Shown: positions 1 to 64,000 of the stretch, in pieces
How positions within the stretch are numbered: the first letter of the stretch is position 1
How the letters are laid out: the number at the start of each line of letters is the position of its first letter
Assembly: GCF_026571515.1 (NCBI RefSeq)
Contig: NW_026866679.1
Coordinates: forward strand, 1-64,000
Reading direction: 5' to 3'
DNA length: 64,000 bases
Source of the DNA: Ruditapes philippinarum
Lineage: Eukaryota
Notes under the pieces: generated by a model
Seen by the model: only the letters and a program-made list of their open reading frames with translations
Told to the model about the DNA's origin: nothing
Databases searched by the model: none
Made by a program: the position numbers and the translations under genes

Positions 1-3000
1 TTTACAAGCTAAATTCCATTCGTGAACACCAGCTGTTATGTTTTCACTCGTGGCTACAACACTCTTGAAAATTAAGCCAAGCTTTTATGGCAATAGTATA
101 TGCACACGTATATCATGACTAGCTTAAAACATCATCAAAGATACGTAATTGTTTTAAAATTTATTTATTAATAATTAATTTTAAAGTATATGAACACTAA
201 TAACCACTTTGCTTTCCTTAGAATGATTATAATGTTTGTTATAGCAATTTAAATATTGTTTAAGTTAAATTCAATCTAGTTATTCAAGTATACTAGTATT
301 CAAGACAATTAAATACGTTTTTATTAATAAGAACATTCATGTATTGTGATGTCTGTAATTCTAAACAACATCTGGAGATTTGCTAGTACTTGATGAAATT
401 ACAATTACAATACCTCGGGTGCCCCTCCTCACATTAATTCGGGCACGGGTTGGCTTCTTTGTAGAACCGTAACGCTTTGCAACATGAAAAAATCCTGATG
501 GGATTCGAACCTACAGCGCTAATGTGCGAATGATTTGAAGTCACTTTACTTAAAAACTCTCGGCCATGAAAGCCCCGTATAATTGGTCATGTTTTTGTAC
601 TAATTCACATCTACTTACTTTGTATTTCGAAATTGCCTATAATAAATATTGCTTGACAGAATATATATTTGAACGAATAAAATATTTGGCTTTCACAGTA
701 GTTGTCAAAGTTTAACATCTTATCTTAAAGCTGTCACTTAAATCGTCAGATTAATAAAAATGTCTGTAAACTCGTATTGTTTTCAAATCTTTATTGCAAG
801 AGTTCTCACGTAAGAGATTAAGTTAGATAACGTTGTATACAATTTAATATTTTGTTTCCAAGGAAAATTCTTCAAAAGTGGTATCGGGTCGTTACTGATA
901 TCAAACTTGTAAAAGCATCTTTTTGCCATATTTATTCACAATAATAATAATAATAAACATCACTAGACATATATTTTGAAATTAATTTTATCAAAACATG
1001 CTTGAGTCAGATGTCTTGGTTTTTGGAAAATTAATAAATTAAATAATAACATTACGTTTACACTTTATTTCCCGCCACCACGGCAAGCTAAACGGTGAAT
1101 ATAACGCATGCGCGTTGTAGGTGTCTCTTCTTAGCTTTTGCAGCTCGTAAAGGATATTGTGATAACCCAGGGACACAAACTGATCCTTGAAGACCGTTTA
1201 GCACATTATTATTATTGTGTGTACATGTTTGTGGTATTTTTAGTTCCTTCTTTCAGACCTTTTACAATTTGAATGGTTTAAAATATAACTTAAAATATTC
1301 TTTAAGGATTTTTTTTTCTATTTTGACAAAACTTGGATATGACAATAAAATATTTAAATTATGTTGTTTGGGTTTCTTTTGATGTTGTTGTTTTTTCATG
1401 AAATACCTTATACATTATAGTTAAGTTGCCTTTTTCTGATTTGAAGATATATATTAAATGCCAATATATTCTGATGTCATTCACAAAGAAAAAGAAAACA
1501 GAATATTTTGGAAAACAAATATGTCTATAAAACATTACTACAACACATTGAAACATTTGTCAGCCCGCTTGGCTCGTTTGGAAATGTAGTCTATTGGTTA
1601 TTATTGATAAAGATTTTAACAATGTGTGCATGGTACAGATTTCTTTGAACTCAGTATATAAATAACAGACGACAATTCAATATAAAACACCGGTTTTGAC
1701 TCACATTTTTTATGCATATCTTTTTTGTCTCGCTTTTTAAAATAGTTACAGTACGAAAGACAACTTGTATAAATTTTCCAAGTGACGGCTTTAATTGGAT
1801 GGATTGACGTACAAACGTTTATTTGAATTCTTTTACACTATATCCTTCAGAGTCAGTCACGTTCCTCAAATATTGCCTCCAGTTAAAGTGTATTACAATA
1901 ATTACATATATTTATAAGATAAATAAACTACAGGATATTTAATGGTGATAATTTTTTTTCTTCAGCATTTTTATGTTTATTCTTGAAAGAAACTAGATTT
2001 GCCGACAGCTAAACTTGTTGTTTTTTCTTCTTCTACAGTCTGAAGTTTCAATAAGACTCAACATATTGAGATCCTTGTCAAGCGCTTATAACACTCACAA
2101 CAAAAATTTTGGGCTAATGAATTTTACGTAAACAACCTTTTATAATTTAATTAAAACAATTGTCTAGGCATTACTTTGTTTGTTTGTTTAATGGCTGATT
2201 TCTTTTATTTGTTGTTGTTCTTGTTGTTGTTGCTTCTTTACAATTTATTTGTTATGTTATTTTGCAGAATATTTCTTGTTTAAAACATAACTGAAGCCAG
2301 ATTCGAGTACAGAAACACTTATTGATAAAAATTTATCGAAATATCTCATTCAAAAACTATTCACTAAATTGTATAATCAGATTGTCTGTGTATTTGACCT
2401 TTTATAAAGTACATCTATATAGATATCTTGCTGAGAAAGGATTTTATGCACAGCTTTGACTTGAGATTATGACAACATTTTTTGCATTGTATTTAGTTAC
2501 ACAACGAAATGTTTTACAATGCATCACAAATACAATTTACGATTTACGGCTTTTCTGTTCAATAAACTTTCAAAGTTGGTAGAAACTGTTATATTCTGTT
2601 GCTTGTCAGCGAATATTTACAATTTTATTGATTTCTGCATCTTTGGAAATACAAACATTGTTCACTGTGTATATTATCAAAACTGCTTTGCTCTCCAAGA
2701 CAAATATTTTTAATAGACTGGTTTTCTTCGGTTTTACAAGTAAATGTATAGTAAAAAATAAATAGTTGATGCTTTCTAACTAGCTTCATTTAATAGTTTA
2801 AAAACAAGTTACCTCAACAAAATGTATACACTACATTGCTTGATCATCTAACTTAAATTTAGTTTTATAATATTGATATTTATATAAATGAATGCTTTAA
2901 CGCGGTAAAGTAGGTTTCATTCATATAACTTGGTGATAAAATAATATACTTAGAATTTTATAAAGACCGGTATTGCACTTAAATTTTGTATCTGGTCTAA

Positions 3001-5990
3001 TATAGAAATTGTCGGTCATTGGTTGCAAGCTTTCAGGCCTACACATTTTAGATATATATAAATACAGCCATGCACTTTTTTGATTTAACAATGCTTGGTC
3101 GTCTCGATGACAGTCGGTTGAAAACATAATTGCTAAATTAATAATAACAAATGACGCACGTTCGAATTCTTAATTACACGCTCTGCCGGCAATTTATCAT
3201 AACAAATTGAACTTGACATTATGATATAAACTTATTATTTGTCCTAAATATTTAAAATCTCATTTGTTTGCTTAAACTAAATGCCTGTCTCCCTGTTGTA
3301 ATTGAAATTTGTATTGTAATTACTCTTGACTAGAGTTTAAATCGAAAGGAACAAACATTTATCCATGTTGAAATCTTAAAATTAATCTTAAATTTAAATA
3401 CGAGTTTTAATGTTCTTACTTCCCCCTTATAAAACAATTTAATCTTAATTAGAAACCTCAATAACTTTCCAATCTTAACATTTTAGCTTTTGATCCCTTG
3501 AGAAATTTGTTGTAGTTTAATAATAAACAGTACATTTGCTTTAAGACACGATCAAAAAGAAATAATAAAATTGTTTTTGCTCTTGGTGAAAGGTCTTTTT
3601 TTTATAAAATGTCGTTTTATCGCATGACACCCATTGTTTTTGTGTGTTTTTTTGTTAAACAGCCAATTATCTTTTCTTTATATTCACGTGTAATTTAATG
3701 TTTAATAGTAAAAAATAAGTGGTAAATTAAATGTTTTTGGTACAAGTTATCGATTAATAAAAATGGCAATAGTTGTCGTTTGATATAAACTTTTTGAAAC
3801 CCATCTAGGAAAATATTCAGTAGCCAAAGGCTCTCTTTATAACATTTTCCTAAATTCGATTACTAAACGTTCATACTAAATGTCAGCTCATATCAAACTA
3901 TTATGTGTTTCAGCTTTCTCATTTTGTGAAAAAGGTTTAATCTGTTTTTCTCTATTTAATCAGTTCTTCCATAAATAAATGCTCTGGGCGTCAAGTACTG
4001 ATAGCTGTAAATCTCTCGTACCATTTCGAGAAACTCGGACAGAACAACTCTCTTCAAAGCAAACTATCTTACAAAACTGATTAAAACAATGTTTCTAGAT
4101 AGTAAGTCATTCTCCTAGAACATCCATGACTCTTTCTTTAAAAGGCACGTTCATAATTCAACATTAAGACGTCAAAACTTTAATTTATCATGGAAAACAG
4201 AATCTGTAAATCAGTTAAAACTATCGACCATTGAGCAATGGTTAATATCTTAAAACAGGAAAGTCGAAACGATATATATGTCTTATAATTCACATGTTTC
4301 ACTACACATAAATAAAGATTTAATGTTTCAACGTTTTCATTATTTTTTGCTCTTCTCTAAGAATTAAATGAACATAGGTATGCAATTGATTTGTACGTTG
4401 TCCTTTTATGTACATTCTACTATTTCCTTCTTATCACGTGTTTAAATTAGATTGTTTTTGTTCAATCCTTTGTCAAACAAACATTAAGTAACCATGTTTA
4501 CTTTATTTGTTGATATGCATATCATCTGAAGAAAATAGTGATAACATTTGTGATATAGATATTAAAATGTTAACCGAAAAAGGTATTTTGATTTTCATTC
4601 AAAGTGTATCGTCAAAATATACGAATTGCCAAAATAATATAGAAAACAGAGCTGGTTTGGCTATATCACAGTGTTTAAAGAAGTCTACTTCTTGTTATCT
4701 CAAGAATGGTACAACTTAAAATATATAGGCTCTCAAGAAAATTACAGTGATCGGAAGTAACAATATCTTTATTTAATGAATGTTGTTTTGGAGTATCCTA
4801 TCTTATAAAAGTTTATTAAAATGCTATAAACCACTTTTAAACATCTGACTTTTATATCTTTTGAAATTTAATTTAAAGAAAAGAGACAGAAAGTAGACAT
4901 TGACTATTTCATTACCGTGATAAGACACTCGATTTAAACTGAAGGTATATTGTTCTTAGCTAGCTGGTAAATATCGGCAATATGACGACAAGATATGTAA
5001 GTACAACTCACTACAATACAGCTGTCAATGAAGTTGAAAGATATATAGTAGCTACTCTACCTTCTGAATGACCCGATTCTCTTAAAACATTATAATAATG
5101 ATTATTATAGAACTTCTAGTTAAAACTGTTATTGTCTTAATTTCAAATGTTACATTATGTAAAAATAAGATTATAACTTTCGTAAATTGATAGTGTTTAT
5201 TCTTATGAATTTAACTAGATCCTTTCAATATAAGAACCACTAAATCGTACTGTCTTTTATCAAAACACTGGGTCATATACGATTATAATTTTCGTAAATT
5301 TTTACCATTAGATCTTAAGAATATAAGGATAGCTTTTCAATTATTGTCTGACTAAGTTAAGAATAATTCTGAAAACCACGAACATATAGAAACTGACTGA
5401 GTTAGTGCTTCAGGTTGAAGTAAATGCTGTTTTAATTTTTTAAATATATCTTATTCAGATAATTTATCACCATTAATATTCTACTGATGCACTGGGTAAA
5501 CAGTTATCTTTAAAATCACTGATAATCTCATTTTAAGTTTTTTTCTAATTTGCAACTCAGTGTGACGTTTGTTATTCACATTAATTTGTCCCACGCAAAA
5601 CTTTTCTTTAAATATTTCATATTTATCGTAACTTTCCACGTTAAAGCTCATTTGTCATTATTGGGTTTCTGTTGGTTTTTTTATTTTTGAACATGTATCC
5701 TTTTGCAATATCAACTATAGCATAAAACATAAATTGCAAAAACGCTATATCAAGGCAAAGACATTTTATCATGATCGTAATTCTTCTATTATCGTGTTCT
5801 TTAAAAATAAATATCTTCTCAATTATACATAATTTGGCATACAATTGTATATATATGCAGCCTTTATTTATCATCATTATTGTTTAAATGTACTACTAAA
5901 ATATCTTTATGAAAGAAGCATATTTGTATATTTTCTGAAGATCAAATGGCCCATGTACACTAACACATTGCTAACAGGTTATAATCATAT
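1..5990 (+). repeat. Segmental duplication, copy A (probably extends left of the window)
   Basis: Collinear match to 8530-16365, e.g. ctaaattccattcgtgaacaccagctg at 9 and 8532. ORFs 4507-4719 and 14877-15089 are near-identical. Homology ends at ctaacaggttataat (~5985 and ~16361). Confidence 0.97.
413..577 (-). mobile_element. tRNA-derived SINE (RUDI-like), 3'-deleted paralog of 9456-9697
   Basis: Reverse strand reads ggggctttcatggccgagag (A box) ... gttcgaatccc (B box) ... gggcacccgag. Homologous to 57299-57563. Confidence 0.8.
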
Positions 5991-6413
5991 ATTTCTAGCT
6001 TTTGATGCAAAAGGAAATAGACATTGTTGGATTTTTGGTATGGCAAAATATAAGCGATTTTTTAACAAATTAGTATGCAATTATTTATTTACGAACTTTT
6101 ATGGCCAGCCATAACTTTTGGCAAAATGACATCAAAACATTTTAAAATACGTAAAGATTTGAGATTGTTCATGGGAATTTATTGTTTGATTGATATCTTA
6201 GAGAATTGCTACTCTTAGATGTTTTTTCCTTGTCTTTAAACATCGGTTTATGTCCGCAGAAATGATATCATACACGAAATAAAATAGATATCAAAGTTGA
6301 CGTTATCCATATAGTGTTATTATTTAGAATATAGAATTATAGCTTTGAAAAGATTTCTCTTGTATTCTTAAACGTTTGTTATATGGATGTTTGTTTGTAT
6401 ATTGTGTTTCATA

Positions 6414-6655
6414 TTAAGTCACACTGACCCTGTAAATGTACTGAGGCGACTTACCAGCATTATTTGTGGAAGAAGACTTCATGTGCCCCTTTGTGTATCT
6501 TTTAAGCACGAGCAAGCACCTGAGTAGAAAACCAATCTTCCGTAACCTAGCTACATTAAAAAATGCGAAGTGCCTAATGGGTTTCAAGCACGCAACGGTT
6601 AGGAACAATTGGTTAGAAATCGGCAAAACTTTAACCACTCGAACCCGCAGGCCCC
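6414..6655 (-). mobile_element. Degenerate tRNA-derived SINE (RUDI-like)
   Basis: ggcgacttaccagc...gaagacttcatgtgcccc...gcacctgagtagaa...ttaaccactcg is the reverse complement of the SINE at 57299-57563. Confidence 0.7.
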
Positions 6656-7299
6656 TTTACAGTTTTTGAGAATTTAGAGGGGTTTTATTTAAAATATCAC
6701 TTTACTGAAAACATTTTTATATAAAGTATAACAACAATAAACATAGTTTTTTCTAAGCATTTGTTTTTCAAAAACAACAAAACAAAAACGATAGATTATC
6801 TTGTATAGAGACTTAAGTCTTTTTTCTGAACCCTGTGACACTTATGTTACCAAAATGTCAAACAATCGTGTGTAGAGAAGTTGAAAAAAGATATCTAGAC
6901 GTAATTGACGTTTGTTCTCAGGGGAATTATAGATCAGCAAGTCTAGACGGGATAAAATCGTCATTATCTTCCGAAATTATACATAATTGTCTTTTGAGTA
7001 TATACAAGATTAAAGTGCCTGATACAATGATATTTCTACAGTAAAGTGTTCAAAACTGAAGTTTATTTTCTTACAAACGCTGCAAAAATACCAAGGGACA
7101 AATTGTACAAAATACCATTTATATATCGTATATACAACCATATTCTTATATTGCATAGCGATCTTTAATGCATTTTGCCTTCTCAATATTAATTAAATTA
7201 CTGTATTTGTTTATGTCATTTTAATTTTGATAAGGGTTTTATTTTTAGCAAACTATTATAATCTAAATTAGAAAAAACAGAATCCCCCAAAAAAGCTAA

Positions 7300-7465
7300 A
7301 CACGGCAAAATTGACAATGCTGCAGGTTCGGTTTGATTGAGCATTTGAGCCTGTTCATGGACGGTCCTCTAGCACCGGCTGAAGCAGATTTCAACATTTA
7401 AACACCTAAATGGTGAAATTTGAATTAAGAAACATCCGTACATGTGTTCATACGGCGTTATCATG
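7300..7465. repeat. Dispersed repeat fragment (Penelope-associated family, also at 49980-53200)
   Basis: cggtttgattgag...gagcctgttcatggacgg...ctagcaccggct matches 51040-51220. Confidence 0.75.
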
Positions 7466-9455
7466 TTTTGTACAAAAATCTACGCAATTCTAGTAACTGT
7501 GCGTTTTTTCTTCTTCGTTTTTCTTCGATAATATATCATCATAACAAGAATCATACAATTGTCTGCTAAATTTACTTAAAAAATCTCTTAGAGGTCCGTA
7601 TGATTCAATACAAACGTGACGTAATTTGTTGTCTGAGAGCTGTATTATTTTGAGATATTTCTGTCTCTAATCAATACATACAACTCGCTTAGCCTTTTAA
7701 AGCCAGGCACATAAATTTGAATTTAAAACAGCAAGCATCCTCTTGATGTATATGTGCATATTATGTGTTTGATGGTGGAACACGATTTTTCACTGAAGCA
7801 AATAACATTAACTTATAACATATATGTAGAACAATAAATCACAATCAAATGAGGGTCTTTTTCACATAATCAAAAAGCGGTTAGGTTAATATTCCGGCAT
7901 AATTACAGTTTTATTTATACTGTTAATTTCATTATTGAATTGCATGGTATATCATTTGATTACTTGCTTTTATAGTAGATAGAATAATTATATTTTGATA
8001 AATCAAGAGGAGCTGAGCTATCATTAATAAAAATGATATGTCATAAATGGATGGAATTTCTGCAGAAATATACAACGCGTACGTTTAATATGCATTATTG
8101 TAGCAAAAGCGTTTGCACATATCACGTTAAAATTTATCAGATGAGCCACAATATTTATAGAAAATAAACTTTTGGAATAATGTACAAATTTTCATGTCTC
8201 ATTAGCGACTGATTATGCTGTATTTATCATTATATTTTTACTGTATGACTAACTGAGTAAGGGCTAATTTTGCATATTCTTAACTTATTTTGTTAATTTT
8301 TGTAGATTTAAATGTTTTTTTGCACTGGTTGATCACTTGACAATTATATCAATTTTATTACATTTAATTCATTTTAATAAACATGGACGTGCTACATAAA
8401 CATTGTGAAGCCATAATTATATGAAGTCAGGAAGGAAGTACAGTGCGTAAAGTGGCAATAGTAACTTTGTACCACTACTTTAAAGTCATGTTATGAACAG
8501 ACCAATTGTTTCGTTTGCATAAAAGAACAATCTAAATTCCATTCGTGAACACCAGCTGTTATGTTTTCACTCGTGACTACAACACTCTTGAAAATTAAGC
8601 CAGACTTTTATGGCAATAGTATATGCACACGTATATCATGATTAGCTTAAAACATCATCAAAGATACGTGATTGTTTTAAAATGTATTTATTAATAATTA
8701 ATCTTAAAGTATATGAACACTTGTAGCCACTTTGCTTTCCTTAGAATAATTATAATGTTTGTTATAGCAATTTAAATATTGTTTAAGTTAAATTCATTCG
8801 AGTCATTCAAGTATAGTATTCAAGACAATTTAATACGTTTCTATTAATTAGAACATTCATGTATTTTGATGTTTGTAATTCTAAACAACACCTGGAGATT
8901 TTCTAGAACTTGATAAATTTACAAGCGATTAAATATATATCATCAATAAGCAACACTGTTTTTCCTTTGTAATAGGCAACTGTTTTGTTTGGGTGTTCTG
9001 TTGCTGTTGATGAAACAAATATGACAATTTAAAGATTCCTTAATGTTTTTTATATGGTCTTTAGACTTTGTAACATTTCTTCACAAAATCATTTTTTCTA
9101 CGTTTCAATCGAATGAAAATTTTTAACCAAGCATTTTTTATTCCTTTTTAAAATATAGTTTTTGTAATGGATAATTTTCAGTTAAAAGGTTCAAATCACT
9201 TGATAATTACAGGTAGTATAACCTTACGAGTTGGAAGTAGATGTACTAGAATTATTTTTTAACTTAGAAACTTAGATTAATTTTGCTTTGCATGTTCCAA
9301 TTACATAATTTTAGTATAATACTGAAAATGATTATGTTGACAAAAAGGTAAAGACTGAACAACATCTGAAGATTTGCTAGTACTTGATGAAATTACAAGC
9401 GATTATTTAAATATCATAAATAAAGCAACACTGTTTTTCCTTTGCAATTGGCAAC

Positions 9456-9697
9456 TGTTTTGTTTGGGTGTTCTGTGGCACCAACGCAAAAAGGTCATAT
9501 GGCGACTTACGAGCTTTATTGGGGAGGAACAACTCAGGTGCCCCTCCTCACATTAATTCAGGCACAGGTGGGCACCTTTGTAGAACCGTAACGCTTTGCA
9601 ACATGAAATAATCCTGGTGGGATTCGAACCTACAGCGGTTATGTGTGAGTGGTATAAAATCACCTTACTTAAAAACACTCGGCTATGAAAGCCCCGT
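9456..9697 (-). mobile_element. tRNA-derived SINE (RUDI-like), near full length
   Basis: Reverse strand has an A box (tagccgagtg), a B box (gttcgaatccc), and the body gggcacctgag...gtcgccatatgacc shared with 57299-57563. Confidence 0.85.
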
Positions 9698-10772
9698 ATA
9701 ACAGGCCATGTTTTTTGTTCTAATTAACATCTACTTACTATGTATTTCGAAATTGCCTATAATAAATGTTGCTTGACAGAATATCTATTTGAAGGAATAA
9801 AATCTTTGGCTTTTACAGTAGTTGTCAAAGTTTAACATCTTATCTTAAAGCTGTAACTTAAATCGTCAGATTAATAAAAATGTCTGTAAACTCTTAATGT
9901 TTTTAAATCTTTATTGCAACAGTTCTCACGTTAGAGTTTAAGTAAGATAACGGAATACAATTTAAAAAAAATTTCCAAGGAAATTCTTCAAAACTGGTAT
10001 CGGGATGTAACTGATATCAAACTTGTTGAAGCATCTTTTGCCATATTTATTCACAATAATTGGTTTTGTGAACATCACTAGACATATATTCTGACATTTA
10101 TCAAAACATGCTTGAGTAAGACCTCTTTGTTTTTGTAAAATTAAAAAAATTAAATAATAACATTACGTTTACACTTTGTTCCCCGCGGCCACGGCGTGAA
10201 TATATGTGAATATAACACATGCACGTTGGAGGTGTCTCTTCTTAGCTTTTGCAGCTCGTAAAGGATATTGTGATAACCCAGGGGCGAAACTTGATCCTTG
10301 TAGACCGTTTGTTGTGTGTACATGTCTGTGGTATTTTTAGTTCATTCTTTCAGACCTTTTACAATATGAATGGTTAATATATTCTTTCAGGAATTTTTTC
10401 TATTATGACAAAACTTGGATATGACAACAAAGGATTTAAAATATGTAGTATGGGTTTATTTTGATGTTGTTGTTTTTTTTAATGAAATACCTTATACATT
10501 ATAGTTAAGATGCCTTTTTCTGATTTGAAGATATATAATAAATGCCAATATATTCTGATGTCATTCACAAAGAAAAAAAAAGAATATTTTGGAAAACAAA
10601 TATGTCTAAAAGAACATTGCTACAACACAATAAAACATTTGTCAGCCCGGTTGGCTCGTTTTGAAATTTAGTCTATTGGTAATTATTCATATAAGAAATC
10701 TATAAAGATTTTAACAATGTGTGCATGGTACGGATTTCTTTGAACTCAGTATAGAAATAACAGATGGCAATT

Positions 10773-11380
10773 AGTTTAATAATATTTTATTGCAACTATA
10801 TAATACATGTCAGATATGAATAACACACAAAAAAGAAACAAATGTAAGTATAAGTACATGTGTATATAGTGCAAATGGGTAGGGCTACAAGTTATTACAA
10901 CATTAGCAACAGCCCTTCCCACAAAGTCTAGCTTTTATATTACATATTTTCCGGATAGTTACAAGTAATTGATTTGTCAGTGGAAGTGAGAAAAAGAAAA
11001 GAAAGAAAAACCGCACACATCCGCAAGAATTCCCTACGCTGTCTGACCCATGAAATTGACAAGACAAAACAGAGATGATGTGTGATAGTATCACAGCGAT
11101 AATTAGAAATCGAATTCGGCAATTATTTTACGTCATAATTACTTTTCGTACACGTGTGTCAACAAGGCAATGGCATATTTTACATATAATAAATTCTACA
11201 TATTGTTTTGGATTTTAATAATCATTGACAGGTGGAGATAACGGTCAGTTGAAGGAAGAAAAGTATTTACATGTATATTTATCGGTACCACTTAAGAATA
11301 AGAATATATGTAATGAATAAAGGCTGCTGTATTTGTTTTTTCTTCTCTCCTCTTTTTTTCCTTCTGATTGGAAGGCAATT
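10773..11380 (-). mobile_element. ~600-bp segment absent from copy A; possible 3' end of a LINE
   Basis: Bounded by direct repeat ggcaatt (10766-10772, 11374-11380). Reverse strand ends in caataaaatattattaaact, resembling a CR1/L2-type 3' tail. No recognisable RT peptide. Confidence 0.45.
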
Positions 11381-13668
11381 CAATATAGAACACCGGTTTT
11401 GACTCGCACTATTTTATGCATAGCTTTTTTGTCTCGCTTTTTAAAATAGTTACAGTACGAAAGACAACTTGTATACATTTTCCAAGCGACGGCTTTAATT
11501 GGATGGATTGACGTACAAACGTTTATTTGAATTCTTTTACACTATATCCTTCAGAGTCAGTCACGTTCCTCAAATATTGCCTCCAGTAAAAATGTATTAC
11601 AATAATTACATATATTTATAAGATAAATAAGCTACAGGATATTTAATGGTGATAAATTTGTGTCATTTGCTTTTTTTTTCTTAAGCATTTTTATGTTTAT
11701 TCTTTAAAGGACTAGATTTGCCGACAGCTAGAATTGTTGTTTTTTTTCTTTTTTTACGCTCTGAAGTTTCAATAAGATTTAACATATTGAAGTCCTTGTC
11801 AAGCGCTTAGAGTGTTATAACACTCACAACAAAAATTATGGGCTAATGAATTTTATGTAAACAACCTTTTATAATTCAAGTAAAACAATTGTCTAGGCAT
11901 TACTTTGTTTGCTTGTTTGTTTGTTTAATGGCTGATTTATTTTTCTTTTTTCTTTTTTTGTTGTTGTTGTTGTTGTTGTTTCGTTACAACTTATTTGTTA
12001 TGTTATTTTGCAGAATATTCCTTGTTTAAAAAAATAAGTGAAGCCAGATTCTACTACTGAAACACTTATTGATAAGAATTCATCGAAAAAACTACTCACT
12101 AAACTGTATTATCAGATTGTCTGTGTATTTGACTTTTTTATAAAGTACTACTATATAGATATCTTGCTGAGCACAGCTTTGACTTGAGATATTGACAACA
12201 ATTTTTACATTGTATTTAGTTACACACCGAAATGTTTTACAATGCATCACAATTGCAATTAACATAAAGATAACGTCTTACAGCTTTTCTGTTTATTGAA
12301 CTTTCAAAGTACATGTAGTTAGAAACTGTTATCTTGAATAATTACTATTCTGTTAGTTGTCTGTGAATATTTACAATTTTATTGATTTCTGCATCTTTGG
12401 AAATACAAAAATTGTTCACAGTGTTATATTGTCAAAACTGCTTTGCTCTCCGAGACAAATATTTTTATCATAGGCTGAATTTCGTGTGTTATACAAGTAA
12501 ATGTACACGTACAGTAAAAAGTAAATATTTGATGCTTTCTAACTAGTTTCAGCTATTAAAAATCAAGTTACCTCAACAAAATGTATACAGTATATTGCTT
12601 AGACATCCAACTTTAGTTAAGTTTTTTAATGTTGATATTATAATATATGAGTGCTTTTACACGGTAAACGTGGTTGCATTCATATAAATTAGTAATAAAA
12701 TCATATTTTGTATTTCCTAAAGCCCGGTATTCCGCTAATTTATTATGTCTGGTCCAATATAGAAATTGTCGGTTAGGATTAAAGACCATTGGTTGCAAGC
12801 TTTCAACTCTGATAGCCTACAGATTTTAGAAATGAAAAATAAATACATTCATGTATTTTGTTTACTCTACAATTCTTGGTCGTCTCGATTGCAATCGTTA
12901 AAGATTGCTTTGGGTAAGTTAATAATAACAAATGACACACGTCCAAATTTCTTGATTACATGCAAATTTATCATAACAAATTAAACTTGACATTATGACA
13001 TAAACTTATTCTTTTTCCTAAATATTTAAAATCTCATTTGTTTGCTTAAACTAAATGTCTGGCTCCCTGTGGTAATTGAAATTTGTGTTGTAATTACTCT
13101 TGACTAGAGTTTAAATAAAAAAGAACAAACATTTATCCATGTTGAAAAAATAAAATTAATCTTAAATTTAAATACGATTTTTAATGTTCTTATTTCCCCC
13201 ACACAAAACAATTTAATCTTAATTAGAAACCTCAATAACTTTCCAATCTTAACATTTAAGCTTTTGATCCCGTGAGAAATTTGTTGTAGTTTAATAATAA
13301 ACAGAACATTTGCTTTAAGACACGATCAAAAAGAAATAATAAAAATTGTTTTTGCTCTTGGTGAAACTTCTTTTTTTATAAGATGTCGTTTTATCGCATA
13401 ACATCCATTTTTTTATACAGCCAATTATTTTTTCTTTATTACCACGTGAAACTTAATCGCAGAAAGCGTGTGTTTAATTGTAAAAAATAAGTGGTTAATT
13501 GATTGTTTTTGGTACAATATATCGTTTAATAAAATGGCGATAGTTGTCGTTTGATATAAACATTTTGAAACCCATCAAGGAAAAAATTCAGTAGCCAAAG
13601 GCTCTTTTTATAACATATTTTCCTGAACTCGATTACTAAACGTTCATATCAAATGTCAGCTCATGTAA

Positions 13669-14258
13669 CACCCCAGTTACACAGAGCCATCGGTGATTGA
13701 TCGGTAGTTTTTTTAGCCAAATTATGAAGTGAACCGATGACAACGTATTTAACACCGATATCACCTATTGATCACCTGTTTTCCACCTATCAACTACTAT
13801 TGGGGAAAGATAAGTTTCATCGGTGAAAAATTACCGATTGGGATTTTTAAACACGTTTAAAATTCTCGATCGGTGAAAATATCTTATAAATAACCGACAG
13901 CAACGTATATCACGAGATATGCAAGCTCTTAATCACTGATATCGCCGATCGGACAAAGATGACCAAATATGAATCACCGACCATATCTGACGGAAAGTGT
14001 TTAACCACTGATGACTAGCTATCAACCACCGATTAATCTGCGTTACGCCCGATTTAGCTCCGATTTACAAACGATAAAACCGACTGTATTTCAGCATTTT
14101 TATCACCGATCCAACCCCGTTTGAGTTTGCTTTCTGTCACCGATGGCCGTTTACACAGAAAACCAGAAATAAAATCACGCATGACAACCGATCATAACAG
14201 CGAGTAAATTTAAAATTAAATGACCGATTGGGGACCGACCGTCTGTGTTACTGGCCCC
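13669..14258. mobile_element. MITE / non-autonomous DNA transposon, PIF/Harbinger-like
   Basis: Absent from copy A at ~3893. Imperfect ~35-bp TIRs (ccagttacacaga...atcggt / accga...tctgtgttactgg). Flanked by taa and tta. Many internal accgat/atcggt motifs. Confidence 0.8.
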
Positions 14259-16369
14259 TTAGACTACTTGTATTACATGTTTCAGCTTTCTCATTTTGTG
14301 AAAAAGGTTTAATCTGTTTTTCTCTATTTAATCAGTTCATCCATAAATAAATGCTCTGGGTGTCAAGTATTAATAGCTATAAATCTCTCGTACCATTTCG
14401 AGAAACTCGGACAGAACAACTCTCTTCAAAGCAAACTATCTTACAAAACTGATTAAAACAATGTTTCTAGATAGTAAGTCATTCTCCTAGAACATCCATG
14501 ACTCTTTCTTTAAAAGGCACGTTCATAATTCAACATTAAGACGTCAAACTTTAATTTATTTATGGAACACAGAATCTGTAAATCAGTTAAAACTATCGAC
14601 CATTGAGCAATGGTTAATATCTTAAAACAGGAAAATCGAAACGATATATATGTCTTATAATTCACATGTTTCACTACACATAAATAAAGATTTAATGTTT
14701 CAACGTTTTCATTATTTTGCTCTTCTCTAAGAATTAAATGAACATAAGTATGTAATTGATTTGTACGTGTTCCTTTTTTGTACATTCTACTATTTCCTTC
14801 TTATCACGTGTTTAAATTAGATTGTTTTTGTTCAATCCTTTGTCAAACAAACATTAAGTAACCATGTTTACTTTATTTGTTGATATGCATATCATCTGAA
14901 GAAAATAGTGATAACATTTGTGATATAGATATTAAAATGTTAACCGAAAAAGGTATTTTGATTTTCATTCAAGGTGTATCGTCAAAATATACGAATTGCC
15001 AAAATACAATAGAAAACAGAGCTGGTTTGGCTATATCACAGTGTTTAAAGAAGTCTACTTCTTGTTATCTCAAGAATGGTACAAGTTAAAATATATAGGC
15101 TCTCAAGAAAATTACAGTGATCGGAAGTAACAAGATCTTTATTTAATGAATGTTGTTTTGGAGTATCCTATCTTATAAAAGTTTATTAAAATGCTATAAA
15201 CCACTTTTAAACATCTGACTTTTATATCTTTTGAAATTTAATTTAAAGAAAAGAGACAGAAAGTAGACATAAAGTAATTGACAATTTCATTACCGTGATA
15301 AGACACTCGATTTAAACTGAAGGTATATTGTTCTTAGCTAGCTGGTAAATATCGGCAATATGACGAAAAGATATGTAAGTACAATTCACCATAATACAGC
15401 TGTCAATGAAGTTGAAAGATACATAGTAGCTACTCTACCTTCTGAATGACCCGATTCTCTTAAAACATTATAATAATGATTATTATAGAACCTCTAGTTA
15501 GAACTGTTATTATCTTAATTTCAAATGTTACATTGTGTAAAAATAAGATTATAACTTTCGTAAATTGATAGTGTTAATTCTTATGAATTTAAGTAGATCC
15601 TTTCAATATGAGAACCACAAGATCGTACTGTCTTTTATTCAAAACACTGGGTCATATACGATTATAATTTTCGTAAATTGTTACCATTAGATCTTGAGAA
15701 TATAAGGATAGCTTTTCAATTATTGTTTGACTAAGTTAAGAAAAATTCTGAAAACCACGAACATATAGAAACTGACTGCGTTAGTGCTTCAGGTTGAAGT
15801 AAATGCTGTTTTAATTTTTTAAATATATCTTATTCAGATAATTTATCACCATTAATATTCTACTGATGCACTGGGTAAACAATTATCTTTAAAATCACTG
15901 AAAATCTCATTTTAAGTGCTTTTCTAATTTGCAGCTCAGTGTGACGTTTGTCATTCTCATTAATTTGTCCCACGCAAAACTTTTCTTTAAATATTTCATT
16001 TTTATCGTAACTTTCCACGTTAAAGCTCATTTGTCATCATTGGGTTTTTGTTGTTGTTGTTTTTTTTTGCACATGTATCATTTTGCAATATCAATTATAG
16101 CATAAAACAATAAATTGCAAAAATCGTTATATCAAAGCTTTTCCAAAGACATTTTATCATCGTAATTCTTCTATTATCGTGCCCTTTAAAAATAAATATA
16201 TTTTCAATTATACATAATTTGGTATATATCTGCAGCCTTTAGTTACCATCATTATTGTTTAAATGTACTACTAAAATATCTTTATGAAAGAAGCATGTTT
16301 GTATAATTCCTGAAGAGCAAATGGCGCATGTACACTAACGCATTGCTAACAGGTTATAATTATAATTTA

Positions 16370-17548
16370 AATAGCAGAATATACAGGATATTTGTTTGTT
16401 TGTGTGTAAGATGAAATTTTATTTCATTGAGTGGGCTTTAAAAACAGTATTCTCACGAGTGGCGTAGCCACGAGTGAGAATACTGTTTTTAAAGTTCACG
16501 AGATGAAATAAGATTACATCTTACACAACAAACAGACAAATTTTCTTTTTATATTATGCTTAAAAACAAGTTAAAACGAAATTTCCATAATTTTAACGTT
16601 AATATTAAAATCTGTTTTCCCCATTGAGATTCCCATTTAGACGGAATTTCTCATTAAAAACAAGAAGTCTTGAGCTGAAAAATAAGTCCGTCAATCAAGG
16701 TTAAATGACAGTGATATTTATTCATTTTATTAAAAAAATATGAATGATCGCTTGTTTTAATAATAAAAACAAACAATTCTTGTAGGAGAAAAAGTCCAAC
16801 CATCCATCCATATTTCTGTTACTTACTGCGAATTTATATTAGACCTGGCTTTGTAAAATGTAAGCGGCAGCCATTTTTTAAAGTTGTGTATTTCATGGGA
16901 GGAAAATAATTGTGTAAGATTCAGAGGGATATGATTTGGATTTGTTAGTCATACACCTTTTTAAAAGAAAGAAAACTTATTTGAGGATTGTAACAGACAA
17001 AAAATAAGTGATGACAGAATTGAAAACATTCAGAAAAGGAGCTAGGAAAATGGAAAACTTGGAAGCTTGTTAAGGAACGCTGGGTTGTTTTACTTATTCT
17101 ACGAGTGATGGCTGTCAATGCTTTTCAATTTTTCATAAAGCATACGGCAGTTTTTGCTCGTAGGATACTCTAATATGCCCAAATGTCATCAAGAGCAGTT
17201 TTGCATGGGGAAGGAATGTATTTTTAGACTGTAAAAACGAAACAAAAAAATTAAGAGACGAAATTTGGTGATTGGAATTTGAATAAATAGAAGTAAGTTT
17301 TCTCTCTTTATTACTTTTGACATTTAAGTTATTTATCTATTTCAGCTTTGCTATTTCTTTTAACAGCCTGACATAGTCAGAATTGTCAGTAAAAATAAAA
17401 TTGAGGTACCACATGGGGAAAATCTTAAAAAAGTAGTTTCGTCATTGAAAAAAGTGAAATTATATTTTGATAATTTTCACTGTGAAATTATCAAATATAA
17501 TTTTCACGGATAAATCAGTAATCCACTGAAAAGCATAAAATAAAATAA
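16370..17548 (+). mobile_element. Non-autonomous hairpin element, Crypton-like
   Basis: ~150-nt fold-back at 16390-16541 centred on cacgagtggcgtagccacgagtg. Second hairpin at 17454-17507. ttttatattatgctt (~16547) is roughly inverted to aagcataaaataaaa (~17531). Crypton label is from memory of mollusc repeat libraries. Confidence 0.7.
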
Positions 17549-20500
17549 TTTATTCTGTTTACGTACAATATTCATGTCGGTTGAAGATACTTTCTGTGAT
17601 TCTACTATTTCAAAAATCGACCATAAGATCATACAGTCTACATTTTTCTCCAAAATAATTTATTACATATTAATTTTATAGTTTTATGCCCTCAAAAAAG
17701 AATGCTATACAGTGTCTTACTTTTTCATTTTCAAGGATAAAAATATATATTGATTACTACATACTAAGTGTAGTTGACAACATGTTTTACTATTTATAGA
17801 ACTTTATATTAAGATTTGAAAGTTATTATTCGAGTTATCTTTGAACTTTGTCTCAGATTAACGCATATAATTGAACCTTGTCATTAACCACCTCTTTAAC
17901 CACCTCTTTCACAAGTGATCTAAAAGTCAGAAACAATTATTACAACTTCAAGAAACGCAAAATAACTAATATTTAATTTCACTTAATGATAGATAACCAA
18001 CATCTTGCTAAAAACATAATATTTTGCACTTTTTGAAAGTACTATGAACACAATCACTAGAAAAATGTTGTTTGGGTTATTATCAAAGAATCAGAGCTAC
18101 AATTTATCTGAAGTAATAATACATTTTAATGTCTTATTTTCTCCTCCCGCGCAATTCAATTTCAGTTTAATTAGAAAATGTTATAGCATTACAAATTCAA
18201 ATTGTCTGATTTCATTTTTCTAATGGGAAATACGTTATTATTTCAATCACGTGTATTGTCTATAACGAGGTTATATTTTCACAAAAAAAAACAAAAATTT
18301 TTAATAGTTATAATGTTAAATAAAACGTTGTTACCAATATCATCTTGAAATTGTTAATTACCAAGAATGTACATGTGAAAAGTATATTTTTAATGTACTT
18401 GTCCAAAATAATGTTGTGTTCATCAGTATAACAAGGTCAGTGATGATCATATTCGATCATGGTTGACAATGATACGTGCCATTAATGCACTTGTTTGTAT
18501 GGTTGAAACATGGTTAGATATGTTTAAACCATGTCAAAACATGTTATAACATGTATAAAACATGTTTCGATCATATATTTTCCACTGTAATAGAGAAGCA
18601 GATTTCCAAAATATTCAATTTAAAAGTCTATTTTTAGCTCCTGTGGCCTACTCATGCATCAGACTGGCACCATTTATAGAGAATTTGTAGAGCATCACCT
18701 AGGATTATTTTTGTGATCACATGGGATTTAAAGTGTGTGTTAATACACATGTGTTTGGAAATCCATAGGTTTGTGATCAGCATTCATGTCTTCATCGTCA
18801 TATAGAAATCATTAAATCAAATGTCATGAAGTTGGTATAAATAATATTTCATAATACAACATAGCTTTTTGTTTTACAAAAAAGAACCTTACTTGACAGT
18901 CTTTAACTTAAAATGTAATGCGATGGTATGCCAAATTAAAGGGAACAACAAGTGTGTATGTTTTGTTATCACAAAGTAATGTCTCAGTCACGTTAACATC
19001 TGATTCAAATGTTATGGAAAAATACTTTTAAAAGGTACAGAAACGAAAGTGTTTAAGACATACATAGAACAGAAGAATGAAAGTAGTTAATATAATCACT
19101 TTCAACATGGCTGTGTGTATGAATATATTTATAGACTGTAATGATTATTCATTTATTCAAGAAAAGCTTAGCAATGAATCAAACGTTAACATTGTACGTT
19201 TTTCTTCAACTCCCAAAAGAGAGAAAAAGAGAACCTGAATTTAAGATAGCGATGTTGACGCAAGCAACTTTATTCAATAGATTATTTGTCTAGCTTGTTA
19301 ATGTTCGGTCAATACGAAGACAAGATAAGTAAATCAACTCTGTTTTGTACAATTCTTCTAAATTACATCTGTCAATAGAGAGACTTGTGTGTAAGACTTT
19401 CTACGGGCGGGTTATGGTGGTGTGACAGGCTGTATTTCTAGAAGTATACCCTTCCGTCAAATTGAGCCTAGAGTAGTTCAACAGTATAGAATAAAATTCT
19501 CATCATAAATTGAAATGTTTTTTTTTATATATTTTGTACAAAAACACGAAGCTAAATGCGATTATATTAGATAAAATTGTTAAGTTTAAGTTATCAATGC
19601 AAAGGTTTGCAAAGTGCAATATCTGTAATATCTACAGTGTAACAGGTATTAAGCAATATTGACTTTGTTAAAACAGTACATAATAATGTGGTCTCTGTCA
19701 AGTTTTTTTTTGTTTAGTCATGTAATCTGCTGCTTATTTTTAATTATGTGACTGATTAATTGATTGGACAGTTAGCCAACTGAATCAGTACTATTACCTT
19801 TTATCTTAAACATAACAATAGTGAAAATAGTTGATCCAAAAGTTGACCCTTTTAAGATAGTACAAAATAGTAAAATTGGAAATGTCGCAGACTCGGTTGA
19901 TTGAGACAGTGGTACTATAATAAATCCTATGACTGATTGCTTTTACAGATACACGTACAAACTGTAAATATAACCAAAAAAAAGATAAAAAGTATTTTAT
20001 AAATTTTCACATTGATATCGGTTTATTCCTAATAAAATGGGAATATGTAATGCGAACATGAATAAATGTTTTTATTTAAGATTTAAGATCTACCAGACAT
20101 TTTTCTATCATAATCAGCTATTATTTGGTGCCATTTACAATATATACTTTAATGCGGTATAAATATTTTAGACAAGAATTCGAACATGCCTAATCATTCC
20201 ATGTCCCAGTCTTTTCTTTCTTTTTTATAATCACTTTTAAATTAATAACAACAATGACTGTTTTACAACTTTTATATATACTGTATTGTGGCCATAAACC
20301 TAAAAAAACTCATAACGATTTACAAAGTGCTACGTATCTTTAACAAAACGGTATGACTTGAACAGATTTCAGCTAACAGATAATAAAACTAGTCACAGGA
20401 AAAACAGATAATTTAAACGAAATTTCCTAACATAATTCGAGCATTGTCTTAAGAAACAAACAGCCTCTTATGTTTGTTATTCAATATCAAGGCGTCTTAA

Positions 20501-21364
20501 GGCAATTTGTAAACGGATTCCAGTATCGTTTCACCAATTTTATCGATTATAACTGTGTGAGTAATATGTGTCATCCAGAGAGGCCTTTTAGTTGCCTTGA
20601 TTTTCGGTTTATATCACCATAGTGCAGTAAAAAAGACGCCACAAAAGCTGTCAATCTAAATACCAATCTTTATTTGTTTTGTTAAGTTGTTTTGTGTTGT
20701 TGTTGTTTTTTTCCATTGAAATACGTTGTAATCAGGATATTATATTGTGATAAAGATTTTTATTTATCTAAATTGCTGGCTCAGTTTGAGCTAGGGTTAA
20801 TGGTAAAGTGCAACATCCCTCTCGCCCCCTAGCATCGGCTTACGCGGTATTTAGTGAAATTTGGGGAACTCAGTTGTTTTTCAAGTTCACTATCGCATTA
20901 TAGTTAAACATGATATATCTTATATAGTTTGCTTATGTAAAACTAATGTATAACTGTTAAGGTTTACGTGCTGACACTATGGCGTATATATTGTTAAATG
21001 ATAGGTCATTTTTTGTATTAAGATTTTAAATGCAAAACAAGCAATTCTGTAACGTATAAGTTCAGCTATTTAATAACGTTTTATTTACAATTTAGTTTTA
21101 AGTCAACGTGCGATTTTGATTTTTTTTAGTCTGCGCACACAAGTATTAATAATAACAAAATTTTACCAAAACGTAAGAATAAGAAAAAAAATCAATTTAT
21201 AGAAATTAACACGATTAGGCCAGATTAATCATCCGGTTTAACTTCAGACAAAGTCTTTATTTCTCTAGTAAGAACTTAAGAAATGTAAATTATCTTGATA
21301 AAGACAACAACATAGTACGATGACTTTATGAATATTACGTAGATCCGGTAAAAAGGAAATGGTT

Positions 21365-21460
21365 TTTCCATAACAATGATCAAATATTAAGTACAAAACA
21401 ATTTCCAATATTTAGTAAATGAACCGCCAATTTTCTTCTGACGAGAGCTTCAGATAAAAT
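21365..21460 (-). promoter_or_regulatory. Orphan copy of the conserved upstream module (no intact exon downstream)
   Basis: ttccataa...tccaatattt (21404)...ccaatttt...tgacg (21439) aligns with 27361-27450, with the same 35-bp offset between halves. Confidence 0.6.
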
Positions 21461-23660
21461 GTTCTCTCGTGGAATATAAATTATGCCCCAAAGGATTAAC
21501 GGTAATTTAAGATACATTGTCTGACTTTACCTTTTAAAAATATTGCGATGAACTGTCCCTTCTTATGGTAACCCTCTAACAATGATTTATTCATCAGTTG
21601 ATCATTGTGGTTTTTGAAGCCAGATAATTTAGATACATTTAGTTTCTCTTTTTTTAAAATGCTGTGCGTTAAAATACTTAGTAAACTTTAAAAAAAGTTT
21701 ACATATAAAAGTACATACATGTCTTATCATTATAAAACCATATAAATGTAAGACAATATATGGTAAAATTGATTATTTCTACAATTACAATGGACAAATA
21801 CAGTGATATTGATTCATTTATGATTAAGATATAAAATAGTTTGTAACAACGCATCAAAACAGGTTTTAAAAATGATAGTAAGCTCACATATTCCATATGT
21901 ACCAAATGTAATTGTAATCAATCTTAAAACGCTCTTACTACAATAATTATTACATTCTATTCAAGATGTGATTTTCTTCTCAATTACTTACCTCACATTT
22001 TAAATATTATTTTTAGTTAATTTAATTCGTATGGGAATGTTTTTTTATTTAAAATGTGTATTTGAAGGAAAACCTTTCTTTAAAAAAATCATGTCAAATG
22101 AGTAAAAGTTATGTAAGTAATTTCACATTTCAGTTCTAAGATAGGCTCAAAGTTTTGTTTTCCTATTAGGAGAAAGTAGTTTATTTATTTATAACATTCT
22201 ACAGAAATTTCAGCAAAATCAACAAAATCTTAATTCAAAGAGTATACTGGATAAAACGATTTAAGGCATGACCCTGACGTTTACCGACTTTAACCAGGAA
22301 AACAGTGATCATAATTAAATCTTTCACGCCAAATTTCTATGATTTACAAAATTTAACATTAAGACGTCACTCTAATTAATATATAGAACACAGTTTATAC
22401 AATGAAATATATCTACCAAGATGAAATGTTTAATTTCTCATAACAGCAACACTAAAAACACATTCTTTCATTCATATCAAAGAACAATGAAGAATATATT
22501 TCAACTGTAAAAGGAATGTTCAATCTATTTTGAATAGCCAACTTGTGGTAAACCGATCCCATACCATTTTCATTGCCTTTTTATCAAGAACGCGGATCCA
22601 ACAAAGGGGATATTAATCCACATTGAGCTTTATTATGATGATTTCTGTACTAGCGGTAATATTTTAAGATGAATATCATTGATCTTACTCCCAAATGCAT
22701 TAACTTGTACGCCAACATTCAGAAATTTGCCATACACTTTGATTTCTTATACGTAGCACCGTGAATGAACTGATCTTATATGACTAATAAGATAAAATAA
22801 GATCGCTTGTATTTCATTAGATTCCCTTTCTTTTCTCTGAAGCGGCAATAAATGTACCATAAAGACGGAATACTGTAAACATTGTTTGTATCTATTCGTA
22901 CACATTTTATATAGATAGGCTACTGAAAGTGTTCTTGTGAATATTTCTTCCAAGGAAATTGTTTTAAAGACTTGCGCTAAAGTGTCCATAAACCATTAAA
23001 CAAAGGCTTTTTAGCCAGTAGCAATTGCACGTTTTCTCCTTGTTTTTGTTATAACCGAAACATAAATCTTAAGATTATACAAATGTTCTATAACAAGCAT
23101 CGCACCTTTTCAAGTTTTAAATATGTATACCCAATATGTAATTGCAAAAGAAAAAAATCTCATACAGTACATACACATTGCAAATAGCCATGTGCTTACT
23201 TTGTTAGTTCTTATAATTATAAAATTATAAACTATGACTAAGAACACCAAATACTTTTGTCTACCATTTTTTCAAAATAAAGAAAGGGTTAAACAGTATT
23301 CAAGTCAAACGGAGTATGTATGGGTCTTTCACAAATTAGATATTTATTAAAAAACATAACATTAAAATAATGTAACAATTCTAAAAGCTAATAAACAAAT
23401 AATTAAACTTATCATGACCTATGTCAATATTCAGATAACACATTTGAAGTACATGTATCAGGAGCGCTTTTCTTCATTTCATTATAATTTTTTTCTTAAA
23501 TACGTTTTTAAAAATGTTGTTATTTTCTCCTTTTTAAACAGTTATCCGGACAGAACAGACTTTTGATGTCCATTATCAATGTCGTCTTTTAATTGTTAAG
23601 TTAAAATAGTTTAAAAGAAGAAAAGGGAATTCAAAACAAAATGATAAGGCTTCTACTTAC

Positions 23661-23760
23661 CAATAGGTATCGTCAGACCCTCGTTAGATGCGTTCATTAT
23701 TCCAGAGAGAGTACTTAAATAAAGTACAATTAATATGCCAGAAAATATTCTATAAGTCAT
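23661..23760 (-). CDS. Alternative first coding exon A: MTYRIFSGILIVLYLSTLSGIMNASNEGLTIPI-G (signal peptide; probable ionotropic glutamate receptor)
   Basis: aaaATG start, 33 codons + 1 nt, hydrophobic core, phase-1 donor G/gtaagt. Paralogous to four other exons. Confidence 0.85.
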
Positions 23761-24198
23761 TTTATTTACACTAGATTTGTAACATATATTTAATCTAATT
23801 CAAAGTTTGGATATTCTTTTGACGATCAATGCTCTCTGCAAATCATATGCATATGTTTATAAAATATTACATATCCAACAACACGAGTGCCGATTTATGA
23901 CTAATTTGTTTAGCAAAGGCCAATGTTGTGTCTAATTGTCTGGACTTGCAGCATGCATTCTACGTGCACTGACTGAATAAGACCTTAACAAAATCCAACC
24001 TTATTTGTCACAATAATCCCTATGCTATTTTCAAACAAAGCCTCTTTGTAAACATTATACCTTGACAAGAAACTTCTTGTTTAACCGTTAATGCAAACAC
24101 TCAAAGGACAAAAACTTAAAACAATTTTTGTTTAACATGATCTCATAGGAATGTTGCAGCTTAAGAATAAGATGAAGTACTATAGCAACAGAAAGAAA

Positions 24199-24285
24199 TT
24201 TCCATAAGAAAGAGAAATGTATTGTTACTAAAATCCGATATTTGGTTAGAGAATGTCCAAATTTCATTTGACGCAGATTTTCGTA
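24199..24285 (-). promoter_or_regulatory. Conserved upstream module of exon A
   Basis: tccgatatt at 24234 and tgacg at 24269; 474 bp upstream of the ATG. Confidence 0.65.
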
Positions 24286-25435
24286 TCGTTTCTCGCTAAG
24301 TATGGAAATAGGGCCTCGAAGGCAGCTAGTTATAAACAAATTCCATTCTATCTGAAACGTATAATTACTTTATTAATCTATTAGATGGAAACGACATTCC
24401 ATAATGGGAGAAATAAATGGAAATTTCTACAAATCCCTTCCCACAGCTCAGTGCCAAAATTACGAAAATTTCTCTGGAAAAAGTACATTGAAAAGAACTT
24501 ATCAATAGTATTTGTTATGAAAGTTAAATGACATTTTTTTGTAAAATTAATTTAGTTTTTATTGAAATCTTCCACTGATGAGAAACAGAAAAAATAAATA
24601 TAAAAATTCATAAACAGAATTTATCGCTGATACACGCATTGCAAACTCATTACTTTGAGTTCTTCTAAAAAAAAGTCAGATGTATTTTCAAAAACAACAA
24701 CAAAACAAAAACAATTTTTTAATTGGACATATTAAAGATATCAAGGCAACGTCATATTAGAATCATAGAATCATAACTGTGTTTACCACTTTAAAAGATA
24801 CTCAAATTTTATTTTATCTTAATATGACAAATTAAGAATAGAACAATTATAGTATTGAAAGAAAAAGATAACTATTGCAAAAGCAAGTTCAGTCTTTAAA
24901 TTCAAATATTAATCATTCATATGGAACGCTTTATCAAGGAACAAAATGAATCATGTGCAAATAATTCATTAGATTTAATTAACATTCAAACATGTTCAGC
25001 GTAACTACCCAATTAAATGCTGTATTTCGAAATGTATCTGTTTAAAAAAATATTTCTAAACTTTTCAGCAAAACGTTTAGTATTGTAGTTACATTGCATG
25101 TTAAAAGTGAGCGGAAAGGTAGGATATTTGATTAAGTTAAGACATAAGTCTCCATAAAATTTGACATATGAGGCGACTCTTAGCCGAGAACAATGTAGAT
25201 CAATAGATATTGTTTGCACTTTATTACTTCGAAAAGTTCTTGGATGAAAAGTAAAATGAACACATAAATGGACTGATTTATAATAAGGAAAATATTTGAA
25301 GATAAAAAAAAAGTATTTTGTTTGAGACATTGAGATGGATGTAAAATTAAAATTAAAATATGAAACAAGCACACGTTTAGAATATTTTACTTTCTAATTA
25401 CCCACATAACAAATTAAACTAAATATCCGTAATGA

Positions 25436-25683
25436 AATGAGCCGCCTCACGACAAAACCAACATATTGCGTTTGCGACCAGCATGGATCCAGACCAGCCT
25501 GCGAATCCGCGCAGTCTAATCAGGAACCATGCTGTTCGCTTACAAACCCTATACATGTAACAAGGAGTGAAACTGATAGCGAACAGCATGGATCCTGATC
25601 AGACTGCGCGGATGCGCAGGCTGGTCTGGAACCATGCTGGTCGCAAACCCATTATGTTTGTTTTGTCATGACGCGGCTCAAAT
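25436..25683. mobile_element. Fold-back MITE of a type common in venerid clams
   Basis: Near-palindromic ~245 bp: tgagccgc...gcgaccagcatggatccagaccagcctgcg / cgcaggctggtctggaaccatgctggtcgc...gcggctca. Confidence 0.9.
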
Positions 25684-26785
25684 AATGAACGTCATGTAAA
25701 ATGTGATCAGCTTGTTAGCTGTTGAAATACCTTTAATGTCAAATAAAAGAAGTACATGTATCTCAGGATTTTGTTTTGTGGTAGTAAGTATTGTTTTTTT
25801 ACATATTTTGATTATTCTGTTTCATATATGTACTGTTCATTAAATGCCATTTTGATTAAAAACATATATATAATTATTACCATACAAGTAATTAATAGGA
25901 AACAGGTAATTTATTGACACTGTACCTGTACATATTTGTTAATATGGTTCTGACACTCAGAATGACTGTTAGTTCTTCTTGTAATTTTCCTTTTCCTAAT
26001 TACTTCAATTAATAATGAAAATAATTCATTTGTTGGATTAAAAACCGTCTTTTATGTGTTGTAATTTATGAATACTGAATATTAAGAACTTGTATATTCT
26101 TTGTATATACTTGAGTAAAATTGAATAACTAAATTTTAGTACACAGAACCTGCTTAATTGATGCAGTGATAATTCGAATCTAGTCATTGATACAATTTAA
26201 TACATTAGGCGCCGAAGCAAAGTGCAAAAAGACAGTCGTAACTCACACGCATATCGATTATTTGCCCTAGAGATATGTCCTATGCGCATCTTACTTTTGG
26301 ATTTAATGGTCAGCGATGTGATATACTTCATTAATGTTTTAACGAAATATTGTTCCTCAAAAGATAAAAGGGGCCTTATCATGTGTTCCTTTTATTATAT
26401 GATTGTAAACTCAAGTGGGTTTGGTTTTCTCCTTAAAAAGATGAGATTGAAAATCAGCCATCTTTGGTTTATTGGTGAGTTGACGCCAGGGAAAGGTCTT
26501 ATTTTTCACACATTCTATTATCATAGGAAATTAGGCAAATAACATCTTACAGGAATCTGTGACAGTCATAACCTAATCATTTGATATTTGTATTCACAAA
26601 TGTATTTTACTGATGGTTATTTTGTTTACTTTAACATTGTGATGAAATATTGGCCGTAAAATTGGCACGAAAACTGTATCTTGTATATTTTCATAAATAT
26701 TATTAATCTTATTTATGGAAATATTAATCATAAAAAGGGAGAATTTGGCATATAAAACATTTAGAACTGTCTACAAGTTACTCAC

Positions 26786-26885
26786 CCATTGGTATAGTCA
26801 CTCCTTCATTAGATGATTGTATTAATTCAGGATATGTGAAACAATAACACACTACTAAAAACAATACTAAACCATTCCAAGACAT
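26786..26885 (-). CDS. Alternative first coding exon B: MSWNGLVLFLVVCYCFTYPELIQSSNEGVTIPM-G
   Basis: acaATG start, 33 codons + 1 nt, hydrophobic core, phase-1 donor G/gtgagt. Confidence 0.85.
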
Positions 26886-27360
26886 TGTGATGAAATACTC
26901 TTATCTTCTGTGATTGTTTTACATACAAATGTGCAGCATGCTGATAATACAGGAGTCAGATGTAGTAATTTTGATGTTTAGCTATTAATTAAATATTAAC
27001 ACTTTCGTGGTCCGTAAGCTTTTTTCATTTAAACGTTGTTTACTAGTTGTTAATCACAGACGCAAATACATCATTGTTAGAAAATATATTAAAGAACTTA
27101 TGCATTAGATCAAATGACTGCATGATGTCAAATCTTTTATCATATGTTTACTTAAATGCATTGCTTACAATTCACACGATTCTTTAAGACAAACAAAATT
27201 ATTACCAAAAAACTAGAACACTGTCAATCCAAGTACTATCACATTAAAATCGTCACACATTACCGTCCATCATATGTGAGAATTCAGAAACATATCTTAT
27301 ACAATATAGAAATGTCACAGCCTTCACAATTAGAAAAATAGTCGGAATTACTGGAAGGCA

Positions 27361-27450
27361 TTTCCATAATAGACAGAATGTTTAGTAACTAAAATCCAAT
27401 ATTTGGACAGAGAATGCCCAAATTACGACTGACGCTGATTTCTGTGAAAT
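27361..27450 (-). promoter_or_regulatory. Conserved upstream module of exon B
   Basis: tccaatatt at 27395 and tgacg at 27430; 510 bp upstream of the ATG. Confidence 0.65.
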
Positions 27451-29288
27451 TTTTATTTTTATTTTCTATTGGCAAAACAGGGTATGAAATGCGACAGACA
27501 GCTCTGACTCGTGTTTCATTACAGTTTATAGAAACATTTCATCACAGCCGTAGTTCATTTTCATTGTATGCAGTGATTCATAGACAGACGACTGTTCTTT
27601 TTATGCAGAATTTTGTACATGTAGATGCAAATACTGGGTAGATAAAATATATTACATTTCGTGCTTGACAAAGATCAGCTATATAAAAATGTCTTGTCAT
27701 TTACTTATATGTTAAATTTATTATAGTGCAAAATAATGTGTATGTATATTCATAAAAAAATCACAAAATTAGAATGCATTAATCGCTGTTAAGACTTTAA
27801 GTACTTTCGCTATTCTTTCAGTATCTGTTTTGACATTGTTTCTTAACATGATATATGTTTTTTCCAGACTAACAAATTCATGAGTCAATATAAAATATTT
27901 AGTTTTAAAGAATAATTTAGTAGTAAGACTTTCATTATACTATAACATTTCTCTTGAAATGGTAAAACAACCCTATATATCTCTTTTTTTAACACAGTAA
28001 AAAGAAAACAATGTATAGAATTCGATTGCCTTACAAATCTGTAAATAAATGCTGCAAATGCTTAGCTTTATATAAGAGTGAGATGTTTTTATCTTCCGTC
28101 AAGAATAGTTTCCAGTAATGTTGATATAATAACTGTTTCAGAAAAAATAACGTTAATTATAGTTCGGTTAATTCAAAATTGCTTTAACTAGATACTTAAA
28201 TGTCATAGTAATTTTACTAACAATTCCCCTGAAACTTAAAACTGTACAGAAATGACTTCAACTTAGTTAAAGCATACGAGCCTGAAAAGGTCAATGTTCA
28301 TAGCGAATGCTGGTTGTTTAAGATTAGAATGCTTTTTATTGATAAAAATTGGTTTATAGATATTAATAATGGCATTTGTTGTTACGTGTGTGTATATGCA
28401 TTTCCATTTGACGCAAAAGACCAGCCAACATATAATAAAATATTAAGATATAGTTTCTTTTTCATCTACTTATTGATCGGCTGGCCCTAAATCAGTTGAC
28501 ATTTATCGCATATTTCACTCAAAGTATGTTCATATGTTTGAATCATTTTATTTTGCTCAACATAGATGACCATACTATTACAATTATCTTTAAGAAATGA
28601 CTATTCGTTTTTTAAATATCATAGTTCAACTGCTTATAAAAAAGACGATCTGTTATCAATATCTGTTTACTAAAAAAGCAATGTTCTTATGTTTCTGAAA
28701 CAATAACTGAAAAGAAAGTACAATAAATCGATGTTTATAGACAAATGTTTCGGGCGCTTCTGGAACAATTATTTTTGCTTGTTCTAAAGATGAAAAAAGG
28801 ACATTATAGATAATATGTTTTCAATAAGCTAAAGAAATTATATATTCTAGATGCAACATAATACTTGTTAAATGTAACTATAAGGTACTCATGAAAGAGG
28901 GAAATGCATATGGTTATATTTTTGTTGTTGTTTGTAGACTTGTTTTTTCTGTCATTTTCACTAAGATATTTACACACAATTTCAACACTTATGGGTATCA
29001 ATTTCAGACTTTTATATAAAATGAGAATATGTTACAGCATTTATGCAGTCATTATTACGAGATTATTGTATTTGGAAGTTTAAGTCGTCTGTATTGAGTT
29101 CAAATGGATATTTGTTTACACAGCTGTATTTATAACATAAAAAATAAAATTACGCTTGTAAAAAGAAACAATGCCTTTTTTCAATTTATCTTGTATACCT
29201 TTACAAATCTTTATGATGTTATATTTAAATTAAAAAATGTAAGAACTCAGATATCGAATCAACAAAAAATGTTTAGTATGTTACTCAC

Positions 29289-29388
29289 CAATTGGTATGG
29301 TCACCCCTTCATTAGATGACTGTATTAATCCAGGATATGTGGAAAGACAACACACTACTAAATATAGCATTAAACCATTCCAAGACAT
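29289..29388 (-). CDS. Alternative first coding exon C: MSWNGLMLYLVVCCLSTYPGLIQSSNEGVTIPI-G
   Basis: acaATG start, 33 codons + 1 nt, phase-1 donor G/gtgagt. Synonymous differences from exon B (CAA/CAG, GGA/GGG, ACT/ACC, TTG/CTA) and no indels. Confidence 0.85.
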
Positions 29389-29726
29389 TGTAATATAGAA
29401 TAGCTTCATATAAAAAATTGCAATAAGCTAAACACAGGCTAAGAAGTTGGGTTTTTTGTTAAATGTTTTATGTTAAACTATTTAATAATATTTTTTACTC
29501 TTTATACATGGGCGTTACATCACATGCGTTTGTAATTTCAAATATCTTTAAGAAGCAAACAAATCTAAAACACAGGAATACTGTCAATGTAATGAACACG
29601 AATTATCCCGTTTGAGATGTCACAAATAACTATCCATCATTTGAGAGAATAAAGAAGCATATTTTTATCCTACATAAATGTCACAGCTATAACGATTAGA
29701 AAAAAGTCAGAAATACTGGGAAGGCA

Positions 29727-29812
29727 TTACCATAATAGACAGAATGTTAAGTAACTAAAATCCAATATTTGGACAGAGAATGCCCAAATTACATCTGACG
29801 CTGATTTCTGTG
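29727..29812 (-). promoter_or_regulatory. Conserved upstream module of exon C
   Basis: tccaatatt at 29761 and tgacg at 29796; 373 bp upstream of the ATG. Confidence 0.65.
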
Positions 29813-32800
29813 AGGAATATTTTTTTTCTATTGGCAAAACAAGATATAAAATACTCTCGTGTTTCATTACAGTTTATAAAAGATGTTTCATCCCAGCCTA
29901 ATTTTTTCATTGTATGCAGTGATTAACAGACAAACAAATGAGTTTTTTTATGCAGTGATTTAAAGTTGAAAATACTGGATAGATAAAATATGATAATCAT
30001 GTCAGAGTGCATTGCTTTACGAATACTTACTCTATCAGATTTGTCTTTCGTTCGTATCATTTCATGTTATTATCATTGCATTGCAACACTTTATGTTTAT
30101 TTATTTTGCAAGTTAGAACGCAAGCTTTATATTATTTATGACTTTCAATTCAATTTAAATCGTTCTTTTATGAATTGGTAAATCAGCTACATTGTATGTG
30201 TGCCTTGTTAAAACCCCCCAAAAAAATAAATAATTACATATGAATTTCTATGAACCTAATGAATAATTGACGCGAACGACCTACAGATATGCTGTAAATA
30301 TTTAGATTAAATTTCTATTTTCAGAGTTTGTTTAGGGAAATACAGCTTTTATATAACCATGTTTACATGTTTACTCGTTGATCGGAGTGTCTTGACATTA
30401 TATCTCGCATTTTTAACTTAAAGTTTAATTGACTCTAAAGATTATTTTATTTATAAAATATTGATAAGAATACCTTATAACAAACATGTTTTTCACAATG
30501 CCGGTCTGTTAAAAATATTTGTTTATTGTACACAGTCACATACTTGCAATATTTCTGAAATGATCAATGCTTTTATTTATACTTATCAGTGAGGGACTTG
30601 GTTTTATCTGTATGATAATATCCATATCACCTACAGTATATTATCCACAGCGTGTGTGATATGGCTCTGCCGAACTATAATGAAAACGTTTTATGTTTTA
30701 TGATTCCATAAATTTTATTGTAAAATTTTGTTCCAGATGACATATTTCTCGATTGAATTACCATTAATTCTCAAAATGTGGTAATAGTTACCATGCAATA
30801 ATGAACCGCCTTGAATTATTTTTCTTAGCGTAGCGTTCGCGTAGCCGTTAAACGTCTGGCGTCATCTTCTTTGTAAACGTGTGTTTACCTGCGTTCCCAT
30901 GAAATGAGTCGAAAACTGCTCTTATTATACTTAAAAGGCAAAAAAATAAAAACCAATTTGTTTTTCGTGAATATACTATATATCATACATCGAAATGACA
31001 AAATGTCCACATTTTGCGCTAATTTTCTCACTTGTCAATGTGATATAAACCCTTAAAAAACCGATTTTATATTCCGGGAGCCTCTGAAATTATATTTTTG
31101 CTTGTTTAAAAATTCATCAGACATAAACTTTTATGAGTTTAAAAAATATCTTAAATAAAATATGAAATTAGTGTTATTTAACCTTAGTGTTATTTAACCA
31201 TGGTTGAGTTAATAAATTAAAGAAGTTTTATACTTAGGAGAAATTATTTCTCAAACTGATGCGTCAAAATGTGTAATGTTTTTCTCATTGCAAACTTACT
31301 TTAAGATGTTTAAACACGGTTTTAAAGCTTTAATAAATGTATCAAATTCTTAATAGTTTCTCTACATTTCCTAAGCTCATTGTACAAACCTATCTGTAAA
31401 TGAATTAACTTAGAAATGCCTGCACAGTCAGTCTAAGTGGTATAAGAAAGTGAGAAAATGATATTGTAGATACTTTTTTTCGTGACTAAACTTATAACGC
31501 CGCTGAAAACCAATTTGTTAAGGCAAGACCGAACGGCAGAAAATCCGGTTAATCGATTAAGTTCCCATGAATAATATCTTGTTCGCCTAAAAAGTGCAGA
31601 GTTGAGGATATATAACATCGGCCACATTCTTTGAAAGGCAATGAATATTAATACCATAATATGTTTGTGTTCATTGTGTTAGTCTGAGAGCTTCTAAATG
31701 CGCAACAACAAAAAACATGTTAAAAGTATTTTTCATTCTTTATATAAGCCCAATGGAAATAAAACATAAATTCAAAAAAGAAAATAACTTCTTCAAAACT
31801 CTATACATGACATATAATAGACAAGATGACATAGGCAGTCATCTTAAAGTTCGTGGTGGATTGTCGCTTGATCAATTTCAAAATATTTTGAAGTCGAAAT
31901 ATTCCCGTGGCGTGAGTAATATTCTTCCTTAAACATATAAAGTTGTCATAAAATGGTAACTATATGAAAATTATATTTATATAAATAAAGTAAAACAGTC
32001 TTAAAGTAAAATGTAACAAAATCTAAATCATTCTAAAACGTCAAGTCGTCTTTAGAGTGGGGACACGTTTTCAGAACAATTCTAGAAAATGTTCCAATGA
32101 TTTCCTTACAAGTCATCGTATCTTTACGGCGTTAAGGAGCAAATACAATGCGAGTCAATACGTCTCCTTTAATTGTATTGATGCAGCGAGATTTCATATA
32201 ACAATAGACATGCTCTTAATTAAGGAGGTCATAGAAAAGCTCTTAACACCAGAAACTAATATAAAATATGAGAAAAATCTACTAAAAATGTACATATAAA
32301 TCAGTAACCAGAAAGAAAGCGAAAGCTACAATATAAGCTATATATTAGCAATATGTGTTATATCAAAATGACGTCTAACCAGTTATTTAAGTTTTCCCTT
32401 TTTTTTGTAGTTTTCAATTACGTTATTCTTTTCATATTTAGTGTGGTATATATAAGTATATTTAATCTCGAATATGTGCGATGCTTCTCTCAACAAGTCT
32501 CAATAGCTACAAGATGTATTTATTATCCTACATGCCAACAGAATATCCGAGTAGATCTAGATTATCAATCTTTTTAAACCATCAAAACAAACAGTGATAG
32601 CATAGTAAGTAGATTCTACATGTACTTTAAAAGTGTTTGAAAACATCGATATTTTCTATAGGTTACTGGTGTTATGCAAATGATTTCGGTGAATCTCAAT
32701 AAACAGTGCAGTTTTTTATAAACGAAATAAACGAAATGTTTCGTTGCAGTAGCTTAAATAATTTGAACGTGCTAAAATTGTTTGGGTGACAGGCCGTATG

Positions 32801-35589
32801 GACTTCGTCCTCGCGAGAGGTTTGACAGAATTCTTTTTTTTAAACAGATTGAAATAAGGCGGAATTCTCCAGGAAGAATAATCTAGATTAAACTATTTAA
32901 ACTGAAGTCACATGAGATGGTTGTAACAAGATTGTTGTTATATTCTTGAATCAAGGTGATAGTTAAGTAAACGAATATGTATAACTTCAAATTTCAAGTA
33001 GTACCAAAGGACGTTACAATATCTTATTATTTCTGAAAGCCAGAGCATAACGTTTAATTTAACCTGAATTATTAATGGTCTGTTCTCTTAACTAAGACCC
33101 AAAAGGTAAAATTGAAGACATTTATAAAAAGAGGTAGAGAACAAGAAGGCATATTTGTAACTGACTGCGGTATATTTACTTTGTAAAAACATTCTATTAC
33201 AAACACGACTTTAAAACGAGATAATAAAGTTGACACAATAAAATAAACACGTACAGTAGAGAAACCAAACTTTCAAACAGAAGTGGCCTCATTATTGGAT
33301 AATAATAGAAAATCACAGTTATAAATAAGCGTGGAAAGAATATCTAGACAAAAATAGACTTCAAGGCACGGTTTTTAATGTTATCTTGATTTATCTAGAC
33401 AGTATATCTGAAATAGTTGGTTTCAAACATTATTATCTTGTCCCAATATTGCCTTTTAAACACACAAGAACAATAAAAAATGCAAAAAATGATTCATGTT
33501 TCTATAAAATGGAAAGCCTAGGCCTCTATGAATTATTGTTAACAAAACCAGTCTCATGAAAACAAATAATATGTAGAATATTTTGTATGATAGACAAACT
33601 ACGACTTCAGACAGTTTAAAGTGATATTTCCTTCATTTGGATATGAGTACATGTATATCTGAAATTCAAAAGAAGATTCACCAGAATGGTCAAGCAGATG
33701 TGGTCAGATTGCGATAATCTTGGAACATTCAAAAATGTCACGTTTTGTGTCATTCAATAAGAAGGTAAATTTAGTCCGAAAGTTCAAATGTGCGTGTGCC
33801 CTGTGTATGGATCTTATTGAATATTTGTATGCTTATGATATATCTATCTGTTTGAAAACAAATACAAAAATAATATTCTTGTTTAAATGCGAATCTACAT
33901 AGTGCGTTCACTTCTATATATTTTGAATATGATCTATTTCCGAAGTATTTAATAACTATTTATATGAGCATTAATCTATGAAGGTTTTGTCAAAATAAGG
34001 TAAATGATTTGTATTCAAGAAATACAATATTCGTTCACTAGTAAGATTATCTCCATGCAAGTCAAAACTAAACATTATATATATAACGTGATTTTGTAAT
34101 TGCATTGTACTTTTAGAATTTCTTTTGAAAAATGTTATTTGTTATATATATTATGTAAAACAATTAAATCTTTCTTGTACAACAATATTGATTTTAACGG
34201 AAAACCTTCTGTCTAACGTGTCTCTCAATTCAGTTAATTGAGTGCATTTTTTAAATAATCATATACACGTAAATGTACATTGTATTATGTTCTTTCACAA
34301 GAGATTTCTTGCCAAAATATTCCAAGATTTATACTTAATAGATAGATTCTGTCAAAGAGATAATGCGTTCAGACAAATGCTTTTATGTCCTTCGTAAAAG
34401 CCTTTACGTGTTACAGTTATAGGACATGAAACACAAGTTAAGTAGTATAACATATTCAGCCAAGTTGGATGTGATACAAATTTTAACTTCTATAAATAAG
34501 TTATATTGATTATTCTCAAAATGGCATGCATCCTAATTTAGCTAACTTCGCGAGCTTCATATATTTTACAATTTACTTATATTCAGTCTACAATACTTTT
34601 TTTCTATTGTACTTATGGAGGCTTGATTTAAATTGATAGCTTACTTTAAACAAACTGTTACTTATATATTATCATATTCAAATATGATCACTGTAAAACT
34701 CTTCAGAAATTGAATTCAAGCATGGTTTCTTTCCGTTTTATAATTTCTATTAGATTTTCATTACATGATTTTGTTATAGCTTTGACCGAAAATAAGTGTG
34801 AACAATATATTTTTTGACTGCATTGATGTTTTCGATACACATGCAAATAAAATACTCGGGAGTCCTTTCGAATGGTTTATTTACGTCTGCATAAAACTGG
34901 TAAAAACTGGGAAGGACAATATAGGAGCAATTTTATATGATAACTAAAGTTCTGCTTTTCCAGACATATTGTATAAAACTTAGCTCTAAGAGGATCTAGA
35001 CTGCTATGCAATCACCAAATTATAATTGCAGTTCCGGTTTCTCAAATGTGAAATTAACAATGGACATTATAAATTGATTTAAATGTTACTAAAATATGTC
35101 CTTTTAATCTGACTACTTAATATTTTACTTACTCAGTTTGATTAAATTTTTACAAATATTATCATGTCTTCAACAAATGATCAATTATTTCATGTATACA
35201 TGTATACATTTGTATTTGTAAATATCTAAAATAGAAATAAAAAAGAAAGTCATCTATAAAAGCGTACATACCATCCAATATTTATACCTCATCTTATCTG
35301 TTTTAGTACCTTTTTTTGAAATTGAAACCTATAGATGACGTTGTTATTACAATGGTTTCACTTACTTGCTTATGCAAAGCTTAAAACGGCTACATTTTAC
35401 TTAAAAGTATCGGATTGCAATGACTATATTACATATAAGAAGGGTTAAGTAAATATGGCAATTCACAGCCGAATATATGTATATGCTGTTGAATTCAAAA
35501 GAAAACATTTAAAAAAGTAATTAATTTGGTTTCGAAGATTTATGATTAAAATAACTAAAGGATATGCTCTGGACAACAATTACAAACTA

Positions 35590-36590
35590 GAGAAATTATT
35601 CAAAACAGCTCTCTAGCTATACAGTTACGATTCTTGGCCACAGTTCTTTTTCCAGTTATAATTTATTTCCAAGTCCGTCTCTTTTACAGCGTTTGAGGTA
35701 TGTTTTGAACTAAAATATTTTTAAATTAAAGTTAAAGGAGGTAATTTAAAAACAGAAACGGATACATCATCGCTTTCGGCCTCTGCATTACTCCTTGTTA
35801 ATAATAATGTAACTTTAATTTCTATCCCTTTATCAATTCTAAAGTTGTGTATAAAGACAAAAGAACATTATTCAAATTCTTTTTACAATGGAAATTTATT
35901 AAAAAAAGAACATTAGATATGACCTTCCTTATTTATCAACGAATGCGTTCTTGTTGCTGTCTATTTATGTTTTTGATACAGGTCAATCCCATATGTAATA
36001 TTGCAGTTATGTTCTAGGCAATAAAAGGAAAGAAAGAAAATAAGGTGATTAGATATAAGAAGTGAATTTAAAAAGTAAACAGACAAAGGTATTGTTCTTG
36101 GTAAACGCACTTTACTAAATATTTCAAGTTTCAACTTGTATACTTCTCGATTTTACTGAAGGAGATATTTCAAAACTAGGCTGTATATAATAACGATTCA
36201 TGGCGATAGCTTTCTCTGAGTTGCCTCCTATTCAAGTTTTAAGTCAATACCCGGGGTAGTTTGTACGTAATTCTCCAGACATAAAATAGTTTCAGCGCAT
36301 TCTTAGGAGCTAACAGCTTTCATACTGAAAGTTTAAAGTCAAAACAATGACAGTATTCAACTTATGCCATGTGCAAAAATGTGGGATGTTCGTTCAATGG
36401 GTGCTATTAAGCCACATAAAACCACATAAACCACATAAAACTCCCACAGCCATATGCAAACTAAAATGTAAGCACGGAAGGACGACAAAAAGATCGTTGG
36501 AAGGAAAATTGGATGGACGAAATGATTAAAGGACGGATCGACGGATGTAAATAGATTTTCATCTTTTCCCCAGCCTCCTTTTTGGTGCTA
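35590..36590. mobile_element. Possible highly degenerate Helentron-type non-autonomous element
   Basis: GGAC/GACG-rich tract at 36476-36548 and weak resemblance to the internal repeats of such elements; boundaries uncertain. Confidence 0.3.
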
Positions 36591-38264
36591 AGTAAAACTA
36601 TTTTCCAAGACGATCATCTTAAGCTTAGTTTTTATAAACGTTTTAAACACAATTTTCCTCTCGCGAAAATGAAGAGTAACTCCAAACGTTAGCTTCGAAA
36701 TTTCTGTTTCGGGAAACAATTCCATCACCCTTCAAAATTTCGTTCTAAATGTAGTCTCTGTTGGCAGCAAACTAGACATAAATAACCAAATATACGTGAA
36801 AATAACTGAAGATAACCTATTTACAATAGAGAACATTTTTTTGCAAAATCAATATTTCCGCTGTAAAGTGTTCAAGTCTGATTAAATGGAGATAGTATTG
36901 ATAATTGGAAATTAGAATTCATATTTTGTCACTCTGGCAACAGTAAGAATGTGTAAATTTGCAAATGTTGATTTATTTGACAGTATAAGTTAGCATAATA
37001 ATATATTTGCAAACTCGTACATCAGTATTCAAAATTGCAGCATAACTCAAATTGTTGTAAAATGATTGTTATCCGATATGAATATTGCAAATCTTACAGA
37101 AACATTTTACTTGTACTAAAATATGAAAATAACAGTCATGAATTAAATCGATTTTCCAATAGGGCCAGTATTTTTACCACAGCATATAAACAAAAATCTT
37201 ATTCCTGTTAAGAACACACGAAAATATCTAAGCTCCCAATATATGGACAGTTACTAAAGTATCGCAAGATAGGGTACACATTAAAATTTATAGACTGCCA
37301 TGACTGGTACAGTGAATCTACTGTCAGTGTAACATCTTTTTCAGAGATACAAATTGTAAACATTGATTATTGTATTTCCTTGTCAAACAGTCACACCAAA
37401 CACGTTATATGTCGGTTATTAAACTGGTAGAAACAACAACAAAAATATTATGGAGTCCATGGCACTAATCAAAAAATCCCTTAACAACGTGAGAATCAAA
37501 TTGTTTAAATACAAAGAGTTTAAGCAAGAAATAAATTAAACACTACATATTTTACAACTTAACAATGTGTCCAACCATATCAAATAAATTTAGCCTTTAC
37601 AATAAATTGAAAAACTTGAAGATTTCATCTGTTTATTATATTATTATTTTATTTACTATTGTTATTGCTTCAAACATAATTAATGGGGTATTGTTTAAAG
37701 TCAATGTAAAACATTTTACCGGCGAGCATTCTGCTATTGTATTTCAATATAATTATCGGGTTGTTGTCCTAAGTCAGTGTTAAACATTTTACAAGTAAAC
37801 ATGCAAGCATTGACTCATGATATTAGAAGAATCTAAAAATGTCATTTTTGTTCTATACTTCAACTGATGCTTGACAATAGGTTTTAGATAAAAAGACGTA
37901 TTGATGAATCACGCATTGTTTGAATGCCTATTTCTCTATTACATTAGACGTAATTACATACAATATATTCCTGTCTTATTTTGACACAAAGTTTCTTGTT
38001 CTAATAATAACACCAGCTTCTTATCTAATGTTTGCTTTATCAGAATCACAGAAATTGTCTGATTTTAAGAAAAGATTGGATAATATTTGTGGCTCACGTA
38101 TTGTTAATTATTTATAAAATAATAAATGGTATTTTGTTAGTTTGAAAGTCTCATAAAAGAGATAGATTAAATCTCATGTTAAAGGATTATGTTAGTATGA
38201 TTGTGGTGAACGTTAACCGACGGTGTTTTATTTTATCGTAACCAATGTCAAATTTACAATTTAG

Positions 38265-39206
38265 TATATAAATAACACATGGGTTTGTGGGTAACAGTAA
38301 AAATATCATCCCGAGGAAAATACTGTTACCCGAGGCGTAGCCGAGGGTAACAGTATTTATACGAGGGATGATATTTTTACTGTTACCCACAAACCCATGT
38401 GTTATTTATTTTATTACCCCGAACAAGTACTGTGATGATCTGAATTTGTCAACTAAATCTAACTGTAACAAAAATAAGCCAAGAGAAGCAATAACTAAAC
38501 TGTCCTTACCTTGCAAGTTAACGTGCACTGTAGGCCTACTTGAGAAGCTGTTTTTCTTTTATTCTTTAGGCAAGTGATGATATCTACCAGTCATAAACAT
38601 AAAATAAGCTGTGTTTTATTCAGACAACAAAACACTAACCCATTTATAAGGTTATGATCTGTGAAATCTGATCCTTCTGCATCCAGAATATTCTTCGCAT
38701 GGTTTTTGACAAAGTGCATTTAGAAAATAACGATGATATCCTACAGATGTCTGTCCACCAACTCTATCTGTAACGTTTCACTGGTTAAAATTGTTAAATT
38801 ATCCTTTGTTGCATGCTTTAATTGTCTGCATGTTCCAGTTTGACACAAAATTATTTACATTTCAATTACTTCCGTTGAAAACGGATGTTTCCTTTTGACT
38901 ATTCAACAATAAGATATTTAATACGCGAAAGGGACTCTAGGAACTAAATTTTATCAGAGTAATAGTTACTTCGGCGATGCCCTATCGTCGAAAATAAGAA
39001 TGAATCGAGAAAAAAAAATGGCGGCCATTTTATTTCATTTTATTTAGAAAATAGACCACGTGACCAGATTTTATACTGTTAAAAATACTGTTACCTATGT
39101 AACAGTACAAAATTCGTAGTCACGTGGTACACTTGCATTAACAGTAAGAATAACTCCCAGAGGCCTATGGGAAATTAACATTAGGAAAAAAGTGAGGGGT
39201 AATTAT
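38265..39206 (+). mobile_element. Non-autonomous hairpin element, Crypton-like (second family)
   Basis: Perfect 45-bp inverted arms 38268-38312 / 38365-38409 around cccgaggcgtagccgaggg. ttattacccc (38411) is inverted to ggggtaat (39196). Second small hairpin at ~39070-39113. Confidence 0.75.
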
Positions 39207-40304
39207 ACACAATATCAGTAGGACTAGAATGAATATTTCTTTAAGTTATTATTTCTTTCTTTCTTCCTACTCCAGATAAATTGGAAGTCTTTAAAAACAT
39301 AACGGTAAAATGGAAGCCTTTAACAAAAACGGTTTAATCAAAAATGTTGCAGACTCAGTTTGATTGATCATGTATATAACGATTACTTTATATATAATAT
39401 ATATTTATAATAAAAACAAACTGAAATACCACCATGATAATAGAGTATACCAAATTGTCATGTTGTTTGAACTATTTAGAGTATTCATATTGAACAGTGA
39501 TTGAACTGTGAATTTTAATAATACAAGAGGTGTGAGGATTATTTTTCATTGGTGATGTTAAACAGTATCTTGTGATGTTTGCATGTTTAAAAGGATGACT
39601 GCACTTACAGTACAGCCATGTAGTGGTTTGAAATTGGTAATCACGTGGTATGTTATAGTTTGAAAACAACGGACAAACGGAGATAAAATATTTATTATTT
39701 TAAACTTTTGACAGTTATGTATTTTTGTTTAGAAAATGCCTTTTATGTAAATTAACTATCCTAATTGTGTAAATAACTTCTTCAATGAAACAGCAAAGAT
39801 AAAGAGCAGTTCAAATTTAAAAATTCATTGAACTTTTACAAAATGTTATGAAACAGTATACAAATTTGCATTTACTTTACCCCAGCAAGCCAAGATTTTT
39901 TTCATGTTGATATAGGTTTGCCACTTTCTTAACTTTACTGTTTTTGTTTGGATTAGTAGAGTGTTGAAGTCAAAGGTTACTGCTACCTGTTTCAAACTTG
40001 CTTTGATACTTTGATATAATTATACACAAGCTTACATACATGTATTATTAAAAGCTCTTGTATGTCTTTACCAGAGACATACAAGTTTTCCTTTTATATG
40101 AACAATTCAATTTCTAAAGATTTGATAATTTTGTTTATTCAAAATAAACGGAAACAATGTCACCTACACTTGATGTAATATTCTTAACTTTTCAATACAT
40201 AGTTTTGTACTCTGTAGTCTAATGAATGAAAGCTGTTACTAGTAATATTGTATTTAAAAATAATAATACATAATCAATAATACAATGTCCACACGTACAT
40301 ACTA

Positions 40305-41400
40305 ATCTTAAAATGAAAATATATTTCAAACTGTCCCAATGTTTGTCAAAAATATCTACTTTGTTAATATTTTTGTGTGTTTCTCTCTAGATTTGGTATT
40401 GATACTTAATATAATATTTAGCAACCTCTATAGGCGGTCTTCTAAAATTTGTTTTACAATAATATACAGTAAAAACCTTCAATTAAGACCACCATCGGGA
40501 CTGGTCCAAAGTGGTCTTAATTGCGGGATGGTCTTAATTGTGAATATGCTTATTGCTTACATACTTTATGACCATGGTCTATTTTAGTCATGCTATATGA
40601 ACAAACAATATGTATATTAACAATATAAAAGTGTTGTAAAATATAATCTGACGGAGGTTAATATATTTCTGAAGAAATTTAACATTAAATTCTCTTTGGT
40701 CTGATTTAAATATCAATTATTTAATGATACATATAATTCACCTGTCAAGAAATTAATTCTTCACAAAAATGTGCTGAAAGCAACATTAAACCACTCTAAA
40801 ATTTACTTTCTCACCTCTTTTCATACAAAAACTCAAATTACAACATTTTTTACACCTTGTGAAATCAAGTGTCAAGCTTAAGAGCATTCAAGCATATTAT
40901 AACAACAAATTTAAGATAATTGGTGTTGACTTAATATCAGTGGTCTTAAAAGAAGGGTGGTCTTAAAAGTGAATAAGCGGGGTGGTCTTAATTCTTGATC
41001 ATGTAACCATTGATATAAATGACAGAAAATTCCTTTATTTTAGAAAATGGTCTTAATAGCGGGGTGGTCTAAATTCTGGGCTGGTCTTAAGTAGGGATTC
41101 TACTGTATAAACTCCTTTACAAATAAAAGTAAAAGATTGGTTTCATAATCAGCATTTTGTATGCCTAAAAGAAATATTATTCTTGTCAAATGCAAATGAG
41201 TATTTTCAAAAAGACCATGAATCATATCGAAAACAGCTTCACAGTCCCAAAAAAAAAATGTGTTCCAAGCTTTCAGCAAATTTGTTGCAAAAACTGCAGT
41301 TTGGATTATTGTTGTATTGTATCTAATACAAAAGTTCGTTTGTGCCAAGTATTCTGTGCAATTGAAACCATTGTAAACTCGTGTGTTTAGGGGTGTGAAA
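40305..41400 (-). pseudogene. Decayed C-terminus of a Tx1/L1-type non-LTR retrotransposon ORF2 (zf-RVT region), split by a MITE
   Basis: Conceptual translation LQWFQLHRILGTNELLY*IQYNNNPNCSFCNKFAESLEHIFF/WDC...FLLG...NLLLLFVKEFI|YYCKTNFRRPP...IFDKHW carries the CxxC...H...C motif. It has stops and a frameshift. Confidence 0.85.
40467..41105. mobile_element. Tc1/mariner-pogo-type MITE
   Basis: TA-cagta...tactg-TA ends. TIRs cagtaaaaaccttcaattaagacca / tggtcttaagtagggattctactg. Repeated ggtcttaa motifs. Confidence 0.88.
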
Positions 41401-41624
41401 AATCTAGATTCTCGCAAGGTCAGGTAAGTTAAAAGAACATGCATAAAAAATTAAAATTCAACTTGTAAAAGCATGTAAAACTAGAACAGTAATGATTATA
41501 ACCTACAGACAAAAGAGTTTGTTTTAACGGGTAGGTGGCGATATATTCTTAAGCATTTGTTGTAAAACATTTAAAAAGTTCCCGTACCGTATATTTTTAT
41601 GTCTGTCACATAACAAAGTGTCTG

Positions 41625-44600
41625 AATGTCTAAACTACCACCGGCTGTTCATCAAGTGTTGTTATATTCCTTTCAGTTATAGAAATTGACTAGGGCGAAA
41701 CAGCGTCTTGAGATAATAGCCTTGAGTTATAACAGATCTTAATGTGGATATGTGAAGACAATTAAAGGCTAATTCATTTAGAAGGCAATATTCTATGAAG
41801 TCTTTAGCTTGCGCTTTTTTAAAAAAAAAATATTTAAGTGTAAAACGATTATCATTCGGAATGCCTTGTATGTATGCAATAATCTTTTATGTCTCAAATA
41901 GCAACACAATAATGAAGCTATAACCAATACGTCCATTATGCAGATTCATTTAAGTATAAAATTTTCAAAAATTGTACCTGATTTGAAGGGCCGTTTTTAG
42001 TGATGTATAAGCTGTAAAGTCAAAGAATCGTGGAAACATTAACAATAAAGCTGTTTTAAAGAAAAGTGCTAAACATCCTGTTAACAGCCAAAAACAAACA
42101 TTCCGGGATATTTCTTTACAAAATTACTCATTGTTGAAGATATTTTATTATGTACTTACAGAAAATGCCTGCCTCAATTAAATATTATATGCAATGCTTA
42201 TATAAAGATATTTTATATTTTTGTACCAAATAAGGTCCGACTTACTTTTTCTATTTCTATATTAACTAAATACATGACATAATTCTAGGTTTGAAACTTT
42301 ACAGGATTGAATTTTAATGCTTAACGTCACTACTAGATTTAGTATTATAGATTATATAATTAACTATATCTTACAGCTTGGAAATGATGACATACTGTCT
42401 TGTACAAACTACGATTGTCTGATTCACGTAATAACCTCTGGCTGTTCCTGAAGTTGATGTTTAATTTTGTTTCAGTCACGGAAATTGGATGACTCAATAG
42501 AACTAGGCCTGAGGAAACGAGAAATCTTTACAGCACACTTGTTGACATATGCAGACGACAAGTGACATCTTAACTTTGGTATTATATTTTCCGGAGATTC
42601 ATTTTGATTACTGTAAGTATGTCAAGTAGAAGACTATAGATGCCTCTAAGTACGATTTCCAGTGTCTCTTTAAAGGGAAAATAATCACAACATACATTTA
42701 AATGTATATACCAATACAGGTCCATATGCAAAAGATTAATTAATTTCATATTTTAAATATCTTACTAAATTTACACGTTCACGCCTGTTCCAAAACTTAA
42801 GACGGAATTATATGAATATATTTGTAATATTGTTGTTAAAACTTAGCACTGTCATTTTGTGATAATAATTGTTCTGAATATTTCTCTGTAATTAAAAGAT
42901 CTCATTCGGTTTTTGTGTCGCAATTTATCAAAACGTAAATTTGAGTTTTTATTTAAAAGGAAACTGATAAATATATGTATGAACTCAATGTATATAATAG
43001 TACAACTATCTAAATATATGATCTACATATAAACTGACAAAATATTTTCTTAAAAAGTGTAGACTAGTTTGCACATGTACTATATGACAAAAGTTTCGAA
43101 ACCACAAATCATGAATACCCGAACAATTTCTTTTCTCTTTTCCTGGAAGCAGTACTATCATTTATCCATGTTTTCTCCAAAATAAGCCACTGTTTGAGAC
43201 AAACTGGAAACGTATATAACCGAATGTTTAACTACCTAGAACACTAAATGTGAGATAGTGACAATACAAATTCTGTTTGTGAAAAAAAAAATGTAAATCA
43301 TTCATTCAGCCTGTGCTTTATTTTGATTCAATGTGTCAGGCACTCTCAATATAGGTACCTTTACAATTAAATATACATGAATACTTCTTAAAATACTCTA
43401 AAATCTTTAGAACTTACTTTCTTGTCTATGAACGCTTTTTTTCTAGAACGCACTCTAATTCAAATGCAAGAAGAGTATCATTTTGTAGATTTGAAATTAG
43501 ATTATCATTATGAAATGCCTCTGAGAAAAGTTTTATTTTTGAAATTTGAAAGTATGCTTATATTTGATATGTTCATTACCATTTAATTTTTATAAGAAAG
43601 CTTCTATTATTTATATCCCTTTATTTATAAACTTTGAAATTAAATTAGATTTTAGTTTAGTTTCGCAATTTTTATAAGCAATTTATTTGGTGGGTAATAT
43701 ATAAATAATTATTGATAAGAAATAAATCCAACACAAGATCATAAAAAGTATGATTTAAGGGTTTAATTAAAGGTTAATGTTGTCATTTGAAACCTCATAT
43801 AAAGTACAAAATGACATGATAATTTCTATCAAAAAGTACGGTATAACTTGAAACATGAGAAGTACTTGGTAATAATTAAAAAATGCCACGTATGAAAATT
43901 GCATAAGACATTAATTAAACTTAAGTGATTATTCATCCATGTGTTTTGAACAGGCTTATGACATTTACTAAACCATATCGGTGTGTAAAACCGTAGGAAC
44001 GTGGAATTCAAGGCGTATTTCAGCTTTCAGTTTGTCCCCTAACCCCCGTCTCCCACAAGCACTACTGAAACAAATAAGTGAATTCTTTTCAAACAGGTTT
44101 TCCAATTATAACTCAATATTGTTTGCCAAACTGTACTGATTTTATCAATTAAATAGCGTTCCTATAGATTAAGATTATTAGAGGTTTATATTTTTTGGTC
44201 CTTCGAGATCATTGATTCAATCACTATTAAGTTTTGAAAATTGAGTACCGCTCAAGTCGGTGCTAGCGGGGTGAGGGACGTTCGTTGCACTTTTTCATTA
44301 TCCCTCATCTACAGATTCGATCAAAGCGCGTCTGCAATGTTCATGCAATTTTGTTGTCATTAAGGCTTCCGAGGGATTACTTTTTTTCGAAAATGAGATG
44401 CCAAGAACGTTAACAGACACTTACCAAAAGTAAAAGCTTCTTCATAGTAAGTGCATTAGGACAAAACCGTTCATATTTCTTCTCGGCTCAAAAAGCCTTC
44501 TCATGTTTAAGAGCAGAATGACAATGCCAAGAATAATAATGAGGGTAATGTCTTCAGCCAATTTGTTTACGAAGTGCGGTATCTTTAAATATCTAAATAT

Positions 44601-46170
44601 CTTTATCGATTGGTATGTGAAGGAGGTTTATCTTGTGATTTCTGTATTCATTAAACAAGCCTTGTGCATTTGAGCATATTTAGTCAGGCATTTGGTGAAT
44701 CAATTTCTATAAAATTGTATCTTACGTGCAGTGGAGTAAATTATTTACACTGTCTATTATAGACAGCTTGCATAATTATGAAAATTGTTTATTGTAATTG
44801 AAAGTACTTGATGCTAAAAAATACAAGTTTGAAGCTTAAGTTGAAATTTAGATTATGGACAAGCACAAAATTTATTAATCTTTGAAAATATGGAGACTGC
44901 ATACAACACTTCGTTCGTTCGAGTTACAATCGACATGGTCTTAAAATTAATCAATTACAAATTATTTTTAAAGGCGAATAGGAATTATTTAATGTTTCCG
45001 TTTTTACAAACGCAGACTGTCTGGATGTCAAACTTACCGCCGACTGTCTATATAATGATGTTTTATTTTCCTCAAGTCACAGAAATTGACTGGGTCAGAA
45101 AAATGAAGTTCTTGAAAAATTACAGAGCTCAATGTAAACACGTGAAGACGATAAGTGGCAATTTGTTTTACAGGAAACTTTTTTTCATAATTATTTTCTG
45201 TATGTTTTTGTTCCCAGAACTTTCTTGAGGCGATTGTGTCTATTGTTCTAAGAGCTACTTAATTAAGCAAAAACTGTGAATATTTACTTTGGAATATAAT
45301 GACTTTCGCTAAGAGACTGGCATTAATATTTTAAAGACAAAACTTATTGATATAAATACTAATTTTGTACATTTTATGTATTTTTGTCTTTTTATAAGGA
45401 CGATAGTATAAAGACTTGTTAAGTAAAGAAAACTAATTAAGCTAGTGCAACTCATTTAAGTTAAAATCTCCTGTAAAAAAGTACCAACTATCTTTTTACG
45501 GAATGAAAAACATCTTGCAATCATTTCATTATAAGAAATATATCATTATGATAGCCTATGGACGAAACTGGATGATTTTATGAAATATTTACCTCAGTGC
45601 ATATCCTTATGCTCTTCTATCTATTTATAGCCAATGTATAGCCAACATTGTCTGATTTACTTCTTGAATTATACTAATTCTTACACTATTCGGTTGGATA
45701 TTGACTTGATACATGTTGATTGTAATAGCATTGAAAGTTGCCAAAATAATACAAGACAGGTTATTGAATAACTGACTGTAACCTTACAGTTCACTTTATA
45801 TTATATCCCTGTGTTGTAAAATGTACGATTGTATGATTCCCCCGGCTGTTTTTGAAGTTGATGTTTTACTTTGTTTCAGTCACGGAAACTTGCTGGCTCA
45901 ATAGAACTAAGCCTGGAGATACAACAATCGTTCTAGCTCACTTGTTGACATACGTAGACAGCAAGTGACATCTTAACTAAGGTAAATATTGCCTTGGAAA
46001 TTATTTGTTTGTTTACGAACATAGAAGTCTAGGAGAATATAAATGTTTTTTTTTTTATAAAAAGTACATGTTGAATTATTTATCTGCATAAGATATTCAT
46101 TATTACCATACCCTTCCTTATACTTTAATTATTTAAACTAAAAGCTTAAGACAGATTACATAAACATTTT
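41625..46170 (+). repeat. Old tandem duplication (~3.4-kb offset) with four related acceptor-like units at ~41630, 42435, 45030 and 45835
   Basis: Related c[ct]g[ga]ctgt...tgtt...agt[ct]a[ct][ag]gaaa motif at all four sites. 42435-42580 aligns with 45835-45985. Confidence 0.7.
44255..44355. repeat. Inverted copy of the Penelope-associated double-hairpin repeat
   Basis: Reverse complement of 52865-52950. Confidence 0.7.
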
Positions 46171-47925
46171 TGTAGTATTGTGTTTACGATTATTTCTGGG
46201 AATATCACTAATTGTTTTCTTTGTGATTCTTACTATCTTATTTCTCATTTACAAATATAGCGACATTATTCCTTAACATAAATGTTCATTGTTCTAATTT
46301 CTTTTTACAAAACTATACTACTGCGATTTTTATTTATTTATTTTCAGAAAAATAAATGCATTTTAACAAATGGTTCTCTTGGAGGTATCCATTTTCATTT
46401 CAATTATTGAAACAGGAACATACATCATTGAACTGTACCGGTACTTTTGCCTGGACAGTATGAAATATATTCAGCATTAACTCATAATTTCATATATTAA
46501 CATTATTTTGATTTTAAATTAACAGATAATGTGATTTTAACACATAATAATCATGCAAGAATAGTGAACTTTGTGATGGTAAAACGCCTTTATTAATGTT
46601 AAAGTAAAAACAAAAAAACAGATTTTTTTATAATTGTAAATTTTAATAAGTATTTTAGGAAAAAAGATTGAAAAAAATGAATCTTTTGAAATTGTGTAGT
46701 TCGCGGCAAGAAATAGCAATCTCAATCATTGCAATGTGCTAAGAATTAATGAACTGTCAATTATATTATACATAATTTTGTTAGACTGACGTACTAACTG
46801 ACATGTCTTCAATTGATTGTAAAATGAAACCCAAATAATCTAATATTTGAATGAAGATTGAGTTACGGAAAAGAAGGCATGGGTGGGTTAAATCAGTTGA
46901 AATGAAAGCTTATTGAATGTGAATGATAGGAATCATTACTTACTTTGTAACAAGCATAACGACATTGTTGGGATATATATGTTCTTCGTGAATGTTTCAT
47001 GAAATACTCTATTAACGTCCTCAAAATCAGGTACAAAATAATTCTCTTCTTTTTATGAAAAACGGCTGGTGCCCTACTTGTCCTACAGGGGTTGGTTAGA
47101 AAATTCACTTTTCGCGCTTTCTAACGCAGTTAACTACGGGACGTAAAAGCAACCGTCATGCGATCGAATCAGACTTGCTTCAAACTTGTACTGTCCGCCA
47201 TGGTTTTAATTGTAACTTTCAGCGTGTTTAAATAAGCCTCATTTTATATTCTTTAACATACGTTCATATATTGACGTTAAAAACCGCACCGTATATAATT
47301 AATCTAGGAAATCATCCTAGGAATTTTAAAATAATACTTATATTGTGATTTGAGTAAAAATATCAATTGAATGATTTTTGGTCATTCATTTGTAATAATA
47401 TCTAATTTGGTTTTCAAAGGAGATTTTATCAACACATTTATATTATATATTCATTATATTTCTTCATATACATTTATATAGTTGTTTGTGTACATGTATT
47501 TTCGACTATTTAAATGCACAGCTGAGGGTAGAAACAAAATGGATTATCTGAGCATAGTAGCTTCAGGAAAAGATATTTTATTTCAATTTATCGTTTGCAC
47601 ATTTTATTTTAAAAGATGGATATGATAAAATGGCATGAACATTTATTTTGTAACATTTGTAATAAACATTTTCCAAATATATATCATCTTTTAAAGATTG
47701 TGTTGCTAATTAAAAAAACTACAAAAACATAACGATATATTAGTATTAATAGCTAATGAAACGGTTTGGATTTTATTCATTTCAGAAAAGCATTGCCAAT
47801 TTCTTATATTGGTATAAATTGAAATTTAAAGATAACCGTACTTTACAAAACAAAACACAGAATATGGATGACGACTCTTTTTATTATTTTAACCACAATC
47901 AATGAAACAAGTTTATAATACTTAC

Positions 47926-48028
47926 CAACAGGTATCGTTAATCCTTTATATGATGCTTGTTTAACTCCAGAACAAATAAAAAAACTCAAACCCAAAAACG
48001 CATGTGTGAATAAAGACTTATAGATCAT
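47926..48028 (-). CDS. Alternative first coding exon D: MIYKSLFTHAFLGLSFFICSGVKQASYKGLTIPV-G
   Basis: aaaATG start, 34 codons + 1 nt, phase-1 donor G/gtaagt. Corresponds to the first half of ORF-track entry 47843..48028. Confidence 0.83.
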
Positions 48029-48639
48029 TTTACCATCTGTTCACCTTTGAAGGTCAATGGTTATCTACTTTGAAAAATAAAATTCAAAATTTGTATCAAA
48101 GCCAATTCAATTTGTCACAAGAATCCGCGTGTTCAAAGTTATTTTATGTCCCGCTTAATCATATATTGCATTCTTGAAAAATCACGTGAGTTCATATCTG
48201 CAATGAAAGTTTAGCATTTATATAAATTAATTCACACTGTATGAGTGAAATCAGTTTTGTCATGTAATAAAGCTTGATTTTTTATAAAGCTTGATTTTTT
48301 CAATTAGTATACATAAATTTTGTTCCAAAAAGGTATTGATTTGAAAGCATTCATTCAACACATTTAAGTTGTTTTGTTTATTCCATAGATATTATTATTG
48401 TTTTCCACTGAAACAGTCAACAAATGAAAGACAATATAACAGATGCATAGATGAAAAACCATCCAATTCCTGTAAGAAACAACATAGAGATTATAGTTAG
48501 CTATTCTAACCATATAAGCTTATAATCATTGTCATAATCTAAGAATTATACACGTTATATTCCATTAGCACACATGATTGTCTTTTATGTCGTGACTTAG
48601 AGGATTTTAATTATACACATGAGAATCTAAAAAAAAGTT

Positions 48640-48715
48640 CTCTCTAAAGGATAGATACTGTTAGAAAACGATATCCGATATTCTGTAAGAGAACATGAAA
48701 CTTAATTTTAACTTC
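48640..48715 (-). promoter_or_regulatory. Diverged upstream module of exon D
   Basis: tccgatattctgtaagagaa at 48674; the second half has decayed to taact at 48709; 646 bp upstream of the ATG. Confidence 0.45.
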
Positions 48716-49979
48716 CTTTTCATTAAAATAACACTTAAACGGTCATTTAAAATGGATATTAAATGAATACTAACTAAAATGGAAAGGAAAATCATTTTAT
48801 TTTAACTCTTGATATAAAGAAGTTTTTTTTTAAAGTAGTAGTTTCTGCTCGAAAAAAAAAACAAACAAACACACACATTGATTCGCGAGTGCTTATTAGC
48901 AATACAACAATTATGATGTTTCAAAATATACTATCATTACATTAAATATCAAAGTAATTATACAAGACTCGGGTGTGCGTATGAAGTCCATAAAAACATC
49001 GTTATTTTACAAACCTTACACATTCTCTACAAAAAGCGGTAGATGTCTGAAGCAGTTCAGAGTCAGCCAAATGTTATGTCGTTGGCATTCATCGTTCGTC
49101 TTACAAAGCTTGACATAATTTCTTTAAAATCGCGTGACCTATTTGTTTGCGGTGTTCGTTTTTAGCTGATCTCGAAAGATTTCAACTTCTTATGCGTTTC
49201 ATAAATTTATAAAAAGCAAAACTATCTAATAAAATATAAAGATACCACTATTCCAATTAAAAGAACAATGGAATGTTACTTATTTTTTGTATCAGGAACA
49301 AACTTTGTTGACAATTTCGGAGATAACAGGTTGTATCTTAATGAAAAAGTGAAAATATTTTTGAAGCAATACTTCTTCATTTTTATTATCAGACTGAAAT
49401 ATTTTATCGCTTGAAGAACTATATTTTAGAGAAACATGTAACATTGATCTCAAAACAATACTTTCCTTTATTTTAATTATTCTACATTATACACTTTTAT
49501 TTTCACGGTGTCAACTTTTTAAACGAATTGTTTTGCGTTTTATAAAGCTAATTCTGATTTAAATAGTAGGATTTCATTGTCCTGTTAGGCTAGTGACTTG
49601 CATGTAATTAACAGTGTATTCCAAAAATCAAGATCAAAATTCAAGCAAAATTTGAATCCTTGTAGAGACAGACTACCGTAGACAACGATTTTGTCTTGCA
49701 AACACCTCATAGCTAATGCATTTATTTGACTGTCTAACGTCACTCACAGATAGATATATTTAGTCTTGCAGCTATTTCCGAAATGTTGAATTTTTCATGA
49801 GAATAATTGAATTGAAATGTTTACTTTACTTTTTAAGGAAATTTACAGCACTAGAGTTGTCAATTCCGTAAAGTACTATTAATAATATAGTTTGCTGGAA
49901 ATACACAATGTATATTTTTCATTCTGTTAGTTATATACTGCAAATGTTTCGTCTTATATACGCTCGAAGCATACAATGA

Positions 49980-52900
49980 TGTTTTCATGGAGGGTACTGG
50001 AAAGTGCAATGTTCCATTCACGCCCCTAGCACCGGCTTAAGGAGAATTAAACATATAAACACGAAAGAGGTGAAAAAGCATCCGCAGATGTGTCCATACG
50101 GCGGTTATTATAGAACCTTAAATGTGACATAGTGGTGCTATTCTATGAAAAGCGGCTAATGGTCCCAAAGTTAAATAATACATGTGCCCTAAACGAGAAA
50201 ACAATGGGCGGAACTAAATAAAATGAAATTTTGAAAGGGGTCTGAGGTTGTGGTTATGTAAAACAATAAGAATAAAGATCAACACGGCAAAGGCAAAGTT
50301 CACAGGACGCGGCCCCGACACACCCAAATAGAGAAAATAAGAATCCCTAAAGAATCCTGCCACCACAGCAGGACACTCAGAAAGCACAATACCGATACCG
50401 GGAGTGGACATAAACGCGGGAAAAGGAGGAGAGGGACATGTAATGTGTGAAATAATAAAAACTAAAACGGGCCCGTTGTAAGGCTGAAAATGGGGGAAGG
50501 ATGAAAAATGGGAGAAGGTGGGGCGGGGGAATACTTACTGTTAACGACAATTTAATAAGGTAGATATCACGGGGGGTGAATACTTACTGTTAACGACAAT
50601 TTAATAAGGTAGATATCACAAGACATATAAACATTCAAAACAAGTAACAAAATAGACATGTGAAACACGTGAAGGAACACAGAGGGGTACCGCCTTGGAA
50701 CAGTGAGTGGTAGTTACACCACTGGGGAGTTTAAACGGATTTTAGGTACGCCAAACCTCTTTTTTAGTACCAATATATTCCTATATGACACGACAGTATA
50801 AATAGAATTAATCCCTGCCTACTAAAATACTAAAAAGTGGTCATGGTAGCATTATATGAAATTAATAAACGCATCAATAATGTGAAAATATGTACAAAAA
50901 GGCACAGCCTTGTGACCATTACCAAAGTACTCTATGCCTTAAAGGAAGACAAGAAAATCACTTACAAGGGCCTGGCGAAGCAAGACAAAAATATGATAAG
51001 TAAATAGATAAAAACAGAATCCCTAAAGAAAGCCCAACATGGCAAAATTGAAAATGTTGCAGACTCGGTTTGATTGAGCCTGTTCATGGACGGTACTGGA
51101 AAGTGCAAGTTACCGTCCACGCCCCCTAGCACCGGCTTAAGCAGAATGCAACATTTAAACATGAAATAGTAAAATTTTGAATTTAGAAACATTCGCAGAT
51201 GTGTACGGCGGTTATCATGGAACCTTCAATGTGACACTTCCATGGTCGGCGTTCAATGAACGCAACCCCCATACGACCCAGCAACAAGAACCAGTGGCAA
51301 GGCTTTGAGAACTTTTCATCATAGAGTCTCCAACTAAAATATGATAAACAAGATCGACAAGGAAAGGCGGCATTCAATGAACGCAGCCCCCACCAGACCC
51401 AGCAACAAGCGCCAGCGGCCAGGAGCCCAGGGGGACCCCAAAGAAAAACAGGACAGGGCACAAGGCAGAGTACGGACAGGCAAACCACTACATCAGAATA
51501 CATAATAAGTAACTTATAAGGAAATAAAACAAAACATATAAATGATTTAATATAAGGGCCACAATGTCAAAAGGCACAGGGGAAGGGGACAAGAGACACG
51601 GGGAAGGGGGGGGGAAGATAAAATAAATATAAACCAGGGACAAAGGGAAGATACTTACCGTAGACGAGAAACAACAAGAGACACGAGCAAAAGTGTCACC
51701 AAAACAGTATAAAACAACATAGACATACATCTGAGGAACACAGAGGGGCGCCGCATTGGAACGGTCAGCAACATTATAATGACTACTGGGGAGTTTAAAC
51801 CGGTTAATGGTGCACCAAACCTCGCTCTTAGCCCCACCATGTTCCTATAAACGAGACAGTGTAAATAAAATGAATCCCCGCCAAGTGAAATTCTAACAGT
51901 TGTTATGGTTACAAAAGGTTAAATAAGTAAAACACCAAAATGATCATGTAGAAACATATAAAAGTAAACCCAATGACCATAACAAAAGTACTCGATGTCT
52001 TAAAGGAAGACAGAGCAACAAGAAAATCACCTACAAGGGCCCGACGAAGCAAGACAGAAGACAAACATTAAGGCAATTCAGTCCCAAAGGGCTTTAAGAA
52101 CTGTCCATCATATAGTCTCCCACTTGGCCCGTCAGATGTAATCAAAAGAGGAAAGCTAGTGTCCAACTGTAAATGGGTTGAACACTAAGCATGCGGTATG
52201 CCTTAAAATAGTAGGGTCATAACCCCTTTTAATAAAACGTTTTATAATTTTAGTAAACACAACAGAAAAATTACAATGACCCAAGATCTTACGAAGTTTG
52301 TAAACCACATCACCGTAAAAATCAGGCTGGCTAATCCTTTGTCGCAGAAGTGTTTTTTTTTTAGATCACTATTGAATTTTGAAATTAAATCAAAGTTACG
52401 ATTGTAAAATTTTGTAAAATATTTACGTAATTAATAATAGCGGTAGCCCAGTTTTAGAAGCTTACCGGTAATGAAAATATTTCGCTCGTTAAAATCCTTG
52501 ACGTTGCTACAAGCTCAAATATTAGACACCATTTGATCCGACAAGGAAAGGCGGCATTCAATGAACGTAGCCCCCACCCGACCCAGCAACAAGCGGCAAG
52601 GAGCCCAGGAGGACCCCAAAGAAAACTAAGTCCGTCAAATGTTATTAAAAGAGGAATGCGTAACGTCTAACTGTATAAGGGTTGAACACTAAGCATGCGG
52701 TATGCCTTAAAATAATTGGGTGATAACCTCTTTTAATAAAACGTTTGATAATTTAATTAAGTGAAGACAGCAGAAAAATTACTATGACCATTGATCCTAC
52801 AAAGTGTGTAAAAATCTTGAAACAAAGTGATCCATCGGAAGCATTAATCACAACAAAATTACATGAAAATTGCAGACTCGGTTTGACTGAGTCTGTACAT

Positions 52901-53240
52901 GAGGGATAATGAATAAGTGCAACATCCCTCACGCCCCTAGCACCAGCATTGAACGCCGCCTTTCATTGTTGATCTTGTTTATCATATTTTGAGCAGTACT
53001 CAATTCTCAACACTTAATAGTTCTGGCATCAATGATCCTGAAGGACCAGAAAAATATAACTAAACAACAAAAAACAAGAATAAAGATCAACAAGGCAAAG
53101 GCAACGTTCACAGGACGCGGCCCCCGACACAGTCAAAAAACCTAGAGCGGACATAAGGGTGAAAGGGGTGGGACATGTAATGTGAAATAATATCAACTAA
53201 AACGGTCCCATAAGGGAATTAAAGGGATAAGTACTGTAAG
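49980..53240 (-). mobile_element. Cluster of rearranged Penelope-like (probably Naiad-type) retroelement fragments, UTR/pLTR-like segments
   Basis: Two diverged copies of ggaacacagagggg..ccgc.ttggaac...actggggagtttaaac (50670-51040, 51730-52060). Repeated gacaaggaaaggcggcattcaatgaacg blocks. Adjacent RT remnant. Confidence 0.7.
52110..52515 (-). pseudogene. Penelope-like reverse transcriptase C-terminal remnant (second partial copy at 52630-52815)
   Basis: ACSNVKDFNERNIFITGKLLKLGYRYY*LRKYFTKFY...ISQPDFYGDVVYKLRKI...LRHTACLVFNPFTV resembles the thumb region of molluscan PLE RTs. It has in-frame stops and a break at an A-run. Confidence 0.85.
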
Positions 53241-56200
53241 GGTGAAAAGGTGTGCACTGAAGTGAAGTACGGGGCAACTTTCTACAGATGCCACACGGCA
53301 CTTGCCATCAGCTGTTGTGAAGTATAAAAATCTGGAAAACAAAGTGATGCCTCGGAAGCATAATCTAGACTGTACATTTTGGACAAATTGCCCCTTCCCC
53401 CCACCCCTTCAAAGTACTCTTGATGATGATTTATGACAATAATGAGACTCAGTAAGAGGAAAACTTTGTGGTTTGATATCATCAGTTAAAGTACAAGGAA
53501 TTTTATTTTACTGGGTCGGGTGGGGGCTACGTTCATTGAATGCCGCCTTTCCTTGTCGGATCAAATGGTGTCTAATATTTTGCTCCTCCTGTAATTACTG
53601 CCAACAGGTATGAATGTATGTATCACATTTTTATTACAATAATGAGACTCAGTAAGAGGAAAACTTTGTGGTTTGATATCATCAGTTAAAGTACAAGGAA
53701 TTTTATCAGGCCTGATTTGCTCCTCCTGTAATTACTGCCAACAGGTATGAATGTATGTATCACATTTTTATTGCTGATAAAATTGTGGATGTGGATATGT
53801 CAAGTGTATCTCTATAAAAGTGTTGTCATAGTTAGATTTGTTCCCCATTCACAAGAAATGTATAATTTCTGGAAGTGTTTCTGTTTTTAGCTCACCTGTC
53901 ACAAAGTGACAGGGTGAGCTTTTGTGATCGCTTTTCGTCCGGCGTCCGTCCGTCGTCCGTCCGTAACCTTTTGCTTTAAATGACATCTCCTCATAAACCA
54001 CTGAGCCAATTTCATCCAAACTTCACAGGTTTGTTCCTTTAGTGGTCACCTTTAAAAATTGTTCAAAGAATTTAATTCCATGCAGAACTCTGGTTGCCAT
54101 GGCAACCGAAAGAAAAATCTTTAAATATCTTCTTTTAAACAACCCTAAGAGCTAGAGCTTAGATATTTGGTATGAAACCTCTTCTAGTGAGTGTCTACCA
54201 AGTTTGTTCAAATAAAAGCCCTGGGGTCAAAATTGGCCACGCCCCAGGGGGTCATTGATTTTCCCTATATATGCATATAGTAAAAACTTTAAAATCTTCT
54301 TTTAAAGAACCCAAAGAGCTAGAGCTACGATATTTGGCATGAAACATCTTCTAGTGAGTGTCTACCAAGTTTGTTCAAATAAAAGCCCTGGGGTTATAAT
54401 TGGCCCCGCCCCAGGGGGTCATTGATTTTCCCTATATATGCATATAGTAAAAACTTAAAAATCTTCTTTTAAAGAACCCAAAGAGCTAGAGCTAAGATAT
54501 TTGGCATGAAACATTTCTAGTGAGTGTCTACAAAGTTTGTTCAAATAAAAGCCCTGGGGTCAAAATTGGCCCCGCCCCGGGGGTCATTGATTTTCCTTAT
54601 ATGTGTATGGCAAAAACTTAAAAATCTTCTTTGAAAAAACCCATATAGCTAGAGTTTAGATATATAGCATGAAACATCTCCTAATCATCGTCTACAAAGT
54701 TTGTTCAAATAAAAGCCCCGGGGTCAAAATTGGCCCTGCCCCTGGGGTCATTGATTTTCCTTTTTTTGTGTATAGCAAAAACTTAAAAATCTTCTTTGAA
54801 AAAAACCAAATAGCTAGAGTTTAGATATTAAGCATGAAACATCTTTTAGTAAATATCTACAAAGTTTCTTCAAATAAAAGCCCGGGGGTCAAAACTGGCC
54901 CTGCCCCAGGGGTGTCATTGTTTTTAACTATATGTGTATAGTAAAAACTTAAAAAATCTTCTTTTAAAAACCCAATGAGCTAGAACTTAGATGTTTAGCA
55001 TGAAACATCTTCTTATGGGTGTCTACCAAGTCTGTTCAAATAAACAAATAAAAGCCCTTGGGTAAAAATTGGCCCGGGGGGGGGGCTATATACAGGTGAG
55101 CGACCTCAGGGCCATCATAGCCCTCTTGTTTTAGTTACCTTTTCCTTTACCGTGATACACTTCACTTAATTCAATGACGGTACTGCAAATGAATTTGTTG
55201 TGTTTTGAATAACATCCCTGTTTCCAAAATTCATGAAAAATTGCCTCCCTTTCTTCAGTATATATTTTACTATGACACTTTTTTACAACTTTGGCCGCAC
55301 CAACTATTTAGAATTCTTGCTTGCTTGATTTTACCTGATAAAATTGCATATGTTTCACCTGCGTTTTTTTCTTTGTTACATTTTTTCCACACATCTTCAA
55401 TTCTTTGCCTTTTACGGCTGCGTTTTGGAAAAAAAAGACACTTGAACACGGACAAGGACGTACCAGAGCCTTGAGACACAGCAGACTGGCTGGAACAAGG
55501 AATGGGAGAGACTTTTTTATGCAGGACCAGACTGCTGTGTCTAATCAGACTGGTGGAAACTAGATAGATATACAGGTAGCTGGAACTGATTGATGTCAAG
55601 TCAGCCTGATCTGTACTGATCATAGAGCTTTGTGGATCACACTTATGTGTCAGATTAGACTGTTCATTAATTAACAGTATTTGCTGTGTTGTGTCATTTC
55701 TTAAAGATTTCAGAATCATACTATCTGGTGTATTTTTAATTTCTTTAAAGTTGTTGAAAATCTCTATAAAAATTGAATCAAGAAGTGTGGTACTGTCATT
55801 CAAATTCTCAAACGCCTCAGATAAGTCTTTAATGCTGTAATTTGCTTCAATAGATGGAACACTGCTGACAGTTGACATACTAGATCAACCAGCATACCAT
55901 TTTGAATCACGTAAAGACGACATGCAAGATCCTCATTACTCACATCAGAAAAAAAAAGATAAATACAGAATCACATCAGAAACCATCAAAATTTGAACCA
56001 GGCATGTCTGTGTTGCCTGGAATGGCAAATACACTTACAGCTTCAAAATGAATATTTTTGTTTTTGTCAACTGAAGATTACAGATGTCGTATAAACAGAC
56101 ATAATGCAGAGATACTGTTTTGTACATGTATAGTGAACACAGCTGTTCCATCTGATCCTTGCATTCTAGTTTTATTTCTTGAATGTGGATCAAAAATTAA

Positions 56201-56595
56201 GGATCTTTCTTTGACAAATATGAGAGCTGTACTGTCACCTGGTGTCATGTTACCCATAGTAAAAATGCATTTGTTCCTCTCAGAATTGTCGTCAGGGCTT
56301 CTTCTAAAGTAAAATATGGGCACTTTTTTCTGGAGACTCATTGTTAAACCAGTCAGGACTTCATCGAATTTCAGGCAGTAATAAAAATAATCACACTGAT
56401 GTTTTAGATCTTCTATTATGAGATATCTATTGGCTTATTTTTTGTATGCAGGGTATATAAGTGCTCCAAAATATAATCAAGCATACCTAGACACCATTCA
56501 CTAACAGGTGTTTTATATGATTTAAGAAAAGCTTCCACAGATTTGTCATGCACTGCCTGTCGTTAGCACATTTGTTGTGGCACTTATGATTGTAA
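53240..56595 (-). pseudogene. Decayed Helitron/Helentron-type ORF with a herpes-tegument (peptidase C76) deubiquitinase-like domain
   Basis: RQCMTN/..AFLK..PVSEWCLGMLDYILEH-LY...YLIIEDL (56390-56570) and LIFDPHSRNKTRMQGSDGTAV (56135-56205), followed by the 202-aa ORF 55270-55878. Many frameshifts; interrupted by 53885-55132. Confidence 0.65.
53885..55132 (+). mobile_element. Non-autonomous Helentron-type (pearl/DINE-like) element with ~6 internal ~166-bp tandem repeats
   Basis: 5' agctcacctgtcac-aaa-gtgacagggtgagct hairpin, then a CGTC microsatellite. Repeats with agctaga at ~54150, 54316, 54484, 54647, 54812 and 54978. 3' caggtgagc subTIR plus agggccatcatagccct hairpin. Inserted in a T run. 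Confidence 0.92.
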
Positions 56596-56869
56596 CCTGG
56601 GGAAAAAAGACTTATTAAAGAGAATACTTTCTAAATTTATGATTAAAATATCTAAATTTACAAGAACAGTCAACAGAACAAACGTTAATACATATCGAGC
56701 CATGATCAAAGAAAACTAATGCTGAATAAATTTGAATTTAAAGAAAGACCAAAAAATATAATTTTCCATTCATTATGAAGAATAAAAAATTGCCTGTCAG
56801 ACTGCATCAAAAGTTATTTTGGATAATCATATTTTATTAAATTGCATTGAAACGTTGTTAACTTTGTAT

Positions 56870-57158
56870 CATTTTGTAAAAGTGAGATTTGTCTTAATTG
56901 AAGAAATATCTAAATTTAAACAATACAAATTGTTTATGTTTAATTCAGTGTTTCCAAAATAACATAGTTAATAAATATTTGTCTTCTTATATATTAAATT
57001 ATACAATTTCAAAATTTTGTAAAAGTGAGATTTGTCTAAATTGAAGAAATATCCAAATTTAAACAATACAAATTGTTTATGTTTAATTCAGTGTTTCCAA
57101 AATAACATAGTTAATAAATATTTGTCTTCTTATAAATTAAATTATACAATTTCAAAAT
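56870..57158 (+). repeat. Two-copy tandem repeat, ~143-bp unit
   Basis: agtgagatttgtct at 56881 and 57024; units nearly identical. Confidence 0.9.
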
Positions 57159-57298
57159 TCTCCCAAATTTATAACAATACAGAGACTAAGATAAAGATAA
57201 TCGCAAAGTCAAGTATTAAAAATCACTTTAAAACGGTTACTGTTGTTACATAACATGATGTAAACTAATGATATGTAAACATGATCTGTATAAATTGT

Positions 57299-57563
57299 TG
57301 GGGCGTCCGTGGCCGAGTGGTTAAGGTCGTTGACTTCAAACCACTTGCCCCTCACCGCTGTGGGTTCGAATAAATCCCAACAGATTCTTTCATGTGAGAA
57401 GCTATCCAGCTAGCTTACGGAACGTCGGCGGTTCTACTCAGGTGCCCGTTCGTGCCTGAAATAATGCACGGAAGGGCACCTGAGCTCCTCCTCTATCAGT
57501 ATAAATAGAACGTCGCCAAATGACCTATACTCTGTCGGTGTGACGTAACCCCCTAAAAAACCC
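57299..57563 (+). mobile_element. tRNA-derived SINE (RUDI-like) with 11-bp target-site duplication
   Basis: A box tggccgagtgg, B box ggttcgaa, A-rich tail. TSD gtataaattgt at 57288-57298 and 57564-57574. Confidence 0.92.
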
Positions 57564-59601
57564 GTATAAATTGTACATGAATTTGACTCTGATAATGTCA
57601 TAATTTGGCTCGGGCGATGGCATAATTGTGATGTCACAAACATAATTGCACTGAATAACCCCAATGAAGATGAAAATATTTTGGTGCAATAAGTGAATAT
57701 GTGGACTTGTATCATTCTTGCACGAAATTTAATTTAGTACAGAAATATTGGTGCAACAAGTGAATATGTGCACTTATTCAATTATTGCACTGAAATAAAA
57801 TTTAAATGTTAATGTTACATTTTGCTTTTATGTATTAAAGTCAAATTTTTTTATAAAGTATGGCTCCAATATTTTTTCAGGACATTAAATAACACTGTTT
57901 TTAAAATAATTTATTTTATAGCAAAAATAATTTTGAGAACATTTCCACTTATTGGAGTTTTTACCCTAAGATGACGCGCAACTATATTTTAGTTAAATCG
58001 TTGATTTTTAAGTTTGTGTCTATCAAACGATTTTGTTCAAACGAGTTATCATAAAACGATATTCTCTTTTTAGAAGAATTAAAATGCTTCTCAATTGAAA
58101 ATTACTGACAGTATAGATTAAAAGAGAAAATGCTTTCAGAATAAAATTTGTTAAGTATCATGGATTGTCTTTTGAAATTAAGAACAATTCCAAACAATAC
58201 AAATTGCTAGTCTTAACAATTACATTCCCACAATATATTTTTTCCAGTTTACAATTACTCTTATGTCGAAAGAGGCAGTCAACTAACTTAAGGTACATTA
58301 GGATGCGTTCAAGTTAGATGAATCGTCAATTACATCTTGTGTAACGTAGTTCGCTTCACGCCGTTAACAGACATACTTTTTGTGGAGTAAATAAATAACA
58401 AATAATGTGATCTTTAGGGAGAAAATAACGTAATAAAAAATCGGCTTCTCAACTATGCCTTAAGGTTATCATTTTGCTAAGAGTTTTAAAGCTACAATGG
58501 AATAATCTGGTTAAGATTACGTCACTCATGAACTGTTTGTTTTTGTATCTTTAATGTTCTCAACATTTATTTCTTTAAAGGAAATATGTCATATTTTAAT
58601 TTGACAAAGATTTAATTACTCAAACTGAGGTATGCTTTATATTTGACATACCGACAAACGAAGCAACACAGTCGGAAAGTCTTATATTTTAGTAACATTT
58701 CATTAGACACTACGTCTATTACAAACACGATAATGTGTATATGTATGTAACAGAGAGTTTGTTTTCTTTATAAATAATTTGAAAGTAATATTCATTTTAT
58801 TCTTAGAGGATTAAATTAATCAATAGACAACCCCCTGAGAATTTCCTCCTTTACTCTGTTTAGCACGTTAACAAACTGTAAAAAGTTTTTTCCCCAAGCT
58901 AGCTCATTACCACCTACAAAAGACAATGTCCAGTTAAGGCAGAAATGATAAATACTTAAATAATGAGACAGACTGACCTCAATGCTAAAAGTACGTACTT
59001 TATTCATAACGCCAATAAATTTGCGTTGAAGTTTTAAAAAAAGTGTTAAAAGAAACGTATATATTCAAATCGGATTGTGGTATTATAATAAATAAAACAG
59101 AATCACGTTTAATTGATGCCTTTATCAAATTGTTTGGGCATAGCTTTACGTTCGTTCAATAATATCTTCAAATAATTGAGTTTCATGTTTGTCTTTTTCT
59201 TAATTTGCACATATAATATTCTACTCATTCATTTTTTTCATGCTGCTCTCTTATAAATTGAATACAATCATTGAAATATAAATCATCAACTGATAATATG
59301 TCAAATAACTTTAAACTCTAAATTTCTGTTTCTAATGTAAGTTGTTTCTACAGAGGAATCCATGACATAATATTATTTTTTACATTGATTTATGTTTACT
59401 TAATTTTATATATCGTATAGCAAACGGTTTGCGTTCAGCGAACGCCGCCTTTCCTTGTTGATCTTGTTTACCATATTTTGGCTTATGTAACATTTGACTT
59501 GACCGATTTTAATAGCCTTTGGGAGAAAACTGCATGTAATGTATCGATGTTTAAATATTGCAAGTGTCATTCTCAATGATAGGAAAGGTTTTTAGACTTA
59601 C

Positions 59602-59701
59602 CTATAGGAATTGTCACTCCATCATATGATGTTTTTGTAATTCCAGGTGGAATTGTCAAGTAATATATAACGATCAAATAAGTATATTCATTCCAGTACA
59701 T
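59602..59701 (-). CDS. Alternative first coding exon E: MYWNEYTYLIVIYYLTIPPGITKTSYDGVTIPI-G
   Basis: aaaATG start, 33 codons + 1 nt, phase-1 donor G/gtaagt. Confidence 0.83.
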
Positions 59702-60119
59702 TTTGATACTCCGAAACATTTCCTTTTTGTTATTAAGTGTTAAAGCGGTATAAAAGTATTTTTATCTTAAAGAGTCATTAAGACTGTTAAGATATCACGA
59801 TATATGTCTCTTCAGTTAGTTATCTTTTAGATATTAGATGCATCAGAAATAAATTCATTTTATACATATTGACGAAATTGAAAAGCGTTATTCGGAACAT
59901 CAGTATTGTATTCTTAAAAACGTGGTCCAGAAATATATCGATTGTCAGTTTCTCCAATGAAATAACAGGAATAGATTCAATCGTCTGTATAAATCCTTCA
60001 ATATTAATAAAACCCTTACCGTGGAATAAGACACTTTATATTACATTAACAGAGGATTGTTTGAAATGTCATGCAATTGAGAAAATAATTAAATATAGGT
60101 TTAACGGAAAGGAAAGATC

Positions 60120-60185
60120 TCTTAGTTAAGAAACAGAAATCCGATATTTTGTCATGGAAAATAGCAGTTTTCGTTGACGTTTGTT
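60120..60185 (-). promoter_or_regulatory. Conserved upstream module of exon E
   Basis: tccgatatt at 60140 and tgacg at 60175; 439 bp upstream of the ATG. Confidence 0.6.
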
Positions 60186-60481
60186 CTCTTTAGAGTTTTT
60201 CATTGAATAAAAATAGGAAATCTTCTATGAAATTGAAATGAAATAAATAGATATTTATCCTTAAAGTTGAACTTATTATGATATATGATTGGATTAGAAG
60301 CATGTTTTTCATTATAGTACAATCACCCATTAATGTAACAGAGAAGAAAATATTCTTTTAGAAATACATGTAATCTGTCATGTTAGAATGTATTCTTTAT
60401 ACATGTCATTTCACACTTTTAAACTTAAATATCAAACTGACCTTAGGCTGTAAATGCCTACGTCTTCAATAATGTCATGTC

Positions 60482-60484
<3 letters not shown>

Positions 60485-60526
<42 letters not shown>
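60485..60526. repeat. (AT)n microsatellite
   Basis: About 21 AT units. Confidence 0.97.
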
Positions 60527-60530
<4 letters not shown>

Positions 60531-61682
60531 TGTGTGTATGTATATATTGAAAACGTTTTCAGACATGAATATTGCATTATAAATGATGCCTTACATCACC
60601 AGTATGTCGCACAGTGTATCTTGCCAATGTACACCAATTACTCACTGAAAATTGCAAGTTTATGGTATATAATTGCTTGTGTGATTGAATAATAACACAG
60701 CTAAAAGCAATATGTGCGGTTATGTTTATTAATGTATATTTTTACATATATTTAACTTCTGCTTTTAAGACCACCGCCGCTGGTAAAAGAAATAAAGAAT
60801 CCATTTTTTTATAAAAGGTTAAAGATTCAGAAAAGAAGAAGTCATGTTCAGTGTAAATTTTCTGAACTGAATATGACACTTACCTAAAATAGTAAAAATT
60901 ACATTTTGAGCATATACTTGTAAGTCCGTAAATAAAGACTTCCAAAAACATTATTAAATATGGTGTACCAAAACTGACTTCTTGACAGGGCAGTATGACG
61001 CGATATATACTGCTTTCTCCTCGGTTTATATTTAATTTCACTACTGTACCATATCATATCTACCAGCTTAAACACCATATCTATCTTATCAGTATATTGT
61101 TTAAATGATTTTACATGTCAAATCAGCATCTGAATACGGCACAAATCCACATTGCTTCATTTTATTTTTTCTCTTTAATTATCTTTATAAATGTCGGACA
61201 GGAACGCTACTTTTCTAATATTCATAAATAACATAAAAATGCAAACAACCGTAAATGTCTTTAACACTTATTCGCTCGTCTCAACAGTAACAACAGAATG
61301 TACGCGGAATTAAGCTACATTTTTAGCGTTCTTCGGGCAGATTTTTGTATACTTTGAAAATCTATTCTATGAAAAACAGTGATGCTCTGTATGACAACAA
61401 TATAATCTGATACGTTTTATAATTTATGTTAGTGAGAGCATAAAATGTTTAGGCATTAAATGATTAGATTAGATAAATCAAAATTCATTTATCGTTTAAT
61501 ACATGTACATACAAATGAAAGGAAAGTATTGGTTTACGATGAATTATATAAATATGCCATGGATTTTATTGATAAATAGTAATGTAAATTCATTTGAAAA
61601 GGGTTTAATATTCAAAATAATGTATAGATATTTGCACGAAGAAGATGAAAAGTATACACAATAAGTAATTATCATAGTATTG

Positions 61683-62859
61683 CAAGCAATCCAGAAGTCC
61701 CCTACCTGTTAGAACCCCAGCAACATTCTGATGGGCCATTGGCCATTCAATTTTACCAGTGAATGAATGACATGAATGAACTTAAATCTTTTGAGTTATA
61801 AGTTTGTCTATATCACAGTAATGTGTTAAGTTTCCCTGCCTAGTAAGGAAATTATGTTTATACAACCTTGTCATGTTATTACGATGTTGGATTTGAAAGT
61901 AAATCCTATAGGGATGAAGAAGCTGAAGTGAAAAATACCAATTTCTCGAAAAAATCTAAGTTCAAGGGGGACATAATTCTGGAAATAGTCTTGCTAGAGT
62001 ATTTAACCTTTTCAAAAATGTTGAGTGATAATAAGAAACATATATATGAAGTTTGAGGTAGATACATTAGGAAATAAAGAAGTTATTAAAAAAAGACAAC
62101 ATTTTTTTTTCCATAAAAATTCTAAGTTCAAGGGAGGTAATACTGATAACTTTTATGCTAGAGTTGTAAACCTTGTCACATATGATGTGATTGATGACCA
62201 GAAACTTATATTTAAAGTTTGAAGTAAACACCTTAAGAAATAAAGAACTTATAGTGAAAAAGCTGAAAAATTTAAATAAGAAATCTTGAAATTCAGGCTA
62301 TTTGTTGCCATAGCAACCAGAATTTTCAACATAGGAAGGAAAGGAAAAAGATGTGCATAATCTCAAGACTGCCATCTACCCATATTTCAAGTTTCATAAA
62401 AATATTTTCAGTACTTTTTGAGTTATCACTGGATCCAGTTTATGTTTTAAATTTGCCATATTTTCAGACTGTTTGTTGCCATAGCAACCAGGATTTTCAG
62501 CATAGGAAGAAAAAAAAGATGTGCATAATCTCCATACTGCCATCAATCCATATATCAAGTTTCATTAAAATATTTTCAGTACTTTTTGCGTTATAGCGGG
62601 ATCCAGTTTTGTGAACGGACTGACAGACGGACGTTCTCACAGGACAGTAATTATGTGGCTACTCTATTGTTCTCTCTATTGTTCTTTTTAGCCACACAAA
62701 AGAAAATAGCCACATAAAAGCATTACGGAATGAATGACATCAAAGAGAAAGAACAGTTACCTATTGTCCCTCTAGCCACATAATTACTCTGACAGACAGA
62801 CAGACGGACGGAGGGTAAACCTAAAGTCCCCTTCGGTTAAACCGGTAGGGGACTAATAA
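61683..62859 (-). mobile_element. Non-autonomous Helentron-type element with two kinds of internal repeat
   Basis: SubTIR agtcccctacc (~61696) / ggtaggggact (~62844), terminal hairpin and GACA/GACG microsatellite. Repeats ctaagttcaaggg (61957, 62122) and ttgttgccatagcaaccag (~62302, ~62473). Confidence 0.85.
62634..62792. mobile_element. Small MITE nested in the microsatellite of the Helentron-type element
   Basis: Perfect 16-bp inverted repeat agtaattatgtggcta (62646-62661) / tagccacataattact (62773-62788) interrupting the GACA/GACG tract. Confidence 0.7.
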
Positions 62860-64000
62860 CCATATGCTTTCTTTCGACTACTGAAATATATCAACCCAGT
62901 GTATTGGAAAGCAGCATTAGATTTGCCGTTGTAATTCACTTTTTATTAAAGTTATGACAAAGACAGTTTATATAATTAATTATACACTCTGTCTGATATC
63001 ACCACGAAGGAAATAGTCTAAAAGGTGAGAAAAAATAATACGAATACGAGGAAAAACAAACTAACTAGCAAATATTAAGTTACGTAAATCATGTATTTCT
63101 TAATAGACCTAGCTAAATATTATATTTTTTTATCTCCTCTTAATTATGATACCATCAATTGTTTGTGTATATGAATTGTTGACCATACACATTTTGCTTT
63201 ATAAATATTTTCACATATCAGAATATGGATTACCATAAAAACAAAATAGCTTTCTTAGTCTACTACAAATAATGCGTCATATGTTTTCCTTATCTACATA
63301 GATCTACTTAAATATTTTTTATGTGAACTTTATCTCAAACGTAATAATTAATTCCTTTAATAATCATGAACAATATAACTTCCCGTTCATAAAGAAACTG
63401 ATCCTTCATTGGAACTTTTACGCATTAATATAAACCTTTTATATATAAGGCAAAACAGAATTCATTGTAATTGCCTAGCATGATGTATGGAATTAAGGCT
63501 CATATCTCTTTAGATAACATATACTGGTAAATCTTTTCATATTTTATGTCCTAAAATTTGACAGACTCAGAGTCACAAGAAAAACATTAAAGTTCTATAG
63601 AGTACAACACTTCAATTGTTGAAATTTGAGTATCGTTCACGTCTTTGCTATGGGGTGTCAGAAATGTTGCACATATTTATAATCCTTCATGTGCAGAGTC
63701 TGTAATTTTCATGTAATTTTGCCCTTATTTAATGCTTCCGACGGATCACTTTTTTCAAATTTTCACCGTAAAAAAGCATAACAGAGAGTGTGTTCTTTTC
63801 CTTAAACTTGCGAAAACGTTATTATGACGTATCAATTACTTTATTGCTATTTACTTCCAAAACTTCAAATTTTGAACAATCTTTGATGTAAGAAGTAAAA
63901 TCTTTTTCTCTTTTTGTCTTTTATGTCAGATTTTATCTTGTCAAATATGAATAACATGTAAGATAAACAACACTACCCAAAACTTAAATATGTTTGTTAT

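What the first reader, a model, noticed from the sequence alone, without database searches (positions are those of the whole stretch)
21404..60179. Fixed-spacing bipartite element TCCRATATT-N26-TGACG upstream of the variable exons
The offset between the two half-motifs is exactly 35 bp at 21404/21439, 24234/24269, 27395/27430, 29761/29796 and 60140/60175. At 48674 the first half is present and the second has decayed. Meanwhile the distance to the ATG varies from 373 to 646 bp and surrounding DNA hardly aligns. This parallels the conserved sequence element of clustered protocadherin promoters. TGACG is a CRE half-site. Alternatively, on the sense strand CGTCA could be an initiator (TCAGTC in cassette B) with a downstream core element.
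Basis: partly seen in the sequence, partly recalled or inferred. Interest (0 to 1): 0.8.

Follow-up and report, generated by a model that had tools for sequence, protein, structure and literature searches.

The report
Conserved promoter block before alternative first exons
Six tandem cassettes in this AT-rich animal contig each keep the same roughly 75-base non-coding block a few hundred bases upstream of a tiny signal-peptide first exon, so it is most likely a shared promoter control element of a gene with several alternative starts, which is real but an ordinary kind of arrangement.

Summary
TCCRATATT-N26-TGACG occurs five times on the + strand at the stated coordinates (0 expected), with a decayed sixth copy at 48674.

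The motif is the best-kept part of an ungapped ~76-nt paralogous block. Its 45-nt core is 56-96% identical between copies. The flanks are 28-35% identical, which is random level.

The block exists only at this locus in the 1.4-Gb genome. It is not a repeat, has no Rfam match and has no conserved RNA fold.

Five blocks lie 373-646 nt upstream, on the minus strand, of intact first exons. Each exon has an ATG, a signal peptide, ...EG[VL]TIP[IVM] and a phase-1 GTRAGT donor. The sixth block (21404) has no recognisable exon.

The constant exons are not on this contig. A paralogous glutamate-receptor gene on C8334 has the same first-exon design. A glutamate-receptor gene at the end of contig C1257 has no first exon in the parts I could read, so it is a candidate partner.

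Four RNA-seq runs showed only background, so no start site is placed. Reading CGTCA as the initiator is disfavoured: 9-21 upstream ATGs follow it.

Best reading: a selected cis-regulatory promoter module that was co-duplicated with each first exon. Earlier notes of this scan report similar first-exon arrays elsewhere in this genome.

The parts
21383..21458 (-). Block copy A (CGTCA at 21443-21439; AATATTGGA at 21412-21404). It has no recognisable first exon downstream.
   Evidence: 54.1 bits to model R1; no exon relic above shuffles.
24213..24288 (-). Block copy B.
   Evidence: 63.3 bits. It is 78-80% identical to C and D over 88-93 nt.
23661..23760 (-). First exon B: MTYRIFSGILIVLYLSTLSGIMNASNEGLTIPI plus G, then donor GTAAGT (phase 1).
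27374..27449 (-). Block copy C.
   Evidence: 69.3 bits. C and D differ at 4 of 80 positions.
26786..26885 (-). First exon C: MSWNGLVLFLVVCYCFTYPELIQSSNEGVTIPM plus G, then donor GTGAGT.
29740..29815 (-). Block copy D.
   Evidence: 69.9 bits.
29289..29388 (-). First exon D: MSWNGLMLYLVVCCLSTYPGLIQSSNEGVTIPI plus G, then donor GTGAGT.
48653..48728 (-). Block copy E. The second half has decayed (AGTTA instead of CGTCA on the sense strand).
   Evidence: 53.2 bits.
47926..48028 (-). First exon E: MIYKSLFTHAFLGLSFFICSGVKQASYKGLTIPV plus G, then donor GTAAGT.
60119..60194 (-). Block copy F.
   Evidence: 54.3 bits.
59602..59701 (-). First exon F: MYWNEYTYLIVIYYLTIPPGITKTSYDGVTIPI plus G, then donor GTAAGT.

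Best explanation
The spaced motif is the best-conserved part of a ~60-80-nt cis-regulatory (promoter-proximal) block. The block was duplicated together with a signal-peptide first exon, giving a tandem array of six promoter-plus-first-exon cassettes on the minus strand. Five are intact and one is a relic.

Each intact cassette would start its own transcript and splice its exon, through a phase-1 GTRAGT donor, to shared downstream exons that lie beyond the start of this contig. The host is most likely an AMPA/kainate-like ionotropic glutamate receptor gene. Because the variable exon is almost only signal peptide, all cassettes would yield nearly the same mature protein, so the array offers alternative promoters rather than protein diversity.

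The block is kept free of indels by selection, most simply because two or more DNA-binding proteins must sit at a fixed distance. One would sit on the CRE-like TGACG side and one on the AATATYGGAT side. The centres are about 33 bp apart, roughly three helical turns.

Shown here: the block, its conservation above the flanks, its restriction to this locus, and the exons with their donors.
Inferred: promoter function, the binding proteins, the splice partner and the identity of the gene.
For: - The motif occurs 5 times against 0 expected.
- All six blocks align without gaps over 76 nt with 22 invariant columns.
- Between cassettes, only the block and the exon give significant local alignments.
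- Core identity is 56-96% and exon identity 54-86%, while adjacent 76-nt flanks are 28-35% identical, which is random level.
- In the youngest pair (C and D) the block has 4 mismatches in 80 nt and no gaps. The flanks diverge by about 27% with many gaps (P = 4e-7), and the coding exon has 14 mismatches in 102 nt.
- The block is restricted to this locus. Genome-wide there are 22 pattern matches against 11 for the control, and only these five are related. A DNA search finds only copies C and D. With the sequence model, the six copies score 53-70 bits and the next best hit 22.8 bits.
- Exons: there are five ORFs with an ATG, a hydrophobic core, a conserved ...EG[VL]TIP[IVM] and G|GTRAGT.
- A homologous 35-aa exon ORF exists in an ENA metagenome contig from another organism.
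- Host gene: a bona fide glutamate-receptor gene on C8334 carries ANF and Lig_chan-Glu_bd exons. It has four signal-peptide first exons ending ...PDG[IV][IV]VPI|G in the same phase, and an exon 2 starting AIF....
- A paralogous exon 2 lies at C1257:86410-86556(-). It has a phase-1 acceptor and sits 9.4 kb from that contig's end. No signal-peptide first exon was found in the 7.6 kb of those 9.4 kb that I could read.
Against: - There is no transcript evidence. Four RNA-seq runs gave at most 2x coverage, which is background level, over three exons and two blocks.
- No constant exon was found on the minus strand at 1-21 kb or anywhere on this contig, so the 'shared constant exons' are inferred.
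- Cross-species conservation could not be tested.
- The conserved block may partly reflect gene conversion in the youngest pair.
- The copy without an exon (A) still carries both exact half-motifs, so an exact motif can persist without a working cassette.
Confidence: 0.6

Rival explanations
1. Core-promoter reading. Transcription starts at the A of CGTCA, used as an initiator, and AATATYGGA starting at +28 is a downstream core element. The fixed spacing would then be core-promoter geometry.
For: With A of CGTCA as +1, AATATYGGA begins exactly at +28, the classic DPE position. This follows from the sequence. Three to four copies read GTCAG(A/T), which resembles an initiator. An indel-free interval is what such geometry predicts.
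Against: A contiguous leader from CGTCA to the ATG would be 412-685 nt long with 9-21 upstream ATGs, which is no depletion. That is unlikely for a translated mRNA unless an unseen 5'UTR intron exists. The +28 to +32 bases (AATAT) do not fit the DPE consensus as I know it. Copy E has lost CGTCA yet keeps an intact exon. No reads pile up at this point.
Confidence: 0.12
2. Neutral remnant. The block is conserved only because the cassettes are related by duplication or patchy gene conversion, and it has no function.
For: All copies are paralogues at one locus. Copy A keeps the motif although its exon is gone. Expression was not detected.
Against: In every pair except C/D the surrounding DNA has decayed to random identity, while the block stays at 56-87% in its core and free of indels. 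In C/D the block is significantly better kept than its flanks (P = 4e-7) and better than the coding exon. Conversion tracts would have to hit the same 60-80 nt in all lineages.
Confidence: 0.12
3. Architectural or choice element. The block binds an insulator-type or looping protein that links one cassette at a time to a distal enhancer, as CTCF does at the protocadherin CSE. This would give mutually exclusive promoter choice between cells.
For: One copy sits in each cassette, all in the same orientation, with variable distance to the exon. There is a formal parallel with the CSE/SSE pair, where spacing is critical (PMC3333863).
Against: There are no data on expression per cell, no enhancer was identified, and the block has no demonstrated similarity to a CTCF site. 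With only five working cassettes and an identical mature protein, there is little to gain from stochastic choice.
Confidence: 0.1
4. RNA-level element, mobile-element fragment or small gene. The block is part of a structured RNA, a repeat, or a coding exon on the + strand.
For: An ATG-started ORF on the + strand begins inside the block in copies B, C and D. An ATTTGG/CCAAAT inverted repeat is present in B, C and D.
Against: No consensus secondary structure exists (0 pairs). There is no Rfam match and no tRNA. No copies occur elsewhere in the genome. The + strand ORFs stop after 7-12 codons in A and F, and the position of their ATG shifts between copies. The inverted repeat is absent from A, E and F.
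Confidence: 0.04

Closest known systems
Conserved sequence element (CSE) of clustered protocadherin promoters
   Same: A short motif is shared by the promoter of every variable first exon in a tandem array. It lies upstream of each exon. Its function depends on a fixed distance to a neighbouring element (the SSE-CSE spacing experiments in PMC3333863).
   Different: The CSE is a ~22-bp core bound by CTCF and common to about 50 promoters that drive large ectodomain-encoding exons. Here the block is 60-80 nt, AT-rich and present in six copies at one locus. It has no known binding protein, no demonstrated promoter activity, and exons that encode only a signal peptide. Sequence similarity to the CSE was not tested.
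Genes with multiple variable first exons (UGT1A, GCNT2, NOS1, glucocorticoid receptor; Zhang, Haws and Wu 2004, as cited in PMC1885805)
   Same: There is a tandem array of first exons, each with its own upstream region and a splice donor, presumably joined to common downstream exons. Evolution follows birth and death, with relic copies such as cassette A here.
   Different: In UGT1A the variable exon encodes the signal peptide plus a substrate-binding domain. Here it encodes essentially the signal peptide only. The common exons were not found on this contig.
Paralogous glutamate-receptor gene on contig C8334 of the same genome
   Same: It has four signal-peptide first exons ending ...PDG[IV][IV]VPI|G with a phase-1 donor, followed by an exon 2 starting AIF.... 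Three of them share a conserved block about 280-540 nt upstream of the ATG.
   Different: Its upstream block is not detectably homologous to the one here; alignment scores are no better than shuffles. One copy has CGT-N33-YGGA at the same offset, with P about 0.03, but the CpG has decayed in the other two.
cAMP response element half-site (TGACG/CGTCA)
   Same: The pentamer is present in five of the six copies.
   Different: A pentamer is weak evidence. Only copy F has the longer ACGTCA. Binding was not tested, and copy E works without it, to the extent that an intact exon indicates a working cassette.

Membership tests
Multiple-variable-first-exon gene architecture | Tandem array of first exons, each with a start codon and a 5' splice donor but no acceptor | tested here: met
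   There are five exons with an ATG, a signal-peptide-like core and G|GTRAGT in phase 1. Spacing in the tight part of the array is 2.4-3.2 kb.
Multiple-variable-first-exon gene architecture | Each first exon has its own upstream promoter region | tested here: inconclusive
   A conserved block lies 373-646 nt upstream of each ATG. No transcription start could be placed, because RNA coverage was at background.
Multiple-variable-first-exon gene architecture | All first exons splice to one shared set of constant exons | tested here: inconclusive
   No constant exon lies on the minus strand at 1-21 kb or elsewhere on the contig. A candidate exon 2 lies at C1257:86410-86556(-) with a compatible phase. 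The junction is not shown, and I left the joined model out.
Protocadherin CSE | ~22-bp core motif common to all variable-exon promoters of the cluster (PMC3333863) | tested here: inconclusive
   A common conserved core exists in all six cassettes. It was not compared with the CSE consensus, because I had no tool-derived CSE sequence.
Protocadherin CSE | Bound by CTCF and required for promoter activity | not testable with these tools
   This needs ChIP, EMSA or reporter assays.
Protocadherin CSE | Variable exons encode the variable extracellular part of the protein | tested here: not met
   The exons encode 33-34 residues, a signal peptide plus about 10 conserved residues. The mature proteins would be nearly identical.
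Initiator plus downstream promoter element core promoter | Initiator at +1 and a DPE-consensus hexamer at exactly +28 | tested here: not met
   The spacing fits, since AATATY starts at +28 from the A of CGTCA. The bases do not fit the DPE consensus as I know it. The implied leader carries 9-21 upstream ATGs.
Ionotropic glutamate receptor (host gene) | ANF_receptor, Lig_chan-Glu_bd and Lig_chan domains in the same gene | tested here: inconclusive
   None are on this contig. The support is indirect. Confirmed glutamate-receptor genes on C8334 and C13056 have the same intron position and phase after ...[IV]x[IVM]-G. Six mGluR-like or guanylyl-cyclase-like ANF genes have no intron there.
Interspersed repeat / transposable element | Multiple dispersed copies in the genome | tested here: not met
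   Only the six local copies were found.
Structured non-coding RNA | Conserved secondary structure or an Rfam match | tested here: not met
   There are 0 consensus pairs, no Rfam hit and no tRNA.

The most novel reading that the evidence does not exclude
A bivalve glutamate-receptor gene is run by a protocadherin-like promoter-choice system. Six cassettes share one choice element with strictly fixed internal spacing, and each neuron or sensory cell type activates a single cassette. All of them produce the same mature receptor. This would be a purely regulatory 'variable first exon' cluster in an invertebrate, with the conserved block as the docking site for the choice machinery.
Probability: 0.1. 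Interest if true: 0.7.

Novelty: new member of a known kind. Interest (0 to 1): 0.38.

Why it matters
If the block is the working promoter core of each cassette, it gives a compact, testable handle on how a mollusc gene selects among tandem alternative first exons. The handle is two conserved halves at a fixed spacing. Earlier notes of this scan suggest that such tandem first-exon arrays are frequent in this genome. It would also show that first-exon arrays can exist purely to diversify regulation, since the encoded protein hardly changes. In itself it is a locus-specific conserved promoter element, which is expected wherever promoter-plus-exon units are duplicated and kept.

Tried and rejected
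- **Known RNA or repeat.** An Rfam scan of the window gave no hit and there are no tRNAs. A consensus fold of the six blocks has 0 pairs. A transposon or repeat origin is rejected because there are no other copies.
- **Coding on the + strand.** ORFs through the block stop early in A and F and are not in register.
- **Further shared motifs.** A k-mer search from 800 nt upstream of CGTCA down to the ATG found only AT-rich noise at null levels.
- **Exon relic in cassette A.** Not distinguishable from shuffles.
- **Constant exons in the window.** I scanned 141 open frames of the minus strand at 1-21 kb against Pfam and found nothing relevant. ANF_receptor and Lig_chan-Glu_bd searches of the whole genome gave no hit on this contig.
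- **Neighbouring contig.** Searching with the first 6 kb found only a local tandem duplication.
- **Other ANF-domain exons.** Exons on C4269, C13756, C2577, C11429, C2461, C6335, C3328 and C8691 all carry their own signal peptide, so they are not partners.
- **RNA evidence.** Four runs laid on 23640-29639 gave background only.
- **Profile search.** A profile of the five exon peptides against 1.84 billion proteins returned one 35-aa homologue, P0001 from ENA, and one irrelevant repeat protein.
- **JGI metagenome pattern scan.** Nine hits, all chance.
- **The protein-atlas search.** Closed.
- **Homology to the C8334 block.** Not significant.
- **Literature.** Searches found no description of this element or of such arrays in bivalve glutamate-receptor genes.


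Full report
**1. The observation**

The pattern TCCRATATT-N26-TGACG occurs five times in the window. All five are on the + strand, at 21404, 24234, 27395, 29761 and 60140. None appeared in 100 dinucleotide-preserving shuffles.

The first half alone occurs eight times against 2.0 expected. The site at 48674 has TAACT where TGACG should be. The sites at 35274 and 57865 have no second half, no similarity around them and no exon downstream, so I take them as chance.

The window is AT-rich (about 29% G+C) and contains no N.

**2. What lies next to it**

The window is the first 64 kb of a 349,941-bp contig, G000:C15166, in a 1.4-Gb assembly. On the minus strand there are five short ORFs. Each begins with ATG, has a hydrophobic signal-peptide-like core, and ends with a conserved ...[NYD][EKD]G[VL]TIP[IVM]. 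One more G follows, and then the donor GTRAGT, which puts the junction in phase 1.

| Cassette | Motif start (+ strand) | ATG of first exon | Distance motif start to ATG (nt) |
|---|---|---|---|
| A | 21404 | none recognisable | n/a |
| B | 24234 | 23760 | 474 |
| C | 27395 | 26885 | 510 |
| D | 29761 | 29388 | 373 |
| E | 48674 | 48028 | 646 |
| F | 60140 | 59701 | 439 |

tblastn with the five peptides finds no further copy in the window. There is none in the next 40 kb and none elsewhere in the genome. Downstream of copy A, an alignment of the exon scores no better than shuffles. Cassette A is therefore a relic or has lost its exon.

**3. The element is a block, not two isolated half-sites**

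On the sense (minus) strand the six copies align without a single gap over 76 nt, with 22 invariant columns. The consensus runs ...GAAA..nCGTCA..n..AAnTT....TTC..T..C.AAATATYGGAT.T..., followed in A-D by TTATGGAAA.

Mean ungapped identity per 10-nt bin rises from about 0.3 outside to 0.55-0.68 across the 'spacer' and 0.91 at AAATATYGGA. The Y/R position alternates ATCGGA with ATTGGA, a CpG-to-TpG change. The fixed 35-bp offset therefore follows from an indel-free homologous block.

**4. Is it more conserved than its surroundings?**

Sensitive pairwise BLAST of whole cassettes (about 3 kb each) returns only two kinds of island, the block and the exon. Pairwise identities are shown below.

| Segment | Pairwise identity |
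|---|---|
| 45-nt core of the block | 56-96% |
| Coding exon | 54-86% |
| 76 nt on either side of the block | 28-35% on average (random expectation for this composition) |

In the youngest pair (C and D) a sliding window shows 95-97% identity without gaps at 27355-27434. The coding exon is 80-90% identical. The flanks are 55-80% identical with many gaps. Four mismatches in 80 nt against about 27% flank divergence gives P = 4e-7, and against the exon rate P = 0.005.

Block and exon group the cassettes the same way: C with D, then B; E with F. This fits duplication of the whole promoter-plus-exon unit.

**5. Is it a general motif, a repeat or an RNA?**

- Genome-wide, the exact pattern has 22 matches against 11 for the reversed control. 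Apart from the five here, the matches are chance or belong to an unrelated palindromic repeat.
- A DNA search with the 156-nt block region finds only copies C and D.
- A sequence-only model of the six copies scores them at 53-70 bits, and the next best place in the genome scores 22.8 bits. Only 150 of many first-look candidates were scored.
- There is no Rfam family, no tRNA and no consensus secondary structure.
- A k-mer search of the upstream regions finds nothing else shared beyond AT-rich noise.

The element is thus a locus-specific paralogous non-coding block.

**6. Transcription evidence**

RNA runs of the same species exist. I laid four of them (X6, X8, X12, X17) on 23640-29639, which is 6,000 letters covering two full cassettes and a third exon.

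Coverage of exons and blocks was 0-2x. In the deepest run it was not above the diffuse background seen in 29 of 30 bins. No joints or start pile-ups fell in the cassettes. The only strong signal was a roughly 250-nt interspersed repeat at about 25435-25685.

The array is therefore silent or very weakly expressed in these samples, and no start site can be placed.

**7. Where might transcription start?**

If the A of CGTCA were +1, AATATYGGA would begin at +28, the DPE position. However, the resulting contiguous leaders of 412-685 nt contain 9-21 upstream ATGs against 7-13 expected from composition. That is no depletion. Under the scanning model this argues against a contiguous 5'UTR from that point, unless there is an unseen leader intron. 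The +28 bases also do not fit the DPE consensus as I know it.

I therefore prefer 'upstream or proximal regulatory module' to 'initiator plus downstream element'. I cannot exclude the latter.

**8. The host gene**

No constant exon is detectable downstream of the array. I scanned 141 open frames of the minus strand at 1-21 kb and found no relevant Pfam match. The genome-wide ANF_receptor and Lig_chan-Glu_bd searches give no hit on this contig. The contig begins inside a local tandem duplication, where 1-6000 resembles 8527-16368. That would explain an assembly break.

Indirect evidence favours the first-stage guess of an AMPA/kainate-like glutamate receptor (note s1-792596):

- **C8334.** A gene with ANF and Lig_chan-Glu_bd exons is preceded by four signal-peptide first exons (ATG near 54255, 59903, 68288 and 70461). 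They end ...QNYIPDG[IV][IV]VPI plus G with a GTRAG donor in phase 1. Its exon 2 begins (G)AIFTEEDRLAKTAFRYAL.... The weak best PDB matches of that exon are residues 20-61 of GluA3/GluA4 amino-terminal domains (E = 0.22).
- **C13056.** A glutamate-receptor gene there shows the same intron position.
- **Contrast.** Six mGluR-like or guanylyl-cyclase-like ANF genes have the signal peptide and the domain start in one exon.

The only clear paralogue of the C8334 exon 2 is C1257:86410-86556 on the minus strand. It reads ...tttcag|GT TCT ATC TTT..., that is (G)SIFDKDEQEAKTGFLFAVKNFN..., with a phase-1 acceptor. It belongs to a glutamate-receptor gene with ANF at 61170 and Lig_chan-Glu_bd at 52082 and 51004. 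It lies 9.4 kb from the end of its 95,956-bp contig.

I could read 7.6 kb of those 9.4 kb and found no signal-peptide first exon there. None of my exon queries hits C1257. Orientation is compatible with the end of C1257 abutting the start of C15166.

This is a candidate only.

**9. Relatives outside this genome**

A profile of the five exon peptides, searched against 1.84 billion representative proteins, finds one 35-aa ORF, P0001: MCKNNLMLCLVVCYLLVCTGIIETSTEGVTIPLGK (E = 1e-6). It comes from a single 4,128-bp ENA metagenome contig. It is absent from this genome; the best local match is 56% identical. It reads through a GTAAG donor just as the local exons do. The exon family therefore exists in another organism.

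A degenerate-pattern scan of JGI metagenomes gave nine chance hits.

**10. Comparison with what is known**

Tandem 'multiple variable first exons', each with its own promoter, are well known for PCDH, UGT1A, GCNT2, NOS1 and GR (PMC1885805). Protocadherin promoters share a ~22-bp CSE that binds CTCF and works only at a fixed distance from the adjacent SSE (PMC3333863).

The present element resembles the CSE in position and in its fixed internal spacing. I did not test it against the CSE sequence. Its exons fail one defining feature of the protocadherin and UGT1A design: they do not encode a variable functional domain.

I found no paper describing this element or such arrays in bivalve glutamate-receptor genes. 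Earlier notes of this scan, which I did not check, call the genome Manila clam. They report several other first-exon arrays in it, for tolloid, neuroligin, claudin-like and lipoxygenase genes and for 'orphan' signal-peptide exons. The architecture is therefore recurrent here.

**11. A lead on deeper conservation**

In the C8334 array, three cassettes share an upstream block 280-540 nt before the ATG. One copy reads TGACGT...(33 nt)...CGGATCAGTTAC. This is CGT-N33-YGGA at the same offset as here, and the chance of that in 1.2 kb is about 0.03.

The other two copies have lost the CpG (TGACAT, TGATGT). Alignment scores between the two kinds of block are no better than shuffles. I record this as a lead, not a result.

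**12. Verdict**

The interpretation as a conserved promoter-associated element of alternative first-exon cassettes is partly supported. Conservation above the flanks, restriction to this locus and co-duplication with the exons are shown. Promoter activity, binding proteins, the start site, the splice partner and cross-species conservation are not.

It is a new member of a known kind, of moderate interest.

Noticed in passing
window 25435-25685: A roughly 250-nt interspersed repeat draws up to about 14,000x RNA-seq depth in all four runs. The reads are 90-95% identical and only partly on it, and there are many 'opposite strands' joints around 25558-25581. It looks like an abundant transcribed inverted-repeat (MITE/SINE-like) element.
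   Followed up: no
window 1-6000 versus 8527-16368: A local tandem duplication of an 8.5-10 kb unit (83-95% identity) lies at the very start of the contig. It is found nowhere else in the genome apart from ~100-nt dispersed repeats (4667-4762; 1182-1278). It is a likely cause of the assembly break.
   Followed up: partly
window 50000-56000: An island of higher G+C (0.37-0.41 against 0.29) holds six tandem ~166-bp repeats at 54082-55044, plus related GC-rich 60-nt repeats at 51234-52598. A 202-aa ORF at 55270-55878(-) has no Pfam match.
   Followed up: partly
window 56871-57156: Two tandem copies of a 143-nt unit, 98% identical.
   Followed up: no
G000:C8334:54225-72079 (L031, L032): A paralogous glutamate-receptor gene has four alternative signal-peptide first exons (ATG near 54255, 59903, 68288, 70461) upstream of exon 2 at 71930-72079. 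Three of them share their own upstream conserved block.
   Followed up: partly
G000:C1257:86410-86556 (L039): Exon 2 of a glutamate-receptor gene lies 9.4 kb from the contig end, and no first exon was found upstream in the parts read. It is a candidate partner of the array in this window. A mariner-like ORF fragment (MSYRTVCRWANKFASGRVSIENDTKSGR...) lies at about 95761.
   Followed up: partly
G000:C4269:31476-36685 (L005), and further hits on that contig: An array of ANF-domain first exons is spaced about 2.5 kb apart. Each has its own signal peptide and guanylyl-cyclase-receptor-like motifs (...GPDMSCLCESTVASAWNLPLIAYV). At least twelve such exons lie on both strands of the contig.
   Followed up: no
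It is unrelated to the block studied here.
   Followed up: no
P0001 (ENA metagenome contig, 4,128 bp): A 35-aa ORF from another organism is homologous to the first exons here, including read-through of a GTAAG donor. Its contig could not be fetched.
   Followed up: partly

Follow-up and report, generated by a model that had tools for sequence, protein, structure and literature searches.

The locus studied here raises the question of which gene a lone leader exon belongs to. The window, that is, the whole 64,000-nucleotide stretch of Ruditapes philippinarum DNA that was analysed, begins at base 1 of its contig (C15166). Its minus strand carries, at 23760-23661, 100 nt running from an ATG (33 codons and one nucleotide) to a phase-1 GTAAGT donor. 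This exon reads MTYRIFSGILIVLYLSTLSGIMNASNEGLTIPI-G, then GTAAGTAG, the glycine codon being split by the intron. The original prediction had described a signal peptide followed by TIPI-G, and had proposed an ionotropic glutamate receptor (iGluR) of the AMPA/kainate type as the host, with receptor guanylyl cyclases and class C G protein-coupled receptors as alternatives. Its reading of the exon holds, with a predicted signal peptide judged from hydropathy only, and, as it had also stated, no exon 2 was found in the window.

The exon belongs to a series. A generic scan of the window, based on an ATG, a hydrophobic stretch, and a phase-1 GTRAG donor, returned six hits, five of which are minus-strand paralogues ending G[LV]TIP[IVM]-G, with S, G, T, I, and P invariant near their 3' ends (Table 1). 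The motif-plus-donor pattern is found five times on the minus strand, never on the plus strand, and never in 200 Markov-resampled windows, a control that is partly circular because the pattern was derived from the same five exons. Genome-wide, a looser pattern gave eight matches (three for the reversed control), namely the five window exons and three non-coding matches on C7190, C1231, and C10272, which were rejected as leader exons and attributed to chance. At the level of sequence, the exon at 23661-23760 is confirmed as real, encoding a hydrophobic leader (a predicted signal peptide) in a layout common to its four paralogues.

Table 1. Features of the window, with positions counted from its first base
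Feature	Position	Strand	Remarks
Leader exon under study	23661..23760	-	Predicted signal peptide and ~10 mature residues ending GLTIPI-G; donor GTAAGT, phase 1
Paralogous leader exon	26786..26885	-	Ends EGVTIPM-G; donor GTGAGT
Paralogous leader exon	29289..29409	-	Ends EGVTIPI-G; donor GTGAGT; recent duplicate of 26786-26885 (87% DNA identity)
Paralogous leader exon	47926..48028	-	Ends KGLTIPV-G; donor GTAAGT
Paralogous leader exon, most distal	59602..59719	-	Ends DGVTIPI-G; donor GTAAGT
Conserved non-coding block	24198..24280	-	~440-520 nt upstream of the ATG of the 23760 exon; candidate promoter element
Copy of the conserved upstream block	27360..27441	-	Before the 26885 exon
Copy of the conserved upstream block	29726..29807	-	Before the 29409 exon
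Intronic spacer	5988..7929	-	Full-length homology to C8334:1-2149 only; link to the body of the receptor gene
Tandem duplication within the intron, first copy	5995..16368	.	~10.4 kb
Tandem duplication within the intron, second copy	1..5994	.	Truncated at the end of the contig; would resume in C8334:1-2149 after ~0.6 kb missing
Window part of the putative first intron	1..23660	-	No coding exon detected

The window also contains repeats. An inverted-repeat, MITE-like element with 103-nt arms (25438-25680) occurs in many copies and is very abundant in aligned contigs. A tandem array of ~166-nt units (54082-55044) is found on C1257 and C2463 too, and a dispersed repeat of ~1.2 kb (16378-17544), 93% identical to a copy on C4131, adjoins the duplication boundary. 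The longest open frame (55270-55884, minus strand) encodes 204 Ser-rich residues in a GC-richer repeat zone, and is probably transposon-derived.

Transcribed sequences and proteins were searched for the missing part of the gene. None of the sequencing runs listed as containing the sequence is registered as RNA. No splice from a leader exon to exon 2 was seen in the reads or contigs compared with window 23300-29800. Four presumed-RNA contig sets on this interval gave no donor-crossing among the contigs listed, and were swamped by the repeat at 25438-25680; on 25750-29800, for which two contig sets were used along with two runs of raw reads, one run yielded 24 reads, and there were no joints. 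Neither result is counter-evidence to splicing. The presumed-RNA sets cover 23699-24038 with four contigs, at a depth of 2-3. On the protein side, the leader peptides matched none of 833 candidates, no full-length database protein starting with one of these N-termini was found, and a metagenome pattern scan gave 0 matches. A 35-residue ENA entry (P0001), a read-through relative that ends EGVTIPL-G and is 47-56% identical to four window exons, suggests that a leader exon of the window type is present in another species or haplotype.

As these RNA and peptide searches were without result, the glutamate receptor genes of the genome were surveyed as hosts. Six are AMPA-like by similarity, located on C8334, C1257, C4381, C9846, C719, and C2463. 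One exon of this genome is 100% identical, across the part that aligns, to a protein entered under Ruditapes philippinarum. The Gly-splitting intron had been read as a sign of AMPA receptors. It is indeed found in AMPA-type genes, but exon 2 begins inside the leader glycine in six iGluR genes, one of them outside the AMPA-like group, and this feature cannot fix the subtype. The genes on C9846, C719, and C2463 were rejected as hosts, each having one adjacent leader exon of its own. C4381, whose own first exons were not found, was dropped, since its orthologues begin ...DPM[KN]IG, unlike the window exons. C1257, the first candidate, has no leader exon on its contig; the N-terminus of its orthologue led to four on C4131, bases 3-3103 of which overlap the C1257 end at 80-93%, and it was dropped as well. 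This second AMPA-type gene (C4131:40365-78426 and C1257:45921-86558, both on the minus strand) is an orthologue of XP_053398486.1, and its four tandem leader exons end Y-x-[GV]-R-[IV]-P-[IV]-G. Broken stray copies of its exon 3 lie at C14036:77435-77632 and C2407:270669-270867.

Another set of leader-bearing exons is located on C4269, where two opposite-strand groups (31476-85295, plus; 248965-302961, minus) comprise twelve exons that match the beginning of the ANF_receptor domain. They may be another variable-first-exon array or tandem genes, and the two groups may be haplotypes. The eight that were read encode a hydrophobic leader and ~110 domain residues, of the receptor-guanylyl-cyclase type, in one exon, followed by a GT donor. 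These cyclase-like exons, the only ones compared for first-exon layout, differ in layout from those of the window.

The gene on C8334 offers a better fit. Six leader exons of the same build (50763-70557), ending [DE][GA][IV][IV]VPI-G, precede a single exon 2 (71928-72077) that starts, after the acceptor ag, with GT GCA ATT TTT, that is, G-A-I-F; no other iGluR exons were seen in C8334:1-71 kb. When joined in silico to the 13 shared exons, all eleven leader exons (five from the window and six from C8334) give open frames of 791-804 aa. The modelled proteins are 49% identical to the clam glutamate receptor 2-like proteins XP_053398486.1 and XP_052792110.1, of which C1257, not C8334, is the orthologue. 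Pfam domains are found for the amino-terminal part (PF01094, ANF_receptor, at 73344-73598, E 9e-6) and the channel (PF00060, Lig_chan, at 85894-86088 and 87639-87815). The modelled frame contains GQYG, APLTITYDR, SYTANLAAF, SGST, and LLES; we take SYTANLAAF to be the gate motif, and the Tyr, Pro-x-Thr...Arg, Ser-Thr, and Glu to be glutamate-binding motifs.

Subtype was approached by similarity. Against the PDB, the best 60 of 253 hits of the M1-M2 exon are all GluA-type or unnumbered 'Glutamate receptor' chains, none being named as kainate or NMDA, and exon 2 gives weak matches, mostly to GluA3/GluA4 (E 0.16-1). In a tree of 17 of 19 rows and 158 columns, with no vertebrate rows, C8334 branches from an open fork and falls outside the supported clade that unites three other genes, its sister relation with C1257 being left unsettled; because of this open fork, the AMPA-type assignment rests on similarity. 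The C8334 gene is most likely an AMPA-type ionotropic glutamate receptor, and the most likely host of the window leader exons. One donor is GC, which counts against the array model. The assembled sequence puts the shared exon immediately ahead of M4 (C8334:88945-89042) out of phase, with the M4 exon left intact; this could be an assembly error or a null allele of this gene copy. The pore tip reads M-L-Q-G both in this gene (85738-86084) and in the Mercenaria orthologue of C1257 (C1257:50297-50554), and M-Q-Q-G in the C4381 orthologue. The leucine presumably stands at the Q/R-site position, where it could alter ion permeation.

In the three groups of leader exons (window, C8334, and C4131), ATG, frame, and donor are kept in 15 of 15. 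In the last 13 alignment columns, pN/pS (computed from pooled pairs, which are not independent) is 0.27 in the window, 0.22 in C8334, and 0.24 in C4131, and reaches 0.71-0.85 in the signal part. In profile comparisons, the window exons make up their own sequence group, no nearer to those of C8334 than to those of C4131 (cross-scores ≤4.8 bits). No further leader exons were found in C15166:1-164000, C8334:1-103699, or C4131:1-120000, the remainder of these contigs being covered by the exact pattern only.

The window and the receptor gene are connected by the spacer listed in Table 1. It aligns with C8334:2149-1, running off the start of that contig, and the orientation is such that the minus strand of the window continues into the plus strand of C8334. 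In a genome search with the spacer, for which 40 of 5,096 candidates were scored, the C8334 start was the only other full-length match, the remaining 38 of 41 rows being a 200-bp internal repeat. Within the window, positions 1-5994 copy 8527-16368, with the spacer in between. The alignment with C8334 breaks off only a few bases from ~5994, where the duplication has its breakpoint. Base 4 of the window matches 8527, at which the duplicated block ends, and C8334 has the appearance of the second copy's tail; it has no sequence corresponding to window 1-5987. Identity across the link is 78% with gaps and 90.4% with gaps excluded, four blocks of the in-window copies being 91-97% identical, and homopolymer compression does not raise the gapped value (77.7%). 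Of 179 mismatches, 140 equal a neighbouring base in C8334 and 52 do so in the window, a pattern that a noisy contig end would produce. Two further queries were of no use for the link: window 1-3500 matched the window only and was discarded, and 3900-16300 was swamped by a repeat.

From this 2 kb of noisy end sequence, we infer that C15166 joins C8334, with ~0.6 kb in between; allelic overlap of the two contigs would place the exons in the same neighbourhood. The first intron, up to exon 2 at C8334:71928, would then measure ~96 kb for the 23760 exon and 132 kb for the farthest leader exon. Through this putative join, the proposal of an AMPA/kainate-type host gains support and can be narrowed to the AMPA type, and exon 2 of C8334 would be the phase-1 acceptor exon starting G-[AGS]-[IL]-F that the original prediction had suggested looking for. 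Receptor guanylyl cyclases and class C receptors lose ground as alternatives, the linked contig carrying iGluR exons.

Taken together, it is quite probable that the 23760 exon is one of five tandem leader exons at the far end of a set of eleven alternative first exons of one AMPA-type gene, whose shared exons are on C8334. Each leader exon would be transcribed from its own promoter, which makes up to eleven promoters for one receptor, and its transcript would bypass the remaining leaders to be joined to exon 2 at its single phase-1 acceptor. After signal cleavage, all transcripts would yield one channel subunit, differing only in the ~10-13 residues at the N-terminus, ahead of the amino-terminal domain. 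The likely purpose is to regulate separately the site, timing, and amount of receptor production.

The sequence upstream of the leader exons is relevant to the proposed promoters. An 83-nt block is shared, at 81% identity, by three of the five window exons (Table 1). Searching the window and 1.23 Mb of retrieved loci gave no other match to it; a genome search with the block returned only itself, and this search is insensitive, because two known copies were missed. The leader exons are accompanied by duplicated upstream stretches as long as 367 nt. Alternatively, the exons could be internal cassettes, used one at a time and selected by splicing, downstream of a common promoter and non-coding exon. 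Some acceptor-like sites within 400 nt of an ATG score 7-8 (7.9 at -300 for the 23760 exon), and a search of 600 nt showed no TATA box for three window exons out of five; both observations are compatible with cassettes. Nevertheless, with a weak acceptor model (13 training sites), the sites upstream of the ATGs score 1.9-8.3, within a background of median 5.5 and 90th percentile 8.8, and the upstream blocks are duplicated along with the exons. Besides, three low-depth presumed-RNA contigs, which could be DNA or pre-mRNA, are unspliced across the ATG and 105-137 nt upstream. The cassette arrangement is, on this evidence, very improbable.

Two other explanations concern the link and the state of the gene. 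The window exons could be alternative first exons of a different receptor gene, for example an unassembled iGluR paralogue, in which case the C8334 match would be a paralogous duplicate. The gapped identity of the link and the separate sequence group formed by the window exons would agree with this, as would the fragmentation of the assembly, which counts 15,874 contigs and in which genes are split across contigs (C1257/C4131, C4381). It remains, however, that the spacer has no other full-length homologue, that its orientation and the position of the breakpoint fit a join with C8334, and that the exons fit no other AMPA-like gene found. A separate host gene thus appears unlikely. Somewhat harder to accept is that the exons do lie upstream of the C8334 gene, but as silent relics, or that the gene is broken by the frameshift before M4, so that little or no receptor is made. 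Inferred introns of such length, the out-of-phase exon, and the lack of a junction read point that way. Yet all five window exons have kept ATG, frame, and donor despite a pS of 0.55-0.60, with the low pN/pS of their mature part given above, the 13 shared exons ahead of the break are open and have kept the channel motifs, and C8334 contains other low-quality stretches. A single array of probable alternative first exons of the C8334 gene is the reading retained here.

Compared with AMPA receptors GluA1-4 and the clam glutamate receptor 2-like proteins, the C8334 gene is alike in its amino-terminal domain, its ligand-binding and channel exons, its SYTANLAAF motif, and its best PDB matches, which are GluA-type or unnumbered chains (among the best 60 of 253). 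It differs in having eleven candidate leader exons, where the known genes have one, and a leucine at the presumed place of the Q/R-site glutamine. Distant 100-nt leader exons are easily missed, which explains incomplete database models: four models of related clam receptors (P0004, P0005, P0006, and P0008) start inside or after exon 2.

Alternative first exons of comparable types are known in other families. In the available sections of the work on the IgLON genes Lsamp, Ntm, and Opcml, promoters 1a and 1b are described as driving first exons that encode alternative signal peptides (PMC5288359). The likeness lies in alternative promoters (putative in the clam) and alternative signal-peptide first exons on a neural surface protein. 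On the same partial description, IgLON genes have two promoters and identical mature N-termini, whereas the clam genes have 11 and 4 tandem paralogous exons, differing mature residues, and an ion channel as product. Clustered protocadherins, UGT1A, and GCNT2 are described, in the consulted parts of another study, as having tandem paralogous first exons, each with its own promoter and a conserved upstream motif, ahead of constant exons, and as growing by duplication (PMC1885805). The clam leaders are likewise tandem paralogues, on the same strand and in the same phase, before one constant set, six directly on C8334 and five via the inferred join. As far as these excerpts go, protocadherin, UGT1A, and GCNT2 variable exons encode whole domains, in contrast to clam exons that encode only a signal peptide and ~10-13 residues. 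The same excerpts call the Ugt1, Gcnt2, and Ugt2a organisation vertebrate-specific (PMC1885805), and the clam array would be a mollusc case.

A literature search, with most subscription papers outside its reach, found no report of variable-first-exon arrays on glutamate receptors. In the text accessible to a term search, first exons are not mentioned in an oyster iGluR survey (PMC10642201), an Aplysia transcriptome paper (PMC9282427), or a paper on AMPA receptor evolution (PMC13520880). Tandem variable first exons are already known; what would be new is to find them, as arrays of leader exons, on two genes for ion channels in a mollusc, although some of these isoforms may stand in database annotation already.

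A tentative and rather doubtful extension is that two receptor genes of fast synapses in clams (with 11 and 4 leaders) have acquired promoter arrays in the manner of protocadherins. Promoter choice would be made by the neuron, and the differing residues at the N-terminal end of the amino-terminal domain would tune assembly, trafficking, or trans-synaptic binding. Cell-type-specific subunits would thus be obtained from one AMPA receptor gene, in parallel to the flip/flop splicing of vertebrates. According to the accessible part of a 2026 study, AMPA receptor alternative splicing remains to be studied in its invertebrate species (PMC13520880). The arrays of 11 and 4 leader exons on two clam AMPA-type genes point to the multiplication of promoters as one way in which invertebrates may diversify their AMPA receptors.

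What the first reader, a model, noticed from the sequence alone, without database searches (positions are those of the whole stretch)
23661..59701. Array of five alternative signal-peptide first exons: a protocadherin-like variable-first-exon cluster
Seen directly: five same-strand exons of 100, 100, 100, 103 and 100 nt, all open, all with A at -3 of the ATG, all ending S[NY][EKD]G[VL]TIP[IMV]-G at a phase-1 GT[AG]AGT donor. N-terminal halves diverge strongly while frame and length are kept. A-B and B-C are only 3.1 and 2.5 kb apart with no other coding exon visible, so they are unlikely to be separate large genes. Inference: each has its own promoter and splices to one common exon 2 more than 23 kb away, left of the window. 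Unlike protocadherin or UGT1 clusters, the variable exon encodes little more than the leader, so the system would diversify expression pattern, trafficking and the mature N-terminus rather than the binding domain. I know of no description of such an array in bivalves but cannot search.
Basis: partly seen in the sequence, partly recalled or inferred. Interest (0 to 1): 0.92.

Follow-up and report, generated by a model that had tools for sequence, protein, structure and literature searches.

The report
Alternative leader exons of clam AMPA receptor
The five small exons are real and, with six related ones on a neighbouring contig, most likely form a row of eleven interchangeable first exons, each coding a signal peptide and about ten following residues, that all feed one AMPA-type glutamate receptor gene; no RNA data could be obtained to prove the splicing.

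Summary
Observation confirmed. Five minus-strand exons (100-103 nt) start at an ATG and end ...G[VL]TIP[IMV] plus a split G at GTRAGT.

The window is the left end of contig C15166, so only 23.6 kb lies downstream of exon A. No coding exon was detected there or between the leaders.

Profile and regex searches found the only relatives on one other contig, C8334: six co-oriented leaders ending ...P[DE][GA][IV][IV]VPI-G. They lie 1.4-21 kb upstream of an exon with a strong phase-1 acceptor (G|GT GCA ATT TTT = G-AIFTEED...). That exon is unique in the genome and is exon 2 of an AMPA-type glutamate receptor; its channel exon matches GluA2 at E 4e-45.

The left ends of both contigs fall about 0.6 kb apart inside one roughly 10-kb tandem repeat, in the orientation that places the window's leaders 96-132 kb upstream of exon 2.

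The last codons of the leaders show pN about 0.11-0.14 against saturated pS about 0.66-0.71. Ten of the eleven leaders have a locus-specific conserved non-coding block 200-650 nt upstream.

Best reading (about 0.7): an eleven-member alternative-promoter, alternative-leader array.

The constant region has one frame discrepancy in this assembly.

The parts
59602..59701 (-). Leader exon E, the most distal. It encodes a signal peptide plus ...TSYDGVTIPI and a split G, with donor GTAAGT.
47926..48028 (-). Leader exon D (103 nt), ending ...ASYKGLTIPV and a split G, with donor GTAAGT.
29289..29388 (-). Leader exon C, ending ...SSNEGVTIPI and a split G, with donor GTGAGT.
26786..26885 (-). Leader exon B, ending ...SSNEGVTIPM and a split G, with donor GTGAGT. 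It is 87% identical in DNA to exon C.
23661..23760 (-). Leader exon A, ending ...ASNEGLTIPI and a split G, with donor GTAAGT. It is the last leader before the contig end.
60137..60159 (-). Conserved non-coding core element (TTCYMTNWMMRAATATYGGATWT), 436 nt upstream of the ATG of exon E.
48671..48693 (-). The same core element, 643 nt upstream of the ATG of exon D.
29619..29991 (-). Conserved upstream block of exon C, 79% identical to that of B. It contains the core element at 29758-29780.
27252..27650 (-). Conserved upstream block of exon B, with the core element at 27392-27414. Only these two copies exist in the genome.
24198..24280 (-). Conserved upstream block of exon A, 81% identical to those of B and C. 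The core element is at 24231-24253. Its reading frame differs from that in B and C, so it is non-coding.
5988..7929 (.). Block S of the local tandem repeat. Its only other copy in the genome is C8334:1-2149 (78% identity, opposite strand), at the very end of that contig.
1..5994 (.). Second copy of the roughly 10-kb tandem unit (83-95% identical to 8527-16368), cut off by the contig end. It would be intronic in the proposed gene.
8527..16368 (.). First copy of the tandem unit. No coding exon was detected in it.

Best explanation
The five exons are the distal half of a tandem array of at least eleven alternative first coding exons of one AMPA-type ionotropic glutamate receptor gene. Each leader encodes the start codon, a signal peptide and about 9-13 residues of the mature N-terminus, up to the middle of the first beta-strand of the amino-terminal domain. 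Each ends with a phase-1 5' splice site and has no recognisable 3' splice site of its own.

Inferred mechanism: transcription starts at a promoter upstream of one leader, marked by a conserved block 200-650 nt before the ATG. The leader's donor is then spliced to the only available acceptor, exon 2 at C8334:71928, which supplies GT to complete the Gly codon and continues AIFTEEDRLAKTAFRY. Downstream leaders lack acceptors and are removed with the intron, as in protocadherin and UGT1A clusters.

The products would share the whole receptor body. They would differ in 5' UTR and promoter, in signal peptide, and in one of two classes of mature N-terminus: the distal S[NY]xG[VL]TIPxG and the proximal Q[NGM]Y[IVG]P[DE][GA][IV][IV]VPIG. 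The array therefore mainly diversifies when and where the receptor is made, and possibly its ER entry and trafficking, rather than ligand binding.

Shown here: the exon anatomy, the selection pattern, the uniqueness of leaders and exon 2, phase compatibility, the conserved upstream blocks and the family of the host gene. Inferred: the contig join, promoter activity and the splicing itself.
For: - **Anatomy:** ATG, purine at -3, a hydrophobic leader, and a phase-1 GTRAGT, GTAAGG or GTGAGC donor in all eleven leaders. Ten of eleven have no pyrimidine-tract AG within 60 nt upstream of the ATG.
- **Selection:** purifying selection acts on the last codons in both groups, with pN 0.11-0.14 against pS 0.66-0.71.
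- **No own downstream exons:** no paralogous ORFs lie between leaders. No phase-1 open exon of 35 aa or more with a pyrimidine-rich acceptor resembles a receptor exon in the 23.6 kb after A. No Pfam domain was found in 142 and 150 minus-strand ORFs of the window. The window has no ANF_receptor or Lig_chan hit.
- **Relatives:** all significant profile hits lie on C15166 and C8334. Exon K was found separately through its upstream block and a looser regex.
- **Exon 2:** it lies at C8334:71928-72077 behind the acceptor ttgtttatttcag, enters in phase 1, and has no close paralogue (next best 40% identity).
- **Host gene:** the gene body on C8334 at 71.9-89.4 kb shows ATD, S1, M1-M3 (SYTANLAAF), S2 and M4 pieces in order. 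Pfam hits support this, and the best solved-structure matches are GluA2, GluA4 and GluA1 at E about 1e-45 to 1e-43.
- **Contig join:** the window starts at base 1 of C15166. Window 5988-7929 is matched only by C8334:2149-1, on the strand that makes the gene directions agree. The two contig ends map about 0.6 kb apart on the intact repeat unit.
- **Intervening DNA:** no Pfam domain in the 150 longest ORFs of C8334 1-50 kb, both strands.
- **Upstream elements:** a 23-nt core occurs exactly five times in the window, once before each leader. A roughly 210-nt block precedes K, F, G, H and J. Both are locus-specific in the genome.
Against:
- The protein collections returned only unspliced genomic ORF calls (P0001, P0003, P0004).
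- The contig join is inferred from repeat structure and is not spanned by sequence.
- If the join is right, the distal leaders lie 96-132 kb from exon 2, with a 74-kb leaderless gap before the proximal group.
- Distal and proximal upstream regions share no significant similarity, and proximal leader I lacks the block.
- The exon before M4 has a frame discrepancy in this assembly. The reference copy may therefore be an assembly error, a null allele or a young pseudogene.
- Small or novel exons under 30-40 aa would have escaped the ORF and Pfam screens.
Confidence: 0.7

Rival explanations
1. Only the six proximal leaders on C8334 serve the receptor gene. The five window exons would then be orphans: leaders of a paralogous gene body that is missing from the assembly or lost, or exons no longer spliced to anything.
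For: The contig join is not spanned by sequence. The distance to exon 2 is at least 96 kb. Distal and proximal groups differ in mature N-terminus and share no detectable upstream similarity. No transcript data were obtained.
Against: The five still show strong protein-level constraint with saturated synonymous sites. Exon 2 has no close paralogue anywhere in the assembly. The two contig ends fit one repeat unit in the right orientation. A related leader ORF (P0001) exists in an independent ENA contig.
Confidence: 0.13
2. The leaders are not true first exons. One shared promoter and a non-coding exon further upstream would feed them as mutually exclusive cassettes.
For: No start-site data exist. 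Leader C has one weak pyrimidine-tract AG at -39.
Against: Ten of eleven leaders have no acceptor-like site within 60 nt of the ATG, and the sequence just upstream is not conserved (identity about 0.3). Ten of eleven leaders carry their own conserved upstream block.
Confidence: 0.08
3. The exons belong to five separate small tandem genes, each with its own nearby downstream exon or exons.
For: Leaders A, B and C are closely spaced (2.5-3.1 kb), which would suit small secreted-peptide genes. Exons under 25-30 aa would escape the screens used here.
Against: No paralogous ORFs lie between leaders. No Pfam domain was found. The conserved end ...IP[IMV]-G is the first half of the iGluR amino-terminal-domain strand that exon 2 (AIF...) completes. 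The six relatives sit directly before that exon.
Confidence: 0.03
4. The whole locus is a decaying pseudogene, and the array has no present function.
For: There is a frame discrepancy in the exon before M4. Read as assembled, translation would stop at the junction with the M4 exon.
Against: All other recognisable parts of the receptor are open and in order. Leaders and exon 2 are constrained, and an exon-2 ORF 88% identical in protein sequence sits on an independent Logan contig. A single 1- or 2-base discrepancy is also what an assembly error or a private null allele would give.
Confidence: 0.06

Closest known systems
Clustered protocadherin and UGT1A variable-first-exon clusters (from established knowledge)
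   Same: A tandem, same-orientation array of paralogous first exons. Most have their own conserved upstream element, each has a 5' splice site but no 3' splice site, and a common downstream acceptor lies far away. The proposed logic is that promoter choice determines splice choice.
   Different: Here the variable exon is about 100 nt and encodes only the signal peptide and about ten mature residues, not the binding domain. The constant part is almost the whole protein. Stochastic or allelic choice is unknown. The conserved elements are unrelated to the protocadherin element and differ between the two sub-arrays.
IgLON genes Lsamp, Ntm and Opcml with promoters 1a/1b, and BDNF (PMC5288359)
   Same: Alternative promoters with alternative first exons that encode alternative signal peptides. 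The processed protein is identical or nearly so, and the arrangement is interpreted as regulatory diversification in neural genes.
   Different: IgLONs have two such exons that are not a tandem family. Here there are eleven paralogous leaders in two sub-families under purifying selection, with two classes of mature N-terminus.
Vertebrate AMPA receptor genes GRIA1-4
   Same: The host gene's channel exon matches GluA2, GluA4 and GluA1 at E about 1e-45 to 1e-43. Exon 2 aligns weakly (E 0.26) to residues 20-60 of the GluA3 amino-terminal domain. The leader ends inside the I-x-I-G | G/A-[IL]-F strand.
   Different: From memory, vertebrate GRIA genes have a single signal-peptide exon. Three full-text searches found no paper describing an array of alternative leader exons for any iGluR.
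Claudin-like variable-first-exon arrays noted in this same genome by this scan (s1-810569, s1-803760)
   Same: The same genome and the same architecture: a row of alternative first coding exons joined to shared downstream exons. Those notes report RNA and RefSeq support for their loci.
   Different: A different gene family. In those genes the variable exon encodes a transmembrane helix and an extracellular loop. I did not check those notes.

Membership tests
AMPA-type ionotropic glutamate receptor (host gene) | Amino-terminal domain of the ANF_receptor / periplasmic-binding type | tested here: met
   Pfam PF01094 hit at C8334:73344-73598 on the plus strand. Exon 2 aligns weakly to GluA3 ATD residues 20-60, E 0.26.
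AMPA-type ionotropic glutamate receptor (host gene) | Ligand-gated channel domain with M1-M3, the SYTANLAAF motif and M4 | tested here: met
   PF00060 hits at C8334:85894-86088 and 87639-87815. SSYTANLAAFLTIERM and the M4 piece are visible in the ORF list.
AMPA-type ionotropic glutamate receptor (host gene) | Closer to AMPA than to kainate or NMDA subunits | tested here: inconclusive
   All 60 listed matches of the 125-aa channel exon are GluA1, GluA2 or GluA4 (E 4e-45 to 1e-42). No phylogeny was built and only one exon was tested.
AMPA-type ionotropic glutamate receptor (host gene) | Intact open reading frame | tested here: not met
   In the exon before M4 (C8334:88945-89042, 98 nt), MNMAVLMLME and MLPKLKRTWWKDKGVC lie in different frames, and the M4 exon fits the second frame. 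This may be an assembly error.
Variable-first-exon cluster (protocadherin / UGT1A architecture) | Tandem array of paralogous first exons in one orientation | tested here: met
   Five leaders in the window and six on C8334, aligned and listed. Co-orientation across contigs depends on the inferred join.
Variable-first-exon cluster (protocadherin / UGT1A architecture) | Each variable exon has its own promoter with a conserved element | tested here: inconclusive
   Conserved, locus-specific upstream blocks precede 5 of 5 distal and 5 of 6 proximal leaders. Promoter activity was not tested.
Variable-first-exon cluster (protocadherin / UGT1A architecture) | Every variable exon is spliced to one common constant exon | not testable with these tools
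   Phase and codon fit (G + GT = Gly) and exon 2 is unique.
Variable-first-exon cluster (protocadherin / UGT1A architecture) | The variable exon encodes the recognition or substrate-binding domain | tested here: not met
   The variable exon encodes 32-38 residues: a signal peptide plus about 9-13 mature residues.
Alternative signal-peptide first exons (IgLON 1a/1b type) | Alternative first exons encode different signal peptides while the mature protein is the same or nearly the same | tested here: inconclusive
   Within each group the residues after the likely cleavage site are nearly the same. Between groups they differ. Cleavage sites were judged by eye; no SignalP run was possible.

The most novel reading that the evidence does not exclude
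Choice among the eleven promoters is specific to neuron type, or stochastic. The different signal peptides and the two N-terminal classes would then change ER entry, surface trafficking or amino-terminal-domain partner binding of the same AMPA receptor. A signal peptide has been reported to control GluK1 trafficking by binding the amino-terminal domain (title of PMC6242971), so this would be a receptor-identity system built on leaders rather than on binding domains.
Probability: 0.12. Interest if true: 0.8.

Novelty: new variant of a known kind. Interest (0 to 1): 0.55.

Why it matters
Alternative promoters with alternative leaders are known, but usually as two or a few unrelated exons. Here a synaptic AMPA-type receptor gene appears to carry eleven tandemly duplicated leader exons. 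They have been held under protein-level selection long enough for synonymous sites to saturate, and most have their own conserved upstream element.

If the exons are used, regulatory diversification of one receptor body was achieved by duplicating promoter-plus-leader modules instead of whole genes. That gives a tractable case for asking whether signal peptides and the first residues of the amino-terminal domain tune iGluR biogenesis.

Other notes of this scan report several variable-first-exon arrays in the same genome. This architecture may therefore be a general habit of this clam genome rather than a special case.

Tried and rejected

C15166 beyond 94 kb and C8334 beyond 100 kb were therefore not read, and more distal leaders cannot be excluded.

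**Searches for a spliced product**
- A profile of the five leaders against 1.84 billion representative proteins gave only P0001, a 35-aa unspliced ORF call, and an unrelated repeat protein.
- Searching exon 2 and an alignment of ten leader open frames (leader G left out) against the 5.8-billion collection gave only P0003 and P0004, both unspliced genomic ORFs. This is no evidence for or against splicing.

**Searches for exon 2 inside the window**
- Phase-1 acceptor scan.
- All-against-all comparison of ORFs.
- Pfam scans of ORFs.
- All were negative.

**Ideas tested and dropped**
- I thought by eye that the distal and proximal upstream elements were homologous (GGACAY...AAC...GGAT). Local alignment against shuffles gave z at most 2.7, with the best alignments not at the elements, and the proximal profile found nothing in the window. 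I dropped that idea.
- The sixth genome-wide match of the 23-nt motif, at C6101:4440-4462, has no leader-like exon downstream. I take it for chance.
- The upstream blocks are not coding: frames differ between copies, and stops follow directly in B and C.

Exons were searched one by one by reference.
Full report
**1. The observation**

The five exons are on the minus strand, exactly at the stated coordinates.
- A is 23760-23661, B is 26885-26786, C is 29388-29289, D is 48028-47926 (103 nt) and E is 59701-59602.
- Each begins with ATG with A at -3, encodes a hydrophobic leader and ends S[NY][EKD]G[VL]TIP[IMV].
- Each then has one extra G before GTAAGT or GTGAGT, which makes a phase-1 donor.

Nucleotide conservation is confined to about the last 30 nt of the exon and the donor.
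- Ungapped identity is 0.73 there. It is 0.31 in the intron and 0.34 just upstream of the ATG.
- In the last 6-9 codons, pS is 0.66-0.69 and pN is 0.11-0.14.
- The invariant Ser, Gly, Thr, Ile and Pro are written with two or three different codons each.
- These are therefore old duplicates kept as coding sequence, not chance ORFs or recent copies.

A profile of the five finds only these five in the 1.4-Gb genome.

**2. What surrounds them in the window**

The window is bases 1-64000 of a 349,941-nt contig, C15166. The transcriptional downstream side of exon A is therefore only 23.6 kb long before the contig ends.

Several searches for further coding exons were negative.
- An all-against-all comparison of all ORFs of 25 aa or more found no second set of paralogous ORFs accompanying the leaders.
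- Sensitive blastn of the stretches after each leader found none either.
- No phase-1 open exon of 35 aa or more with a pyrimidine-rich acceptor resembles a receptor exon after A.
- Pfam scans found nothing above chance in 142 minus-strand ORFs (5.9-23.5 kb, 30 aa or more) and in 150 ORFs (24-59.6 kb, 40 aa or more).
- Genome-wide ANF_receptor and Lig_chan searches have no hit on C15166.

Each leader does have a conserved non-coding element upstream.
- The 23-nt core TTCYMTNWMMRAATATYGGATWT occurs exactly five times in the window.
- All five copies are on the minus strand, 370-643 nt before the five ATGs.
- The pattern was derived from these sites, so the shuffle statistics are biased.
- Even so, the whole genome holds only one further match and none for the reversed control.
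- Around the core, A, B and C share an 83-nt block, and B and C share a 400-nt block that exists nowhere else in the genome.

**3. Where the rest of the gene is**

The left 6 kb of the window repeats 8527-16368 at 83-95% identity. This is a local tandem duplication found only here.

The spacer between the copies, 5988-7929, has one other copy in the genome: C8334:2149-1, at the very end of that contig and on the opposite strand.
- Read in the direction of the leaders, the window ends at a point equivalent to 8524 of the intact unit.
- C8334 begins at a point equivalent to 7929 of the same unit.
- The two contig ends are therefore about 0.6 kb apart within one repeat unit. They lie in the orientation that puts C8334's plus strand downstream of the leaders.
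- I take this as good, though indirect, evidence that the assembly broke inside the tandem repeat and that the contigs are neighbours.

On the plus strand of C8334 I found six more leaders:

| Leader | Position on C8334 |
|---|---|
| K | 50790 (or 50763)-50898 |
| F | 54255-54351 |
| G | 59903-60002 |
| H | 66093-66198 |
| I | 68288-68402 |
| J | 70461-70557 |

- Each is an ATG-initiated hydrophobic leader ending Q[NGM]Y[IVG]P[DE][GA][IV][IV]VPI plus G, followed by GTAAGT, GTAAGG or GTGAGC.
- A profile of ten leaders hits only these two contigs at significant E-values.
- That search missed K, so sensitivity is not complete.

Exon 2 lies 1.4 kb after J, at C8334:71928-72077.
- It sits behind the acceptor ttgtttatttcag.
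- Its first two bases, GT, complete the split codon to Gly, and it continues AIFTEEDRLAKTAFRYALSKHN.
- It leaves in phase 1.
- It has no close paralogue in the genome; the next best match is 40% identical.

The following 17 kb carries, in order, ORF pieces for the amino-terminal domain, S1, M1-M2, M3 (SSYTANLAAF), S2 and M4.
- Pfam hits for ANF_receptor and Lig_chan support this.
- The 125-aa channel exon matches GluA2, GluA4 and GluA1 structures at E 4e-45 to 1e-42.
- Exon 2 aligns weakly (E 0.26) to residues 20-60 of the GluA3 amino-terminal domain.
- The leader end (...IPIG) plus exon 2 (AIF...) therefore reconstitutes the first strand of that domain.

The proximal leaders K, F, G, H and J also share a conserved upstream block. 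It is about 210 nt long and lies 200-540 nt before the ATG. It exists only at this locus. Leader I lacks it.

No Pfam domain was found in the 150 longest ORFs (both strands) of C8334 1-50 kb, apart from what looks like a retrotransposon tail that Pfam did not score. The 74 kb between leader A and leader K therefore holds no recognisable gene.

**4. Best explanation**

I read this as one AMPA-type receptor gene with at least eleven alternative first coding exons in two sub-arrays.
- With the inferred join, the donor-to-exon-2 distances are about 132, 120, 102, 99 and 96 kb for E, D, C, B and A.
- They are 21, 17.6, 11.9, 5.7, 3.5 and 1.4 kb for K, F, G, H, I and J.
- Ten of eleven leaders have no acceptor-like site within 60 nt of the ATG.
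- Once transcription starts at one leader, its donor can therefore only use the exon 2 acceptor. Downstream leaders go out with the intron.
- This is the logic established for protocadherin and UGT1A clusters (from general knowledge).

The products would differ in promoter and 5' UTR, in signal peptide, and in one of two mature N-terminal types.
- Within the proximal group the mature ends are almost the same, as with the IgLON 1a/1b leaders (PMC5288359).
- The main effect would be regulatory, with a possible effect on ER entry and trafficking.
- A signal-peptide effect on GluK1 trafficking has been reported (PMC6242971, listed; I read only the title and the start of the abstract).

The anatomy, selection, uniqueness, phase fit and host family are shown. 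The join, the promoters and the splicing are inferred. I put this reading at about 0.7.

**5. Rivals**

| Rival | Weight | Main point against |
|---|---|---|
| The distal five are orphans of a missing paralogue | 0.13 | Continued constraint, uniqueness of exon 2, fit of the contig ends |
| Cassettes fed from one upstream promoter | 0.08 | Missing acceptors, conserved upstream blocks before ten of eleven leaders |
| Five small tandem genes | 0.03 | No downstream exons; the leader end is half of a receptor strand |
| Decaying pseudogene | 0.06 | See below |

The pseudogene rival rests on one frame discrepancy in the 98-nt exon before M4, C8334:88945-89042.
- MNMAVLMLME is in the frame set by the preceding exon.
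- MLPKLKRTWWKDKGVC is in the frame required by the phase-0 M4 exon.
- This could be an assembly error, a null allele or a recent lesion.

**6. Comparison and novelty**

The architecture matches variable-first-exon clusters. The defining feature that the variable exon carries the recognition domain is not met.

The locus works like the IgLON and BDNF alternative-leader genes, but as an eleven-member paralogous array. Three full-text searches found no description of such an array for an iGluR. That is an absence in this library only.

Other notes of this scan call this genome Manila clam and report similar arrays for other genes. I verified neither point.

I file the finding as a new variant of a known kind, with interest 0.55. 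It is solid structurally and unusual for a synaptic receptor, but it lacks expression data and sits in a genome where such arrays seem frequent.

**7. Limits**

- Signal-peptide cleavage sites were judged by eye only.

Noticed in passing
L011:8945-9042 (C8334:88945-89042): The exon homologous to the vertebrate flip/flop exon is 98 nt long and changes frame in the middle. A single G stands where 0, 3 or 6 bases are expected, between ...MLME and MLPKLKRTWWKDKGVC. As assembled, translation would stop at the junction with the M4 exon.
   Followed up: partly
L011:5711-6085 (C8334:85711-86085): The pore loop reads ...NSLWFAMGALMLQGSD. Aligned from memory to GluA2 ...NSLWFSLGAFMQQGCD, the Q/R-site position would be Leu, which would be unusual for an AMPA-type subunit. 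This was not checked against an alignment tool.
   Followed up: no
window 1-5994 and 8527-16368: A local tandem duplication of a unit of about 10 kb (83-95% identity) is cut by the contig end. It probably caused the assembly break. A dispersed repeat of about 100 nt sits inside it (4667-4762 and 1182-1278) and has many copies genome-wide.
   Followed up: partly
window 50000-56000: An island between leaders E and D is richer in G+C (0.37-0.41 against about 0.29) and has strong AT skew. It contains internal repeats, a 167-nt satellite of 5.6 copies at 54121-55044, and a 204-aa minus-strand ORF at 55273-55884 with no Pfam match. It is probably transposon-derived.
   Followed up: partly
window 16378-17514: This block is 82-95% identical to C8334:93907-94966, just past the 3' end of the receptor gene, on the co-oriented strand. 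Its copy number in the genome was not checked.
   Followed up: no
L008:380-600, L008:3823-4035, L008:9427-9638: The proximal upstream blocks of K, F and G contain TGACGT motifs, which resemble CRE half-sites: two in F, two in G, one in K. H and J have TGACAT or TGACAA at the same places.
   Followed up: no
L003:7812-8210 (C8334:7812-8210, + strand): A 133-aa ORF has the look of the C-terminal zinc-knuckle tail of a non-LTR retrotransposon ORF2 (...FRTGNHRLPVETGRW...CNLC...DEFHYLFTCP...). Pfam gave no hit.
   Followed up: partly
G000:C1257:86413-86553 (-): This is the only other exon-2-like match in the genome (40% identity). It belongs to another iGluR gene whose next ANF exon lies about 25 kb downstream.
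   Followed up: no
P0001, P0003, P0004 (public collections): Three unspliced ORF calls on independent ENA, Logan and JGI contigs correspond to a B/C-like leader, to exon 2 (88% identity) and to leader K (three substitutions). The exons therefore exist in other individuals or related species.
   Followed up: partly
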